Positions 1-56,760 of a stretch of DNA of 56,760 nucleotides are shown one piece after another (positions within the stretch are counted from its first letter, which is position 1; each line of letters begins with the position of its first letter). Below the pieces are notes generated by a model. It saw only the letters and a program-made list of their open reading frames with translations. It was not told where the DNA came from and made no database searches. The position numbers and the translations under genes are program-made. Source of the stretch: Candidatus Micrarchaeota archaeon (GTDB lineage: Archaea; B1Sed10-29; JAJSAI01); assembly GCA_964625085.1 (NCBI GenBank), contig CAZVAJ010000006.1, positions 2,812 to 59,571 on the forward strand. Reading direction: 5' to 3'.

Positions 1-44
1 CACGTGTTTTGTTTTCTTTTTCTCGCGCGTCATTTTTTGCCCGC

Positions 45-413
45 CTATTTTTCCATGAGCCCTTTGACCTTGCTCACCCCGGACATTACTGCTCCTGCTA
101 ATCCGCTGACTGCATTATCTGCCCAGTCCTTCTCCGTTTTGTCCTTTTCTTTGTACTTTAGTTCTATTTTTTCAGGGATCCTGTAAGGAGCTCCTCTTTT
201 GGATTCTATTACTATGGGCTCAAGCTGTTCATAATCTGCTTTTTTCTCTTTTTCAGAGGCTTTTGGCTCTGGAAGCAAGGCGTACAAGCTGCAGAAAACC
301 ATTGTTACCATCCCAAACGAGGGGTATCCTGAGCTCGCTAGAACATACCAGAAGAACGCGCCCATCAGGAATGCCCAGAACTTCATAATAATCACTCTTA
401 TTTGAATAACCAT
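45..413 (-). CDS. small membrane protein, tandem paralog 3 of 3
   Basis: 122-aa ORF. Hydrophobic N-terminal half ('FWAFLMGAFFWYVLA', 'MVTMVFCSLYALL'), then a K/E-rich linker. 'EPIVIESKRGAPYRIPEKIELKYKEK' and the Gly-rich tail 'GLAGAVMSGVSKVKGL' align with the two upstream ORFs. Overlaps the upstream paralog by 16 nt. Confidence 0.55.
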   Translation of the reverse strand: MVIQIRVIIMKFWAFLMGAFFWYVLASSGYPSFGMVTMVFCSLYALLPEPKASEKEKKADYEQLEPIVIESKRGAPYRIPEKIELKYKEKDKTEKDWADNAVSGLAGAVMSGVSKVKGLMEK

Positions 414-739
414 TCTCCCAGTTTATACAGTCCTTTCCCGAGCGCGCCAACTCCCTTTGCTATGTTACTGGCACCCCTGTACGGGCCGTAATCCTTTGTT
501 TTGTATGTTATCTTGAACTTCGGTGGGTAAAGGTAGGGTGGTTCTCCTTCATCCTCGTATATGACTGGATGAAGCACTGTTTCTTCTTTCTCTTTTTTCT
601 TCATGATCTTTTTCTTTTCTGGCCAAACCGCTCCTGCCACGAGCAGTAGTATCCCTGCCCAGAACAGTATCCCGTACCCTGACAGGTACAGTGCAGCAAG
701 GCAGAGTGCCACTCCTGTTATTAAGACACCTGTTTTCAT
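398..739 (-). CDS. small membrane protein, tandem paralog 2 of 3
   Basis: 113-aa ORF. Two N-terminal hydrophobic helices, linker 'EKKKIMKKKEKEE', 'HPVIYEDEGEPPYLYPPKFKITYKTK' and tail 'AKGVGALGKGLYKLGEWLFK'. ATGA stop-start overlap with the upstream paralog. Confidence 0.6.
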   Translation of the reverse strand: MKTGVLITGVALCLAALYLSGYGILFWAGILLLVAGAVWPEKKKIMKKKEKEETVLHPVIYEDEGEPPYLYPPKFKITYKTKDYGPYRGASNIAKGVGALGKGLYKLGEWLFK

Positions 740-1065
740 TCAAACAGCTCCTTCCAAATTTTTCCGAACAGGTTGCCTACTGCTTTGCCAGTGGTTTCTC
801 CAGCAGCTTTCCAGCCGGCCTTTGGCTTTGCTGTTTCCACTATCTCTATTTCTTCAGGGTATATTGATTCTGGGCCTTCATACTTTCTTTTGACTATTAT
901 AGGCTGGACTTTTACGTTTGAGCCCTTTTTTGAGCCTTTTTTTGCAGTATCCTTTGACACTACTATAAGAATGACGGATGTGATGACTGCTGGAATAAGC
1001 AGGTTCTCAAGGTATGCTCCTGCTAGTACTATCACAAACGCTAGGATGAGCACGCTTGCCTTCAT
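736..1065 (-). CDS. small membrane protein, tandem paralog 1 of 3
   Basis: 109-aa ORF. Two hydrophobic helices, linker 'KDTAKKGSKKGSN', 'QPIIVKRKYEGPESIYPEEIEIVETAK' and tail 'GKAVGNLFGKIWKELFE'. Same architecture as the next two ORFs. Confidence 0.6.
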   Translation of the reverse strand: MKASVLILAFVIVLAGAYLENLLIPAVITSVILIVVSKDTAKKGSKKGSNVKVQPIIVKRKYEGPESIYPEEIEIVETAKPKAGWKAAGETTGKAVGNLFGKIWKELFE

Positions 1066-1072
1066 TTTCCGC

Positions 1073-1366
1073 TTACCCTCCTCCCAAGAGCCTCATTAGT
1101 TCAGGGGAGTAGTATTCTCCGCCTCCGCCTCCTTTCTTGGCAGAAGCGTACAACGCAATTCCTCCTATAACCATCAGGAATATCCACCAGTACTGCGCGT
1201 AACCCATGTACATCGCGATTACTGCCAGGACAGCCACTAAGGTTATTGTTATGCTTCTTGCTAGCACCACCATCAGAGCAAAAGTTACTATGAAAAGCCA
1301 GTCTATTCCCTGCTGCCAGGCAAGAAACGCTACTAGCAGGAGTATTATCACGGTCATTGGGTCCAT
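1073..1366 (-). CDS. small polytopic membrane protein with Gly-rich tail
   Basis: 97-aa ORF that is almost entirely hydrophobic (about 3 predicted helices). It ends in 'AKKGGGGGEYYSPELMRLLGGG'. No recognisable family. Confidence 0.5.
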   Translation of the reverse strand: MDPMTVIILLLVAFLAWQQGIDWLFIVTFALMVVLARSITITLVAVLAVIAMYMGYAQYWWIFLMVIGGIALYASAKKGGGGGEYYSPELMRLLGGG

Positions 1367-1378
1367 GAGATCATCCCA

Positions 1379-1618
1379 CTAGTCTTTCTTTTCGCCTCCG
1401 AACGCTTCCCCGAACTTCTCGAAGAAAGGATACCCGAAGAAGAACACTAGTATTACTATCACCAGCTCTGGATGCGAGTAGAACGTAAGATAACCGACTA
1501 CTGCTGCCAGGAGCACGCCCAGTGCTTTTGATTTCGTGAGATCCGCGCCCCATTTCACGAGGTATACGAAAAATATGAGCGTGAAAGCCAGCCTTAAGTC
1601 AGTCCAAAGGTCTGCCAT
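1379..1618 (-). CDS. small membrane protein
   Basis: 79-aa ORF with 2-3 hydrophobic segments ('LAFTLIFFVYLV', 'LGVLLAAVVGYL', 'LVIVILVFFFGY'). Co-directional with its neighbours. Confidence 0.5.
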   Translation of the reverse strand: MADLWTDLRLAFTLIFFVYLVKWGADLTKSKALGVLLAAVVGYLTFYSHPELVIVILVFFFGYPFFEKFGEAFGGEKKD

Positions 1619-1681
1619 TTTAAGATGCCTCCTGATAAAAAAGGGAGACTAGGATATAAAAAGATTGGTTTCTCAGAAGGT

Positions 1682-2482
1682 CTAGACTATTTTCCTAAAG
1701 TCTTCCCATTTCCTGCCAACTTCTTTTTCCACGGCAGGCTTGAGCTTCTCCCACACTCTGAGGAATGCCTTTTTTCTTCTTTCCAGCTCTTGCTCGCTCA
1801 GATCACGGACTATCAACATTTCTTTCAAGTTTCTCTCAAGCCCTTTTGGTTTTTGCTTCAGTCTTTTCACGCACCATAATCTCCAAGGCTCTGAGGGCGT
1901 AGGAGTTTTGTTCAGCGCGAAAAGGGTTTGCAAGAGCATGTCAGTCCCATAGCAGAAGCTCTGGTGAGCTGCGAGAATGTCTCCCCTGTACACCCATTTT
2001 TCAGGCACTCTAACGCAAAAATAGTGGCTTTGCTCCAGGCCCTCCATCAAGAGCCATTTCCTTTCCTTCTCGGAGAGCACTGTTTTCTTTCTTATTAGCT
2101 GTCTGATCTTTTTCTGAGGATCGTAAAATATTTTGTGCTGGGAGTAAGCCCACTTTGCTTCAGGGTCCCAGTGCGCCTTCAGTGCCTTCTCGTACTCTAC
2201 CATGTTCCAGTCTATATTCACTTCTCTTATCCCGTATTTTCTTGCATCTGATTCACTTAGGGGAACCCACAGTTCTCCTTCTCGAGCTAGTCCAATCCTG
2301 GCGCCCTTGCTGACGAAAACGGTCATGTCAATGTCAGAAAACTTGTCAGCATATCCTCTCCCGAGACTACCGAGGCATACTATTCCCAGGACTCCTTTTT
2401 TCTTTTTCAGCTTTTCCGTGAACTCGCGCGCTATTCTTTCATGCAGTTCTATTATGTTCTTGCCCCTGGGGCTTTGGATCAT
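1682..2482 (-). CDS. Pol-beta-superfamily nucleotidyltransferase domain protein
   Basis: Motif 'GIVCLGSLGRGYADKFSDIDMTVFV' (G-S ... D-x-D) is followed by a helical C-terminal region of about 170 aa. I place the start at ATG 2482 ('MIQSPRGK'). The longest ORF (to 2539) would overlap the upstream gene by 47 nt. Confidence 0.7.
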   Translation of the reverse strand: MIQSPRGKNIIELHERIAREFTEKLKKKKGVLGIVCLGSLGRGYADKFSDIDMTVFVSKGARIGLAREGELWVPLSESDARKYGIREVNIDWNMVEYEKALKAHWDPEAKWAYSQHKIFYDPQKKIRQLIRKKTVLSEKERKWLLMEGLEQSHYFCVRVPEKWVYRGDILAAHQSFCYGTDMLLQTLFALNKTPTPSEPWRLWCVKRLKQKPKGLERNLKEMLIVRDLSEQELERRKKAFLRVWEKLKPAVEKEVGRKWEDFRKIV

Positions 2483-2492
2483 GTTCACGCCT

Positions 2493-2846
2493 TCAGAACT
2501 TTTTGAACCTTGGGCTTGCCCAGAAGCCCTGCAGTCCAAAGATTATCATTCCAGAGAGCATGTATGCCATGATAATGTACGTTGACCATACCCCTGCTGT
2601 CACTGGCAGTAATCTTATTCCAAAAATATAGAACAGGATGCCTGTAATAATGTACGTTGTTATTCTTGTTCCTATGACCATCCTCACGAAGCTGTATATA
2701 ATGACCAGGATGTAAAACTGGAAGAGTATCCGGAATATTGGGACAGTGAGGATGGCGGCGGCCATCCCGCCTATTATGACAATGAAAATGAGCGCAAGGA
2801 TTATGAAAGGAAGTATGAAAAACCCCCTGCTTTTTTCCAGGATCAT
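2493..2846 (-). CDS. small polytopic membrane protein
   Basis: 117-aa ORF with about 4 hydrophobic helices. ATGA-type 4-nt overlap with the upstream ORF. Confidence 0.55.
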   Translation of the reverse strand: MILEKSRGFFILPFIILALIFIVIIGGMAAAILTVPIFRILFQFYILVIIYSFVRMVIGTRITTYIITGILFYIFGIRLLPVTAGVWSTYIIMAYMLSGMIIFGLQGFWASPRFKKF

Positions 2847-3250
2847 CTTAGCATTGCCCTCCTTCTGCTTGCTGCAGACTTGCCAGTGTCTGGAGGCAGT
2901 TCGCCTCCGGCTGTTGCCATTGGGCCAGCGATTGACAGGTCATACAATACCATTGTGAACCCGAACGCTATCAGGAAGTAAACGAACATTATGGGCCCGA
3001 ACAAGTTCCAGTACTGGAACAACATCAGGTACCCGAGTATTAGCACTATTGCGGTTATTACCGGGCCTCCTTCAAACCTGCTTCTGACGAACGAGATTAT
3101 GAACAGGAGCACGATGAGCTTGAACCCGAACCACATAAGGTTCCACTCATCCTGCAGCCCAAACGACCTAAGCAGGCTGTCAGTAAAGTCTGTCACTATC
3201 CCTAACACGACCAGCGCGTTCACGTTCAGCATTACAAACAAAAAGAGCAC
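2843..3250 (-). CDS. small polytopic membrane protein with basic C-terminal tail
   Basis: 135-aa ORF with about 4 hydrophobic helices. The tail is 'GGELPPDTGKSAASRRRAMLR'. Confidence 0.55.
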   Translation of the reverse strand: MLFLFVMLNVNALVVLGIVTDFTDSLLRSFGLQDEWNLMWFGFKLIVLLFIISFVRSRFEGGPVITAIVLILGYLMLFQYWNLFGPIMFVYFLIAFGFTMVLYDLSIAGPMATAGGELPPDTGKSAASRRRAMLR

Positions 3251-3268
3251 AGTGGATTATAAAAGTTA

Positions 3269-4213
3269 CTATGTCAGGGTGAACTCGCCGTGATCCCTGA
3301 ACTCAGGAGTTTCAGTTATTGGAGGGACCTCAATATGCTCAGGGGGCACGAAGGTTATTTGTTTAGAAAGCTTGCCGTTTTGGCAGTGATACTTTTCTGG
3401 CTCTTCTTCATTCCCTGAAGTGCTTCCGCTAGTAATGATTGCCTTGAACGTTCCATAATCATGATCATACTCTAGTACTACTTTTACGCCATCTCCTGCC
3501 AAAGAGTCAGTGTACCTTGTTACGATTACACTGTCTACCTCACTACACTTCGTGCCCTCGATGCTGTTTTTAGTTACTCCTTCCCAGATATTGCTTGTGT
3601 CGTCAACCCAGCCTTGCACATTAGTGTCCAGGCAGGCTGACAAGCGTTCCGTGGGGGTGAACGAGATGACCTGTTCTGTACTACTCTCAGGATCTTTTGT
3701 GTGCACTGACATTGCCTGCTTCACGTCCTGGTCTTTAAACCCTGAGGGTAAAACGCTTGCACAGTATTTCCCATTTTCCGCAATTATACTTATTACCTCT
3801 TTTCCTTGAAGGCTTTTACTAATCTCTTCTTTCTTGTCTAAAAAAGCTGTGTCATCCTGCAGTTCTTGTATTCCCAAAGAACTCCTAAGCGCTTCTACTC
3901 CTTTTAACACTGATCTATCCTTAAGGCTGCTCTTGAACGCAGGCCCGGTGAAGTAATATTGTAGGCCTGCTGCATCGCCGGTGTACTTAGAATTCACTTT
4001 TTCTTCCAACATTTCTTTGAGCACGCTTATCATGCCAACATCATAAGTGGCCTTGACTATCTTCGCTTGCACGTAATCCCGGGTGACAATGGAACTGAAA
4101 GAAAGTGATCTGGAAGCCCGAATATCATTCTGCACCATCATTGTCGCGAGAGAGATAGCAAGGATTATAAGGGTGGTGCCCACAAGGGGCGTGAAAAGAG
4201 AAAAGCCTTTCAT
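3269..4213 (-). CDS. secreted/anchored protein with class-III (prepilin-like) signal peptide
   Basis: Starting at ATG 4213 the N-terminus is 'MKGFSLFTPLVGTTLIILAISLATMMV' ([KR]G followed by a hydrophobic helix). AAAGGAG lies 10 nt upstream. An alternative start is ATG 4240, which forms an ATGA overlap with the stop of the giant gene. The remaining ~290 aa are Ser/Thr/Asp-rich and soluble. Confidence 0.6.
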   Translation of the reverse strand: MKGFSLFTPLVGTTLIILAISLATMMVQNDIRASRSLSFSSIVTRDYVQAKIVKATYDVGMISVLKEMLEEKVNSKYTGDAAGLQYYFTGPAFKSSLKDRSVLKGVEALRSSLGIQELQDDTAFLDKKEEISKSLQGKEVISIIAENGKYCASVLPSGFKDQDVKQAMSVHTKDPESSTEQVISFTPTERLSACLDTNVQGWVDDTSNIWEGVTKNSIEGTKCSEVDSVIVTRYTDSLAGDGVKVVLEYDHDYGTFKAIITSGSTSGNEEEPEKYHCQNGKLSKQITFVPPEHIEVPPITETPEFRDHGEFTLT

Positions 4214-4236
4214 CTTCAAGACGCTCCTTTCTTGCT

Positions 4237-7200
4237 TCATGATGTTGCTTGTGAGACATAATTGTCCGAATCCCTGTACCCTTGTCCAAACTCATCATTC
4301 TTGTCAGGAAGTTTTGCGCAATAGTATACCTGAAGACCGTGTGACATAACACCCATCCGCGGGAATTCTCCTTCTGGGCATGAGATGCACATTCCGTCGT
4401 TGCCTGTGGCGTGGCAGGCGTTTTCTCCTGAACACACCCCTGCAAATATTTCGTCATCGCATCTTCTGCTTGCTTCGGAGTAGCAGACATCTCCTGCATC
4501 ACAGTACACAACAGACTGTTTAACATTGGGCCAGTCACAGCATCCTGTGCCCCATACTCTGTGCTTTTCACATTTTCCAGAATACTTCTTTCCGCACACT
4601 TCTCCAGACTTGTCGCTACTGGGCTCTTCAGTCTCAGCGTCAGAAGGATATTCCAAGCCTATCCTGTAGTCAGTTGACCAAAGATGACCAACCCACCCTG
4701 GCGAGAACTCTTCTGTAGCAAGATCCGTGTAACCAATTGCTGCGGCAGGGAATTCAACCTCTTTTTCCCCTGCACTGTACTTTACTCTTATGAACCCGTC
4801 GGTCGTGAACATGTAGTCTCCTGAACCTTCTTCAGGCTTTGCAGTTACTGTAACGTACGCTACCATCCTTCCGTTCGTGTCAAGCTTGCACGTAGTTCCT
4901 TGACTGCACGTGTCTTCGTCTATCTTGTCTCCTGATCTTCCGTACGCGACCGCAGTAAGCTCTGATACCGGAATTGTTACTTCTTTCTTGCCTATTAGGT
5001 CGTACCCGAGATTGTACAGGGTTGTTGACCCCAGCTTGAAGTTAGACACTTCTGTCCCGGTGTCTGTCGTGTACTCTGTCGGGACTATGATCTTGCTCGG
5101 GTAAGAATTAAGCGCGAACACTGCTGTTGGGTCACTGCCTGCAGCCTGTGATGAACCGTCCCCTATGACTGTTTTTGGTTCAGGGTCAAAGAACCAGGTG
5201 CACTTCTTTCCTGGGAGCACTTTCGTGCTTCCAGGGGTACTGCTGGCCTGCAAGAAGCTTACCTTGCTCTTGCCAGTGTCAAGGTACTTGTATCCTTTTA
5301 GTCCCATGTTCTCCGCCAAGCTCTTGTCTATGCTTGACAGTTCACCGTCCACTGCTTTTATGCTGACCACTACTTTTCCTGGCCGGATTGCAGTAAGACC
5401 ATTGTTATCCAAGTCTATTCCAGAGTACGAGAAAGCAGCAGCCACAGGGGAAGTGCAGTCCCAGTACTCGTTGTCAATTGGCTTGAGCTTGAACGCGTAC
5501 GTTTTCTGTTCTCCTGTTACATAACCCTCTTCTATCACTTTTGTAAGGTCTGAGATGCTCGCGTCAGGGAACTTGAACACCAGCAGTTTTTCTCCTTCTC
5601 CGCTTACTTTCAAGTGCTCTTCATCTTCATTGTCGCCTGTTTGTGCGAAGGTTATCAGGCTATTAGCGTTTTCTTTCTTTTTGTCTCCAGGTACTGAAAT
5701 GTACACTTTTCCACGGCCTTCCCACAGGACCGCAGTGTTCTCGGGCAGCATCCATTCTGTGTTAAGGTTCACTCCCGCAAACCTTGCTTTGTAGTCAGAG
5801 GTGCTTGTGCTTTCTGGATCATACCTTTTGTTGCTGAAGCTTTCCGGCGAGTCAATCCAACCAATAATACTGCTGAAAGGAGTGCTTCCAGGTTCAGCAT
5901 ACTCTATCTTAAGGTCTTTAAGGCTTTCTAGTTTAAGCGTGTCAATAAGCAGGCTGTTAAAGTTTTCGCTGACTGTGTCCTCTGGAATGTTTTTGTTCAG
6001 CCAGACAGTGAACGTTCTTCTGGGCACTATTATCTTGTGTTCGCTGTCGTACTGCAAGGTACTCGTTCCCTCAAAGTATGTGTTAAGGTGGTCCAGCATT
6101 TCAGATAATTCTGCCGTACTTGTTCCTATCACATGAACTTTGTGGTTATCATCAACATACACTGCTGGCAGGGCTCCTGCAGGCATGCTTGTTGTTCCCA
6201 TGTGCTTTATCATATCCTGGCATGCTTTGTCTTCTGCTTTCTTGCACTCTTCTATTACCAGTTCATGCTCCCACTTGCTGCTTTTTCCTGCGTCCCTGCC
6301 TAATGAAATCCAGTCTTCAGGATACACGGTATCCTGAGGTATGCTCCAGGCGTTTTTCAGCATTTCTATTGCTTTTTCTTTTAACTTGTCCTGAGAGTCT
6401 GACACGGCTACTGTTATAAGCGTGTTGTACGTTTCAGGAGCCTCTTCCGCGAAACTACTTTCCAGATCAACAGGCAAGAACAGCGCAAACCTTTCCTGAA
6501 TATCATCATCAGTCAGTTCGGATAAGGACTGCGTGTTAAAGCACGCCACGCTCCAACTCTTATCACTTCCTGTTACTGGAAGTGTTTCGATGGTCAGTTC
6601 CCCGGTTCCTATTTCAGGCAGGCAGGACTTTTCTTCCACTTTGTCAGTGAAGCAGAGTTCGGCAAAAGGCTCTTTGTTTGGATCGCATGTTGCGTACAGC
6701 TCGTCAAGGCTTTTACTCTCTTTTACTTCTGCACCTTGAGAAGTGTAGTAGTCAATAATTTCTTGAGCAATGTTCTTGTACGCGTTAGTGAATTCTTCAG
6801 GCACCAGCGTGTAATAAACTGTGTTAAAGTTAGCCTGGTTATAAAGCAGAACCTGTCTTAGGTTGCACATGTGGGATGAGCAGTCGATCTTGTCAGAGTC
6901 AGTCATCTTAAAGTGTGGTTCAAAGTTCCCGTACTCTGTTGGCACTAAGGTTAGTCCTTCTGTACTTATTTCTTGCTCTTCTTTGCTCTCGAGCGTTAGC
7001 GGGACTTCAAGCTTTTTCTGTTTCTTTATTCCATTGCCTTGAAGCGTAAGATTGAGGGAGATGTTTCCTTTACGTGTTTCTCCAGGCAACAGTTCTTTGC
7101 TGAAGTCTATCTCAAACGTTACTGTGTCACTATACCCGTCATTGTCAGCATCTTCTGTGTAAGGTTCTGTTTTAAGAGCGCATGCCAACGGGTCTCCTTC

Positions 7201-10200
7201 TTCTCTTTCTAAGCAGTGCACTTCTTCTGAACTTCCCTCAAACGGTTCTGTGTACCACACGTCCAGCGAAAGCCCGGCACTTGTGCTAATCCCCACTCCT
7301 TGGTTCTTGCACTGCTGGATGAGCGGAACTTCCATTGAAACTTCTTCTGCCTCTTCTGTCGGCGTTGCCACACTTACTTTATTAAGGCCTTTTGGCAGGC
7401 TGCTTTCAGAACACGCGAGTACACTGATCTCTGAAGAAACACCTCCCTGTCTGAAGTACTGTTTTCCGTCATTGTCTGTCTTGCTTGCCACGGTCAGGGT
7501 GTACTCTCTTGGCCCTGTGAACAGTTCTTTGAAGGGGTATTCTCTGTACGTGTTTTCCACTGCAAAGTCCTGCTTGCACTGTGCTGCAAAGTTGGTTATA
7601 TCAGGGTACTCTTCTGATGGGTACTTGCAAAGGGTTTCTCTCTTCTCGTTAGAGATTGTTGCAGAAGAAACCTGCTGGGCAACAGGAAGAATCTGCTGGT
7701 TGAAAACAGCGGGATCAGTTGTTAACACGGTTGTTTTTATGAGATTACCTGTTCCTTCACCAAGGTACTCGGAACATCCTCCTATAATAGTGTCAGTAGT
7801 GTCAGTAACACAGACTTCTTTTCCGTTTGAGTCAACAACCTCCGCGTATAATATCAGCGCTTTCCCCTCCTTTTTGAGGTCGAGCAAGGACTGGTATCCG
7901 CTGCTGTCCGTGAGAATGACTGTTTTTATTGTATCTTCTCTGCCTTGCCCGAACAGTTCTTTCCCATAGTTCTGCCAGCAGTCAGCCAGGTTAAGCAAGA
8001 TATTATTATTTTCATCTGTTGCCAGGTCCTGGGCTGGCAGAGTGCACACATTCTTCCCGTTCGGGTCTGTTATCGTAACCTTGTCTACGTATTCTTCCAG
8101 GTACTCTGCAATGTTTTTGCCAGTGTTCCTGTCCATAATGCTTATTTTTATCTGGCCGGAAAATTCTGTTATTTCATCTTCGTCTAATATCTGAAGTTCT
8201 GGGTAAAGCGCGCCGCCTACTTCTCTGTAATACTCTCCAAGTTTCGTATCATCTGCTTTCAGTGTATAGTGCATGTTCCCGTAGAACTCAGGGGTTATGC
8301 TGACGCTGACGGTCATGTTTGTTAGTCTGCCCTTGACAAATTCTATGCTGTAGCTATTAGTATTCTCTTCTACGCTTAACACGGTTTCTGGGTTAGTGTC
8401 TTCTGCAGAGCCTTCTGTTGATATCTCTGCTGTTCCATCATACTCTAAGGAGATTTTTGGTGCTGTTGCGATGTCTCCCAGTGGGAAGATGTTAGCTTTT
8501 AGCACAGGTTTCTCAATAAACTGCACTGTTTTTGTGGCATCGTACGGTTTTTCCGTGACTCCTCCGTTTTCTATCCACATTTTCCAGCATATCTGTTTCT
8601 CAGAATCGCATTCCACTTCTTCTTCGTAGTCCACGTTTTCTGCAGTTACCTTAAGTGTGAAAGTCCTGTCTCCTACATTTATTGTTATGTCTCCTGTCCC
8701 GTCAGAAACAGCGTATAAAGGGAACACTACGCGCAGCCTGTCCCTGAATCTTATTCCTTGTTCTGTGGTGCTGCGGGAGTAATCTCCTTTCTTTACGCTG
8801 AACTCAGACCAGGTGTTTGCAATGCTTCCTGTTGTCTTGTCAATGTTTGATACGTCTAGGGAGGTTCCTTCAGGCATGGTCACCTGCACGCTTATCTTGT
8901 TATTCTCATCTTCCAGTAGCGCAGTAGAACCTGAAGCCTGCACTTTCAGCTGGTCAGTTAGCAAGCCTGTTCCATAATACCCTATTTCTAGCGCTACTTC
9001 TTTCGTTTTCCCTTCACTCATTATTATACTCCAAGGCGCTTCCTTAAAGCTTGAGATCTTAAACTCTGCAGCAGGCCCAAAGCTTGCTGTTTGTCCCAGC
9101 GTGACCGGATAGGGTCCTGCATTCCCGGTTATCATACCTCCTTCGCACGAGAGGTTTATTGCAAGCCCTGCCACATTGTTTCCTGTTGGTATGCGGGTGC
9201 CGGCAGGCAGGACAAGGTGAAGCGCTCCGTTGTAATACTCTGGCTGTCCAGCATATATTGTGCTGAATGTAAGGTGCCTGCCTCCTTTTACTACCTGCAC
9301 TTCCATCCAAGGCTCAGAACTGCAGGCTGCGCTGATGCTAGCGCTCTTTAGCTTTCTTCCTTTGTGCTCTTCGTTTACCCAAGTACCTACTATTATGCTA
9401 TCGCCAAGGTTCTGTGAAGCCTGGGTGTTAACAGGGTTTATGCTTATGCGTGTTTCGGTCTCAGCATACGCTTTCAGGCACACGTTGTCTATGCACTGTT
9501 CTTCAGGCAGGTTTTCTTTTGTCACGCGCAGGAGCACAGGGCTTGTTGCACTTGCAAAATTGTTATCGTCTTTTTTTATGTGTATGTTCGCGTCTCCTGG
9601 AAGCCAGCCTTTTCCTACTGCTATGAAAGTGTAAGAGGCGTCAGGGTTATTGAACGATATCATGGCACTTGTTTGGCTGTTGTCGTCTGATTTTTCCAGC
9701 GTGTATTCTGTTACTTTTCCAGCAGGGTATTCTGAATCAACCCGAGAGAACCGCACGTGATTCTCTGTTTCTCCAGCGTTTATGCTGAACTGCTCGCTTG
9801 AGTAGTATCCTGGAAGGGGAGAGATGGTGGTGCTTACAGTGAACTCTTGTTCAAAAGAAATGCTAGGCTTTTCTGCCGGAGGATAAGTTTGCCCTTCTGA
9901 TATTAGTACTGTGCGTTCCATGAGCCCGTTTTCCTCGTCGCAGACGAAGGTTCCTTTTTCCCAGTCAGACGTTTCGTAGTCTTCAGGGTTTTTGCATACT
10001 ATCCTGGAGAGCACGATGGTTAGAGACTTGAACGCGACACTGTCTGATCCTATGTTCAAGCTTATTACAGCTTCTGTGTTGTTTTCCAGGACATTGTTCA
10101 CTTTGAACGGCGCCCAAATTTCTACTGTCTCGCCGGTTAGTATACCGTAATCTTCAGGGTCATCACTCCTGCGGCAGTATGATAAGAAGCTTGCTGTTGT

Positions 10201-18027: not shown

Positions 18028-18082
18028 GGAAAAGAAAACGTTTAAAAACAACCCATCGCTTCTTATACCAAGGTGATGATGT

Positions 18083-18520
18083 ATGAAGGGTCAGGCTTTT
18101 AGTACTTTTCAGTTGATGATTGCGGCTGTGGTCGCGATAGCGATTCTTGGAATACTACTCGCGATAATAGGAGGAATATCTCCGCAGGTATCAAGTCCGA
18201 AGCACGCAATAGAAAACTCCTTGAGAGAAGCGTATTCTTCTCCTGGAATAATCAAGTCTTCTGCTCAGAAGGTGAGGTTCATTGAAGGAGATGCTTACCC
18301 TGGAAGCGCGTTCAGCGAATCTGTTGCAGGAGGGACACCTGTCCAGTTCGTCTGCAAGAGTGGAATAACAGGCTGCAATGCGGACGATCCTACAAAGCTG
18401 GTTGTTGATTCAACGTTCGATGCTAAAATATATGCTACGTGCGGGGACTCTCTTTGTTGTGTTGGTATAGGTACAAGCGACATTGACGCATCCGGCTCAG
18501 ATTGTAGCCATACTTCCTAA
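18083..18520 (+). CDS. prepilin-like protein (class-III signal peptide, KGQ type)
   Basis: The N-terminus is 'MKGQAFSTFQLMIAAVVAIAILGILLAII'. AGGTGA lies 6 nt upstream. Confidence 0.7.
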   Translation: MKGQAFSTFQLMIAAVVAIAILGILLAIIGGISPQVSSPKHAIENSLREAYSSPGIIKSSAQKVRFIEGDAYPGSAFSESVAGGTPVQFVCKSGITGCNADDPTKLVVDSTFDAKIYATCGDSLCCVGIGTSDIDASGSDCSHTS

Positions 18521-18539
18521 GTGCAGGAGGATAAATATT

Positions 18540-18683
18540 ATGAGGAAAGGACAGAACTGGACGCCGATTTACCTGGTGATAATAATAGCGATAGCAGTCA
18601 TACTCATCTTCACGATAATCAAGCCCATGTTCTCCCAGGCAGGGCAGTACGTGCAGCAGACCCTGCCCGCGCTCCTGCGCTGA
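18540..18683 (+). CDS. 47-aa mini-prepilin-like peptide
   Basis: 'MRKGQNWTPIYLVIIIAIAVILIFTIIKPMFSQAGQYVQQTLPALLR'. GGAGG lies 9 nt upstream of ATG 18540. The longest ORF (18483) overlaps the previous gene. Confidence 0.5.
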   Translation: MRKGQNWTPIYLVIIIAIAVILIFTIIKPMFSQAGQYVQQTLPALLR

Positions 18684-18720
18684 AAAAACCCTTTTATACT
18701 CTGCTAGTTTTACTCTAAGC

Positions 18721-19272
18721 ATGAGGCTCAGGGGACAGGAGGAAGCGCCGATAGAACTGCTCATAGGGGTTACTGTCCTAACGTTCGTGCTCATAATAGC
18801 ATACTACGTTTACGAGAACGCATCCTCCCAGCAGTGTGTTGAAAAAATAAAGGCCACTTCAGCAGAGCTGGCCAGCGTGATTTCCCAGGTGGCTCAAGGA
18901 GGTCCTGGCACCACAAGATACTTTTCAGCAGACTTCAGTTGCGAGGACACGAGCACCAGGATCTCTTACGTGATAATCGGAAAAGGAAACAAGCAAACCT
19001 GCAGGTCACTGTTCGGAAGACCAGACTGTTACATGCTGTACGTTTTCGGGAACGTGTCCGGAAACCTGCAGTTGGTGCACGCTGAAGTGCTGCAGAATGT
19101 TTTCAGCCCGCCCAAGATGGACGTGGGGGGCAGTACCCTGGAGCTAACATGCGATTACAACACCCTAATAAAAGGACAGTGTGGAAGGGATATGGAAATG
19201 CCTGCCAGGATTTACAGCATGAGGATTTCAAAACAGGCTGACGGAAGCGTGCTCATTTCAGGAGTTGATTAA
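18721..19272 (+). CDS. prepilin-like protein
   Basis: The N-terminus is 'MRLRGQEEAPIELLIGVTVLTFVLIIAYYV' (RGQ followed by a hydrophobic helix). Confidence 0.6.
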   Translation: MRLRGQEEAPIELLIGVTVLTFVLIIAYYVYENASSQQCVEKIKATSAELASVISQVAQGGPGTTRYFSADFSCEDTSTRISYVIIGKGNKQTCRSLFGRPDCYMLYVFGNVSGNLQLVHAEVLQNVFSPPKMDVGGSTLELTCDYNTLIKGQCGRDMEMPARIYSMRISKQADGSVLISGVD

Positions 19273-19274
19273 TC

Positions 19275-19784
19275 TTGAAAGGCCTTGCGATGTGGACTCT
19301 TTCAAAGATCGTGATGCTGGTGTTCCTTTTCACCATGATGACTTCGGTCCTGTACTACCAGCAGTGGATCAGCCAGCTTACCAGAGTAGAGCAGGCAAAG
19401 AGCATGACAAACCAGGTCAGGGAAGGGTTTAACCGGGCTCTCCTGCCAGAGTCTCTTGAGGCACGGATTCTGGTGCCCGTGTTCCAAGCTGCTTCAGGAG
19501 AACAATACACTATCAGAATAGAATCCAGCACGGTCAGCGGGCAAAAAGTGGTTTCAGTGCTGTTCGCTTACGGTGACCACGGCCAAGCGTTTAACGGCCC
19601 ATGGGATTCTGCAACTTCCTTGGCAGTAAGCAGTGATATCTCGCTTGACCCTGATCCTTTCACGATCAATTCTACTGCAAGGACAATAGAAATAAATAAA
19701 ACAGTAACACCTGCAGGCGTGCATGTGAGCCTGACAGGATGCAGGCTCATAACAAGCTCAGGAGCCTGCTTGCAAGCATCTTGA
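19275..19784 (+). CDS. prepilin-like / N-terminally anchored protein
   Basis: TTG start. The N-terminus is 'MKGLAMWTLSKIVMLVFLFTMMTSVLYY'. It follows the previous stop after 2 nt. Confidence 0.5.
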   Translation: MKGLAMWTLSKIVMLVFLFTMMTSVLYYQQWISQLTRVEQAKSMTNQVREGFNRALLPESLEARILVPVFQAASGEQYTIRIESSTVSGQKVVSVLFAYGDHGQAFNGPWDSATSLAVSSDISLDPDPFTINSTARTIEINKTVTPAGVHVSLTGCRLITSSGACLQAS

Positions 19785-19794
19785 GGGTGATGGG

Positions 19795-20223
19795 ATGAAG
19801 CGCAGGGGTTTTATAGGGCCGGTTGGAGATGATCTTCCGACAATCATAATAATAGTCATGGCGCTCACGCTGTTCTTCGCAGGGTTTGACTACGCGATGT
19901 CAGCATACAATGAGAAAAACAAGAGCCTTCACGCCCTAAAAGCAGGTCTGGACATAAGCAGGGCACTAATGAAGCAAAACGTGATCCCTGAAGATTCTTC
20001 TGGTCAAGTTAATCCGGACTATGAGGGGTACAAGCAAGCGGTGCTGCTTTCCCAGTCTTACGGCACTAGTTTTTCAGCAGTCTTAAAAGACGGTTCCTGC
20101 GAGCTGATTGACTGCAGGGCGCCAGAAGGCAGGAGCGTTTCAGTGTTCTCTTTTCTTACTGCTGCAAAAAGCAGCGGAGGAAGCATAAACTTGAAGACCT
20201 TGTGCGTTTGCGTTTGGGAGTGA
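19795..20223 (+). CDS. prepilin-like protein
   Basis: The N-terminus is 'MKRRGFIGPVGDDLPTIIIIVMALTLFFAGF'. GAGGGTGA lies upstream. Confidence 0.55.
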   Translation: MKRRGFIGPVGDDLPTIIIIVMALTLFFAGFDYAMSAYNEKNKSLHALKAGLDISRALMKQNVIPEDSSGQVNPDYEGYKQAVLLSQSYGTSFSAVLKDGSCELIDCRAPEGRSVSVFSFLTAAKSSGGSINLKTLCVCVWE

Positions 20224-20228
20224 TTCAT

Positions 20229-20717
20229 GTGAAAAAAGGTCAGGCTGCTGTCATGGACGGGCTTATTCTGGTGCTTGTGATTTCAGGAGCAGTCACTATG
20301 CTCGTCCTTGTTTCAGGAATGTACGCTGCAAGCACAAGGAACCAGGTGCTTGGGTCTTACTCGTACGAGTACGCTGGTAACGCTCTTGTGGCCCTGCACT
20401 ATGCCAGAGACAGTGACGGAAACTGGTTCTGGCTGCAGCTTGAAGAAAAAAGAGAGTCCTCTGACCCTAGCGGGGACACAGAAGATTATCTGAAAGCCAA
20501 TCTTGATTTAATTGAAAAGATCAGTGCAAGCTCGCCTGCTGGCACGAATCTGTTGTGCTTTTCCAGCTCAGGCTCGTTTTCAGACTGCTATAACCTGAAC
20601 AATAACGGAGAAAGTTTAAGCCCGTTGCCTGATCCTGTGTGCGGTCCAGGATCTAACGCTTACTCTTACACCAGTTTTATTGGCGATGAAAAAATTTCAT
20701 TTATCCTGTGCTACTAG
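20229..20717 (+). CDS. prepilin-like protein (KGQ type)
   Basis: Starting at GTG 20229 the N-terminus is '(M)KKGQAAVMDGLILVLVISGAVTMLVLV'. The longest ORF (20202) overlaps the previous gene. Confidence 0.6.
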   Translation: MKKGQAAVMDGLILVLVISGAVTMLVLVSGMYAASTRNQVLGSYSYEYAGNALVALHYARDSDGNWFWLQLEEKRESSDPSGDTEDYLKANLDLIEKISASSPAGTNLLCFSSSGSFSDCYNLNNNGESLSPLPDPVCGPGSNAYSYTSFIGDEKISFILCY

Positions 20718-23700
20718 CCTTGCTTTCTTTTTCTCGCGAGCTCTCTTGCTATCGCAAGGCTCGCGATTATCATCAGCACGAACACTATTCCCGCATTGCC
20801 TTCTGGAACTGACGGCAGCGAGAGCAGAGGATTCTGCTGAGTAGTAACAGGGCCCTTGGGCGGATTGACATCAGGCGCGCCCCACGGTGGCTTTGACGGG
20901 GTCATGAGCCCAAGCCCATTAGCGCCAAGTGTAGTGAACTGGGGGTTAAGCGGGAAATAGAACTCGTTGGTCATGCCTATCTTTCCATTGCTTGAAGTGT
21001 ACCCTCCGTTAGGCCCGTTCATCCACATCATGGGAACGCTTCCGTGGCCTATGACATTCCCGTTCCCGTCTGTTATCACGAGCCTGGGTACTCCGTCAGG
21101 CCCTGCTTCTATTGTGGCAAAGTACGTTTTCCCGTCCTCTCCTGTTAGCTGGTACCCTGGCTTGTCGGAGTAAGGCGATTCTTCGCTAGTGACCCACTTT
21201 TCTACTGTGTACGTTTGGGTTACTGGATTACCATCGTCTCCGGTGTAAGTGAAAGTGAACACGTTGTTCCCGTTTTCGTCTTTGTGGAAGTCAGCGACCT
21301 CGTTGTCTGTGCCGCCGAACGTGGGCATGCACATTGTTTCTTCCTTTGTTTTCCACTGCGTCATGATATCCTCATCAGCGCTTTCTTTGAACTTCCACAC
21401 AAGCTTCCAGCCAGGAGTTCCGTCAGGCATCGTGCAGTTCTCTGTATCAAAGTAGCCTGCGGCATCGTCAAACATTGTCAGGTCAGAGCTGAGGTCTTGT
21501 TCTAATCCTGAAAGCACTCCGCTCAGGTACACGTGGTACACGCCTGAAAAGTCTGTTTTTTCGTCCTGTTTGAACCCTGGCCTGATCATGCCGCTGGAGA
21601 ACACTATGCTTCCTTCTGCGCCCAAGCTTGTTTTGCAGACTGTCTTGCCTTCTGACACCACTTCTATAGTGCCCATGCTGTCTCTCTTGAACTTTATGTG
21701 CGAGTTCGGATAGTGCATGGTTCCTCCGAACGTTGCGCCTTCACAGTCCGGGATTCCAGCATAGAAAGTGGCAATAGTCTCGTTAGTTCCGGGCTTGAAC
21801 CAGAGGATCGTGTCCTTTGCGTTCACTACCTGAAGGTTTCCGAACGCGCTTGCTATGATCATGTCCTTGTACTCCTGGCTGAGGTGCTCGTTGTCCAGTG
21901 CCAGGATATCTTTTGACTCCAGCGCGCTCCTGAAGCAGTCATTGTAAACATGCACTTCCCCTCTCGGGTTGATGTCCAGGAGCAGCGGGTCTTCATCGTT
22001 CTTTCTCACTTCAATGACCTTGCTCACAAGGTACGCGTACCCTTTGTCCATGTCGACCCCTAGGCTTAATAGCTGTGGCGCTGGGCCTTCTAGCACGGGC
22101 TTGCCGTCAGGCCCAAGGAAGTAGTACCCGCTCTCCTGAGAGCACTTGAAGTTTCCGTTAGGATCTTCGTAGCACAGGCTTATCGGACAGTCTTTTGGTA
22201 TGAACCACCTGACGTTCCCTCCATGCATGTACACATCATAAATCCTGTCCGCAAGAATGCTTGCCCTGCCCACATTACCCTCTGTCGGAATTGCCTGGCC
22301 GACAAGATGCATTCTTTGAACCTGGTATCCTGCGTAGTTCTCCCAGTCAGAGATCATTTTTCCTGCTTCAGGAGACATGCCTTGTATCAGTGACTTAACC
22401 TGAGAGATCCCCTGGTTTACAGGGTTCTCTGATTCTGCTGCCTGCTGCAGGTCCTGTGCTGTCGGAATCTTTTGTATTGCAGCAAGCTCTGCGTTCGGCT
22501 CATAGCAGTCCATCAGCTTTTCTATTGCTTCTTTTTGAACGTCTATTGCTTTCATTTCAGCGTACATTGACGCGAAATCAAGCGCTATCTCGCCTATAAC
22601 TGCCGGAGGGAATACCTCAGAAGCTGCTTGGAACCCTCTTGCCCCTATCATCAGCCAGAGCGCTCCTGTCTTTGCAGCGCCAATTTCCCCAGCGCCAGCC
22701 ACATCACCCACTATTGGAGTAAATTCTTTTTCTGATTCTACTCTGTTTTCCCAGCCTGCTCCAGCATACTTCTTCGCTACTTCGGTGCAGAGTTTTGCTT
22801 TGTTCTCGTACGCTATTTTCGGGTCTATTAGCACTCCCTCTGTCAGCGCGTCCCAGGAATCAGAGCCAGCACTTACAAATTGCCCGCTTCCTACTTGTGC
22901 AAACCACCAGATGGTAACTGCGGTTCCTGTAAAGGAAAGAGCACCTGTGGGGAATATTGTCCGCGGGACTCCGACTATCCAAGCATAGTTTAGGGCCATG
23001 GCGCCTATTGCTCTTGTGGCTCCTGCAGTCATTTTCAATGTCTGCTTGAACGCGTTATTGTCTTTTTCAAAGATCCCTCCTTGAGTTAGCACGTTATGAG
23101 AGTAAAGCCAGATAGAGGTGTAGCCAGGCATTACTCTCTGTGCATCTGGATCTTCCCATGCAAGATAGCCTACTGAGCCAGGGTGCACTGAGTAGAAGTA
23201 GAACGCTTCTCCAAACGGTTTGATGATGTTGGTTGGTTTTCCTCCTCCTGCAGTGTCAAAGTTCACCTGGTCCACGATGTACACGTGTTTCCCAAGATGC
23301 CTTGCTTTTTGAGTGAGCCTGTTCGGGAGCCCGTAAGTGTTTGGGTCGACTCTCGTAGTGAGAAAACCGAAAGCAACGCTCATTGCAGTATTCTGTTCAG
23401 GCTTTCTAGGGGTGTAAACGCTGTTGGCTTCTATTTCAGTACCAACATAACAGTTTGTATCTTCTCCCCTGACTTTTTTGAGCTTGTTGCACTCTTCTTT
23501 TGAAATGTCATAGTCTACTGCATCAATCCTGAAGTATGGGTCAATCAAGTACTCATTATACCCAGAGGTTGCTACGTAGGAGATGAGCAGGCTCGCCATT
23601 GCCAGCCTCAATGCCCTTCCTTTCAGTCCAGCAATCCGCGCGCCAAGCCGTATAGCAGAGGATATCTTTTTAATCCTTTCCCCTTCTTCTATCCCCTCTA

Positions 23701-25201
23701 AACCAAGTTTGTATGCTTCGCTTCCCTTGCCCCATTCCATAACTTTATAAGATGCTGCCCGCAGTTCTTGCAGTTTTTCTATTTTCTTTTGGTTTTCTAG
23801 AAGTTCTGTGCTATATTTTACTATTGCGTCAGCATTATCTGTTTTCTCAGCAGCGTACAATCCCTCTCTAAGTATCTTCTGTTCTTTCTTAAGTTTACTG
23901 ATTTCTTTTGGTAAATCATCCACGTTTTTGGCAGCCTGTTCAATCGCGTCTGCGCCAACAAGTTGCCTCCGGCCCCATCCTTTTATACTCTGCCAGCGTC
24001 TTCCCCACCAGCCAATTTGTTCCGCTGCTTCGGAAGCTTGCCTTCCTCCTGTTTCTGCATCCTGGATTATTTTTGAAATGTCTTTTATCGTGTCATCAGT
24101 CAGAGATTGCTGAAAGTTCTTATTTCTCAGACTATTCTTTATTCCTTCTTTTACTCTTGTTGTCCACTTGGTTCCCTCTTTGACCCCTTCTTCCCCAATC
24201 TCCTTAGTTCCCTGCTGTCCTATGTCTGATGCACCGCTTTTTTTGAAAGAGGCCAGTAAGGACGCGCTAGCCACGATCAAGTACCAGTCATCAAAGCTTC
24301 TCCATAACTGCATCCATTTTATGAACTTTGAGTATGTTTCTGGTATCAGATACATTTCAGCCTGCGAGACAGGAGCTAAAGAAAGGTACAAGTAGTCTGA
24401 AGTTACCTTGTTGTAAGGGATCTGCAGGGATTTCATCAGCTTGCTTATCTTGTCTGACTGTTCCACGCCCACTGCTTGAAGCATCTGGACCTTTTCAGTT
24501 TCAGTGTAATCAGAAGGGTCAAACGAGTCAGGATCGATCTCTCCAACCACTGACTCAATTCCTTGCCTTATCTTGGGATTGCCTTTTATTATTCTTCTCA
24601 CGCTTGTTTTGTTTTTCATAAGGGCATCCTTAAACTCTACGAGCGCGTTGTTCTGTTCTCTTAAGCTTTCTGCACCTTTGCTGCTTTCCCAGCCTGAATT
24701 GCACGTGTCCTCGTCTCCACAGAACGCTGTTTCCCCTGTCCTAATAGCGTACGACATCTTTCCGTCGTACACCAGGTTCGTGAGGTGACATGCTTCTGCA
24801 GGAGAGGCCACCTGATGCCTCTGGACATCGTACAAGAGTATCTTCCCGTTCGGGCCCATCACAAAATTGTTTTTGGCGAAAGCAGTGCCAGGGACTTCTG
24901 ACTGTTCTTGCTCATCATACGCTGCTTCCTGCGCTCCTTTAGCATAGTCTCCGTACGCGTCTATCTGAGGCAGGTTGTTTATCACGTGTCGTCTTAGAGC
25001 GCGATAGTCAGAATAGTTGAACTTGTCTATTCCCACTTCTCCAGCGCACTTATCCTCGTCTGTTGTTTCTTTTGCAGGCTTGTTTTCTTTTGGTTCCCAG
25101 AAAGTGGATGCTTTCATCGCAGATTTTTCAGGCTGTGCGTACGTGAACGGAGAAAACAATGAAACAGTGATTATCACGGCAAGCAATATTTCTGACTTCA
25201 T
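20714..25201 (-). CDS. large (1495 aa) surface protein with Sec-type signal peptide and sortase-type C-terminal sorting signal
   Basis: The N-terminus is 'MKSEILLAVIITVSLFSPFTYAQ'. There are internal hydrophobic segments and a ~230-aa K/E-rich predicted coiled-coil stretch. The C-terminus is 'VPEGNAGIVFVLMIIASLAIARELARKRKQG'. No recognisable catalytic motifs. Confidence 0.85.
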   Translation of the reverse strand: MKSEILLAVIITVSLFSPFTYAQPEKSAMKASTFWEPKENKPAKETTDEDKCAGEVGIDKFNYSDYRALRRHVINNLPQIDAYGDYAKGAQEAAYDEQEQSEVPGTAFAKNNFVMGPNGKILLYDVQRHQVASPAEACHLTNLVYDGKMSYAIRTGETAFCGDEDTCNSGWESSKGAESLREQNNALVEFKDALMKNKTSVRRIIKGNPKIRQGIESVVGEIDPDSFDPSDYTETEKVQMLQAVGVEQSDKISKLMKSLQIPYNKVTSDYLYLSLAPVSQAEMYLIPETYSKFIKWMQLWRSFDDWYLIVASASLLASFKKSGASDIGQQGTKEIGEEGVKEGTKWTTRVKEGIKNSLRNKNFQQSLTDDTIKDISKIIQDAETGGRQASEAAEQIGWWGRRWQSIKGWGRRQLVGADAIEQAAKNVDDLPKEISKLKKEQKILREGLYAAEKTDNADAIVKYSTELLENQKKIEKLQELRAASYKVMEWGKGSEAYKLGLEGIEEGERIKKISSAIRLGARIAGLKGRALRLAMASLLISYVATSGYNEYLIDPYFRIDAVDYDISKEECNKLKKVRGEDTNCYVGTEIEANSVYTPRKPEQNTAMSVAFGFLTTRVDPNTYGLPNRLTQKARHLGKHVYIVDQVNFDTAGGGKPTNIIKPFGEAFYFYSVHPGSVGYLAWEDPDAQRVMPGYTSIWLYSHNVLTQGGIFEKDNNAFKQTLKMTAGATRAIGAMALNYAWIVGVPRTIFPTGALSFTGTAVTIWWFAQVGSGQFVSAGSDSWDALTEGVLIDPKIAYENKAKLCTEVAKKYAGAGWENRVESEKEFTPIVGDVAGAGEIGAAKTGALWLMIGARGFQAASEVFPPAVIGEIALDFASMYAEMKAIDVQKEAIEKLMDCYEPNAELAAIQKIPTAQDLQQAAESENPVNQGISQVKSLIQGMSPEAGKMISDWENYAGYQVQRMHLVGQAIPTEGNVGRASILADRIYDVYMHGGNVRWFIPKDCPISLCYEDPNGNFKCSQESGYYFLGPDGKPVLEGPAPQLLSLGVDMDKGYAYLVSKVIEVRKNDEDPLLLDINPRGEVHVYNDCFRSALESKDILALDNEHLSQEYKDMIIASAFGNLQVVNAKDTILWFKPGTNETIATFYAGIPDCEGATFGGTMHYPNSHIKFKRDSMGTIEVVSEGKTVCKTSLGAEGSIVFSSGMIRPGFKQDEKTDFSGVYHVYLSGVLSGLEQDLSSDLTMFDDAAGYFDTENCTMPDGTPGWKLVWKFKESADEDIMTQWKTKEETMCMPTFGGTDNEVADFHKDENGNNVFTFTYTGDDGNPVTQTYTVEKWVTSEESPYSDKPGYQLTGEDGKTYFATIEAGPDGVPRLVITDGNGNVIGHGSVPMMWMNGPNGGYTSSNGKIGMTNEFYFPLNPQFTTLGANGLGLMTPSKPPWGAPDVNPPKGPVTTQQNPLLSLPSVPEGNAGIVFVLMIIASLAIARELARKRKQG
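20717..20809 (-). other. putative archaeosortase recognition signal (VPEG motif + TM helix + basic cluster)
   Basis: The last 31 aa are 'VPEG-NAGIVFVLMIIASLAIA-RELARKRKQG'. This is the tripartite layout of PEP-CTERM/PGF-CTERM-type signals. Confidence 0.5.
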
Positions 25202-26022
25202 CTTCTGCGCCTCCTGTGTTTTATGAAAGCAGCAAGGACCACAACTATGGCTGCCAGTACTATCAGGACAGGAGCCAGCTGTTCTAGCAGAAGCCCTGCT
25301 TTCTCTTCAAAGCCTATTTCGCGGTACTCTTTTATCAGTCCGGTGTAGAACACGAGGTCTGCCTTCTTTTCGACCATTGCGTCTATCAAGAACTTTTGGC
25401 CTGTTTTCGGGCCACAGACCATTTCAGTAAATCCTTCTTCAGTGCTCACGTTGCAGTTTTCAGGGTTGTATATCTCGTCAGGAAGTGCTACCGGGTCTAT
25501 GACAAGCCTCAGGTTTAGATCATAGGGGTATTCAACGGTTTTGTTGATAGTGCTTATGTTTGCTTGTCCTTTTTTGATCACGTCCGCGGTAAAGGTTATG
25601 TTCCCAGCTTCCTTCAGGTTCGCGCTTGAGACACATATGCTTAGCATGTACTTGCACTCATGGCAGCTTTCATCTTCTTCAGGGCAGTTGACCTGGCACT
25701 GGAAAGTGGAAAAGCAGTGGATGGGGGTCACGAACTCTACTGGAACATCCAGGACCATGAAAGGCCTCCAGCACGCGTACCCTCCTTCTACTGGATCGCA
25801 TGATGCGTTCAGTGCTTCCTGGTCTACTGGGCAGGAAAACTTTCCATCAGGGCCCTGGGTGCAGTTCTCAAACTTCTGAGGCAGCTGATAGCAGTACTGC
25901 TTTCCGTCTATGGTCCTGCAGTATTCTGCCCCGTGCGCAAGAGGCAGGGATAATGCAGCAAGCGCTAGCGAGAATGCCAGCATGCTCCAAACAATCCTTC
26001 CTGCGTTCATTTTCACTACCAT
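25198..26022 (-). CDS. Cys-rich secreted protein with C-terminal TM anchor and poly-Arg tail
   Basis: Signal peptide 'WSMLAFSLALAALSLPLAHG/AEYC'. About 17 Cys and six N-x-S/T sequons. The C-terminus is 'APVLIVLAAIVVVLAAFIKHRRRRR'. ATGA overlap with the 1495-aa gene. Confidence 0.7.
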   Translation of the reverse strand: MVVKMNAGRIVWSMLAFSLALAALSLPLAHGAEYCRTIDGKQYCYQLPQKFENCTQGPDGKFSCPVDQEALNASCDPVEGGYACWRPFMVLDVPVEFVTPIHCFSTFQCQVNCPEEDESCHECKYMLSICVSSANLKEAGNITFTADVIKKGQANISTINKTVEYPYDLNLRLVIDPVALPDEIYNPENCNVSTEEGFTEMVCGPKTGQKFLIDAMVEKKADLVFYTGLIKEYREIGFEEKAGLLLEQLAPVLIVLAAIVVVLAAFIKHRRRRR

Positions 26023-26552
26023 CCTGCATAAACGCCTGAATTAGGCACATATGGGTTATAATAGTATACTTCAAAGTATAAAGAGTTAACCAGTATCCAT
26101 GCTGCCAACAGTGACAGTAGCAGGCCAGAGAGAAGGAATATCACGAGCAGGCTCATGATTGGTTCAGGCAGTTTCATTCTTCTGTTTAGCCAGCTTGTTA
26201 GTTTATCTCCTATGAACCTGCCCAATAACCCTAGTACCAGGAAAATCCCGAAAAGAGGCATGCTGAAGCTGATCTTTCCAGTTCCGAGCAGGTACCATAT
26301 GCTTAGAACAGTGTACAGCAGTACTGCAGAGCACACAGGCTCTAAGATACTGCTGCTGACTTTTGTTTTTAATTCTGTTACTTTTATGGCCTTTTTTATG
26401 AGGGTTGAAGAGGCCCATGCAAGGACCGTGACGAGCGTGATCCCTAGCAGCAGGTCAAGAACGCTTCCGTACGCCAGGGTGTTCACAACAGTGTAAAGAA
26501 TTGTTCCAAGAGGATCCCTGGCCAGCGTGAAAAGGTAATCCATATAAATCAA
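26016..26552 (-). CDS. polytopic membrane protein, unknown function
   Basis: 178-aa ORF (TTG start; first ATG at 26543) with 4-5 hydrophobic helices. It is the first gene of the operon that continues into the Cys-rich and 1495-aa genes. Confidence 0.6.
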   Translation of the reverse strand: MIYMDYLFTLARDPLGTILYTVVNTLAYGSVLDLLLGITLVTVLAWASSTLIKKAIKVTELKTKVSSSILEPVCSAVLLYTVLSIWYLLGTGKISFSMPLFGIFLVLGLLGRFIGDKLTSWLNRRMKLPEPIMSLLVIFLLSGLLLSLLAAWILVNSLYFEVYYYNPYVPNSGVYAGW

Positions 26553-26566
26553 GCATGAGTTTATTG

Positions 26567-34731: not shown

Positions 34732-35627
34732 ATCCCTACTGGCTTGCTTCCTTCTATCATGAACATGAATCCTGCTGCCATGACTGGTATTAGGATATAA
34801 ACGAATATTGCGAACAGCACGTTCATGGGTATTCCTATGTTTGTCATTGACCCCATTACTGTTACCATTATCACGAATAGTATGGGGCCTGCTACGAATA
34901 GGGTTATGTATATTTCGGCCATTAGGCTGAGCGTGTCAAGGTACTGTGACTCAACAATCCTCCTTTTTTCCATGAGCTCTTTTGCTTTTCCTACAAGGTA
35001 CTGTCTTAGGTCTCCGCCTGAACGGATTATGGTCACTATTCCCCATAATAAATCCTTGAAGCTTGGGCTTGGGGTCTTGCCTGCGGCTTCTGCTAGGGCG
35101 GTTGTTACGTCATAACCGAATACTTCAATGTTTCTCGCAATTCTCCTGCATTCTTTTGCGACTTCTCCGTACTCTTCAAAGTTTCCCATGAGCTTGAAAA
35201 CAAGCTGGATGGGAACGCCTGTGCCTGCCACGGTTGCCATGTGAGTGACCGCGTACGGCAGGTTAACCTCAATGTTTCTTTTCAGGTTGTCTTTTGCGTA
35301 GCTTGGGTACACTAGGAAGAATACTATCACGCTGCCTGTTGAAATAAATGAGAATAGCATGGACATTAGGAATGCGGCGGATGGAGCAAGCTGTATTACA
35401 TGCAGGAACAGGAAGTTGAACGCCAAGAAAAAGAAGGGTACTGAAAGAACGCAGGTTAACAGCATGCTTGACAGGTATTCTTCAGGGGTTATGTGTAGTC
35501 CTGCTTTTTTGAGGGCTGGTTTTAGGTCTGTTCTGTACTTTTTTGGGAAAAACGTTTCGATGATTCTGCTTCTTGTGAAGATTCGGTACGCAATGACTCT
35601 GTATGATCGGTTTAGGAAGGGCATCAT
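34728..35627 (-). CDS. FlaJ/TadC-type platform protein, first half
   Basis: T2SSF-like domain 'LPYAVTHMATVAGTGVPIQLVFKLMGNFEEYGEVAKECRRIARNIEVFGYDVTTALAEAAGKTPSPSFKDLLWGIVTIIRSGGDLRQYL' plus TM helices. ATGA overlap with the ATPase gene. Confidence 0.7.
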   Translation of the reverse strand: MMPFLNRSYRVIAYRIFTRSRIIETFFPKKYRTDLKPALKKAGLHITPEEYLSSMLLTCVLSVPFFFLAFNFLFLHVIQLAPSAAFLMSMLFSFISTGSVIVFFLVYPSYAKDNLKRNIEVNLPYAVTHMATVAGTGVPIQLVFKLMGNFEEYGEVAKECRRIARNIEVFGYDVTTALAEAAGKTPSPSFKDLLWGIVTIIRSGGDLRQYLVGKAKELMEKRRIVESQYLDTLSLMAEIYITLFVAGPILFVIMVTVMGSMTNIGIPMNVLFAIFVYILIPVMAAGFMFMIEGSKPVGM

Positions 35628-37549
35628 TTTTTCAATTTCCCTCCATACACTTCTTCGAGTACTGATATGGGGTCTTTGTAGTATCTTGCGACTATATTAC
35701 CGACTTCTTTATAGTGCCTGATTCCTTTTTTCCTCATCCAGTTTAGTATGTCCTCTCTTCTTTTCAGTTCTTCCCACACGCTCTTTTCAGGAATGCCCTT
35801 CTCTTCTATTATGCTGTTTATCACGTGGCTTTGGTCTGATGAGAACTCGTAGTAGTCTTTTGACGGGACCCACTTGAACAGCGTGTTTGTTATCAGTTTT
35901 CCTGTTTTGAAGTCTACCCCTACAACTTCTATTAGTGATTTTATTCTTCTCACGTCAACTCCCTTTATGCGTGAGTGCTGGAGTATGATTATTATGTCAA
36001 GGTGTTGAAGCAGTCCTGGAGAAAGGTTTATGGGTGGCGTGATCAGCCTGTTGACTACTGCTTCGAAGGATTCTGCGTGCAGGGTCGCCATTCCAGGGTG
36101 GCCGGTTGCCATTCCTTGGAACAGCACGTATGCTTCTTTACCCCTCACCTCTCCCACGATGATTTCTTCAGGCCTTTCTCTTAACGCGGCTCTCAGCAGG
36201 TCAAACATGCTTACAGATCCTCTTTCTGTAGGGCCATAGCCCGGTCTTGCTACTTTTGCTATCCAGTGTTCGTGAGGGAGCCTGAGCTCTGGAGTGTCTT
36301 CTATGCTTACTATTTTTGTTTCAGGGTGTAGGAAGAGGCACAGCGCGTTAAGCAGGCTTGTTTTTCCTGTTGCGGTCCCTCCGGACACAAGAATTGAGTT
36401 TCTGAATTCTATTGACAGCCAGAGGTATGCTCCAATGGTTGCTGGCAGGGTGCCGTAGTTCATGAGGTCTACTACTGTTAGGGGATCTTTGGTGAACTTT
36501 CTTATCGTGAAAGTGCTTCCTCTCATTGCAATGTCTCCGCCTGCAGAGAACGTGGCCTGAACCCTGCTTCCGTCAGGAAGTGCTCCGTTCATCAGGGGTT
36601 CTGCGATTGAGATGTGTTTCCCGCACCTTTGGGCCAGTTTAATTGTGAATGAGTTTAGTTCGTCAGGATCAGTGAACATTATATTGGTTTTCAGGGATCC
36701 GTACTTTCTGTGGAACACGTATATGGGGATGTTGACCCCGTCGCAGGAAATATCTTCTATGTTCTCGTCCTGCATTAACGGTTCTATCTTTTCCAGTCCA
36801 AGAAAGTCCCTGTACACGTAGTATAGTATTTTATTGTACGTGACTTCAGTCAGCCGTATGTCATAGTCTGAGATAATCTGGTCAAGTTTGTCTTTTAGGT
36901 ATCCCTTCACTTTTGACGGGTCTTTTATTTCCATTAGGTTTATGTCAAGGAGGTCTATTACCAGGTCCTTTATTCTCGTCAGGTTTTCTGCTTCTTCTTT
37001 TGTTAGGGGTGGTTCTAGTACATAGTAGTTCAGTTCATGTGCTTTCTCGTTCCATTTTATTACAGCATAAGCGTACGGTTCTATGAGGGGGTATCTCACG
37101 TCTATTGTTTTCAGTTCAGGAGGCTTCCATTGTGAGGGTATCACCCTCCTTTTCTCTTCTTTCGGGAGTTTGTGTTCTTTGAAGGGCATGCCCCTGACTT
37201 TCTGAGCGCCTTCTGTTTCTTCTTCTCTTTTTATCTCTTCAGTTACTTTGGGAAACTCTATCACTACAGGCTTTTTGGATTCTGGTTTCTTGCTTTTAGT
37301 CTTTTTCACGCCGCCTATTTTCTCTTTTATGTCCTCCACTCTTTTTTCTTCTATTTCCTCTCCTGTTATCCTCTGAAGTTCTTTTAGGTAGTCTGTTTCA
37401 GATACTGTTTCTGCCTCTCCTTTTGCCCATTCAGGATACTCTTCTTCAACTCCCACTTTGGCCATTTTTACCCATTTGCCTACTTTCTCCTCTTCTGGCG
37501 CCGGCCACTCGCGCAATAGTTTCCTGAGTTTGTTTTTAGACAGAGGCAC
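35624..37549 (-). CDS. FlaI-like archaeal type-IV-filament assembly ATPase with K/E-rich N-terminal extension
   Basis: ATPase motifs: Walker A 'VSGGTATGKTSLLNAL', 'IVSIEDTPELRLPHEHW', Walker B 'IIVGEVRGKEA' and 'GHPGMATLHAES'. The FlaI-type N-domain 'YPLIEPYAYAVIKWNEKAHELNYYVLEPPLTKEE' is present. GTG start with a G-run 5 nt upstream. Confidence 0.9.
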   Translation of the reverse strand: MPLSKNKLRKLLREWPAPEEEKVGKWVKMAKVGVEEEYPEWAKGEAETVSETDYLKELQRITGEEIEEKRVEDIKEKIGGVKKTKSKKPESKKPVVIEFPKVTEEIKREEETEGAQKVRGMPFKEHKLPKEEKRRVIPSQWKPPELKTIDVRYPLIEPYAYAVIKWNEKAHELNYYVLEPPLTKEEAENLTRIKDLVIDLLDINLMEIKDPSKVKGYLKDKLDQIISDYDIRLTEVTYNKILYYVYRDFLGLEKIEPLMQDENIEDISCDGVNIPIYVFHRKYGSLKTNIMFTDPDELNSFTIKLAQRCGKHISIAEPLMNGALPDGSRVQATFSAGGDIAMRGSTFTIRKFTKDPLTVVDLMNYGTLPATIGAYLWLSIEFRNSILVSGGTATGKTSLLNALCLFLHPETKIVSIEDTPELRLPHEHWIAKVARPGYGPTERGSVSMFDLLRAALRERPEEIIVGEVRGKEAYVLFQGMATGHPGMATLHAESFEAVVNRLITPPINLSPGLLQHLDIIIILQHSRIKGVDVRRIKSLIEVVGVDFKTGKLITNTLFKWVPSKDYYEFSSDQSHVINSIIEEKGIPEKSVWEELKRREDILNWMRKKGIRHYKEVGNIVARYYKDPISVLEEVYGGKLKK

Positions 37550-37982
37550 AGTATCCCCCCAGTGTTATGCTCCAGGTTCCATTGTTTTGTGCTTTTATGC
37601 ATGTTTCTCCTGGGCTGAGTTCTCCGTTAAAACTAAGCCCACTGCAGTTTAAATTATCTGATGCCGTGAAGTTTTCACTGCTGCCCAGAACAGTTGCTAG
37701 GATCATGACCGTGTTATTGTTCCTGCACTGTGCGCTTATCCTGTATTCTCTTTCAAGGTTCGGGAGAGAAACTCTTGATTCATAGTACGTTTGATTGTTT
37801 CTTGTGATCATTATCGCGTTCAGCACTATTTCTTGCACCTCTTTTGTTATGTCTTCCATTACTATCTCCCTCTGTACTGCTTTCATATCTTGTACGTGGG
37901 CATTGAAGACAAACCACACGCTTACGGTCATGGACATTAATAGCACAATCCTTAGCACCATTCCAACACTGAATACAGCCAA
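37536..37982 (-). CDS. N-terminally anchored protein (pilin-like accessory?)
   Basis: 148-aa ORF with an N-terminal hydrophobic helix 'VGMVLRIVLLMSMTVSVWFVF'. No clear [KR]G cleavage motif. It sits between the pilin and the ATPase. Confidence 0.45.
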   Translation of the reverse strand: MAVFSVGMVLRIVLLMSMTVSVWFVFNAHVQDMKAVQREIVMEDITKEVQEIVLNAIMITRNNQTYYESRVSLPNLEREYRISAQCRNNNTVMILATVLGSSENFTASDNLNCSGLSFNGELSPGETCIKAQNNGTWSITLGGYCASV

Positions 37983-37995
37983 TTTTCAACCTCCT

Positions 37996-38589
37996 TTAGC
38001 ATAAGTCTACTGAAAGCACGGGCTTTCCTGCCGTGATATTAACTTTTCTGAGCACGATTGTAGTGCTGGGGCCTGTTTTTCCTTTAGCGCAGTTTCCTCC
38101 CCACACGATGTCCACATTAGGCAAGCATACTGAAAATTCTATTTCTCCTGGTCCAGGACCTGCTGCTCCTTGGTATAATGTCTGATACTCATTAACACGG
38201 TACATTGTTATTCCAGTAGTGTTGTCAAGAAGGTAATCGTAACCACAGCTCTCGTTAGCGCTTCCGTTTGCTTTTCCTATGACTGTTGCTTCTTGGGTGA
38301 GGGTCAGGGTAATGCGGTCGTGGTCAGGGTCTACCAGTAGGTACGGGCTGACATAGTTGTGAGTGGGGTGGTAGAAGTACACCCTGCTGGTAAAGTTCTC
38401 ATCGCCTCTTGCGGTTTCTTTCATTATGTTTTCAAGCGTGGCCATTTGGTTGTAGTATCCTTTTATTCTGCCTTCTTCTCCCAGCCCTTCTATGCTGGCT
38501 GACGCCCACGTGTATGTGGCGATAGTGAATATAACAAGCAGTGCGATTGATAGTACGAATGACACGGTCGGAGAAACTCCCTTTTGCAT
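37996..38589 (-). CDS. archaeal type IV pilin-like protein (Pilin_N / former DUF1628-type N-terminus)
   Basis: Starting at ATG 38589 the N-terminus is 'MQKGVSPTVSFVLSIALLVIFTIATYTW'. This closely resembles the conserved 'KGVSPVI..VLL.AI.V' archaeal pilin N-terminus. It is the first gene of the cluster. Confidence 0.7.
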   Translation of the reverse strand: MQKGVSPTVSFVLSIALLVIFTIATYTWASASIEGLGEEGRIKGYYNQMATLENIMKETARGDENFTSRVYFYHPTHNYVSPYLLVDPDHDRITLTLTQEATVIGKANGSANESCGYDYLLDNTTGITMYRVNEYQTLYQGAAGPGPGEIEFSVCLPNVDIVWGGNCAKGKTGPSTTIVLRKVNITAGKPVLSVDLC

Positions 38590-38611
38590 AAACACTTAAA
38601 AACAATGCGGA

Positions 38612-38620
38612 TTTATTAAA
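38612..38620. promoter_or_regulatory. shared palindromic TATA-like element in a divergent intergenic region
   Basis: TTTATTAAA lies 22 nt from minus-strand ATG 38589 and 32 nt from plus-strand ATG 38653. Confidence 0.4.
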
Positions 38621-38652
38621 GGTTACCTAAAGGGAATAAACAGTGAAGCACG

Positions 38653-39318
38653 ATGGTTCTTAATACTGTTGGATTTATTCCAGACGGGAACAGAAGGTAT
38701 GCTAAGAAGTCAAGCGTAAGCCTGATGGAAGCTTATTCTAAAGGGTTTGAAAACGCGGAGAACGTGCTTGACTGGTGTGAAGAAACAGGAGTGAAAAATG
38801 TTATACTCTGGGGGTTCTCTACAGAAAATTTTTACCGGTCAGAGGAAGAGAAGGAGCTTCTGTTCTCTCTTTTCCCAGAATACCTTAAGAGAATGCATGA
38901 TTCTGAGAAACTGGTGCAGAGGAAGGCCAGGGTGCATTTTGCAGGGGTCCCTGATTTTCTTGAACATGAAAACATTAGAGGCTGGGTGAAGAAAATAGAG
39001 GCCAAGACCTCTGGTTTTGATTCAGGCAAAAATATTTACATATGTTTAGGGTATGGCGGAAGGAAAGAGCTTTTTGACGTTTTCAGAAGGAATTCTTTTG
39101 GTTCAGAAGAAGAGGTTCTTAAGAGGCTGTGGGTGCCTGTGGAGCCTGATCTTATAATACGGACAGGAGGGTACCAGCGGCTTTCTGGGTTCATGCTCTG
39201 GCAGTCTGCATACTCGGAACTGTATTTTACCAAGAAGCTGTGGCCTGAGTTCGGGAAGAACGACTTTGAAAAAGCCGTAGAATTTTATAACAGTTCTAAA
39301 CGGAACTTCGGCGTTTAA
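38653..39318 (+). CDS. uppS: cis-prenyltransferase (undecaprenyl-diphosphate-synthase family)
   Basis: Family motifs 'GFIPDGNRRYAKK', 'GFSTENFYRSEEE' and 'IIRTGGYQRLSGFMLWQSAYSELYFTKKLWPEF' are present. Confidence 0.85.
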   Translation: MVLNTVGFIPDGNRRYAKKSSVSLMEAYSKGFENAENVLDWCEETGVKNVILWGFSTENFYRSEEEKELLFSLFPEYLKRMHDSEKLVQRKARVHFAGVPDFLEHENIRGWVKKIEAKTSGFDSGKNIYICLGYGGRKELFDVFRRNSFGSEEEVLKRLWVPVEPDLIIRTGGYQRLSGFMLWQSAYSELYFTKKLWPEFGKNDFEKAVEFYNSSKRNFGV

Positions 39319-40331
39319 AACAGGGATAATAGCATTACTTTTTTGCCAAGGTATCTTTTGACCATTGATCCCACGTGGTCCATGTCTCCTTCTTCTTCAG
39401 CAATTTTTTTGAAGCCCAATTTTTCTGCCAGGCCCAGTGCTCTGTCAGGACCCATCTTATCAATCAGTTTTCTGACCTTGGCGTGTGCTTTAAGATCAGT
39501 TGCATACATTTCATTAAACCGTTTTTCGTACCACTGTAAGTTGTTTTTTTCTACAGCGTCTGCCAGCAGCCTTGCGCTCTTGCACCCGAATACTATTCCC
39601 CCTCCTGTTGTATTCTTGATTTGGCCTGCTGCCTCTCCTACTAGTGCCATTCCATCAAAGACTATTTTGTGCCCTGTGTACAATGATATGACGCCTGCTT
39701 GGGCGTTAGACCATTCTTTTATTTTTATTGGCCGGGCGAACTGGTTGAACAGCAGGCGGGCGTTGCTTTTTCTTGTCCCGATCCCTATCCTTGCTTCTTT
39801 CTCGTTCTTTGGGATCACCCACGCGAAGAACCCTGGAGCAAAATCACCGAAGTACAAGTGCACGTACTCAGGGTCTATCTTTTCTTCAAGAACCGCGTCA
39901 ATCTGGTACGTGAAAACGAACTTGTTTTTCTTCACGCCCATGGCTCTTGCTACTTCAGACAAGGCCCCGTCAGCCCCGATTACGGGCATGTTAGGGTCAG
40001 GGTGACCTTTCCACACTGCTCCAAACCGTATTTTTGCGCCTTTTGATTCTGCTTCTTCCAGCAGGATCCTGTGCATCCTGTCCCTGTCAAGCACTGCAGC
40101 CTGCGCTGACTTTCTTTCTATAACCAGGTCCCGGTTCTTCGTGTGAAACTTGGCTCCTCTGACATAGTTTAGTACGCATTCCTTCCAAGGAAGATTAGTA
40201 GACCTGAGGCCGGTCAGGGAAACAAGTCCAGAGCACGGTTTGGGCTTGACCTCCTTGTTCTTTTCCCAGACTTCTACACTTCCTAAACGGGAAGCTAAGT
40301 AAAGCCCGACTATTCCTGCTCCTACGATCAA
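39315..40331 (-). CDS. geranylgeranyl-reductase-family FAD-dependent oxidoreductase
   Basis: N-terminal Rossmann motif 'IVGAGIVGLYLASRL' and the late motif 'LVGEAAGQIKNTTGGGI'. TTG start, with a stop three codons upstream. The N-terminus is unusually short. Confidence 0.7.
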   Translation of the reverse strand: MIVGAGIVGLYLASRLGSVEVWEKNKEVKPKPCSGLVSLTGLRSTNLPWKECVLNYVRGAKFHTKNRDLVIERKSAQAAVLDRDRMHRILLEEAESKGAKIRFGAVWKGHPDPNMPVIGADGALSEVARAMGVKKNKFVFTYQIDAVLEEKIDPEYVHLYFGDFAPGFFAWVIPKNEKEARIGIGTRKSNARLLFNQFARPIKIKEWSNAQAGVISLYTGHKIVFDGMALVGEAAGQIKNTTGGGIVFGCKSARLLADAVEKNNLQWYEKRFNEMYATDLKAHAKVRKLIDKMGPDRALGLAEKLGFKKIAEEEGDMDHVGSMVKRYLGKKVMLLSLF

Positions 40332-40442
40332 AAAAGTTCACCCGGCCGAACGAGTAACAGTTATTTTGGCTTTAGGGGTTTAAAAAACCAGCCCCAGCAT
40401 CCTACTGCTATTTTGGCATTCATGAGTTCCAAATTAATTGAT

Positions 40443-40466
40443 TTTGGCACTTGCTAGTGCCAAAAC
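40443..40466 (-). terminator. perfect 9-bp stem / 6-nt loop hairpin spanning the PHP-gene stop codon
   Basis: TTTTGGCAC-ttgcta-GTGCCAAAA. The stop codon (40454-40456) sits in the loop. The hairpin is the last of three ATTTTGGC copies in this 122-nt spacer. Confidence 0.3.
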
Positions 40467-41128
40467 TGCCTGAATATTTTGTGCGTTCCTGACAAGATCC
40501 TCAGTCCAGCGCTCCTGTACTCTCCTTCCACACTCACCCTTTTTCCCAGGATTTCTTTTTTCAACCTTTCAAGATCGTCAGCATCAGCTATAAGTCTTCC
40601 CATGCCAACCTGTTGGGGGACGTGAGCATCGCTTCCTGCTGTTACAGGAAGATTTTGCTCTTTTGCGAAGTCCGCGGCAAGCTCGTCAAAAGCAGGGTCC
40701 TTGGAATGTGAGTTGAACACTTCTACTGCATCATAATATCCCAAGAACTCTTTTGCTTTTTCCCCTATTCCGTACCTGTAGACATCAAACGGGTGAGCGA
40801 TCGAGACGATCCCTCCCTGTCTTTTCACTTCTTCGTACAACTCCGGCAGGCTCATTGTTTTCACTGGCTCCTGCAGGAACAGGCATAGTACATGGCCCAA
40901 TGGAGTTCCAAGCTCATTTTCTGCACTTATTTCTACTCCTGGAATGAACAAAACACCAGTTTTCTTGCTCCACTCTCTTGCTTTTTCCCATGCTCTGCAG
41001 GAATCGTGGTCTGTTACAGCAACAGCGCCCAAGCCCCTTTTTTTGGCTGCTTTGAACACGCTCGAGACTCTTGCCATGGAGTCAGGGGAGTATATGGTGT
41101 GCACGTGCAGGTCTGCTATCACTTCCAC
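40454..41128 (-). CDS. PHP-family metal-dependent phosphoesterase
   Basis: 'ADLHVHTIYSPDS', 'VAVTDHDS', 'IAHPF' and 'AGSDAH' motifs are present. Confidence 0.8.
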   Translation of the reverse strand: MEVIADLHVHTIYSPDSMARVSSVFKAAKKRGLGAVAVTDHDSCRAWEKAREWSKKTGVLFIPGVEISAENELGTPLGHVLCLFLQEPVKTMSLPELYEEVKRQGGIVSIAHPFDVYRYGIGEKAKEFLGYYDAVEVFNSHSKDPAFDELAADFAKEQNLPVTAGSDAHVPQQVGMGRLIADADDLERLKKEILGKRVSVEGEYRSAGLRILSGTHKIFRQFWH

Positions 41129-42498
41129 ATCTTCCTCCGGATTTCTTCAAGGGACAGGCATTTTGCTTCCTCTGTTTTCTTTTTGAACGATCTGCTGAAT
41201 ACTACGTGTTCTTTTTTCCAGTCAGAGGGCAATGGCATGCTCTCGCTTTTTTCTTTTAGTTCTTTTAGCACCCTCTCCGCGTTTACGTTGTCTTTCCATT
41301 TGCACTCTCCTAATAATATTTTCTTTTTCTGGCGTGACACTGCTACAAGATCCACCTCCGTGCTCTTGTGCCACCACGAACCTACTTCCGAGTACTCGTT
41401 GAAACCGAGCCACGGGAGAGACTCTTTTACAAGTTCTTCGAATTTTTCTCCCAAATAATATTTTATGTCCTCTTTTATTCGGACAGTAACTTCTTTCAAG
41501 CGCCCTATTTCAAGGTCCTGCTCGTTGGAGTACACGTACCTGAGCCAAAAGTGCACGAAATTGTCTCCCAGACCATACCTTCTGTTTCTTGACTTGAGTT
41601 TGCCCTTGTATGTTAGTAGGGCAGGAGTTTTTCTTACTACCATACCAATGCCTTCCAGGATATGTAGGTACTTTGATATCATGCTCTTGTCTAGGCCCGT
41701 TTCTGCTTTTATTCTTTCAAAAGAGTTTGCCCCTGCTGCTATGGCAGAAAGAATTGACAGGTAGTTAGCAGGGTCACGTAGTTCTTTTCTTAAAAGTATT
41801 GGGACTTCTTCGTAAAAGTATCCTCCTTTTGAGAGCATTTGCTCTCGAATATTCTCCCATGGCCTTTTTTTTGGATCAAATTTGGTCAGATACCCTGGTA
41901 TCATGTCCAACGTGGCGTAGGTTAGCACGAGCTCTTCAGGAGAGTACCCTGGAAAGAACTTGTTCAAGAAGCTTGTCTGGATTTTGGTTACCTTCCACTG
42001 GCCAGTTCTTCTGCCGTATAAGGGGCTCTTGTAGTCAAGAGCATGTTTTTCCATCATACTGATTGAAGATCCGCAAAGGATCAATACTGCCTTTGTTTTT
42101 GCCAGCCTTTCATCCCATGCTTCTTGAAGTAGTGACGGGAAGGAAGGAAAGTTTTCCACCAGGAACGGGAATTCATCTATTATTAGGCACCCTTTCTCTG
42201 CTAGGTACTTTTTTTCTATCCAGTCAAGAAATTTTTCTATTCTGTTAATCTCAGAACCTGTTAGTTTGCTCAGTCTTTTCAGGGTGTTTTCAGAGGACTC
42301 TACCCCACCCAGAAAGTATGTTGCGTTCTTGCCTTCCATGAACTTCTTGAGGAGGGTGGTCTTGCCTATTCTTCTTCTTCCGTATAATACTATTAATTCT
42401 GCCTTGTCTGACCTGTATTTCTCGTCCAAAAAGTTTAGTTCTTCTTTCCGGTCTATAAACTTGTGCTGTATACTCATAAGTATATACTTATGATTCAA
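41119..42498 (-). CDS. archaeal-type ATPase (AAA, Arch_ATPase + DUF234-like C-terminus)
   Basis: 'FIDRKEELNFLDEKYRSDKAELIVLYGRRRIGKTTLLKKF' (Walker A) and 'LIIDEFPFL' (Walker B). The C-terminal region has 'VDLVAVSRQKKKILLGECKW', which is typical of DUF234. Confidence 0.8.
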   Translation of the reverse strand: MNHKYILMSIQHKFIDRKEELNFLDEKYRSDKAELIVLYGRRRIGKTTLLKKFMEGKNATYFLGGVESSENTLKRLSKLTGSEINRIEKFLDWIEKKYLAEKGCLIIDEFPFLVENFPSFPSLLQEAWDERLAKTKAVLILCGSSISMMEKHALDYKSPLYGRRTGQWKVTKIQTSFLNKFFPGYSPEELVLTYATLDMIPGYLTKFDPKKRPWENIREQMLSKGGYFYEEVPILLRKELRDPANYLSILSAIAAGANSFERIKAETGLDKSMISKYLHILEGIGMVVRKTPALLTYKGKLKSRNRRYGLGDNFVHFWLRYVYSNEQDLEIGRLKEVTVRIKEDIKYYLGEKFEELVKESLPWLGFNEYSEVGSWWHKSTEVDLVAVSRQKKKILLGECKWKDNVNAERVLKELKEKSESMPLPSDWKKEHVVFSRSFKKKTEEAKCLSLEEIRRKMWK

Positions 42499-42502
42499 CT
42501 AT

Positions 42503-43378
42503 TTAACTCTTTTGGTCTTTCCATTCCCTGACCTTTTCCAGCGTGTCAACCTGCTTGTATCCCAGGTCTTTTAATCCCTCTTTTGTTTCCAGTATCCTGT
42601 CTTTGAAAAGGTATCTCGCGAACTCAGGCGTCAACGGCGGGTTTTTCCCCACAGCATTCCACATGATTCGTGCAGGGTATCCTGCTAGCACAAGGGGAAA
42701 AGAAAACACTCTTGGCAGTATCACCGCAGGCCTTGGCCTTGCCAGTTCCTTGTAAAAGTCTCTTGCTTTGACAGGCCTCTTGTCCCCAACTTCATATACT
42801 TTGTTTTTCCCTTTTTCTACTGCATTAGCCAGGGCTTCTGCTGCGCTTTTTTTCCAGGACAGGTGCAGAGTCTGGTTTCCGCAGGGGATAGGCAGCCAAG
42901 TGAGCCTTTTTATCCTTTTCAGCACCTGGGCATCGTAAACGAGCCCGAACCTGAGCACAGGCAATTTCATACCTTGATCCCGCGCGCTCATAACAATCCT
43001 TTCACACTCTCTTTTCGCGCGTGCATAAGGCGTTTCAGAGTCAAGGCGTACAGCAATACTGCTCGCGTGCACGAATGCTTCCATTCCTTCTTCCAAGCAT
43101 GCTTTGACCATGTTTTCTGTTCCTTTCACGGTCACCCGGTAGTGCTCCTGGTACGGTCTGTTGTGGCCTTTGAGTTTTGCCAGGTGGATCACAGCATCAA
43201 CGCCTTTGACAGCTCTCCTCGCATCAGTTGGGTCCGCGAAATTTCCCTGCACCACTTTGCACCCCGGAATGCTCACGTCCCGCCTGGACAGTATCCTGAC
43301 AGAGTGCCCTCTGTTCAAAAGAATTGGAATGAGCTCCTTGCCCAGGAACCCCGTGCCACCGGTGATGAGAATTCTCAT
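42503..43378 (-). CDS. NAD-dependent epimerase/dehydratase (SDR)
   Basis: 'MRILITGGTGFLGKELIPILLNRGHSV' and the catalytic 'YARAK' (YxxxK). Confidence 0.75.
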   Translation of the reverse strand: MRILITGGTGFLGKELIPILLNRGHSVRILSRRDVSIPGCKVVQGNFADPTDARRAVKGVDAVIHLAKLKGHNRPYQEHYRVTVKGTENMVKACLEEGMEAFVHASSIAVRLDSETPYARAKRECERIVMSARDQGMKLPVLRFGLVYDAQVLKRIKRLTWLPIPCGNQTLHLSWKKSAAEALANAVEKGKNKVYEVGDKRPVKARDFYKELARPRPAVILPRVFSFPLVLAGYPARIMWNAVGKNPPLTPEFARYLFKDRILETKEGLKDLGYKQVDTLEKVREWKDQKS

Positions 43379-43409
43379 AATGCTTCCTCTTTTTGTATGG
43401 ACTATCTAG

Positions 43410-43419
43410 GTATATAAGG
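43410..43419. promoter_or_regulatory. TATA-like element in a divergent intergenic region
   Basis: GTATATAAGG lies within a 79-nt spacer. GAGGTG is 6 nt upstream of ATG 43458, and GAGGA is upstream of minus-strand ATG 43378. Confidence 0.3.
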
Positions 43420-43457
43420 AGGTATATGTATTATCTTTAGTACTAAGAGGTGTTGTG

Positions 43458-44753
43458 ATGAACATTGCTGTAATTGGTACAGGGTATGTTGGTACAGTTA
43501 CGGGGATTACTTTTGCAGAAGTATGCGGGCATGATGTCCTGTTCCTGGATATAAGGCAGGATAAATTGGACACAATCCGTTCAGGCAAAGCTCCGTTTTA
43601 TGAGCCGGGCTTGAATGAGCTTATTTCAAAAAATCTGAGCAGATTAAAGGTCAGTACTGACTTTTCTGCGGTAAAGTCTGCTGATATGATCTTCTTATGT
43701 GTGGGAACTCCTTCAAATAAGGATGGTTCGGTTGACCTGTCTCAACTTTTTTCTGCAGTGGAGGGTCTGATTCCTCATTTACAGGATGGGAAGTTTAGGG
43801 TGGTGGTTACCAAAAGTACAGTGCCTCCTACCACTGGTGAGAAGGTTATACGGCGGTTAGAGGGGGTGGGATTAACTCTTGGGAAAGATTTTGGATATGT
43901 GTCTAACCCAGAGTTTTTGAGAGAAGGGAATGCGGTGTATGACAGTCTTCATCCAGACCGGATTGTTGTTGGTTGTAAGGATGAAAGGACAAAGGATGTG
44001 ATGCAACAGTTGTATTCTCCCTTTCAGTGTGCTAAAGTATTTACTACTGTGGAAACTGCCGAGATGATCAAGTACGTTGCTAACGCTTTGCTCGCGACTA
44101 AGATCTCATTTGCTAACGAAATCGCAAGATTGTGTGCCAAATTGAATGTTGATGTTTATGAGGTCATGGATGCAGTTGCGCTTGATGGTCGTATCAATCG
44201 AGCATTCCTGAACGCCGGGTTGGGCTTTGGAGGGAGTTGTTTCCCTAAAGATGTTAAAGGACTTCTTTCGTTGTATGGTCTTTTTTCTGTTGATGCTCCT
44301 TTGCTTAAAAGTGTCCTTTCTGTTAACTTCACGCAACCTCTACTGGCCGTGGATTTGTGTGAAGAAAAGTTGGGTGGCTTAAAGAATAAAAAAGTGGCTT
44401 TGATTGGTTTAGCTTTCAAAGAGGATACAGATGATGTTAGAGAAACCAAAGCATATGATATACTCAAAGAACTTTTGGCTAGGGGAGCACAGGTTTATGC
44501 ATATGATCCTGTGGCAGTAGCTTCTTTTACCAGGGAGTATCCCGAACTCTCTGCGAGGATCCAGTTCTACGATTCTTTGAAGGAGACATTAAATGCATCT
44601 GATGTGATCATAATACAAACTGCTTGGAAGGAGATAAAATCTCTTAGTCCCTCTGATTTCAAGATCCACCAGGTGATAATAGATGGCCGAAGGGCATTGG
44701 ATAAAAGGTTATTTAAAGATAAAAATATGAACTACTTTGGAATAGGGTGGTAG
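43458..44753 (+). CDS. ugd: UDP-glucose 6-dehydrogenase family
   Basis: 'IAVIGTGYVGTVTG', the catalytic-Cys motif 'GFGGSCFPKDV' and 'GLAFKEDTDDVRET'. Confidence 0.9.
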   Translation: MNIAVIGTGYVGTVTGITFAEVCGHDVLFLDIRQDKLDTIRSGKAPFYEPGLNELISKNLSRLKVSTDFSAVKSADMIFLCVGTPSNKDGSVDLSQLFSAVEGLIPHLQDGKFRVVVTKSTVPPTTGEKVIRRLEGVGLTLGKDFGYVSNPEFLREGNAVYDSLHPDRIVVGCKDERTKDVMQQLYSPFQCAKVFTTVETAEMIKYVANALLATKISFANEIARLCAKLNVDVYEVMDAVALDGRINRAFLNAGLGFGGSCFPKDVKGLLSLYGLFSVDAPLLKSVLSVNFTQPLLAVDLCEEKLGGLKNKKVALIGLAFKEDTDDVRETKAYDILKELLARGAQVYAYDPVAVASFTREYPELSARIQFYDSLKETLNASDVIIIQTAWKEIKSLSPSDFKIHQVIIDGRRALDKRLFKDKNMNYFGIGW

Positions 44754-44754
44754 T

Positions 44755-45711
44755 ATGAAAATTCTTATTACCGGTGCAGCTGGTTTTATAGGTTCTCATC
44801 TATTAGAGGAGTTAGTTAAACAGAAGCATGATGTTATTGGTGTGGATAACTATGATGAATTCCTTTATCCTGCAGACTACAAACGAAAAAACCTTCAAGA
44901 AGTTGAACAGAACGTTGGTAAAAAAGTTGAGATTATTCCCTTTGACATAAACTCTTCAAAGATTGTGGATCTTCTCAAGTCAGAGAACCCTGATGTGATA
45001 GTGCATCTTGCAGCACGCGCAGGAGTTAGAGCGTCCTTAAAGGACCCTCTTTCATACTCTGAGTTTAACATTAGAGGAACTATTAACTTGCTGGAGGCAG
45101 CGCGTCAAGCAGGGGTAGAACATTTTGTTTTTGGATCTTCTTCTTCGGTGTATGGTAAAACTGATCGGATTCCCTTTGTAGAGGACGACTACGCGGACAA
45201 ACCTCTTTCAGTCTATGCCGCGTCAAAACGCTCCGGTGAGCTCATGTGTTATGCATATCATAATATCTATGGATTGAGTGTTAACTGTTTGCGGTTTTTT
45301 ACTGTTTATGGGCCACGGCAGAGGCCGGATATGGCCATACATAAATTTACTCGTATGATTGAGAGTGGAGAACAGATAACAATTTTTGGAGATGGCACAT
45401 CGAAAAGGGACTACACATACTGTAAGGATATTGTTCAGGGGATCATTGGTGCAATAAATTATAGGCGGGGATTCGAGGTGTTCAACCTCGGAAATTCTCA
45501 AGTGGTAGAGTTGAATTATCTTATCTCACTTATCGAGAAAGAGACTGGCAAAAAAGCAATAACAAAAAGAGTGCCTTGGCCGAAAACAGATCCTCTTGTT
45601 ACAAGCGCGGACATTACGAAAGCAAAGAAGATGTTAGGATACTCTCCTAAAACCAATATTGAAGAAGGGATCCGTAACTTTGTTGAGTGGTATAAAATGA
45701 GGCGAGTCTGA
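44755..45711 (+). CDS. NAD-dependent sugar epimerase, UDP-glucuronate 4-epimerase-like
   Basis: 'MKILITGAAGFIGSHL' and 'YAASKRSGELMCYAYHNIYGLSVNCLRFFTVYGPRQRPDMAIHKF', which matches the GlcA-4-epimerase-type signature. It lies immediately after ugd. Confidence 0.7.
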   Translation: MKILITGAAGFIGSHLLEELVKQKHDVIGVDNYDEFLYPADYKRKNLQEVEQNVGKKVEIIPFDINSSKIVDLLKSENPDVIVHLAARAGVRASLKDPLSYSEFNIRGTINLLEAARQAGVEHFVFGSSSSVYGKTDRIPFVEDDYADKPLSVYAASKRSGELMCYAYHNIYGLSVNCLRFFTVYGPRQRPDMAIHKFTRMIESGEQITIFGDGTSKRDYTYCKDIVQGIIGAINYRRGFEVFNLGNSQVVELNYLISLIEKETGKKAITKRVPWPKTDPLVTSADITKAKKMLGYSPKTNIEEGIRNFVEWYKMRRV

Positions 45712-46511
45712 TGAAAGCAATAATACTTGCTGCTGGAAAGGCTACCCGGCTAAGACCTTTAACGTATGCTATCCCAAAACCTTTACTTCCTGTGGGCGGA
45801 AAGCCGATAATCGATTATATCATAGAAACACTGCAGGTGGAACGGAGTATTGATGAGGTGTATGTCGCTATTAATGCATCTGACCATATTGGAAAGACTG
45901 TGGTTGAACATTTTGAAAAGTTTAAAAAGATTGCTCCAAAAGAATTTGCCAGCAGATATCGTGTTAAAATAAACTTTGTTGATGTTAAAGGATGGGAGAC
46001 CGGAGGAGATCTTAAGCTAGCCGCGTATGAAGCAGGTATTGAAAAAGAGGAAAACTTTCTCTTGTGTTATGGGGATAATATAACCAATCTAGATATTTCC
46101 AGATTCTTGAGATTTCACCTGAGCCAAGACCCAGAAGTGACAATGGCGTTATTTGATGTTCCTAAACGGGATACTTCTCGTCTAGGGATCGCGAAGATAG
46201 ATGATGCTTGGAACATCATCCAGTTTTACGAGAAGCCTAAAAAGTTCCCAGGATCAACTCTTGCAAATGCGGGTTATTATGTTATGAAGGGGAAAGTATT
46301 AGATAGAATTCCCTATGGAAAAGTGCGGTTCGAGAATGCTATTGTCCCTGAACTTGTAAGAGAAAAGAGGATTAAGGGATATACTTCTGATATCAGTTAC
46401 TGGTATGATGTTGGGACGATAGAGAGCTATGTGGAAGCGAATGTCTATATTCAGTCAAAGAAAGGAGTGATTACACACCCAAATCTATTGGACGATAACG
46501 AGGCCTTTTAA
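45711..46511 (+). CDS. sugar-phosphate nucleotidyltransferase
   Basis: 'MKAIILAAGKATRLRPLTYAIPKPLLPVGGKPIIDY'. TGATG overlap with the previous gene. Confidence 0.8.
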   Translation: MKAIILAAGKATRLRPLTYAIPKPLLPVGGKPIIDYIIETLQVERSIDEVYVAINASDHIGKTVVEHFEKFKKIAPKEFASRYRVKINFVDVKGWETGGDLKLAAYEAGIEKEENFLLCYGDNITNLDISRFLRFHLSQDPEVTMALFDVPKRDTSRLGIAKIDDAWNIIQFYEKPKKFPGSTLANAGYYVMKGKVLDRIPYGKVRFENAIVPELVREKRIKGYTSDISYWYDVGTIESYVEANVYIQSKKGVITHPNLLDDNEAF

Positions 46512-47893
46512 TGAAGAAACATGTAAAAGATGTTTCGTACACTACCTTGAACCAATTTGTTACGTTAGGAATACTTTTTTTGATAACTGTTGTGATTGCT
46601 CGTTTATACGGCGTTAGTGAACTTGGAGTATATGCCAGTTGGTCTGCTCTTGGGCAGATGGTCTCAGGTCTCTTTATGTTTGGTTTTGATGCGTCCATCC
46701 TCAGACAAATCTCTTTTTTGAGTGGAAAAAAAGATAGAGATAGCATACAAAAGTTGGCTTCTAGCGCAGTATTCTTCTTTTTAGGCTTTGGTTTGTTGAT
46801 TTTCTGGTTCTTAATTCCACTTTCTTGGCTTCCTGTGGATATTCCTGCAAACTTAGCTCTCCTGCTGTGTTTATTTGCATATTTTAGAGTTCTTAACGCA
46901 ATCCCAAGTTCTATTCTTATAGGACTAGAGAGGTTTAAAGAACAGGCTCTGTTAAACATCTCTTCACAGGTTATTATCTTTTCAAGCTTATTCTTCGTAT
47001 CTTCCTTTGAGCAATTCTTCTATTTCCTCGCATTTACTCCTCTTTTCCTTTTTGTGGTTCGTATCATCTTGATAAGAGAATACCTACGGCTCCATTTTGA
47101 TCTTAAAAAGGTGATTTCGCTCTTCTCTTTTGCAAAATACATCGGATTAACTAGTCTCTTCAAGCTTTTTTATGCAAAAGTAGATATTCTTTTAGTAACT
47201 CTCTTTTTAGGTACTGCTACAACTGGGCTCTATTCTGCAGGAATTTCTATTGCAAACCTTCTGACTCTAGTGCCCGTTGCAGTAGGGACGGTGATGACAC
47301 CTCTGTTGTCAAGGTATGCAGGAGAATCAAACATGAAAAAGACTAAAGGGGTGTTGTTGGTTACTACAAGGTATCTGGCAGTCAGTTCGTTCTTATCTGC
47401 ACTGGGCCTTCTTTTACTTGCGAGGCCTCTCATTAGCTTGCTATATGGTGAAGCATTTATTGTGGTTGAAACGTTTCTTCCTTTGCTAATAATTGCGGCA
47501 ATGTTGACCGTATTCACTACTGTTGCAAAGCCCCTCTTTTGGGCATATAATAAACCACATATCTCTATGTGGGCATGGTTGATGTGCACAATATGTATCC
47601 TTCCTTTGGATCTTGTATTTATTCCACTTTTGGGAGTGTATGGTGCAAGTATTGTGAGAGTTCTTTTTATGACGTTAATGTTTTTTGTCATGGGTTATAA
47701 CATCTACAAGCTAATTGGTAGAGAGTATGTTGAAACAGTCCTGAAGATTCTTGTTGTGATGATTCCGGTGGTGACCTTGTCGTTTTTTGGAGTCTTATTC
47801 CTTTTTATAGGTGCGATTATCTTTCTTATACTGATGATTGTTTTGAACGTAGTTCACCTTAGTGAGCTGCGGATGATTTTTGGAGGGAAGTGA
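46511..47893 (+). CDS. polysaccharide/oligosaccharide flippase (Wzx-like, MOP superfamily)
   Basis: 460 aa with about 12-14 TM helices. The length and layout are typical of polysaccharide-biosynthesis flippases. TAATG overlap with the previous gene. Confidence 0.7.
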   Translation: MKKHVKDVSYTTLNQFVTLGILFLITVVIARLYGVSELGVYASWSALGQMVSGLFMFGFDASILRQISFLSGKKDRDSIQKLASSAVFFFLGFGLLIFWFLIPLSWLPVDIPANLALLLCLFAYFRVLNAIPSSILIGLERFKEQALLNISSQVIIFSSLFFVSSFEQFFYFLAFTPLFLFVVRIILIREYLRLHFDLKKVISLFSFAKYIGLTSLFKLFYAKVDILLVTLFLGTATTGLYSAGISIANLLTLVPVAVGTVMTPLLSRYAGESNMKKTKGVLLVTTRYLAVSSFLSALGLLLLARPLISLLYGEAFIVVETFLPLLIIAAMLTVFTTVAKPLFWAYNKPHISMWAWLMCTICILPLDLVFIPLLGVYGASIVRVLFMTLMFFVMGYNIYKLIGREYVETVLKILVVMIPVVTLSFFGVLFLFIGAIIFLILMIVLNVVHLSELRMIFGGK

Positions 47894-47894
47894 T

Positions 47895-48974
47895 ATGAAT
47901 TTTGTTTTTATGTTCAATGCAGTCACTCTCGGTTCGGGGTACGTGAACCGTAATTACAATCTCGCGAAGAAAATGAGGCAAAAGGGAGAAAATGCATGGT
48001 TTTTTACTTTCATAAAACGGAGAGAGTTTGACATTCCAATAGAAAGTGTTGGTATCCCTGCACGTTTAGTGGATGCCCCTGTGTTGAAGCATTATCTATC
48101 CTTCAGGACGACACGACAATTGAAGCGCTTGAATCCAAAGTATTTACATGTTGATTTTACTCCCATAGATGAATATGCGTACCATGCGAGCAGGAAACTG
48201 AAAGCAAGTGTTGTTTATAGTTACCATGGCGTTGCAGATCCCACACTCTACGAGGGTAAAGCTAGGAAGATTAGGATAAAACAGTTGGAAAGAATTCATA
48301 AGAACATTAGAAATGCTGATCTAAGGATTTCCGTTAGTAAGTACATGCAGAGGGAGCTGGAAGAGCAGGGCATTGACTCCCATGTAGTGTACAATGGGAT
48401 TGATCCAGAGTTTTTTAGGCCTGACGTGGCTGAAACGGTGGATAAAAAGATATTATTCTTGAGTAGGCTGGAGCCCCATAAGGGTGTTCACTTTATTATT
48501 GATGCATTTAAGAGAATAAAGAGAGAGATACCTGATGCTACTCTTGATATTGCGGGCTCTGGGGCTAATAAAGAGTACTATGAACAACTCCTGCAAAAGT
48601 CAAAAGATGTAGAGGGAATACACTTTCTTGGAAAGGTTCCAGATATCCTGCTTCCGAAGCTTTATGCTTCAGCCTCTCTATTCGTTTTACCCACATTATG
48701 GGAAGGTTTCGGGATGCCGTTCATGGAAGCACAAGCTTGTGGAACTCCTTGTGTGGGGTTCGATCTATGTAGCATTCCAGAGGTGGTGCAGCATGGGAAG
48801 ACAGGGTTACTCGTTCCTCCCAAGGACATTGATGCTCTATCTGAGGCATGTATTGAAATCTTATCTTCAAAGAAAAAGCAGGAAACTTTATCCAAAAATG
48901 CTTACCGTTGGTCTAGAAAGTTTACTTGGGATAAAATAACCGATAGATTCATTTCACTTGTCCAACAAGTATGA
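47895..48974 (+). CDS. glycosyltransferase, GT4 (group 1) type
   Basis: C-terminal 'FVLPTLWEGFGMPFMEAQACGTPCVGF' (E-x7-E region). ATG 47895 has GGAGG 8 nt upstream. The longest ORF starts at TTG 47880. Confidence 0.8.
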   Translation: MNFVFMFNAVTLGSGYVNRNYNLAKKMRQKGENAWFFTFIKRREFDIPIESVGIPARLVDAPVLKHYLSFRTTRQLKRLNPKYLHVDFTPIDEYAYHASRKLKASVVYSYHGVADPTLYEGKARKIRIKQLERIHKNIRNADLRISVSKYMQRELEEQGIDSHVVYNGIDPEFFRPDVAETVDKKILFLSRLEPHKGVHFIIDAFKRIKREIPDATLDIAGSGANKEYYEQLLQKSKDVEGIHFLGKVPDILLPKLYASASLFVLPTLWEGFGMPFMEAQACGTPCVGFDLCSIPEVVQHGKTGLLVPPKDIDALSEACIEILSSKKKQETLSKNAYRWSRKFTWDKITDRFISLVQQV

Positions 48975-49596
48975 TGTTGTTTGCCCATTTTGAGCTAGCC
49001 AATATTGATCCAAGACGATACAACTTCAGTGCATGCATACCTGGAAAAGTTAATACATCTCCTTCTACACGCGTTACCTTGAAGTATTTGGACACCGTTT
49101 TTCTCAGTGTTTTATCCGTGAATTGAGTATAGTGGTGGAATTCTCCAGGGGGATTGCCTGCGGGTTTTACTCGTCCTTTGAGTAATAGCCACAACTGGTG
49201 GATTGCTCTTGCGTTTGGTACGACTATTACCACTCTTCCATTTTTCTTTAGGACGCGTTTACATTCCTTTAATGTCTTTTCTGGTTCGAGCACGTGTTCG
49301 AGTACATGACACAGTAGAACAGTGTCAAACGTGTTTGATTCGAACGGCATGTTCTCTATATCGCCTACTACTGTCTTCAGGCCATGAGCCCTTGCTTTCT
49401 CTAAGGATTTCTTTGAGATATCAAGAACAGTGGAGTCAAGGCCATATGTTATCTGGCCAGTTCCCCCTCCTGCGTCAAGTATTTTCCCCTTTAGTAATCT
49501 ACGTACCTTGTGTGAAGTTATGTCAAATTCTCGTTTTGAGCGGGGACCTTGTGCTTGGTCATACCTCTTTTTTTGAATCTCCTTTTCTTTGTTCAT
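48949..49596 (-). CDS. class I SAM-dependent methyltransferase
   Basis: Motif I 'ILDAGGGTGQITYGL' and 'DTVLLCHVLEHVLEPEKTLKECKRVLKKNGRVVIVVPN'. Confidence 0.8.
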   Translation of the reverse strand: MNKEKEIQKKRYDQAQGPRSKREFDITSHKVRRLLKGKILDAGGGTGQITYGLDSTVLDISKKSLEKARAHGLKTVVGDIENMPFESNTFDTVLLCHVLEHVLEPEKTLKECKRVLKKNGRVVIVVPNARAIHQLWLLLKGRVKPAGNPPGEFHHYTQFTDKTLRKTVSKYFKVTRVEGDVLTFPGMHALKLYRLGSILASSKWANNIILVGQVK

Positions 49597-50659
49597 GTAA
49601 TACTCTCCGGTATACTTTAAGATACTCTTCAGTTATACTCTCCCAACTCCAACCTTGTATGCTGTCTAGAAGAGCTTGTTTTTTGAATCTCCTTTCTCCT
49701 TTAAGTATCTTTAATACCTCATCTGCAAATTCTTGTGGCCCTCCATCCACTAGTACCCCGTTTTTTGGGGTTATAACCTCCTTGGAATCGCCTTCTGCAT
49801 AACTTATCGTTGGGATGCCGCAGGCTATAGATTCTATGCTGGGCAGATAAGAATGGGTAAATATTGCCACTTTAGATTCATTGTATAGTCTGGGGAGTGT
49901 GTTGTGGTTAACGCTTCCGAGAAACTTAACGGACCCGGTCAAGCCTAATCTGTTCACCATCCTCTTTAGTTTATCCCTCTCTGGTCCATCTCCACAGATT
50001 ATAAACTTTGTTTTTGGGGAATTTTTATGTATAAAATAAAATGCTTTTATAAGCCTGTCAGTTCCTTTGACTTTATACAAACTTTGTACGGTTATGATCT
50101 GGTCCTTTTTTTTGATTTGAAGGGGTCTAAACTGGGTGGTGTCTACTCCATTTTTTATAACTTTAATTCCTTTGATTCTTCTGGCTTTTTGTGCATTTTT
50201 TTTAATAAATTCACTCACTGCAGTTATTGCACTGCTCTTTGTTAAGACGATTCGGTAGAACAATGGGTCTATGCGGGGAATTTGTTCTTCTGTCATGGTC
50301 TCAAGACCATGGAGTGTGGTAATGTAGGGTATGCGAAGCAGTCTTGCCGCTATAGCGGCATCTATTGTTAGAATATGGAACCCATTTATGTGTACAATGT
50401 CTGGCTTTTCTCGCTGGAATTCCTTCAGGAGATAGAGCAAGTTTCTTATTGCTTTGAATTTATTGATCAATGGGTTGTCGTGGAATCGTAAATAATGAAT
50501 GGTGCTCTGCCTGTTATGCACTTCTTCGTCTTTTTTTAGTGAAGAATAAATTAGTACGGAATTACCCCTCTTTTTAAGTTGTTTTGCAAGATTTGTTACT
50601 ACAACTGGCATGCCCACGTTGGGATTGTTCATGCCAGAGACTACGAATATAATCTTCAT
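49559..50659 (-). CDS. glycosyltransferase, GT4 (group 1) type
   Basis: N-terminus 'MKIIFVVSGMNNPNVGMPVVVTNLAKQLKKRGNSV'. The C-terminal half has typical GT-B features ('ICGDGPERDKLK', 'SIESIACGIPTISY'). Confidence 0.8.
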   Translation of the reverse strand: MKIIFVVSGMNNPNVGMPVVVTNLAKQLKKRGNSVLIYSSLKKDEEVHNRQSTIHYLRFHDNPLINKFKAIRNLLYLLKEFQREKPDIVHINGFHILTIDAAIAARLLRIPYITTLHGLETMTEEQIPRIDPLFYRIVLTKSSAITAVSEFIKKNAQKARRIKGIKVIKNGVDTTQFRPLQIKKKDQIITVQSLYKVKGTDRLIKAFYFIHKNSPKTKFIICGDGPERDKLKRMVNRLGLTGSVKFLGSVNHNTLPRLYNESKVAIFTHSYLPSIESIACGIPTISYAEGDSKEVITPKNGVLVDGGPQEFADEVLKILKGERRFKKQALLDSIQGWSWESITEEYLKVYRRVLHEQRKGDSKKEV

Positions 50660-50681
50660 GCTCTTATATCTGGGCGTAATC

Positions 50682-50689
50682 TTTTATAA
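50682..50689. promoter_or_regulatory. shared TATA-like element in a divergent intergenic region
   Basis: TTTTATAA lies 22 nt from minus-strand ATG 50659 and 28 nt from plus-strand ATG 50718. Confidence 0.4.
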
Positions 50690-50717
50690 CCTTTAATCTG
50701 AATAACTAGTGATACAT

Positions 50718-52184
50718 ATGAAGGTTCTTTTAGTGAATCCTCCTCGATATGGAAAACTCCCTGTACTCCGAGATGAGATCTGTTTCCAAGACGTTAATTA
50801 TGTTCCGTTTCCTTTGAGATTAGCTCAGTTGGCAAGCATCCTTAAGGAGAGAGGGCATGCTGTTGAGATCGTTGACTGTAATGCGCTTAATATCTCCTGG
50901 AAAGATCTTGAAGGGCTTCTGCGCCAAAAAGAGTATGACATCCTTTTATTCCAGTCTGCTGATGGTCTTTTGTCTAAGGATGCTAAAACAGCACATATCT
51001 CAAAGCAACAGCATCCTGGGGCTGCAGTAGTTCTTCTTGAGACGGTTATTGCACCGGTTTTTCCTGAGAGAGTTTTTTCTGATTATCCTGATATTGATTA
51101 TATCCTGCTGTCTGTACCTGAAACCACTTTCCCTGACTTGGTGGATGCCCTCTCTGCTTCGAGAAAAGTAGAGGAAGTGGCTGGATTAGCTTATCGGGAA
51201 GGAGGCCTTGCAAAACGAACGGCACATAGGCCGGTGGATATAAACATGGATTCTCTTCCTTTTTTGGCGTATGATCTGTTACCAATGGAGAAGTACAGCA
51301 TTGAGGTATGGGATAGGTCTTGGAAGGAACTGAAGCCTGCTATCCGTTTTAGGTCAACAAGAGGGTGTCCTTTCGGTTGTAAATTTTGTATAATAGGTTC
51401 TTCTGATGGGGTGAGGGGTTACGATAGGGGCTGGAGGTTCATGAGCCCTGAACGGGTTATTGATGAACTTGAGTATGTGAAGCGTGAGTATGGCATAAAA
51501 GGGGTGTACTTCTGGGATGAGACATTCACCCTTGATCAAGAAAGAGCAAAAAGGATCTGCGAGCTAATGATAGAACGAGACTTGGATATGACTTGGAGGT
51601 GTCTGACGAGAGTAGACTGTGTTAATCCCGAATTATTGAAGCTGATGAAAAAGGCTGGCTGCGTTCATATCGAGTATGGTATTGAGTCTGCTTCTGACAC
51701 CATGCTTAAACGTATGGGTAAGAAAAATACCTCTGCACAGCAATTGCAGGCAATCAAGTGGACGCGTGATGCAGGCATCTCTTTCCATGCAGACATGATT
51801 GTTGGTCTCCCTGGAGAAAGTAAGGAGACTCTTGAAGAAGACCGGAAGTTCATCAAAAAGATTGGCGCAGATCTTTTTCATCTCTCTATCGCATTTCCAT
51901 ATCCTGCAACTGATTTCTACAGAGAAGCGGTACAAAAAGGGCTTCTTGAGGTAGATGACATCTATGAAGTTTGCAGAGATACGCGAATTCGGGTTGGTAA
52001 TACTCCTCTTGCGAGAACAGAGTATCTTTCAATAGAAGAGCTTAAAGAAGAATGGAAGAAAATGCGTAAACTCATGGATAAAGAAACCCTTACGTTAAGT
52101 AGAATCCTTACGGGAATAAGGCGCACCAGGAGCCCTCAAGAGTTCGTACGGAAGACTAAGAAATTAATGAGTCTTTTGCGGTGA
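50718..52184 (+). CDS. B12-binding-domain radical SAM enzyme
   Basis: N-terminal cobalamin-binding-like domain ('MKVLLVNPP...LRLAQLASILKERGHAVEIVD'). Radical-SAM cluster motif 'RGCPFGCKFC' (CxxxCxxC). The longest ORF starts at GTG 50709. Confidence 0.85.
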   Translation: MKVLLVNPPRYGKLPVLRDEICFQDVNYVPFPLRLAQLASILKERGHAVEIVDCNALNISWKDLEGLLRQKEYDILLFQSADGLLSKDAKTAHISKQQHPGAAVVLLETVIAPVFPERVFSDYPDIDYILLSVPETTFPDLVDALSASRKVEEVAGLAYREGGLAKRTAHRPVDINMDSLPFLAYDLLPMEKYSIEVWDRSWKELKPAIRFRSTRGCPFGCKFCIIGSSDGVRGYDRGWRFMSPERVIDELEYVKREYGIKGVYFWDETFTLDQERAKRICELMIERDLDMTWRCLTRVDCVNPELLKLMKKAGCVHIEYGIESASDTMLKRMGKKNTSAQQLQAIKWTRDAGISFHADMIVGLPGESKETLEEDRKFIKKIGADLFHLSIAFPYPATDFYREAVQKGLLEVDDIYEVCRDTRIRVGNTPLARTEYLSIEELKEEWKKMRKLMDKETLTLSRILTGIRRTRSPQEFVRKTKKLMSLLR

Positions 52185-53257
52185 GTTTGTTGAACGTGGG
52201 GATGGTCTGTAGAAGCGTGCCCTGGATGATAAATGGGGGGATGGAGAGACATGTTTGGGAGCTCTCCAAAGCATTGAAGCGGTTAGGGCATGAGGTTAAC
52301 CTTTTTTCTATGGCTGAAAGCGTGAAAAAAGAGGGGATCAATGTTCATCAAGTGCGCCAGGTTAAGATAGGTCATGATTTTCTTGACAGGCATTTATGGT
52401 CCCTTTATGTTCCCCGAGCGCTTGATGATTATGATCTTGATGTGTTGCACTTTCAAGGTCTTGCAGCCTATGGCTATGCTAGGAAAAAAGAAGGTTATGT
52501 TACAACATTTCACGGTATCTCTTCTCTGCACGGCAGTCATGGTGGAATTCTTTCATTTTTTGCGAGGAAACTAAAAGACCATGAAGAGAGATTAATAGCT
52601 AAGAATGCAGGTCACATAATCGCGGTAGATGAGAACACTAAAGAGAACATTATAAAGAGGTATGCGCCAGATTCGCCGATCACAGTAATCCCAAACGGTG
52701 TAAGTGTGCCTGAATATCTTGCAGAGATAACACCTGAGAGGGGAAACAGTTACACCTTTCTCTTTGTTGGGCGTCTTAGTATTAATAAGGGGTTGAAGAC
52801 TCTTCTAGCTGCTTTTTCACGGTTTACTGATGAGGATGTTAGGTTGGTTATTGTGGGAGATGGTCAACTCAGGAAGTTTGTTGAACAGGCCGTGAAGCGG
52901 GATCCCCGGATAGTGTGGCGGAGAGCTATATCCGATAGACAGTTATGGAAAGAGTACAAAAGCGCTGATGCTGTTGTACTCCCTTCGGAGTATGAAGGGT
53001 TCGGGATAGTCGCTTTAGAAGCAATGGTGGTTGAAAAAGTATTTATAGGCACTCCTGTGGGTGTACTAAAGGAAGTCGCTGGTAAATGTGGTCGTGTGGT
53101 GAAGAAGGGAGATGTTTCTGATCTCTATTCCGCGATGCGAGCTGCTTATGAGAATGAGATAAAGTGCAGCAAGACTGCAGCAAGAAGGTTTGTTAAGGAG
53201 TATTCATGGGATACGATTGCTAAGAAAACAGTTAATGTTTACAGATCTCTCGCATGA
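52181..53257 (+). CDS. glycosyltransferase, GT4 (group 1) type
   Basis: 'INGGMERHVWELSKALKRLGHEV' and 'VVLPSEYEGFGIVALEAMVVEKVFIGT'. The GTG start forms a GTGA overlap with the radical-SAM stop. Confidence 0.8.
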   Translation: MSLLNVGMVCRSVPWMINGGMERHVWELSKALKRLGHEVNLFSMAESVKKEGINVHQVRQVKIGHDFLDRHLWSLYVPRALDDYDLDVLHFQGLAAYGYARKKEGYVTTFHGISSLHGSHGGILSFFARKLKDHEERLIAKNAGHIIAVDENTKENIIKRYAPDSPITVIPNGVSVPEYLAEITPERGNSYTFLFVGRLSINKGLKTLLAAFSRFTDEDVRLVIVGDGQLRKFVEQAVKRDPRIVWRRAISDRQLWKEYKSADAVVLPSEYEGFGIVALEAMVVEKVFIGTPVGVLKEVAGKCGRVVKKGDVSDLYSAMRAAYENEIKCSKTAARRFVKEYSWDTIAKKTVNVYRSLA

Positions 53258-54410
53258 TGAATTCAGCACGTTTATCCCACGTGTACTTTAGTACATCCTT
53301 CTTGGCTTGTTCTGCTTTTTTCTTTGCAGTAGACGGAGCTGTTTCTTCAATTGCACGGATCATCTCTCTGATGTTTTCTGGGGGGACTATGATTGCATTT
53401 TTGTTATTTGCTATCTCTCTTATTGCGGGAAGGTCTGTGGTTATTAGGGGGGTTCCTGAAGCCATATACTCAAAAAGTTTCATGGGTGAGGAATATCTCA
53501 TGCTCATCTCATTTTTTGTTGAGGGGATGATGGTGTAGTCTGCAGCTTTAAGGTACTGTTGTTGTATCCTTTTGTCGGAAATGAAGCCTGTGAATGTTAT
53601 GTTCTTTAATCCCCTTGCTTTTGACTTTACTCTGGCGAGGTCTTTTTCTCCTTTTACGCCTCCCATGAGAACGAAGTGTGTTTTTCTTGTTTTTTTTGCG
53701 ACTTCTACTAGAAAATCTACTCCTTTCCAAGGATAAAATTGTCCTATGTACAGCACGATTCTCTTGTTTTGAGGGAGCTTAAGTTTTTTTCTTAGGATTT
53801 TTTTATTCTCTGCTATCCTATACGTTTGTTCTATGTTTACACCGTCTGGGAAGTATATTATTTTTTCTGCACGGATCCCTCTCTTTATTAGGTCTCGTTT
53901 CATTATTTTTGTTATCACAACTATACTAGTTGCTCCTTTTAATGCCCCTCTTTCTATCTCCTTTTTTAGGCGGATCATCAGTTGGTTTGGTGCGTTCACA
54001 TTCCGGTATAATTTATTCCTTTTTCTAAATTGCGTTTCAACTGGGGAGTGTATTTCAAAGATTACCTTTTTACCGAAAAGTCTGAGTGGTGAGAGGAGGT
54101 ATGCAAGAAGACTGTCTCTAGTGTATATTACGTCAAATTTGTTGAGCTGTAGGAGGGTGTTAGTAACCGCAAATAATGTGAAAAACAGGTGATTTAACCA
54201 GTGAGATTTTAATGTGACTGGTGCAGATTTAATTTTAAATGTTTTGTCCAGATTGTAAAATTCAAATATTTCAGTTATGCTCTTGTTGAGCTTTCTTGAA
54301 AGCAGAACCACATTATGTTTTTTGCCTAGAGCATAACACATATTCATGATATGTATTGAGCTTGCTCTTTCTGACGGTAATCGTATGTCTGCGATATAAA
54401 GTATCCTCAG
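53232..54410 (-). CDS. glycosyltransferase, GT4 (group 1) type, probable non-canonical CTG start
   Basis: The ATG-delimited ORF (to 54347) begins mid-domain. The in-frame upstream 21 codons read 'LRILYIADIRLPSERASSIHI', the standard GT4 N-terminal strand-loop. CTG 54410 forms a CTGA overlap with the upstream stop, and AAGGAGGT lies 7 nt upstream. Confidence 0.7.
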   Translation of the reverse strand: MRILYIADIRLPSERASSIHIMNMCYALGKKHNVVLLSRKLNKSITEIFEFYNLDKTFKIKSAPVTLKSHWLNHLFFTLFAVTNTLLQLNKFDVIYTRDSLLAYLLSPLRLFGKKVIFEIHSPVETQFRKRNKLYRNVNAPNQLMIRLKKEIERGALKGATSIVVITKIMKRDLIKRGIRAEKIIYFPDGVNIEQTYRIAENKKILRKKLKLPQNKRIVLYIGQFYPWKGVDFLVEVAKKTRKTHFVLMGGVKGEKDLARVKSKARGLKNITFTGFISDKRIQQQYLKAADYTIIPSTKNEMSMRYSSPMKLFEYMASGTPLITTDLPAIREIANNKNAIIVPPENIREMIRAIEETAPSTAKKKAEQAKKDVLKYTWDKRAEFIMREICKH

Positions 54411-55537
54411 GTTAATACCTCCTTGTACACTTTTAGGTGTTGTTCTGCTATTCTCTTTGGATTGTGTTCTTTTTTGACCTTTTGGAATCCGTTTAGACCC
54501 ATTTGATCCCTCTCTGCCTTTCCAATCTTTTGCATCTTTTTCACCGCCTTTTGGATTGCAGAAGCACTTTTGGGTTTAATGAGGAACCCATTTATTCCGT
54601 CTTCTACTATCTCTGGGCTCCCGCCAGTATCTGTTGCTATCACTGGTTTTTTGAGAGCGAATGTTTCCAATATTACTCGAGAGAGAGGCTCTGGCCATAT
54701 CGAAGGGACTACGACCACAGAGGATGTGGAGATTAAGCTTGGGATCTTATCATGAGAAACATATGGTAAGAAGGTAATATTTCGCTCGGTTTTTTTCCCT
54801 TTGCTCATTCCAACGATGATTGTGCAGAAACCTCCTTTTTTTGCAGCTTTTATGAGATACTTGCCTCCTTTGGCCACTTGATCTCCTCCAAGGTAAAGAA
54901 CGCGGAACTCTGTTTCTTTCTCTTCCGCGGTAAACTTGGAGAAGTCTACTGCATTCTTTATGGTAATGGTGTTCTTAAAATTGTTAATCTTCATTACCTT
55001 TTCGACGTAATTACTCATGCAGATGAGCTTTTTTGATCTGCTGAGCAGTTTCCTATTCTCTTTTTGTATTTTCAGTAAGTAGGGAGCGAGAGCTAAACCC
55101 AACAATCCATAATCTCTTATTGCTGTTTTTAGCACTACTCGTGGAGGATGTCTTAGCCTAATATCTAGGTTTTGGTCTAGTAAATTTCGTCTGTATGATA
55201 TGGGCCAGTAGTCTCTAATAGTTGAAACGATGGGCTTACTGCTCTGTTTGAGGAAGGGAAGCGTGGTGAAGTATCCCTGAGTGTGTATTAGATCGTACTC
55301 TCTTGATAGCTTATCTAATCTTTTTGAGAGGGCGAGTAATCGTCTTCTGTAAACTGGGTACCGTGTTTTTTTTAGGTCCAGTCCAATTATCTCAATGTCC
55401 TCTTTGGTTGTGCTCCCATTATATTCTGGGGCGAGGAAGGTAACTGTATGTCCCTTTTTTTTCAGCTGCTTTGCAAGGGTGAAACTGGTGTTGAATGCTC
55501 CGCCGTGTGTCCTGTCTATTGGCATTAATATTCTCAT
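54407..55537 (-). CDS. glycosyltransferase, GT4 (group 1) type
   Basis: 'MRILMPIDRTHGGAFNTSFTLAKQLKKKGHTV' and 'VVPSIWPEPLSRVILETFALKKPVIATDTGG'. Confidence 0.8.
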   Translation of the reverse strand: MRILMPIDRTHGGAFNTSFTLAKQLKKKGHTVTFLAPEYNGSTTKEDIEIIGLDLKKTRYPVYRRRLLALSKRLDKLSREYDLIHTQGYFTTLPFLKQSSKPIVSTIRDYWPISYRRNLLDQNLDIRLRHPPRVVLKTAIRDYGLLGLALAPYLLKIQKENRKLLSRSKKLICMSNYVEKVMKINNFKNTITIKNAVDFSKFTAEEKETEFRVLYLGGDQVAKGGKYLIKAAKKGGFCTIIVGMSKGKKTERNITFLPYVSHDKIPSLISTSSVVVVPSIWPEPLSRVILETFALKKPVIATDTGGSPEIVEDGINGFLIKPKSASAIQKAVKKMQKIGKAERDQMGLNGFQKVKKEHNPKRIAEQHLKVYKEVLT

Positions 55538-56661
55538 TCGTTTATTACCTCCTCAAAATAACCTATAAGTTTTTTGGCATGTTGTGTCCAGCTGTATTTG
55601 TTTTCTGCGTCTTTTCTTGCTTGTTCGCCTAGTTTTTTGCATTTTGTTGGATTATCTAGCAGTTCTTTAACTGCTTCTCCTAGTTTCTCTGGATTATTCT
55701 GTGGTATTACGTACCCATTCTTATTGTGTTTGATTATCCTTTGTGCAAGGGTTGTTGTGATTATCGGTTTTCCCATGCTCATATACTCGAATAGCTTAAT
55801 GGGGGACCAGTAAAATCCGAAACGTTGGAGTGGTTCATATTTTCTATCTGTGAATGGAGCAAGACAAACTCCTGCAGACGCAATATGTTCTTTAACCTTT
55901 TCGTATGGGATCTTGCCTAGCCATTGCACATTTTTGAGGTGTCTGCTTTTTTCTTTGAGTGTTTTGTAGAGGGGTCCTTCTCCTATTAGAACAAAAGTTA
56001 TCTCAGGGTACTTTTCTGCTGCTTTGAGTATGTCTTCAACACCATGCCATAAGCTCATGGCCCCGATGAAGAGAGCTATTTTGTTTGGTTTCTTTTTTAA
56101 CGGTTTAAACAGTTCTGTGTTTACCCCCCATTCTATCTCTTTAAATTTATCTCGATAAGGGGGGGCTACTATTGTATTTAATGGTCCGAAGAGAAGATCT
56201 GCATTTCTCAGTTGCCAGTTTTCCAGTATCTTAAAGAGTTTACCCACGTTCTGTGGAAGTCCTCTGTATATCCACTCTTCTACGTGTGGTGAGTTAATCT
56301 CTATTACAAGTGGTCTTTTTGTTGTTTTCTTGAGGAGTGTTCCTGCTCCAGAGGTGAACTCTAGCCGTTCTAATATGAGGTCAAATTTGTTCTTTTCCCA
56401 TATCTTGAATCCCTTTAGAAATCCAAGCGGGATTGTTAGGGCAGGATTTGCTTTGTTTTTTATCGTATATCCTGGAAAGCTTAAACGGTATATATGGAGA
56501 TTTTTCATCTGCTCGTATTCTTTTTGTCCTTTTTCTCTCTTGGAGATCATATGGACTTCAATGCCCTGTTCCGCTAGAGCCTTCGCTGATTCGAATGCGT
56601 GTGTTGCTCCACCGTTTGATCCTGGCACGCTTATCTTTGGGACAAGGTAGCAGATTTTCAT
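55534..56661 (-). CDS. glycosyltransferase, GT4 (group 1) type
   Basis: 'MKICYLVPKISVPGSNGGATHAFESAKALAEQGIEV'. The C-terminal half has a GT-B layout. ATGA overlaps at both ends. Confidence 0.8.
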   Translation of the reverse strand: MKICYLVPKISVPGSNGGATHAFESAKALAEQGIEVHMISKREKGQKEYEQMKNLHIYRLSFPGYTIKNKANPALTIPLGFLKGFKIWEKNKFDLILERLEFTSGAGTLLKKTTKRPLVIEINSPHVEEWIYRGLPQNVGKLFKILENWQLRNADLLFGPLNTIVAPPYRDKFKEIEWGVNTELFKPLKKKPNKIALFIGAMSLWHGVEDILKAAEKYPEITFVLIGEGPLYKTLKEKSRHLKNVQWLGKIPYEKVKEHIASAGVCLAPFTDRKYEPLQRFGFYWSPIKLFEYMSMGKPIITTTLAQRIIKHNKNGYVIPQNNPEKLGEAVKELLDNPTKCKKLGEQARKDAENKYSWTQHAKKLIGYFEEVINE

Positions 56662-56759
56662 GTGATCTCCTCAATACTCTGAAGGATGTTAATTAGTATC
56701 CTATCCCATTCAAATTCTTTTACCTTCTGACTGCTTTTGACGCTCATCTTTTTGGCTTT
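56658..56759 (-). CDS. 3' end of a further gene (possibly another glycosyltransferase), truncated by the window edge
   Basis: The minus-strand frame reads 'KAKKMSVKSSQKVKEFEWDRILINILQSIEEIT*'. Its TGA overlaps the next ATG (ATGA). '(F/Y)xWD(K/R)I' tails are common in GT4 enzymes. Confidence 0.4.
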   Translation of the reverse strand, partial: KAKKMSVKSSQKVKEFEWDRILINILQSIEEIT

Positions 56760-56760
56760 G

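What the first reader, a model, noticed from the sequence alone, without database searches (positions are those of the whole stretch)
1..38595. 38-kb envelope super-locus: two giant surface proteins, a mini-archaeosortase and three type-IV-filament machines
Seen in sequence: almost every gene from 1 to 38595 encodes a membrane, secreted or filament-assembly protein. The block contains:
- A 2810-aa N-anchored protein.
- A 1495-aa protein with a Sec signal and a sortase-type C-terminus.
- An archaeosortase-family protein.
- Three VirB11/FlaI-family ATPases (13274-15547, 30167-31849, 35624-37549).
- Five T2SSF-type platform ORFs.
- At least twelve ORFs with class-III (prepilin-like) N-termini.

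Established knowledge: each part is known individually. Archaeal type IV pili, archaeosortase processing of C-terminal signals, and giant adhesin-like proteins in small-genome episymbiotic archaea have all been described.

Inference: this density suggests one integrated attachment or cell-cell-contact apparatus rather than unrelated loci. I know of no characterised system with this composition.
Basis: partly seen in the sequence, partly recalled or inferred. Interest (0 to 1): 0.8.

Follow-up and report, generated by a model that had tools for sequence, protein, structure and literature searches.

The report
Conserved DPANN cell-surface gene super-locus
A small symbiont-type (DPANN) archaeon keeps about 40 kb of cell-surface genes together: three pilus-type motors, a miniature archaeosortase, and two huge surface proteins that share a rare anchor motif. 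The same arrangement recurs in related genomes, and none of it has been studied experimentally.

Summary
Positions 1-38595 encode:
- three FlaI/GspE-type ATPases and five T2SSF platform proteins
- about ten solid prepilin-like ORFs
- a 177-183-aa archaeosortase-family protein with an invariant Cys/Arg/His
- a 2810-aa N-anchored giant protein
- a 1495-aa Sec-exported protein with a motif-TM-basic C-terminus

The source is a Micrarchaeota/Iainarchaeota-type DPANN archaeon.

Synteny splits the block into three modules.
- **Module A:** giant, archaeosortase | ATPase, platform, six pilin-like genes. It is conserved across both phyla.
- **Module B:** DUF192, ferredoxin-fused ATPase, two T2SSF genes, PAC2. 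It has no pilin genes.
- **Module C:** PilB3-like ATPase, two T2SSF genes, pilin-like genes. It is optional.

Two long contigs (module A ATPase 66-67% identical) are collinear with nearly the whole block. A-B linkage recurs in at least nine other genomes. Elsewhere the modules are separated.

Three features appear to be new:
- an archaeosortase subfamily that passes no named NCBIfam model
- a [LIV]PxxP-TM-basic C-terminal sorting signal
- a family of giant proteins (487 representative clusters) defined by a conserved ~60-aa N-terminal domain ending in IPS[LF]P plus a TM helix

Functional integration of the whole block remains an inference.

The parts
45..1366 (-). Four small N-terminal-TM proteins (122, 113, 109 and 97 aa). 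Three are paralogues. They form the distal end of the giant-protein operon.
   Evidence: TM prediction; sequences. The order is the same downstream of the giant gene in L173 (31-41% id) and partly in L003-L007.
2493..3250 (-). Two small polytopic membrane proteins (117 and 135 aa), co-oriented with the giant gene.
   Evidence: No Pfam hit. Conserved after the giant gene in L002-L007 (34-91% id) and in L173.
3269..4240 (-). 323-aa prepilin-like protein (N-terminus ...MKG|FSLFTPLVGT...).
   Evidence: Class-III-like N-terminus. Its homologue lies between the archaeosortase and giant genes in L003, L005-L008, L015, L017 and L173.
4237..12669 (-). 2810-aa giant surface protein. It has a conserved ~60-aa N-terminal domain, one TM helix, a CarboxypepD_reg domain, and then a fast-evolving, Cys-paired ectodomain with no C-terminal anchor.
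   Evidence: The N-domain family has 487 representative clusters. Full-length members are 1204-3597 aa.
12526..12669 (-). N-terminal domain of the giant protein (aa 1-48), ending in GIPSLP directly before the TM helix.
   Evidence: Consensus Y..[IL]EDKW[FY]..LD.LD.KG[IV]PVY...DP[IL]E..GIP[SA][LF]P in 26 loci. The motif is present in 124/150 representatives. No Pfam or NCBIfam model matches.
12708..13259 (-). Mini archaeosortase/exosortase-family protein (183-aa ORF; 177 aa from the ATG at 13241). It is divergent from the ATPase gene, with start codons about 30 bp apart.
   Evidence: TIGR04178 38.7 bits (cutoff 23). All named subfamilies score far below cutoff. C83, R125 and H145 (ORF numbering) are invariant in 48/48 sequences. 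It lies upstream of the ATPase in 47/80 loci.
13274..15547 (+). Module A ATPase (757 aa), FlaI/archaeal GspE type, with an extra N-terminal domain of about 200 aa.
   Evidence: AF2 model pLDDT 77. Foldseek finds FlaI 4ii7 and afGspE 2oap at E 1e-22 to 1e-23 over about 540 aa. Orthologues are 50-87% identical in 328 species genomes.
15531..17597 (+). Module A platform protein (688 aa, two T2SSF-like halves).
   Evidence: Weak Pfam T2SSF hit at aa 448-576. Aa 105-233 resemble the 399-aa T2SSF protein. Orthologue present in 64/80 loci.
17623..20717 (+). Six prepilin-like ORFs (134, 145, 183, 169, 142 and 171 aa).
   Evidence: [KR]G|Q/L/F followed by a hydrophobic stretch at the N-terminus. Three of them are recognisable in 33-41 of 80 loci.
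20714..25201 (-). 1495-aa Sec-exported protein with a tripartite C-terminal sorting signal. No known domains.
   Evidence: A syntenic family of 1035-1671 aa is present in relatives.
20717..20818 (-). C-terminal signal LPSVPEG-NAG-TM-RELARKRKQG (aa 1462-1495).
   Evidence: The family consensus is [LIV]PxxP[EQK..]-TM-basic. No NCBIfam CTERM model fits. The motif is rare in the window: 4 hits in 18,751 aa.
25198..26552 (-). A 274-aa Cys-rich secreted protein with a C-terminal TM + RRRRR tail, and a 178-aa polytopic membrane protein. Both lie upstream in the 1495-aa operon.
   Evidence: A homologue of the 274-aa protein is present in L082.
26592..27158 (+). 188-aa double Zn-ribbon protein, a conserved convergent neighbour at the end of the pilin operon.
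   Evidence: Present in 22/80 loci directly after the pilin-like genes. Also in L082, L170 and L172.
27155..28814 (-). Flavin reductase, DUF473 and PAC2. These are cytoplasmic genes, but they are syntenically fixed downstream of module B.
   Evidence: Pfam. PAC2 follows the two T2SSF genes in nearly all relatives examined.
28856..32231 (-). Module B: DUF192 (31893-32231), ferredoxin-fused ATPase (30167-31849) and two T2SSF proteins (29632-30240, 28856-29635). It has no pilin genes of its own.
   Evidence: The ATPase family (precomputed PF27713 UCP018868) is widespread in Micrarchaeota and Iainarchaeota. Gene order is conserved.
32239..38595 (-). Module C: two N-terminal-TM/pilin-like ORFs (37996-38595, 37536-37982), a PilB3-like ATPase (35624-37549), two T2SSF proteins (34728-35627, 33532-34731) and three small ORFs (33056-33526, 32640-33176, 32239-32652).
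   Evidence: The same set lies between UppS and DUF192 in L170, L084/85, L086, L168 and L169. It is absent in L037, L090, L092, L083 and L172.
38653..40331 (.). UppS (cis-prenyltransferase) and geranylgeranyl-reductase-like genes, the conserved boundary of the block.
   Evidence: Pfam. Same position in L170, L084, L090, L092 and L037.

Best explanation
The block is a vertically inherited cell-envelope gene neighbourhood of a Micrarchaeota/Iainarchaeota-type DPANN archaeon. It is built from three separable modules.

**Module A is the conserved core.** A FlaI/GspE-type ATPase with an extra N-terminal domain, a double-T2SSF platform and six prepilin-like subunits most likely assemble a type-IV-pilus-like filament. 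The prepilin peptidase must be encoded elsewhere in the genome.

**The mini-archaeosortase is transcribed divergently from the module A ATPase.** It most likely acts like Haloferax ArtA. It would cleave the [LIV]PxxP-TM-basic C-terminal signal of large Sec-exported proteins, here the 1495-aa protein, and re-anchor them, probably to lipid.

**The 2810-aa giant sits directly downstream of the archaeosortase.** It is a signal-anchored, fast-evolving ectodomain protein and a candidate host-contact fibre. Its conserved ~60-aa N-terminal domain ties it to conserved machinery.

**Modules B and C are neighbouring but independent machines.** B is a ferredoxin-fused ATPase with two T2SSF proteins and no pilin genes. 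C is a PilB3-like adhesion-pilus set.

**Shown versus inferred.** Gene content, catalytic-residue conservation, sorting-signal anatomy and synteny are shown. Filament assembly, the archaeosortase-substrate pairing, lipid anchoring and any role in host contact are inferred.
For: - **Domains:**
- **Origin:** DPANN origin and 50-87% identical module A ATPase orthologues in 328 species genomes.
- **Module A synteny:**
  - Platform in 64/80 loci and pilin-like genes in about 40/80.
  - Archaeosortase in 47/80 loci, and in 32/43 loci with at least 6 kb of flank.
  - Giant N-domain gene in 26 loci, 24 of them within 3 kb of the archaeosortase.
- **Archaeosortase:** Cys/Arg/His invariant. The generic signature is matched by 34/34 orthologues.
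- **Sorting signal:** the tripartite C-terminal signal is conserved in the syntenic ~1.5-kaa family and in unrelated large proteins of these loci.
- **Motif rarity:** [LIVM]PxxP occurs 4 times in 18,751 aa of window ORFs. Two of those flank the anchors of the two giant proteins.
- **Module independence:** the three ATPases are 24-33% identical. Module C is absent in several relatives, and module B never has pilin genes.
- **Divergence versus the closest relative:** ATPase 87%, platform 71%, archaeosortase 61%, giant 36%, 1495-aa protein 30-34%. This pattern fits exposed, interaction-driven surface proteins.
- **ArtA precedent:** PMC6098224.
Against: - There are no expression, proteomic or imaging data.
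- No prepilin peptidase is in the window, and no pilin Pfam model matches.
- The archaeosortase is adjacent to the giant protein, which has no C-terminal signal, and not to the 1495-aa protein. That is atypical for dedicated mini-sortases.
- The 1495-aa family could not be followed in the large databases, because the word-filtered search returned only the query itself.
- The archaeosortase is missing near the ATPase in 11 of 43 well-flanked loci.
- A single-sequence model of the archaeosortase was unusable (pLDDT 55).
Confidence: 0.6

Rival explanations
1. All three ATPase/platform sets, the archaeosortase and both giant proteins form one integrated attachment or cell-contact apparatus, and they are co-regulated and interdependent.
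For: - The block is almost fully collinear in two contigs whose module A ATPase is 66-67% identical.
- A-B linkage persists at 52-60% identity.
- In L166 the module A ATPase and platform run straight into the module B ATPase on one strand.
- Module B has no pilin genes and might borrow those of A or C.
Against: - The ATPases are ancient paralogues, each with its own platform genes.
- Module C is dispensable, or replaced by a giant gene.
- In most of the 80 loci no module B gene lies within 10 kb of module A.
- The strands and operons differ, with cytoplasmic genes in between.
Confidence: 0.2
2. The neighbourhood has no functional meaning. Independent envelope operons sit side by side only because of shared ancestry in compact genomes.
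For: Modules separate in more distant relatives, and cytoplasmic genes (PAC2, flavin reductase, DUF473) are interspersed.
Against: - The divergent archaeosortase-ATPase pair and the archaeosortase-giant adjacency persist across two phyla, while other flanking genes of the window are found in only 0-2 of 80 loci.
- A-B linkage survives rearrangements (L166, L037, L080).
- The two giant proteins share a rare anchor motif.
Confidence: 0.15
3. The real partner of the mini-archaeosortase, or of the module A machine, is the giant protein. Its conserved N-terminal IPS[LF]P-TM anchor would be recognised and docked, or processed. That would be a sorting signal at the N-terminus.
For: - The giant gene is the immediate neighbour of the archaeosortase in 24 of 26 loci.
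- The N-domain is conserved while the ectodomain diverges.
- The motif matches the C-terminal [LIV]PxxP signal and is otherwise rare.
- ArtA can process a non-C-terminal tripartite signal (PMC6098224).
Against: - The topology is opposite. The motif should lie on the cytoplasmic side of a signal-anchor helix. No basic cluster follows the TM, and the N-tail is acidic.
- There is no precedent for this.
- About 10 archaeosortase-positive loci with enough flank lack a giant N-domain gene.
Confidence: 0.2
4. The 1495-aa protein is the main cell-surface (S-layer-like) protein, anchored by the archaeosortase as in Haloferax. The pili and the giant protein are unrelated to that function.
For: - It has a Sec signal, a length of about 1500 aa and a tripartite C-terminal signal.
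- It holds a fixed syntenic position yet diverges rapidly.
- The SLG/ArtA precedent.
Against: - No S_layer_N or other S-layer domain is detected.
- The experimentally identified Micrarchaeum harzensis S-layer protein is a different 101-kDa protein with S-layer domains (10.1101/2021.04.28.441871).
- N-glycosylation sequon density is low, 0.27 per 100 aa.
Confidence: 0.25
5. Module C (35624-37549 and neighbours) is an archaellum.
For: The ATPase scores 411 bits on the NCBIfam FlaI model.
Against: - That score is below the 550-bit cutoff.
- No FlaH, FlaG/F or archaellin domains are found.
- There are two split T2SSF genes instead of FlaJ.
- A PilB3_C domain is present.
Confidence: 0.03

Closest known systems
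Haloferax volcanii archaeosortase ArtA with PGF-CTERM substrates (S-layer glycoprotein)
   Same: - A polytopic membrane enzyme of the exosortase/archaeosortase family with conserved Cys/Arg/His-type residues.
- Its substrates are Sec-exported proteins with a motif-TM-basic C-terminus.
   Different: - The enzyme here is miniature (177-191 aa) and matches only the generic signature.
- The motif is [LIV]PxxP rather than PGF, and no NCBIfam CTERM model fits.
- It is genetically coupled to a type-IV-pilus-like operon and to a giant N-anchored protein.
- The lineage is DPANN, whereas the 2018 review describes archaeosortases in a subset of Euryarchaeota.
Archaeal type IV adhesion pili (H. volcanii PilB3/PilC3, M. 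maripaludis Epd, Sulfolobus Aap/Ups) and the two T4P loci reported in the micrarchaeon Mia14 (PMC5498576)
   Same: - A FlaI/GspE-family ATPase, T2SSF platform and class-III-signal subunits.
- Large surface proteins are linked to T4P loci in Mia14 as well.
   Different: - The module A ATPase carries an extra N-domain of about 200 aa and is 50-87% conserved across two phyla.
- The platform is a 688-aa fusion.
- The module B ATPase is fused to a 2x[4Fe-4S] ferredoxin domain and has no pilin genes.
- An archaeosortase is part of the locus.
Archaellum motor FlaI/FlaJ
   Same: FlaI is the best structural match for the module A ATPase (4ii7) and the best NCBIfam match for the module C ATPase.
   Different: There are no FlaH, FlaG/F or archaellin genes, and scores fall below the equivalog cutoff.
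Giant surface proteins of episymbiotic archaea (e.g. SPEARE proteins of Nanohaloarchaeota, from my own knowledge; LamG proteins of Mia14)
   Same: Multi-thousand-residue, fast-evolving ectodomain proteins in small-genome DPANN archaea, presumed to mediate host contact.
   Different: - This family is defined by a conserved ~60-aa N-terminal domain ending in IPS[LF]P plus a TM helix, followed by a CarboxypepD_reg domain.
- It has no detectable repeats, protease domains or LamG domains.
- It sits in a fixed position next to an archaeosortase.
Bacterial Tad/CpaF pilus ATPases
   Same: CpaF is among the best PDB sequence matches for the module A ATPase. Database annotations call the module B family CpaF/TadA-like.
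   Different: The context is archaeal, the platforms are split T2SSF genes, there is a ferredoxin fusion, and no Tad-specific components (RcpA, TadZ) are present.

Membership tests
Exosortase/archaeosortase superfamily | Match to the family signature above the curated cutoff | tested here: met
   TIGR04178 scores 38.7 bits (cutoff 23) and PF09721 scores 27.1 (cutoff 25.7). All 34 orthologues tested match TIGR04178.
Exosortase/archaeosortase superfamily | Conserved catalytic-type Cys, Arg and His in a polytopic membrane protein | tested here: met
   C83, R125 and H145 (with E88, N122 and W164) are invariant in 48/48 sequences. About 5 hydrophobic helices are predicted.
Exosortase/archaeosortase superfamily | Cognate proteins with a tripartite C-terminal signal (motif, TM, basic tail) in the same genome | tested here: met
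   The 1495-aa protein carries the signal, and its syntenic family shares [LIV]PxxP-TM-basic. Actual processing was not testable.
Named archaeosortase/exosortase subfamilies (ArtA-ArtH, pacearchaeosortase, XrtA-XrtY) | Score at or above the subfamily cutoff | tested here: not met
   The best window scores are XrtX 35.8 (cutoff 170), ArtD 34 (125), XrtH 32.8 (86) and ArtB 28.7 (150). Across 34 orthologues the best E-value is 3e-14.
Known C-terminal sorting domains (PGF-, PEF-, VPXXXP-, PIP-, Loki-CTERM and others) | Match to an NCBIfam CTERM model | tested here: not met
   The only hit is VPEID-CTERM at 12.9 bits against a cutoff of 33.
Archaeal type IV pilus-like system | GspE/FlaI/VirB11-family hexameric ATPase | tested here: met
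   There are three T2SSE hits. The module A ATPase model matches FlaI and afGspE.
Archaeal type IV pilus-like system | PilC/T2SSF polytopic platform protein | tested here: met
   Four ORFs score above the Pfam cutoff. The fifth (15531-17597) is weak in Pfam but homologous to the others and syntenically conserved.
Archaeal type IV pilus-like system | Subunits with class III signal peptides | tested here: inconclusive
   About 10 small ORFs have [KR]G followed by a hydrophobic N-terminus, and they are found only next to the ATPase and platform genes. No pilin model matches them.
Archaeal type IV pilus-like system | Prepilin peptidase (Peptidase_A24: PibD, FlaK or EppA) | tested here: not met
   None is found in the window by Pfam or by tblastn with the L084 enzyme. 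In the relative L084 the gene lies between UppS and the module C ATPase. Here it may lie elsewhere in the genome.
Archaellum | FlaI equivalog score, plus FlaH, FlaJ, FlaG/F and archaellins | tested here: not met
   The FlaI model scores 411 bits, below the 550 cutoff. No other archaellum domains appear in the Pfam scans.
Archaeal S-layer proteins (S_layer_N / TIGR01564 type, as in the Micrarchaeum harzensis S-layer protein SLP_Mh) | S-layer domain match | tested here: not met
   The 1495-aa protein has no Pfam, NCBIfam or PDB sequence hit.
Tandem-repeat giant adhesins | Internal sequence repeats | tested here: not met
   Neither giant protein shows any non-self BLAST hit between 120-aa fragments.

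The most novel reading that the evidence does not exclude
A lineage-specific surface-assembly pathway exists in Micrarchaeota and Iainarchaeota. In it, a new mini-archaeosortase subfamily is coupled to a type-IV-pilus-like machine. The archaeosortase recognises the same rare [LIV]PxxP-TM element in two contexts. One is the C-terminus of ~1.5-kaa exported proteins. The other, which is unprecedented, is the N-terminal signal anchor of 1.5-3.6-kaa giant proteins. On this reading, the giant host-contact fibres are mounted on, or handed to, the filament machinery.
Probability: 0.15. Interest if true: 0.85.

Novelty: new variant of a known kind. Interest (0 to 1): 0.6.

Why it matters
DPANN archaea live attached to host cells, but the genes behind attachment are largely unknown. 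This locus offers concrete, testable candidates:
- a pilus-type ATPase that is 50-87% identical across two phyla
- an undescribed archaeosortase subfamily together with its probable sorting signal
- a large, unannotated family of giant proteins that can be recognised by a short N-terminal domain

The N-terminal domain and the [LIV]PxxP-CTERM signal could be turned into family models. These would let surface proteomes be predicted in hundreds of uncultured genomes. The conserved gene order gives a rationale for targeted proteomics and cryo-ET in cultivated Micrarchaeota. In the paper library searched, no paper links an archaeosortase with these phyla.

Tried and rejected
- **Large-database search, 1495-aa protein:** the word-filtered search returned only the query itself. 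Its family could only be traced through synteny.
- **PDB sequence searches:** both giant proteins returned nothing.
- **Archaeosortase structure:** single-sequence AlphaFold gave pLDDT 55, which is unusable. No alignment-based run was possible, because only proteins returned by the search for homologous proteins may be submitted.
- **Metagenome scan with the ferredoxin-ATPase alignment:** Walker-motif patterns swamped it, and it gave only about 12 true orthologous loci.
- **Bacterial promoter/terminator scan:** not informative for an archaeon.
- **Repeats, tRNA and Rfam scans:** these found no repeats, tRNAs, RNA families or mobile-element boundaries, so the block does not look like an island.
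- **Pilin models:** Pfam on pilin N-termini gave no hit.
- **Association test:** I tried to relate archaeosortase presence to [LIV]PxxP C-termini per locus. It is not interpretable, because the loci are 20-kb fragments and not genomes.
- **Archaellum reading of module C:** rejected.
- **Class-III signal reading of the giant N-terminus:** rejected. It has Pro at +2, a 42-aa acidic leader, and K/R at -2 only inconsistently.
- **Makarova 2016 T4P census:** it does not mention ferredoxin fusions, sortases or DPANN.

Full report
**Gene content**

ORF listing and Pfam/NCBIfam scans give this map.

On the minus strand, 45-13259:
- four small N-terminal-TM proteins (45-1366)
- a nucleotidyltransferase (1682-2539)
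- two small polytopic membrane proteins (2493-3250)
- a 323-aa prepilin-like protein (3269-4240)
- the 2810-aa giant protein (4237-12669)
- a 183-aa exosortase/archaeosortase-family ORF (12708-13259)

Divergently, on the plus strand:
- a 757-aa T2SSE ATPase (13274-15547)
- a 688-aa platform protein (15531-17597)
- six prepilin-like ORFs (17623-20717)

Convergent with these, on the minus strand:
- a 178-aa membrane protein and a 274-aa Cys-rich secreted protein
- the 1495-aa protein (26552 down to 20714)

Then come:
- a Zn-ribbon protein (26592-27158, plus strand)
- flavin reductase, DUF473 and PAC2 (27155-28814)
- two T2SSF genes, a ferredoxin-fused ATPase and DUF192 (28856-32231)
- three small ORFs (32239-33526)
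- two T2SSF genes, a PilB3-like ATPase and two N-terminal-TM ORFs (33532-38595)

Beyond 38595 lie UppS, a GGR-like gene, PHP, an ATPase_2/DUF234 gene and a 14-kb glycan-synthesis locus.

**Checks of the individual claims**

- *Archaeosortase.* The ORF passes TIGR04178 (38.7 bits against a cutoff of 23) and PF09721, but no named subfamily. In an alignment with 47 orthologues, C83, E88, N122, R125, H145, F149 and W164 are invariant (confirmed on 34 sequences).
- *1495-aa protein.* It starts with a Sec-type signal peptide and ends ...LLSLPSVPEGNAG-IVFVLMIIASLAIA-RELARKRKQG.
- *Giant protein.* It has a 48-aa N-terminal segment, one TM helix, a CarboxypepD_reg domain (E 8e-16), 54 mostly paired cysteines, no C-terminal anchor and no detectable internal repeats.
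- *Class-III N-termini.* Twelve ORFs fit [KR][GA] plus a hydrophobic stretch. All lie in 1-38595, and none of the 17 ORFs beyond that point fits. About ten are convincing, and no pilin model matches any of them.
- *Prepilin peptidase.* None is present in the window.

**Origin**

The window is part of a 75-kb ENA metagenome contig. The module A ATPase has orthologues 50-87% identical to it, annotated as Micrarchaeota, Diapherotrites/Iainarchaeum or 'DPANN group'. A scan of one genome per GTDB species found relatives in 328 genomes. I fetched 80 loci with 10-kb flanks.

**Synteny of module A**

I searched the 80 loci with tblastn and iterated HMMs.

| Window gene | Loci with a homologue (of 80) |
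|---|---|
| Platform protein | 64 |
| Three of the pilin-like genes | 33-41 |
| Zn-ribbon gene (directly after the pilin-like genes) | 22 |
| Archaeosortase (upstream, opposite strand) | 47 |
| Most other window genes | 0-2 |

- The archaeosortase is found in 32 of the 43 loci with at least 6 kb of upstream flank. In 20 loci it lies within 200 bp of the ATPase gene.
- A gene starting with the giant protein's N-terminal domain is present in 26 loci, 24 of them within 3 kb of the archaeosortase.
- Because other window genes are rarely found, this conservation is specific to the module and not a general property of the neighbourhood.

**Synteny of modules B and C, and of the whole block**

The ferredoxin-fused ATPase family is widespread in the same phyla. 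Contexts came from 12 look-ups and tblastn.
- The core DUF192, ferredoxin-ATPase, T2SSF, T2SSF, PAC2 (often followed by flavin reductase) is nearly invariant. It never includes pilin genes.
- Module C lies between UppS/GGR and DUF192 in the window, L170, L084/85, L086, L168 and L169.
- In L037, L090 and L092, UppS abuts DUF192 directly. In L083 and L172 a giant gene of about 4000 aa occupies the place of module C.
- Contig Ga0373629_0000001 (1.08 Mb; module A ATPase 67% identical) reproduces the order of window positions 4237-40331 almost gene for gene, and carries two giant genes.
- Contig Ga0373628_0000003 (692 kb; 66% identical) reproduces modules A and B, the ~1.5-kaa protein and the small membrane proteins of window 45-3250. 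It lacks module C.
- A-B linkage is also seen in L002/L082 (87%), L009/L083 (60%), L019/L169 (56%), L168, L166 (57%; here the module A ATPase and platform run directly into the module B ATPase), L037 and L080 (52%).
- Conversely, only two of the 80 loci show module B genes within 10 kb of module A. In about 20 loci the Zn-ribbon gene is followed by genes not found in the window.

**The giant family**

- The first 48 residues are conserved, with consensus Y..[IL]EDKW[FY]..LD.LD.KG[IV]PVY...DP[IL]E..GIP[SA][LF]P-TM. The ectodomain is only 25-36% identical even in close relatives.
- An exhaustive HMMER search with residues 1-80 found 487 representative clusters at E <= 1e-3, and the match is always at the N-terminus.
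- The 85 full-length members among the best 150 are 1204-3597 aa long (median 2257). None has a C-terminal hydrophobic anchor, and the N-tail is acidic (median net charge -3).
- Sources name these proteins only 'hypothetical' or 'carboxypeptidase regulatory-like domain-containing' in Micrarchaeota and Diapherotrites.
- No Pfam or NCBIfam model covers the N-domain.

**The 1495-aa family and its signal**

BLAST recognises the family in only seven close loci. At the same syntenic position, more distant relatives carry Sec-signal proteins of 1035-1671 aa. Most of their C-termini share a [LIV]PxxP element a few residues before a TM helix and a basic tail: LPSIP, LPWTP, LPGVP, IPTRP, VPTIP, LPLFP, LPWAP.

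Apparently unrelated large proteins in L014, L021, L028 and L080 carry VPIRP, LPLRP or LPSLP in the same place.

No known CTERM model fits.

[LIVM]PxxP occurs only four times in the window's 18,751 ORF residues. Two of the four are the anchors of the two giant proteins. About 2% of hydrophobic segments in the 80 loci have the motif within 14 residues upstream.

**The ATPases**

- The three are 24-33% identical to one another.
- The module A ATPase model (pLDDT 77) matches FlaI (4ii7) and archaeal GspE (2oap) over its C-terminal ~540 residues. That leaves an extra N-terminal domain of about 200 aa.
- The module C ATPase scores 411 bits on the FlaI equivalog model (cutoff 550) and carries PilB3_C. 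No other archaellum component is present.

**Mechanism**

What is shown:
- the gene content
- the conserved catalytic-type residues
- the tripartite signal
- the modular but recurrent synteny

What is inferred:
- By analogy with archaeal T4P, module A assembles a filament from the pilin-like subunits.
- By analogy with ArtA and its PGF-CTERM substrates (PMC6098224), the mini-archaeosortase removes the TM-basic tail of [LIV]PxxP-CTERM proteins and re-anchors them.
- The giant protein is an N-in signal-anchored surface fibre. Its conserved N-domain binds a conserved partner: the archaeosortase, the ATPase N-domain or the platform.
- Modules B and C are independent neighbours.

The shared motif in two opposite topologies is unexplained. 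It is the basis of the most novel reading.

**Comparison with the literature**

- Micrarchaeon Mia14 was reported to have two T4P loci with linked large LamG proteins (PMC5498576).
- Pili-like filaments were seen on Microcaldus ARM-1 (PMC11329633).
- The Micrarchaeum harzensis S-layer protein is a different, 101-kDa protein.
- Archaeosortases were described in a subset of Euryarchaeota.
- No paper in the library links an archaeosortase with Micrarchaeota, Diapherotrites or Iainarchaeota.
- The 2016 archaeal T4P census does not cover these features.

**Verdict**

The parts are of known kinds, but three of them appear undescribed:
- the archaeosortase subfamily
- the [LIV]PxxP C-terminal signal
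- the N-terminal domain of the giant proteins

The conserved coupling of these to a pilus-like machine also appears undescribed. I classify the finding as a new variant of a known kind, with interest 0.6.

Noticed in passing
window 42503-56661: A glycan-biosynthesis locus: two epimerases, UDP-glucose dehydrogenase, a sugar nucleotidyltransferase, a Polysacc_synt flippase, six GT4 glycosyltransferases, a methyltransferase and a B12-binding radical SAM enzyme. From about 44 kb onward GC is 0.39-0.42, against 0.44-0.52 in the rest of the window. The locus may have been acquired horizontally and may glycosylate the surface proteins.
   Followed up: partly
window 30167-31849; L082-L085, L166-L172: A secretion ATPase fused to an N-terminal 2x[4Fe-4S] ferredoxin domain (precomputed PF27713 UCP018868). 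It is always flanked by DUF192 upstream and by two T2SSF genes plus PAC2 downstream, and it has no pilin genes. Its function is unknown. It is much less conserved than the module A ATPase (57% against 87% identity to the closest relative).
   Followed up: partly
window 26592-27158: A 188-aa protein with a disordered N-terminal half and a C-terminal double zinc ribbon. It is a conserved convergent neighbour at the end of the module A pilin operon in 22 of 80 loci. In L084 the same zinc ribbon ends a 520-aa membrane protein.
   Followed up: partly
P0054, P0055, P0100, P0116-P0118; L166 3214-7122: Several Iainarchaeota orthologues of the module A ATPase carry an intein with a LAGLIDADG endonuclease and are about 1260-1300 aa long. 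The window copy has none.
   Followed up: no
window 13241-13274: The archaeosortase and module A ATPase start codons are only about 30 bp apart on opposite strands, and a GGAGG sits 9 bp before the GTG start of the ATPase. The promoters must therefore overlap coding sequence or be shared.
   Followed up: no
window 26561-27025 (-): A 154-aa Ser-rich ORF lies antisense to the Zn-ribbon gene. It has no homologues and is probably not a gene.
   Followed up: no
L041, L054, L057: Contigs carrying this archaeal module are deposited in MAGs labelled Chloroflexi/Chloroflexota and Falkowbacteria. This is probably binning contamination.
   Followed up: no
L168 9734-9937; L169 9757-9966: A HicA toxin gene and a small partner ORF are inserted between DUF192 and the ferredoxin-ATPase in two relatives.
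   Followed up: no
window 1682-2539: A nucleotidyltransferase gene (NTP_transf_2) interrupts the operon of small membrane proteins. It is absent from the collinear operon in L173, so it is a local insertion.
   Followed up: partly
window 45-1065: Three tandem paralogous small proteins (122, 113 and 109 aa). Each has an N-terminal TM helix, a Lys-rich linker and a shared P[IV][IV]...Y/PP...G.G C-terminal pattern. They are conserved in L173, and their function is unknown.
   Followed up: no
L083 1-9637; L172 1-9618: In two relatives a giant gene of about 3900-4100 aa (with LamG/DUF2341 domains in L083) occupies the position of module C, directly upstream of DUF192.
   Followed up: no

Follow-up and report, generated by a model that had tools for sequence, protein, structure and literature searches.

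The 2,810-aa protein encoded by a single reading frame in a DPANN archaeon from a hydrothermal vent, a relative of Micrarchaeota and Iainarchaeota, is a member of a large unannotated family of DPANN surface proteins, which is defined by a conserved N-terminal tag followed by a transmembrane (TM) helix. Within this family, many divergent cargoes use one address tag, and we propose that tag and helix together form the family-defining anchoring or addressing module common to hundreds of paralogous and orthologous giants. The reading that we favor, with slightly more confidence than doubt, is that the giant is an adhesin with a stalk and a variable head, anchored with its N terminus inside the cell, whose cytoplasmic tag couples it to a pilus-like machine. 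The window, that is, the whole stretch of DNA that was analyzed (56,760 nucleotides), contains the following features of the giant and its neighborhood.

4237..12669, minus strand: the whole giant ORF, 2,810 aa (ORF call; intact in four independent runs).
12532..12669, minus strand: aa 1 to 46, conserved acidic tag, proposed to be cytoplasmic, with two predicted helices (tag profile search, AF2).
12448..12531, minus strand: aa 47 to 74, single TM helix (47 to 64) and then a Gly-rich disordered linker (hydropathy, AF2).
10000..12438, minus strand: aa 78 to 890, stalk of 8 to 9 beta-sandwich (CarboxypepD_reg/prealbumin/MG-like) domains (Pfam, AF2, Foldseek).
7084..9999, minus strand: aa 891 to 1862, lineage-specific region (phmmer coverage, blastp).
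5683..7083, minus strand: aa 1863 to 2329, second family-conserved module (mid-module), mixed alpha/beta (HMM, alignment, AF2).
4597..5682, minus strand: aa 2330 to 2691, variable C-terminal region (AF2 pLDDT <50).
4318..4596, minus strand: aa 2692 to 2784, Cys-rich terminal module with 14 Cys (Cys count, Pfam).
3269..4213, minus strand: large pilin-like partner, 314 aa, with the class III signal MKG/FSLFTPLVG, the slash marking the cut here and below (sequence).
2493..3250, minus strand: two conserved polytopic membrane proteins, 135 and 117 aa (sequences).
45..1366, minus strand: tandem small membrane proteins of 97, 109, 113 and 122 aa (sequences).
12708..13259, minus strand: minimal archaeosortase/exosortase-like membrane protein (TIGR04178, Pfam Exosortase_EpsH).
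13223..15547, plus strand: T2SSE/FlaI-type secretion ATPase with a long N-terminal extension (Pfam T2SSE, NCBIfam FlaI/TadA-like).
15531..17597, plus strand: 688-aa polytopic platform protein, weakly TadC/T2SSF-like (Pfam T2SSF, position).
17623..20717, plus strand: six small pilin-like genes with class III signals (sequences).
20714..25201, minus strand: 1,495-aa protein that starts with a Sec signal peptide and ends in an LP..P[ED]G-TM-basic tail (sequence).

An exhaustive HMMER search with a profile of the tag retrieved at least 933 protein cluster representatives that carry it N-terminally, 313 of them with E values of ≤1e-10, and the 45-aa segment is therefore a conserved tag found elsewhere in archaea. 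It was retrieved only from Micrarchaeota/Iainarchaeota-type genomes. Among the 150 matches listed, the tag lay within approximately the first 100 residues, with alignments beginning by residue 34. Most tag carriers were 1,500 to 3,600 aa long, and 61 of the 67 complete tagged ORFs at the genome loci exceeded 1,100 aa (median, 2,485 aa). Tagged giants also occurred as tandem arrays of two or three, often each with its own pilin-like gene carrying G/F.LFTALV, and complete Iainarchaeota genomes were among those with such arrays. Extracellular-type domains were found in relatives of the giant, including CAP, Big and FG-GAP-like repeats.

As predicted from the sequence originally, the giant begins with a charged segment of about 45 residues, has one TM helix behind it and lacks a Sec-type signal peptide. 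The first 46 residues contain 6 K/R and 8 D/E and thus do not form a Sec-type n-region, and hydropathy shows only one hydrophobic segment in the protein, at aa ~47 to 72. AF2 predicts helices at residues 3 to 27 and 32 to 41 of the tag, which ends with the motif DP[LI]E..G-IP[ST][LF]P, and the columns Y11, E15, D16, D23, Y33, D37, P38, E40, G43 and P45 were invariant in the family alignment. Mean identity was 59% in the tag, 40% in the TM helix and linker and 25% in the stalk; no other part of the giant is conserved as well as the tag, which points to a conserved partner in the cytoplasm or the membrane. The positive-inside bias of the family is modest (K/R, 1.6 versus 0.8), and the tag carries a net negative charge (mean, -3). 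From this bias, together with the extracellular-type domains, we infer that the N terminus probably lies inside the cell.

The same N terminus could be read as an overlong export signal, made up of the tag and the hydrophobic helix, that signal peptidase cleaves in the Gly-rich linker, the giant then being released or held on the surface or the pilus by protein contacts, for example, with the pilin-like partner. We consider this unlikely, although several observations are compatible with it: G, S and A crowd just past the helix in most members, AF2 leaves this part of the giant disordered (residues 63 to 74 at pLDDT <50), candidate signal peptidase sites such as ISGG/Q can be found in the Gly/Ser-rich linker by inspection, and the giant has no C-terminal anchor, since its terminus reads ...YVSQATS and its sole hydrophobic segment is at aa 47 to 72. 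However, a Sec class I signal has a short basic n-region and an h-region of 7 to 15 aa, whereas the n-region here is 46 aa long, acidic and predicted to be helical, and the hydrophobic or uncharged stretch of ~25 to 33 aa (median over the family, 33 aa for helix plus uncharged stretch) is long for an h-region. The strong conservation of 40 presumably cytoplasmic residues suggests a lasting interaction, although transient targeting would also conserve them. In bacteria, the conserved N-terminal extensions of giant secreted adhesins are typically cleaved signals. ESPR (autotransporters/TPS), YSIRK and KxYKxGKxW (SecA2/Y2 serine-rich adhesins) all place a conserved extension before a hydrophobic core, as the giant does, these signals and the tag are both confined to very large surface proteins, and the GspB-type signal also has a Gly-rich stretch by its hydrophobic region. 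Nevertheless, the tag differs from the bacterial extended signals in being archaeal and in being acidic and helical rather than basic, and the N terminus of the giant matched none of ESPR, YSIRK and KxYKxGKxW in Pfam (E ≤ 1) or NCBIfam (E ≤ 0.1). In contrast to SecA2/Y2 systems, the machine encoded beside the giant consists of a type IV pilus-like ATPase and platform.

Beyond the linker, AlphaFold predicts 8 to 9 all-beta domains from aa 78 to ~890 (pLDDT 78.9), so the beta-sandwich architecture of the original prediction stands, while its count of about six repeats was too low. Profile searches placed the Pfam families CarboxypepD_reg, SpaA and bMG3 in aa 72 to 579; CarboxypepD_reg (PF13620) scored 58.6 bits against a cutoff of 32.3, in three stretches, whereas bMG3, at 34.5 bits, fell marginally below its cutoff of 34.9. 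Self-BLAST of the giant detected no internal sequence repeats, and the repeats of the stalk are thus structural only. Foldseek matched the stalk to alpha2-macroglobulin MG strings, Gram-positive pilins, integrin legs and SlaB, with E values down to 2e-13; TM-scores were low because only single domains match. Six stalk cysteines (C171, C196, C201, C242, C486 and C498) are invariant or nearly so across the family. The tandem prealbumin/MG/Ig-like domains resemble the stalks of bacterial alpha2-macroglobulin (MG domains), Gram-positive pilins and MSCRAMM B repeats, NOMO and SlaB, but the giant differs from these bead strings in its N-terminal anchoring and in having no detected thioester domain, bait region, isopeptide motifs or sortase signal. 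A thioester protein of the alpha2-macroglobulin type was rejected, as only MG-like domains were present, with no Pfam match to A2M or TED.

The distal ~1,900 aa contain no recognizable fold, in line with the original remark that some 2,000 aa were without a recognized motif. Beyond aa ~600, nothing was found at any Pfam or NCBIfam cutoff; the whole giant had no NCBIfam match and only two marginal matches to PDB (E ~0.4). The region at aa 891 to 1862 is similar only to the closest relative, P0002, and is absent from most family members, and aa 2330 to 2691 have no homologues besides P0002 by blastp and phmmer. Between them lies the mid-module, with a near-invariant C1930-x4-C1935-x3-Q1939; the family C-x3-Q motif sits in an alpha/beta module, and its spacing differs from that of the thioester CxEQ. 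A jackhmmer search with aa 1991 to 2420 recovered P0002 alone, and an HMM of five sequences was needed to expose the module; this hand-anchored profile finds 17 of the 152 retrieved family proteins. AF2 confidence for the mid-module was moderate only, and it had no PDB match by fold or profile. The profiles of the tag and the mid-module both gave zero matches to PDB, no Pfam, NCBIfam or PDB entry covers the tag, and searches of the open-access literature found neither the tag nor its family nor the archaeosortase-pilus cluster described. With no curated family or structure, both the tag and the mid-module are candidates for new family definitions. The C terminus is Cys rich, as first noted: 14 of the 54 cysteines of the giant lie within aa 2692 to 2784, a module with a weak match to DUF7630 (E = 0.012) and with similar Cys-rich ends in P0002 and P0006. 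The predicted structure of aa 1840 to 2810 was poor (pLDDT 43), and the best Foldseek match to this model had an E value of 0.29. Thus, structure prediction with Foldseek produced matching folds for the stalk but no confident model or match for the distal part, to which we therefore assign no function. The original count of at least 15 N-glycosylation sequons was correct (18 were found), but it is not a signal, as 22.7 are expected from composition and there is no excess over chance; enrichment for N-glycosylation was rejected.

The neighborhood of the giant combines an ATPase, a platform and class III pilins and in this respect constitutes an archaeal type IV pilus-like system. The ATPase matched PF00437 with 68 bits (6.9e-19) and is 52 to 86% identical across loci; the platform scored 16.9 bits against Pfam T2SSF, below the cutoff of 25.2, while its position is conserved and its identity is 48 to 71%. 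The six pilin-like genes, which are conserved in related loci, have class III signals with [KR]G/Q in four cases and KG/L and RG/F in the remaining two. The archaeosortase-like gene lies on the same strand as the giant, 38 nt upstream of it. Its product belongs to the exosortase/archaeosortase family by TIGR04178 (38.7 bits against a cutoff of 23) and reached the cutoff of no named NCBIfam subtype; the DLC[ATV]G, NP[LV]RI and H motifs, with the predicted catalytic Cys, Arg and His, are invariant in eight orthologues. Judging from its C terminus (LP..P[ED]G-TM-RKRK), which was compared with the C termini of homologues, the 1,495-aa protein is a likely substrate of this archaeosortase. The giant itself was rejected as a PGF-CTERM-like substrate, as it has no C-terminal motif with TM helix and basic tail.

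As described in the original prediction, the giant is embedded among small membrane proteins and lies next to a pilin-like gene, and this arrangement is conserved in Micrarchaeota and Iainarchaeota. The conserved set comprises the ATPase, the platform, the pilins, the archaeosortase-like gene, the pilin-like partner, the giant and the polytopic and small membrane proteins, and this synteny holds even where the giants are only ~25% identical. Homologues of the partner with G/F.LFTALV adjoin tagged giants in distant loci, every cluster locus keeps the genes for the 135- and 117-aa membrane proteins downstream of the giant, and three of the four tandem small membrane protein genes (97, 109 and 113 aa) are conserved in related clusters. 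A tagged giant was present in 11 of the 14 ATPase-anchored genome loci with enough flank. Conversely, about one in four tag loci with sufficient flank had no ATPase within 10 kb; it is almost never seen at tandem-array loci, where the giants themselves occupy the flanks.

Those tagged giants that lie apart from the ATPase would also suit an N-terminally anchored envelope component, an S-layer-type wall or canopy protein that functions independently of the pilus machine, the synteny then reflecting a mere shared island of "surface" genes. We judge this improbable. The stalk has some structural likeness to the SlaB S-layer stalk (rank 46 among its Foldseek matches), and S-layer-like proteins are often included in archaeal type IV pilus loci (PMC4858521), but different phyla share a tightly conserved gene order with ATPase and platform, divergent tandem paralogues with hypervariable distal parts are atypical for a lattice-forming protein, and the part conserved best is the tag, on the proposed cytoplasmic side.

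It is more doubtful still, and in our view very improbable, that the giant is itself a pilin, with EK[HRK]G/IPSLP and the following helix acting as a class III signal whose 43-aa leader is cut by a prepilin peptidase, and that it is built into the filament via its N-terminal helix. The giant and its closest relatives do show a local resemblance to [KR]G followed by a hydrophobic residue, in a pilus locus with six bona fide class III pilin genes close by on the opposite strand. Class III signals, however, have a short basic leader and always G/A at -1, in most cases preceded by K/R at -2, whereas the leader of 43 aa is predicted to form two helices, has a net charge of -2 (family mean, -3) and shows higher conservation than the "mature" part. 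In a set of 126 tags, the position preceding IPS was occupied by G 95 times, by N 30 times and by D once (it is Y or I in some paralogues), and the -2 residue was K/R in 63. Unlike in pilins, a disordered Gly linker splits the helix from the first beta domain, and no A24 prepilin peptidase gene was seen among the ORFs scanned in the window. A true prepilin was rejected on the grounds of the long acidic leader and the variable -1 and -2 residues.

The giant ORF is intact and under purifying selection. As stated originally, it is an uninterrupted 8.4-kb frame, starting with ATG and containing zero internal stops; an in-frame stop lies 2 codons 5' of the ATG, with GGTGG ~8 nt upstream. Logan contigs (short-read assemblies rather than long reads, from different samples) of four independent hydrothermal-vent metagenome runs tile positions 3200 to 13300 with no indel and no joint. 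Of 31 SNP sites, 18 were synonymous, and none creates a stop once the adjacent pair 4678/4679 is read jointly (W to Y). Full-length homologues of 1,800 to 3,000 aa are present in many genomes, closed ones among them. An assembly artefact or pseudogene-derived chimera, which the origin of the contig in a short-read metagenome assembly might suggest, was rejected and receives virtually no credence from us, given the tiling in four runs, the bias of the SNPs toward synonymous changes and the full-length homologues.

Two known groups of large proteins invite comparison. Like the PilY1/DUF2341 pilus-tip adhesins, the giant is a large nonpilin in a type IV pilus locus with minor pilin-like partners, and an adhesive head is presumed for both; the likeness is one of genomic context only, and no PilY1/PilC or DUF2341 domain was matched in the giant by Pfam at E ≤ 1. 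The giant differs in being 2 to 3 times larger, in having a conserved, proposed cytoplasmic tag and TM helix instead of a Sec signal and in being limited to Micrarchaeota and Iainarchaeota. The SPEARE proteins of Nanohaloarchaeota, whose descriptions center on protease, adhesion and endonuclease domains, likewise come from very large genes in the tiny genomes of archaea that depend on a host, and they are thought to mediate host contact (PMC6642349). They belong to another lineage, and no homology to them was detected in the searches run.

If the giant is a membrane-anchored stalk with a variable head, as we prefer to read it, it would be inserted as a signal-anchor, with one TM helix crossing the membrane, its N terminus inside and the 46-aa acidic helical hairpin remaining cytoplasmic. 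After the flexible Gly-rich linker, the stalk of 8 to 9 domains would keep the ~1,900 aa of fast-evolving distal domains off the cell. The tag may dock on some conserved part of the type IV pilus-like machine encoded alongside the giant; the N-terminal extension of the ATPase, the cytoplasmic loops of the platform and the small membrane proteins are candidates for this part. In this way, the giant would be placed at the pilus apparatus or assembled together with it, probably with the involvement of its dedicated large pilin-like partner, and the variable head would attach to a surface or a host cell. The genomic context also suggests that dedicated export factors may serve the giant. The stalk, its conserved cysteines and the variable distal domains fit the projecting fiber or adhesin of the original prediction, the adhesive function being one to which the context points.

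Tagged giants usually lie beside a pilus-building machine, and the family is therefore a good candidate for the display of host-binding fibers. The tag provides a simple sequence handle for finding tagged giants in metagenomes and a 45-residue bait for the partner that recognizes it, and it connects giant surface proteins with type IV pilus-like machines and a minimal archaeosortase in a way that can be tested. The genomes of Micrarchaeota and Iainarchaeota are ~1 Mb in size, and 8 to 25 kb of this goes to one to three giants, sometimes in tandem, so that the family is probably central to their lifestyle, most likely to host or surface contact. Much more tentatively, the tag might be a new cytoplasmic address signal that passes cargo of 2,000 to 3,000 aa to a specialized pilus-like ATPase and platform in both phyla. 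If so, it would mark a hitherto undescribed archaeal route by which giant surface fibers are inserted or displayed. In combination with the minimal archaeosortase and the partner protein that would be sorted at its C terminus, this could amount to the organelle with which these symbionts attach to their hosts.

A single uninterrupted frame of 2810 codons from ATG (4237..12669, minus strand) encodes the giant protein, as had been read from the sequence alone. An in-frame stop lies two codons 5' of the ATG, with a GGTGG motif approximately 8 nt ahead of it. The contig comes from a short-read assembly of a hydrothermal-vent metagenome; an assembly artefact was excluded, as Logan contigs from four runs tiled positions 3200-13300 with no insertions, deletions or joints. 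In these contigs, 18 of the 31 variable sites in the gene were synonymous, and the sole apparent stop vanished once the adjacent changes at 4678/4679 were combined (W to Y). The gene is genuine and unbroken, and it is under purifying selection.

The strongest conservation was found at the N terminus. The first five homologues retrieved were 24 to 36% identical to the window protein, confined to their N-terminal parts, and all five shared, nearly letter for letter, the segment [YF]Y.[IV]EDKWFDLLDWL....[IV]PVYK.VDP[LI]E..GIPSLP, followed by a hydrophobic helix. The suspicion that this segment (the tag, aa 1 to 46) might be conserved in other archaeal proteins proved right: an exhaustive HMMER search of 1.84 billion representative proteins with an 80-position profile of the N-terminal segment matched 933 proteins at E <= 1e-3 and 313 at E <= 1e-10. 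Among the 150 matches listed, the match started at or before residue 34 and ended by about residue 100. Carriers were mostly 1500 to 3600 aa long, and those that are short seem to be fragments cut off at contig ends. Of 67 complete tagged ORFs in genome loci, 61 exceeded 1100 aa (median, 2485 aa). Measured in 14 homologues against the window protein, mean identity was 59% in the tag, 40% in the transmembrane helix plus linker and 25% in the stalk (aa 78 to ~890). Invariant tag residues included Y11, E15, D16, D23, Y33, D37, P38, E40, G43 and P45. The tag had no match in Pfam, NCBIfam or PDB sequences.

The predicted layout of a charged N-terminal segment, one transmembrane helix and no Sec-type signal peptide agreed with our analysis. 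Hydropathy gave only one hydrophobic segment (aa ~47 to 72), and the 46 residues before it contain 6 K/R and 8 D/E and thus do not form a Sec-type n-region. An AlphaFold model of aa 1 to 900 (14 homologues as input; mean pLDDT, 78.9) placed helices at 3-27 and 32-41, the transmembrane helix at 47-64 and a disordered Gly-rich linker at 63-74, followed by eight or nine all-beta domains up to aa ~890. The proposed beta-sandwich repeats were therefore right in kind but not in number (about six), and they are structural only, since self-BLAST found no internal sequence repeats. Pfam matches at aa 72 to 579 comprised SpaA/prealbumin, bMG3 and the suggested CarboxypepD_reg (58.6 bits; cutoff, 32.3); no Pfam match reached its cutoff beyond aa 579, and an NCBIfam scan gave no match. 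In Foldseek the stalk resembled chains of MG, Ig and prealbumin domains from alpha2-macroglobulins, Gram-positive pilins, integrin legs and SlaB; as modelled, it is of a generic beads-on-a-string type. The model of aa 1840 to 2810 was poor (pLDDT, 43), and a fold search with it gave a best match of E = 0.29. The end is Cys-rich as described, with 14 of the 54 Cys within aa 2692 to 2784. At least 15 N-glycosylation sequons had been noted and 18 are present, but the count carries no signal because composition alone predicts 22.7.

On the best-supported reading the giant is a fibre with type II (N-in) anchoring, a conserved membrane-proximal stalk, a fast-evolving head and a shared cytoplasmic tag. 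We infer the topology from a modest K/R bias in the 15-aa flanks of the hydrophobic segment (1.6 versus 0.8), extracellular-type domains and conserved stalk cysteines. As the main alternative, tag and helix could be an extended signal peptide that is cleaved, for which the Gly/Ser-rich linker offers a candidate signal-peptidase site. Prepilin-like cleavage at G43|I44 was an appealing reading for the closest relatives, but only 95 of 126 tags have G at -1 (N in 30; Y or I in paralogues), the -2 residue is basic in only half of them, the acidic leader is better conserved than the "mature" part, and the helix is set apart from the first domain by a disordered linker. An S-layer role fits poorly with the existence of tandem hypervariable paralogues. 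The modelled stalk of beta domains and the variable distal regions fit the predicted long membrane-projecting fibre, which may be an adhesin.

Family-wide conservation is limited to aa 1 to ~800. Distal regions vary by member (CAP domain, Big domains, FG-GAP-like repeats and Cys-rich ends), and a second conserved module, visible only with a hand-anchored HMM, covers aa 1863 to 2329 of the window protein. It was matched in 17 of 152 retrieved family proteins, mostly at their own aa ~1100 to 1500; the window protein thus has ~950 extra residues between stalk and module. Its near-invariant C-x4-C-x3-Q motif (aa 1930 to 1939; window ~6853..6882, minus strand) usually reads CN.EQ and opens a helix, with R replacing E in the window protein. 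The motif is reminiscent of the CGEQ thioester motif, but the spacing differs.

Genes and loci elsewhere in the window include the following:
45..1366, minus strand: four tandem small proteins (97 to 122 aa)
1682..2539, minus strand: nucleotidyltransferase-domain protein (285 aa), between polytopic and small membrane protein genes
3269..4213, minus strand: pilin-like protein (314 aa; MKG|FSLFTPLVG), downstream of the giant
12708..13259, minus strand: exosortase/archaeosortase-family protein (183 aa), 38 nt upstream of the giant
20714..25201, minus strand: 1495-aa protein beyond the pilins, with a Sec signal and a C terminus of LP..P[ED]G, transmembrane helix and basic tail
25198..26022, minus strand: 274-aa ORF just upstream of the 1495-aa gene, ending LAP-TM-RRRRR
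28856..31849, minus strand: type IV pilus-like locus; T2SSE ATPase with an N-terminal 4Fe-4S ferredoxin domain at 30167..31849
33532..37549, minus strand: type IV pilus-like locus; ATPase with a PilB3_C-like tail at 35624..37549

Also downstream are two polytopic membrane proteins and a series of small ones, and a T2SSE/FlaI-type ATPase, a 688-aa platform protein and six small pilins (class III signals in all, [KR]G|Q in four) are divergent from the archaeosortase-giant pair. The archaeosortase-like protein matched TIGR04178 (38.7 bits; cutoff, 23), with Cys, Arg and His motifs invariant in eight orthologues. The 1495-aa protein, whose C-terminal arrangement is kept in homologues, is its probable substrate; the giant was rejected as one, having no C-terminal transmembrane segment. 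Across clusters the enzymes are minimal (~130 to 180 aa, conserved Cys/Arg/His), match none of the named subtypes and are paired with a 1300- to 1600-aa secreted protein ending LP..P[ED]G-TM-basic tail; by sequence, enzyme and secreted protein seem to form a dedicated sortase/CTERM pair of Micrarchaeota and Iainarchaeota that is as yet undescribed. The 274-aa protein may be a second C-terminally sorted protein.

Of the small proteins, those of 109, 113 and 122 aa have in common hydrophobic helices at the N terminus and a charged tail with P[IV][IV]...Y/IP..[IF].[IL], and the 97-, 109- and 113-aa genes are kept in related clusters. The nucleotidyltransferase-domain gene was seen only in the window and the closest relative's locus. 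Both additional pilus-like loci have split TadC-like genes and pilin-like ORFs close by. Over ~44000..56760, G+C drops from ~0.46 to ~0.39-0.42 across a sugar-nucleotide block (including UDP-glucose dehydrogenase and GDP-mannose dehydratase/epimerases), which may be a glycan-synthesis island.

The placement of the giant among small membrane proteins and beside a pilin-like gene was confirmed, and the whole arrangement recurs in related loci where giants share only ~25% identity and ATPases 52 to 86%. A tagged giant lay within 10 kb in 11 of 14 ATPase-anchored genome loci with enough flank. More distant subfamilies carry tandem sets of two or three tagged giants, in many cases with a G|F.LFTALV pilin-like gene for each one; among the genomes with such sets are CP010424.1 and CP064981.1 (both closed, Iainarchaeota) and the Iainarchaeum andersonii single-cell genome. 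Such arrays (related loci L013, 3337 and 10001; L015, 3319 and 10001; L025; L026; L093) reach ~25 kb in ~1-Mb genomes, and some tag variants lack G/N ahead of [IV]PSF. The large pilin-like partners (314 to 701 aa; window 3269..4213, minus strand; L025 6800-9907; L026 8310-9863; L063 8260-9873; L098 111-2213) share [KR]G|F[STN][LV]FT[AP][LM]V, which resembles the GFTL[IL]E motif of bacterial prepilins except that T takes the place of the +5 Glu. By genome labels, the family is almost entirely from Micrarchaeota and Iainarchaeota (Diapherotrites), both in the DPANN kingdom Nanobdellati; a few tagged loci fall in MAGs labelled Thaumarchaeota or Chloroflexota (L047, L068 and L072), into which DPANN contigs were probably binned in error.

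Neither giant surface proteins in DPANN nor large adhesin-like proteins in archaeal pilus loci are new ideas. The curated libraries and literature searched gave no record of the acidic conserved tag, its almost exclusive occurrence on giants, the mid-module or the fixed pairing with a pilus-like machine and a minimal archaeosortase. By analogy, the consistent pairing of the giant with a large true pilin points to an arrangement functionally like PilY1 and minor pilins; a PilY1-like role was proposed for other families of large proteins in archaeal type IV pilus loci by Makarova et al. 2016 (PMC4858521). Anchored with its N terminus inside, the giant would present a fast-evolving head on a conserved membrane-proximal stalk, and the cytoplasmic tag would serve as a common address or anchor module through which many divergent giants are coupled to a single conserved partner; the most plausible candidate is a component of the pilus-like machine encoded alongside.

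Follow-up and report, generated by a model that had tools for sequence, protein, structure and literature searches.

Gene organization of the locus

The window analyzed here, a stretch of 56,760 nt from contig CAZVAJ010000006.1 (assembly GCA_964625085.1, positions 2,812-59,571) of Candidatus Micrarchaeota archaeon, an uncultured archaeon of the DPANN type, contains a gene cluster (Table 1) that encodes, in order, a secreted protein of 1495 aa whose tail bears the motif LPxxP (hereinafter the LPxxP protein), six small pilin-like proteins, a TadC-like polytopic protein, a T2SSE ATPase, a small sortase and a giant protein of 2810 aa. This order is fixed, being identical among the related loci although their LPxxP proteins are only 23-37% identical to that of the window. 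In all nine loci that extend far enough the sortase gene lies 7.5-8.5 kb past the tail of the LPxxP protein on the same strand, such that tail and sortase co-occur in one cluster at the level of the locus. In the window the two genes are separated by 7,455 bp, in agreement with an earlier note on this DNA that had placed an archaeosortase-family protein 7.5 kb away.

The intervening genes form a type-IV-pilus-like operon, whose six small products were designated pilin-like based on an N-terminal K/R-G-Q/F plus hydrophobic pattern read from the sequence, with no match in Pfam. The same ATPase, TadC and pilin genes adjoin two distant sortases from Iainarchaeum (L005 and L006). A further protein with a pilin-type N-terminus (KGFSLFTPLVGT...) is encoded downstream of the giant in the window, and a homologue of it is situated between the sortase and the giant in the distant loci. 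As the earlier note had also held, hydropathy reveals no C-terminal helix in the giant, and the Cys-rich protein encoded directly upstream of the LPxxP gene ends in a membrane-spanning helix and HRRRRR without the motif. A scan of the window against Rfam gave no match.

Table 1. Coordinates of the genes and protein features of the cluster, numbered within the window
Feature	Position	Strand	Basis
323-aa protein with pilin-type N-terminus, downstream of the giant	3269..4240	-	sequence
2810-aa giant protein, directly downstream of the sortase; signal-anchor N-terminus	4237..12669	-	signal-anchor N-terminus, CarboxypepD_reg/Ig-like domains
Mini-archaeosortase (183-aa ORF, or 177 aa from ATG at 13241)	12708..13259	-	TIGR04178, PF09721
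Catalytic-type His (LVHDL) of the mini-archaeosortase	12825-12827	-	alignment
Catalytic-type Arg (NPVRI) of the mini-archaeosortase	12885-12887	-	alignment
Catalytic-type Cys (DLCAG) of the mini-archaeosortase	13011-13013	-	alignment
Type-IV-pilus-like operon, between sortase and LPxxP gene	13223..20717	+	same order in all related loci
T2SSE ATPase	13223-15547	+	sequence
TadC-like polytopic protein	15531-17597	+	sequence
Six small proteins with class-III (pilin-type) N-termini	17623-20717	+	sequence pattern
LPxxP protein gene (1495 aa, secreted)	20714..25201	-	translation
Stop codon of the LPxxP protein	20714-20716	-	translation
Basic tail RELARKRKQG, cytoplasmic by the positive-inside rule; R1486 invariant	20717..20746	-	alignment
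Hydrophobic transmembrane helix with invariant F1474	20747..20794	-	hydropathy, alignment, AlphaFold2
Spacer EGN	20795..20803	-	alignment
LPSVP signature motif, residues 1462-1466 (family consensus [LI]-P-x-x-P)	20804..20818	-	invariant alignment columns
Variable Pro/Gly/Thr-rich linker	20819..20896	-	alignment; predicted disordered
N-terminal Sec-type signal peptide	25136..25201	-	hydropathy, family comparison
Cys-rich 274-aa secreted protein, directly upstream of the LPxxP gene	25198..26022	-	C-terminal helix + HRRRRR, without LPxxP

A conserved tripartite tail in a family of large secreted proteins

Hydropathy identifies only two hydrophobic segments in the LPxxP protein, namely the N-terminal signal peptide (MKSEILLAVIITVSLFSPFTYA) and a C-terminal helix. 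An exhaustive search of 1.84 billion representative proteins recovered 32 relatives at 25-36% identity, and a word-indexed search with the full 1495-aa protein returned no match besides itself. Members of this family are about 1300-1800 aa in size; the signal peptide, whose end F[ST]PFAYA is conserved across the family, is present in 19 of 22 full-length relatives, the remaining three having mis-called or truncated starts. We found no Pfam domain in the family. AlphaFold2 predicts a beta-rich fold for the C-terminal ~390 residues ahead of the linker; a Foldseek comparison of this C-terminal model with the PDB yielded only TM-scores of at most 0.13 at an rmsd of 15-28 A, and thus no usable structural relative, and sequence searches of the PDB with the LPxxP protein and with the sortase were empty.

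The protein ends in ...QNPLLSLPSVPEGNAGIVFVLMIIASLAIARELARKRKQG, which resolves into the linker SKPPWGAPDVNPPKGPVTTQQNPLLS, the motif LPSVP, the spacer EGN, the 16-residue helix AGIVFVLMIIASLAIA and the terminal RELARKRKQG. The short motif, hydrophobic helix and basic cluster described in the earlier note are thereby all borne out by the translation. Over the 19 residues that encompass the helix the Kyte-Doolittle hydropathy averages 2.13, and AlphaFold2 places the motif in a disordered segment (pLDDT <50) immediately ahead of the terminal helix. This tripartite tail is found in all 31 relatives with an intact C-terminus and in 18 additional metagenome loci, which were scanned with an alignment of 11 closer tails as the query; the sole tail-less homologues (P0019 and P0034) both look truncated or frameshifted.

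The conserved signature takes the form hA(A/Q)-L-P-x-x-P, followed by a spacer of 2-5 residues that is often acidic and a helix of ~16 residues that contains an invariant Phe. An Arg, likewise invariant, follows this Phe at a distance of exactly 12 residues. The semi-conserved h-A-(A/Q) lead-in corresponds to the last residues of the linker. Across 44 distinct tails, [LI]PxxP is positioned at one fixed register without exception: both prolines are invariant (44/44 each), the first position is L in 41 and I in the others, and A occurs at -2 in 39. The earlier note had read the signature as 'VPEG', and it is this part of its description that has to be replaced: the invariant L/I-P-x-x-P has its start three residues ahead of 'PEG', in which Glu and Gly are only semi-conserved (E in 14, D in 10 and G in 24 of the 44), and the closest orthologue has PPG in its place. 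What is retained among orthologues is hence the tripartite arrangement with LPxxP rather than PEG.

The 25 residues ahead of the motif are unconserved and contain 17% Pro, as against 3.5% in the body of the proteins, where [LI]PxxP occurs 7 times in 37,825 residues. In the protein of the window the motif begins 34 residues from the C-terminus; most relatives have the invariant Arg 7-18 residues from their end (4-32 over all of them), with the motif starting ~20 residues ahead of this Arg. The basic end varies around this Arg, from R-ELA-RKRK in the window to R/K-rich tails such as RIRYRK in relatives. One relative, P0033, has an insertion of ~33 residues separating the motif from the helix.

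A C-terminal helix followed by a basic tail occurs in only two of the window ORFs of at least 60 aa, the LPxxP protein and the Cys-rich neighbor. The latter was considered as a second substrate and rejected: it lacks the signature, and its positional counterparts in distant loci also lack the LPxxP motif and have a long, different cytoplasmic tail. As it is devoid of LPxxP, it provides an internal contrast in the form of a plain anchor. A tail HMM scores LPxxP family members at 40-62 bits, with the next best of 1519 ORFs at 8.3 bits, and over the window and 25 loci (~330 kb) we observed one carrier per locus and the tag on no further ORF. Small LPxxP/IPxxP ORFs at four loci (L010, L011, L015 and L016) were rejected as spurious since they are antisense inside real genes. 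A tail-only profile search of a collection of 5.8 billion proteins gave no match at E<=10.

None of the NCBIfam/Pfam CTERM models (PGF-, PEF-, VPXXXP-, PIP-, VPEID-, PEP-, Loki-, Heimdall-CTERM and others) reaches its cut-off on the LPxxP tails, so the suggestion that this is a candidate new signal holds. The window tail scores 13.7 bits with VPEID-CTERM (cut-off 33) and 10.2 with PEF-CTERM (cut-off 23), the match covering the helix only; with the tails of ten relatives no CTERM model matched over the signature itself, nor was there a Pfam match. The tail of one relative reaches the LPXTG_anchor cut-off (16.6 versus 15.9 bits) by virtue of its helix and basic tail, with LPxxP outside the match.

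A mini-archaeosortase outside the named subfamilies

The linked sortase, which displays several hydrophobic segments by hydropathy, passes the superfamily models TIGR04178 (38.7 bits versus a cut-off of 23) and PF09721 (27.1 versus 25.7), and five further members of its clade score 38-48 bits, above the superfamily cut-off. The motifs LC[AT]G, NxxR[IV] and sH[DN], which supply the catalytic-type Cys, Arg and His, are invariant across 14 homologues with identity down to 28%. No model for the named subfamilies ArtA-ArtF, pacearchaeosortase and XrtA-XrtY attains its cut-off; ArtF, for instance, reaches up to 29 bits on the clade against a cut-off of 150. Judged by these scores, the mini-archaeosortase is a generic member of the exosortase/archaeosortase superfamily that falls outside every named Art/Xrt subfamily.

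Comparison with known sorting systems

The exosortase/archaeosortase systems constitute a known class, each enzyme subfamily of which has its own signal, and to our knowledge ArtA is the only member of this class to have been studied experimentally. ArtA of Haloferax volcanii, which acts on the PGF-CTERM of the S-layer glycoprotein, belongs to the same superfamily (TIGR04178/PF09721) with conserved Cys/Arg/His, and its substrates share with the LPxxP protein a signal peptide, low-complexity linker, short signature, helix and basic tail; by this analogy, the same outcome would be expected for both, namely removal of the helix and surface anchoring. The two differ in that PGF abuts the helix, as does the PEP-CTERM motif (bioRxiv 10.1101/2023.06.07.544157), whereas LPxxP is followed by a spacer, and the PGF-CTERM model leaves the LPxxP tail unmatched. 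Furthermore, the mini-archaeosortase is a 'mini' form of ~177 aa that fails the ArtA-F models, ArtA has many scattered targets as opposed to one target in the same cluster, and, unlike ArtA, the LPxxP system resides in a DPANN-type genome in linkage with a pilus operon.

Two archaeal systems, ArtB/VPXXXP-CTERM and ArtD/PIP-CTERM, likewise combine small sortases (model lengths 150-156) with proline-rich signatures, and the window sortase has some of its best archaeal subfamily matches to ArtD and ArtB (34 and 28.7 bits). Nevertheless, the scores across the clade are far below the cut-offs (ArtD 22.6-37.4 bits versus 125; ArtB ~29 versus 150), the VPXXXP-CTERM and PIP-CTERM models do not match the LPxxP tail at E<=10, and the prolines are spaced P-x-x-P in the LPxxP tail and P-x-x-x-P in VPXXXP. 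Pacearchaeosortase (NF033505), already in NCBIfam, is similarly a small DPANN enzyme of the archaeosortase family, but its model reaches only 17-27 bits where 80 are required, which indicates that the mini-archaeosortase is a different subfamily. The top-scoring named subfamily is exosortase X (NF046081), which has a similar length (168-position model) and aligns over its full length; yet it scores 33-42.5 bits on the clade versus a cut-off of 170, and as XrtX is a bacterial family this likeness is at the superfamily level only.

The Gram-positive sortase A/LPXTG system resembles the LPxxP tail in its L-P start, the spacer between signature and helix, and the basic tail, and the Gram-positive pili built by sortases offer an analogy to the pilus linkage of the LPxxP cluster. 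However, the fold of sortase A is unrelated to that of archaeosortases, T-G is absent from the LPxxP motif, and the host is an archaeon without peptidoglycan.

A proposed sorting signal and its presumed dedicated enzyme

Haft (bioRxiv 10.1101/2023.06.07.544157, section 5) lists criteria by which sorting signals can be recognized. The LPxxP tail has the C-terminal position, conserved signature, hydrophobic segment, basic cluster, signal peptide and sortase linkage that these specify. They also specify multiple carriers, carriers unrelated apart from the signal, and homologues without the signal or with another one; here each locus has a single carrier, the carriers recovered all share homology across hundreds of residues, and each homologue with an intact end has the LPxxP signal. 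As multiple carriers are waived for dedicated one-to-one systems (bioRxiv 10.1101/2023.06.07.544157), the tail pattern, as read from sequence, matches the criteria for systems of that kind. Being found on one protein family only, the LPxxP signal looks, as far as the data reach, like part of such a dedicated system and not like a sorting signal of general use. Likewise, the constant presence of the sortase ~8 kb from the conserved tail makes this look like a new dedicated enzyme-target pair of a known anchoring class. We accordingly favor the view that the last 35-40 residues of the 1495-aa protein are probably a previously unmodelled sorting signal, 'LPxxP-CTERM', with the mini-archaeosortase as its dedicated processing enzyme. 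We found no description of this pair in the literature searched.

Based on the architecture, the synteny and the ArtA analogy, we infer that the mini-archaeosortase cleaves the tail and anchors the protein to lipid. The precursor, with its observed signal peptide, would be exported through Sec, whereupon the C-terminal helix would hold it in the membrane with the Arg/Lys tail in the cytoplasm, a topology predicted by the positive-inside rule, and LPxxP would be presented in the flexible Pro-rich linker at the outer membrane face. Hydropathy and charge distribution place the Cys of the sortase where a helix begins behind an outside loop, the Arg in the outer part of the next helix and the His in an outside loop, such that all three would share the outer face. 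The sortase might then cut at or beside LPxxP via a thioacyl intermediate, and, by analogy, the new C-terminus may be moved to a membrane lipid, with the helix and basic tail lost and the protein kept on the surface. The earlier proposal that the LPxxP protein is the substrate of the archaeosortase is thus strengthened by the conserved tail, the intact Cys/Arg/His and the linkage in 9/9 loci, its named motif having been wrong and cleavage and lipidation being what such an architecture would predict. The two outcomes that the earlier note had named as refuting it, a motif lost among orthologues and a signal equally common where archaeosortases are absent, both went in its favor at the level of the loci covered.

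A less probable but serious alternative is that the tail is a permanent transmembrane anchor, with LPxxP serving as a structural hinge or interaction motif and the sortase processing another member of the cluster or having another role. The restriction of LPxxP to one family, in which a conserved juxtamembrane motif of the family would look alike, is consistent with this, as are the immediate operon partner of the sortase, which is the giant and not the LPxxP protein, and the spacer of 2-5, often acidic, residues between motif and helix together with the long insertion in P0033; the invariant Phe and Arg could be due to contacts between helices in a stable membrane complex. These features of carrier and spacing also count against the pairing itself, as does the pilus operon that separates the sortase from the LPxxP gene. 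Moreover, since the cluster is passed on as one unit, synteny cannot tell which of its members the sortase acts on. Nonetheless, no further protein of the cluster has the arrangement of an outside motif, helix and basic tail on which enzymes of the exosortase family act, the giant lacking the C-terminal helix and the Cys-rich protein the motif, and the placement of an invariant signature right after an unconserved Pro-rich linker and ahead of a helix and Arg cluster is the textbook pattern of a sorting signal. An invariant 'IPSLP' directly ahead of the N-terminal helix of the giant was considered as a sortase site; in a signal-anchor protein it would be on the cytoplasmic side, opposite the catalytic residues of the sortase, and it is therefore treated as unexplained and not as a substrate site.

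It is also conceivable, if improbable, that the sortase is a transpeptidase which couples the LPxxP protein covalently not to lipid but to another component of the cluster, either the pilin-like subunits or the giant, yielding a composite appendage. The invariable linkage of sortase, pilus operon, giant and LPxxP protein would fit this, as would the distant Iainarchaeum sortases beside the same ATPase/TadC/pilin genes, and one-step transpeptidation by archaeosortases is still open in the literature (bioRxiv 10.1101/2023.06.07.544157). Gene linkage is nevertheless all that this idea draws on; the exosortase/archaeosortase family offers no precedent for it, and no conserved acceptor motif was identified in the cluster. 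A role for the mini-archaeosortase as the assembly enzyme of a composite DPANN surface appendage is accordingly a long shot; were it true, the enzyme would be an archaeal counterpart, of unrelated fold, of the sortases that build Gram-positive pili, and the appendage might serve host attachment. Finally, it is very improbable that the tail is cleaved by a different protease elsewhere in the genome, such as one of the rhomboid or CPBP/Rce1 type, with the archaeosortase linkage incidental to cluster inheritance: other CTERM signals are indeed processed by unrelated proteases, the rhombosortase and myxosortases (bioRxiv 10.1101/2023.06.07.544157), and the window is the part of the source genome covered, but the conserved cluster yielded no gene for such a protease and always includes a sortase-family enzyme with intact catalytic residues.

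Implications

The favored reading, a sorting signal with its own processing enzyme, would add to the class an unmodelled signal, LPxxP-CTERM, and an unnamed clade of mini-archaeosortases in DPANN-type archaea. Owing to the one-to-one pairing the substrate would be unambiguous, which, together with the small size of the enzyme, makes this a convenient pair for tests of archaeosortase recognition and cleavage. Many metagenome-assembled genomes would be better annotated with the help of two new HMMs, built on the signal and on the sortase, respectively.

A life attached to other cells is presumed for members of the DPANN-type lineage, and little about their mode of attachment has been described. 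In this regard, the cluster delineates a conserved surface module in which a type-IV-pilus-like machine and a sortase accompany a large beta-rich protein and a giant protein with Ig-like domains. The fixed linkage of the LPxxP protein to the pilus-like operon and the giant surface protein suggests that, in its mature form, it belongs to a single cell-surface or attachment module in these archaea.

Conservation of the C-terminal tail

The 1495-aa secreted protein ends in ...QNPLLSLPSVPEGNAGIVFVLMIIASLAIARELARKRKQG*, and a codon-by-codon check of the coordinates divides this end into motif, spacer, hydrophobic segment and basic tail (see table). A hydropathy scan finds only two hydrophobic segments, the N-terminal signal peptide (MKSEILLAVIITVSLFSPFTYA) and the C-terminal helix, and among window ORFs of at least 60 aa a C-terminal helix plus basic cluster occurs only here and in the 274-aa upstream neighbor; on these grounds the earlier note described the tail sequence correctly. 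A word-indexed homolog search with the protein returned no match except itself; an exhaustive HMMER search with its last 1200 residues against 1.84 billion representative proteins recovered 32 relatives, mostly of 1300-1800 aa. Despite identities of 25-36%, the tail arrangement is the same in each of the 30 relatives whose C-terminus is intact and, counting the window protein, in 31 tails altogether, bearing out its expected conservation. In the alignments the invariant columns are the L (or I) and both prolines of [LI]-P-x-x-P, one helix Phe, and one Arg at a constant 12 residues C-terminal of that Phe; an Ala two residues ahead of the motif Leu is nearly invariant. Among 44 distinct tails the motif residues are L in 41 (I in 3), P in 44 and P in 44, and the residues after LPxxP include E in 14, D in 10 and G in 24. 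Given these counts and the LPSIPPG of the closest orthologue (GCA_024274695.1), the PEG or VPEG signature proposed in the earlier note is not conserved and gives way to LPxxP; the E-G of the window protein lies in the spacer, which is variable (2-5 residues) and often acidic. The protein bodies of the family contain seven [LI]PxxP occurrences in 37,825 residues, and the 25 residues ahead of the motif are unconserved and proline-rich (17% vs 3.5%). Clear signal peptides, with a common F[ST]PFAYA end, are present in 19 of 22 full-length members. One relative, P0033, is the sole member with the motif far from the membrane: its last 75 residues include an insert of about 33 residues between LPSTP and the helix, opening with an acidic stretch (GRESQIEEFEQFEHESELEEESSDTATTTPTGK).

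The last 628 residues, modeled with AlphaFold2 from a 26-sequence alignment, comprise a confidently predicted beta-rich domain (pLDDT 80-95), then a disordered stretch (pLDDT <50) holding the linker and LPxxP, and finally the terminal helix. Pfam gave no family match for the protein or six relatives, a PDB sequence search found no relative, and Foldseek matches to the model were meaningless (TM-scores <=0.13). As modeled, this is an uncharacterized, large, beta-rich secreted protein, for which a putative S-layer-like or adhesin role is plausible.

Neither NCBIfam release 20 nor Pfam (E<=10) yielded a match to the signature region of the window tail or of ten tails from relatives. The matches covered helix and basic cluster only (e.g. 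VPEID-CTERM, 13.7 vs a cut-off of 33; PEF-CTERM, 10.2 vs 23), and in one relative the helix and RRRR alone sufficed to reach the LPXTG_anchor cut-off. As far as sequence comparison can tell, the LPxxP tail is not a known signal, and we found no description of its pairing with the mini-archaeosortase in the literature searched.

Coordinates of features in the window and related loci
Feature	Location	Strand	Remarks
1495-aa LPxxP protein	20714..25201	-	
LPSVP motif	20804-20818	-	codon check
EGN spacer	20795-20803	-	codon check
Hydrophobic segment	20747-20794	-	16 residues; codon check
Basic tail	20717-20746	-	codon check
Stop codon	20714-20716	-	
Mini-archaeosortase	12708..13259	-	183 aa, or 177 aa from ATG at 13241
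Cys-rich secreted protein	25198-26022	-	
Cys-rich secreted protein	L009:5530-6207; L010:5643-6320; L015:5448-6122		
Giant N-terminus	12475-12669	-	
Giant N-terminus	L001:10585-10780; L003:1802-2000		
Giant N-terminus	L009, L010, L011, L015, L017, L018, L021		~0.6-1 kb after sortase
Conserved cluster	3269-26552		~23 kb
~308-aa gene	L009:10355-11284; L010:10351-11274; L015:10354-11277		
Toxin-antitoxin/abortive-infection-type genes	L002:2152-4092; L002:4830-6106		either side of sortase
T2SSE-type ATPase genes	13223-15547	+	
T2SSE-type ATPase genes	30167-31849; 35624-37549	-	
Glycosyltransferase genes	53232-56661	-	three, tandem
Small ORFs	45-1366	-	four, tandem, 97-122 aa

A linked archaeosortase-family enzyme

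The archaeosortase-family protein that the earlier note placed 7.5 kb away is encoded at a distance of 7,455 bp from the target gene's end and passes the generic models TIGR04178 (38.7 bits, cut-off 23) and PF09721 (27.1, cut-off 25.7). Its scores stay below the cut-off of every named subfamily (best XrtX, 35.8 vs 170, and ArtD, 34 vs 125; ArtB, 28.7 vs 150; pacearchaeosortase, 17.3 vs 80), and five further members of its clade likewise carry the generic signature only. Three residues are invariant across 14 aligned homologs with identities as low as 28%: Cys in LC[AT]G, Arg in NxxR[IV] and His in sH[DN]. They are the residues taken to form the catalytic triad of exosortases and archaeosortases. 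Hydropathy and Arg/Lys distribution suggest a cytoplasmic location for the two strongly basic stretches (TPDRNRKER and, at the C-terminus, RVWKRAGILVRKAYKY); by the positive-inside rule, the triad would then lie at the outer membrane face.

Gene neighborhoods

Through its homologs the sortase could be traced to a syntenic contig (L001) from an uncultured archaeon, as well as to loci at a greater distance, one of which belongs to the DPANN lineage Candidatus Iainarchaeum. When metagenomes were scanned with the conserved block preceding the tail, 18 loci were recovered; in all seven reaching that far, a sortase HMM detected the enzyme on the same strand 8.2-8.5 kb past the tail. With the window and L001, tail and enzyme co-occur in 9/9 loci extending far enough, as expected at the locus level if the two are paired. 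Relative to the window the targets are only 23-37% and the sortases 39-68% identical, which indicates that the linkage is long-standing and that the loci are not merely recent descendants of a single contig. When a tail HMM was applied to the 1519 ORFs that window and loci contain, family members scored 40-62 bits and the next best ORF 8.3, giving exactly one carrier per locus.

The window, L001 and L008-L025 share a cluster of fixed gene order, which begins with a small membrane protein, the Cys-rich secreted protein and the LPxxP protein. Next, on the opposite strand, come the six pilin-like genes, followed by those for a TadC-like protein and a T2SSE ATPase. The sortase and the giant complete the cluster; a pilin-like protein of 220-330 aa lies between them, except in the window and L001, where it comes after the giant. 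The distant sortases of L005 and L006 (Candidatus Iainarchaeum) also lie beside ATPase/TadC/pilin genes. In the more distant loci L009, L010 and L015 a conserved ~308-aa gene, whose product may resemble deoxyhypusine synthase, separates the LPxxP and pilin genes and is absent from the equivalent place in the window and L001. In L002, genes of toxin-antitoxin or abortive-infection type (precomputed Pfam: NTP_transf_2, DUF4258, DUF2283, AbiEii) lie between sortase and ATPase and just downstream of the sortase.

The Cys-rich protein (224-274 aa), always ahead of the LPxxP gene, has a C-terminal helix and basic tail; the distant loci encode a version with a longer cytoplasmic tail that terminates in a conserved RE[KR]RYGR. 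The first ~65 residues of the giant are almost invariant in all loci (..YY.[VI]ED[RK]WF[DN]LLDW...[KH][KGH][IVL]P[VIA]YK[LIV]VDP[IL]EK[HR]GIPSLPVF, then a helix), the remainder falling to ~35% identity. Its IPSLP, directly ahead of the helix, resembles the LPxxP tag; a signal-anchor topology would put it on the cytoplasmic side, and this N-terminus may act in docking or as a signal for assembly.

Type-IV-filament loci are unusually dense in the window: three separate T2SSE-type ATPase genes lie within 25 kb, each having genes for TadC-like membrane proteins as well as small pilin-like ORFs close by, the 560-aa ATPase starting with a Cys-rich stretch that looks ferredoxin-like by eye. The family-1/4 glycosyltransferases (precomputed Pfam, identical short contig L026) may be relevant to surface-protein glycosylation. 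The four small ORFs, each with an N-terminal hydrophobic segment and three with a Lys/Glu-rich tail bearing a ...P.IY/YP..I motif, look like a paralogous small membrane protein family.

A probable dedicated sortase-target pair

Haft lists eight attributes of C-terminal sorting signals (bioRxiv 10.1101/2023.06.07.544157). The LPxxP tail displays attributes 1 and 3-6; in the available data it lacks 2 (more than one carrier in a genome), 7 (carriers that are unrelated) and 8 (signal-less homologues). Haft's alternative criterion for dedicated one-to-one systems does describe the tail and its sortase, and on this basis we favor, as probable though far from certain, a dedicated archaeosortase/target pair. 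From the observed architecture and conservation of the tail, the enzyme family and its catalytic residues, and the linkage, we infer how the protein lies in the membrane, that it is cleaved and what the acceptor may be: the precursor would be exported via Sec and transiently anchored by its C-terminal helix; LPxxP would be recognized at the outer membrane face and the protein cleaved through the sortase Cys; and the new C-terminus might, by analogy with ArtA/PGF-CTERM, be transferred to a membrane lipid. The earlier reading, in which the archaeosortase close by is the partner of a new sorting signal, is thus supported in its core, with LPxxP in place of PEG and a dedicated in place of a general system.

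That the tail anchors the protein permanently, LPxxP being a conserved motif next to the membrane, is conceivable but rather unlikely. The family-specific nature of the motif, its separation from the helix by a spacer, extended by the insert in P0033, and the position of the giant as the direct operon partner of the sortase would all suit such an anchor; yet the motif-helix-basic arrangement on which this enzyme family acts occurs in no other protein of the cluster, and the Cys-rich neighbor, though helix-anchored, has no signature motif at all, in line with the lack of a PEG motif reported earlier. Only the invariable linkage, which extends to the Iainarchaeum loci, hints that the sortase couples the LPxxP protein to the pilus or the giant, and we regard such coupling as improbable. 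Processing by a different protease encoded elsewhere in the genome is most improbable, the cluster encoding none.

The dedicated pair would be of a well-known kind, with a new signal and a new pairing. Its cluster marks out a surface module conserved among DPANN-type archaea, and with one enzyme and one substrate it would offer a simple system for experiments.
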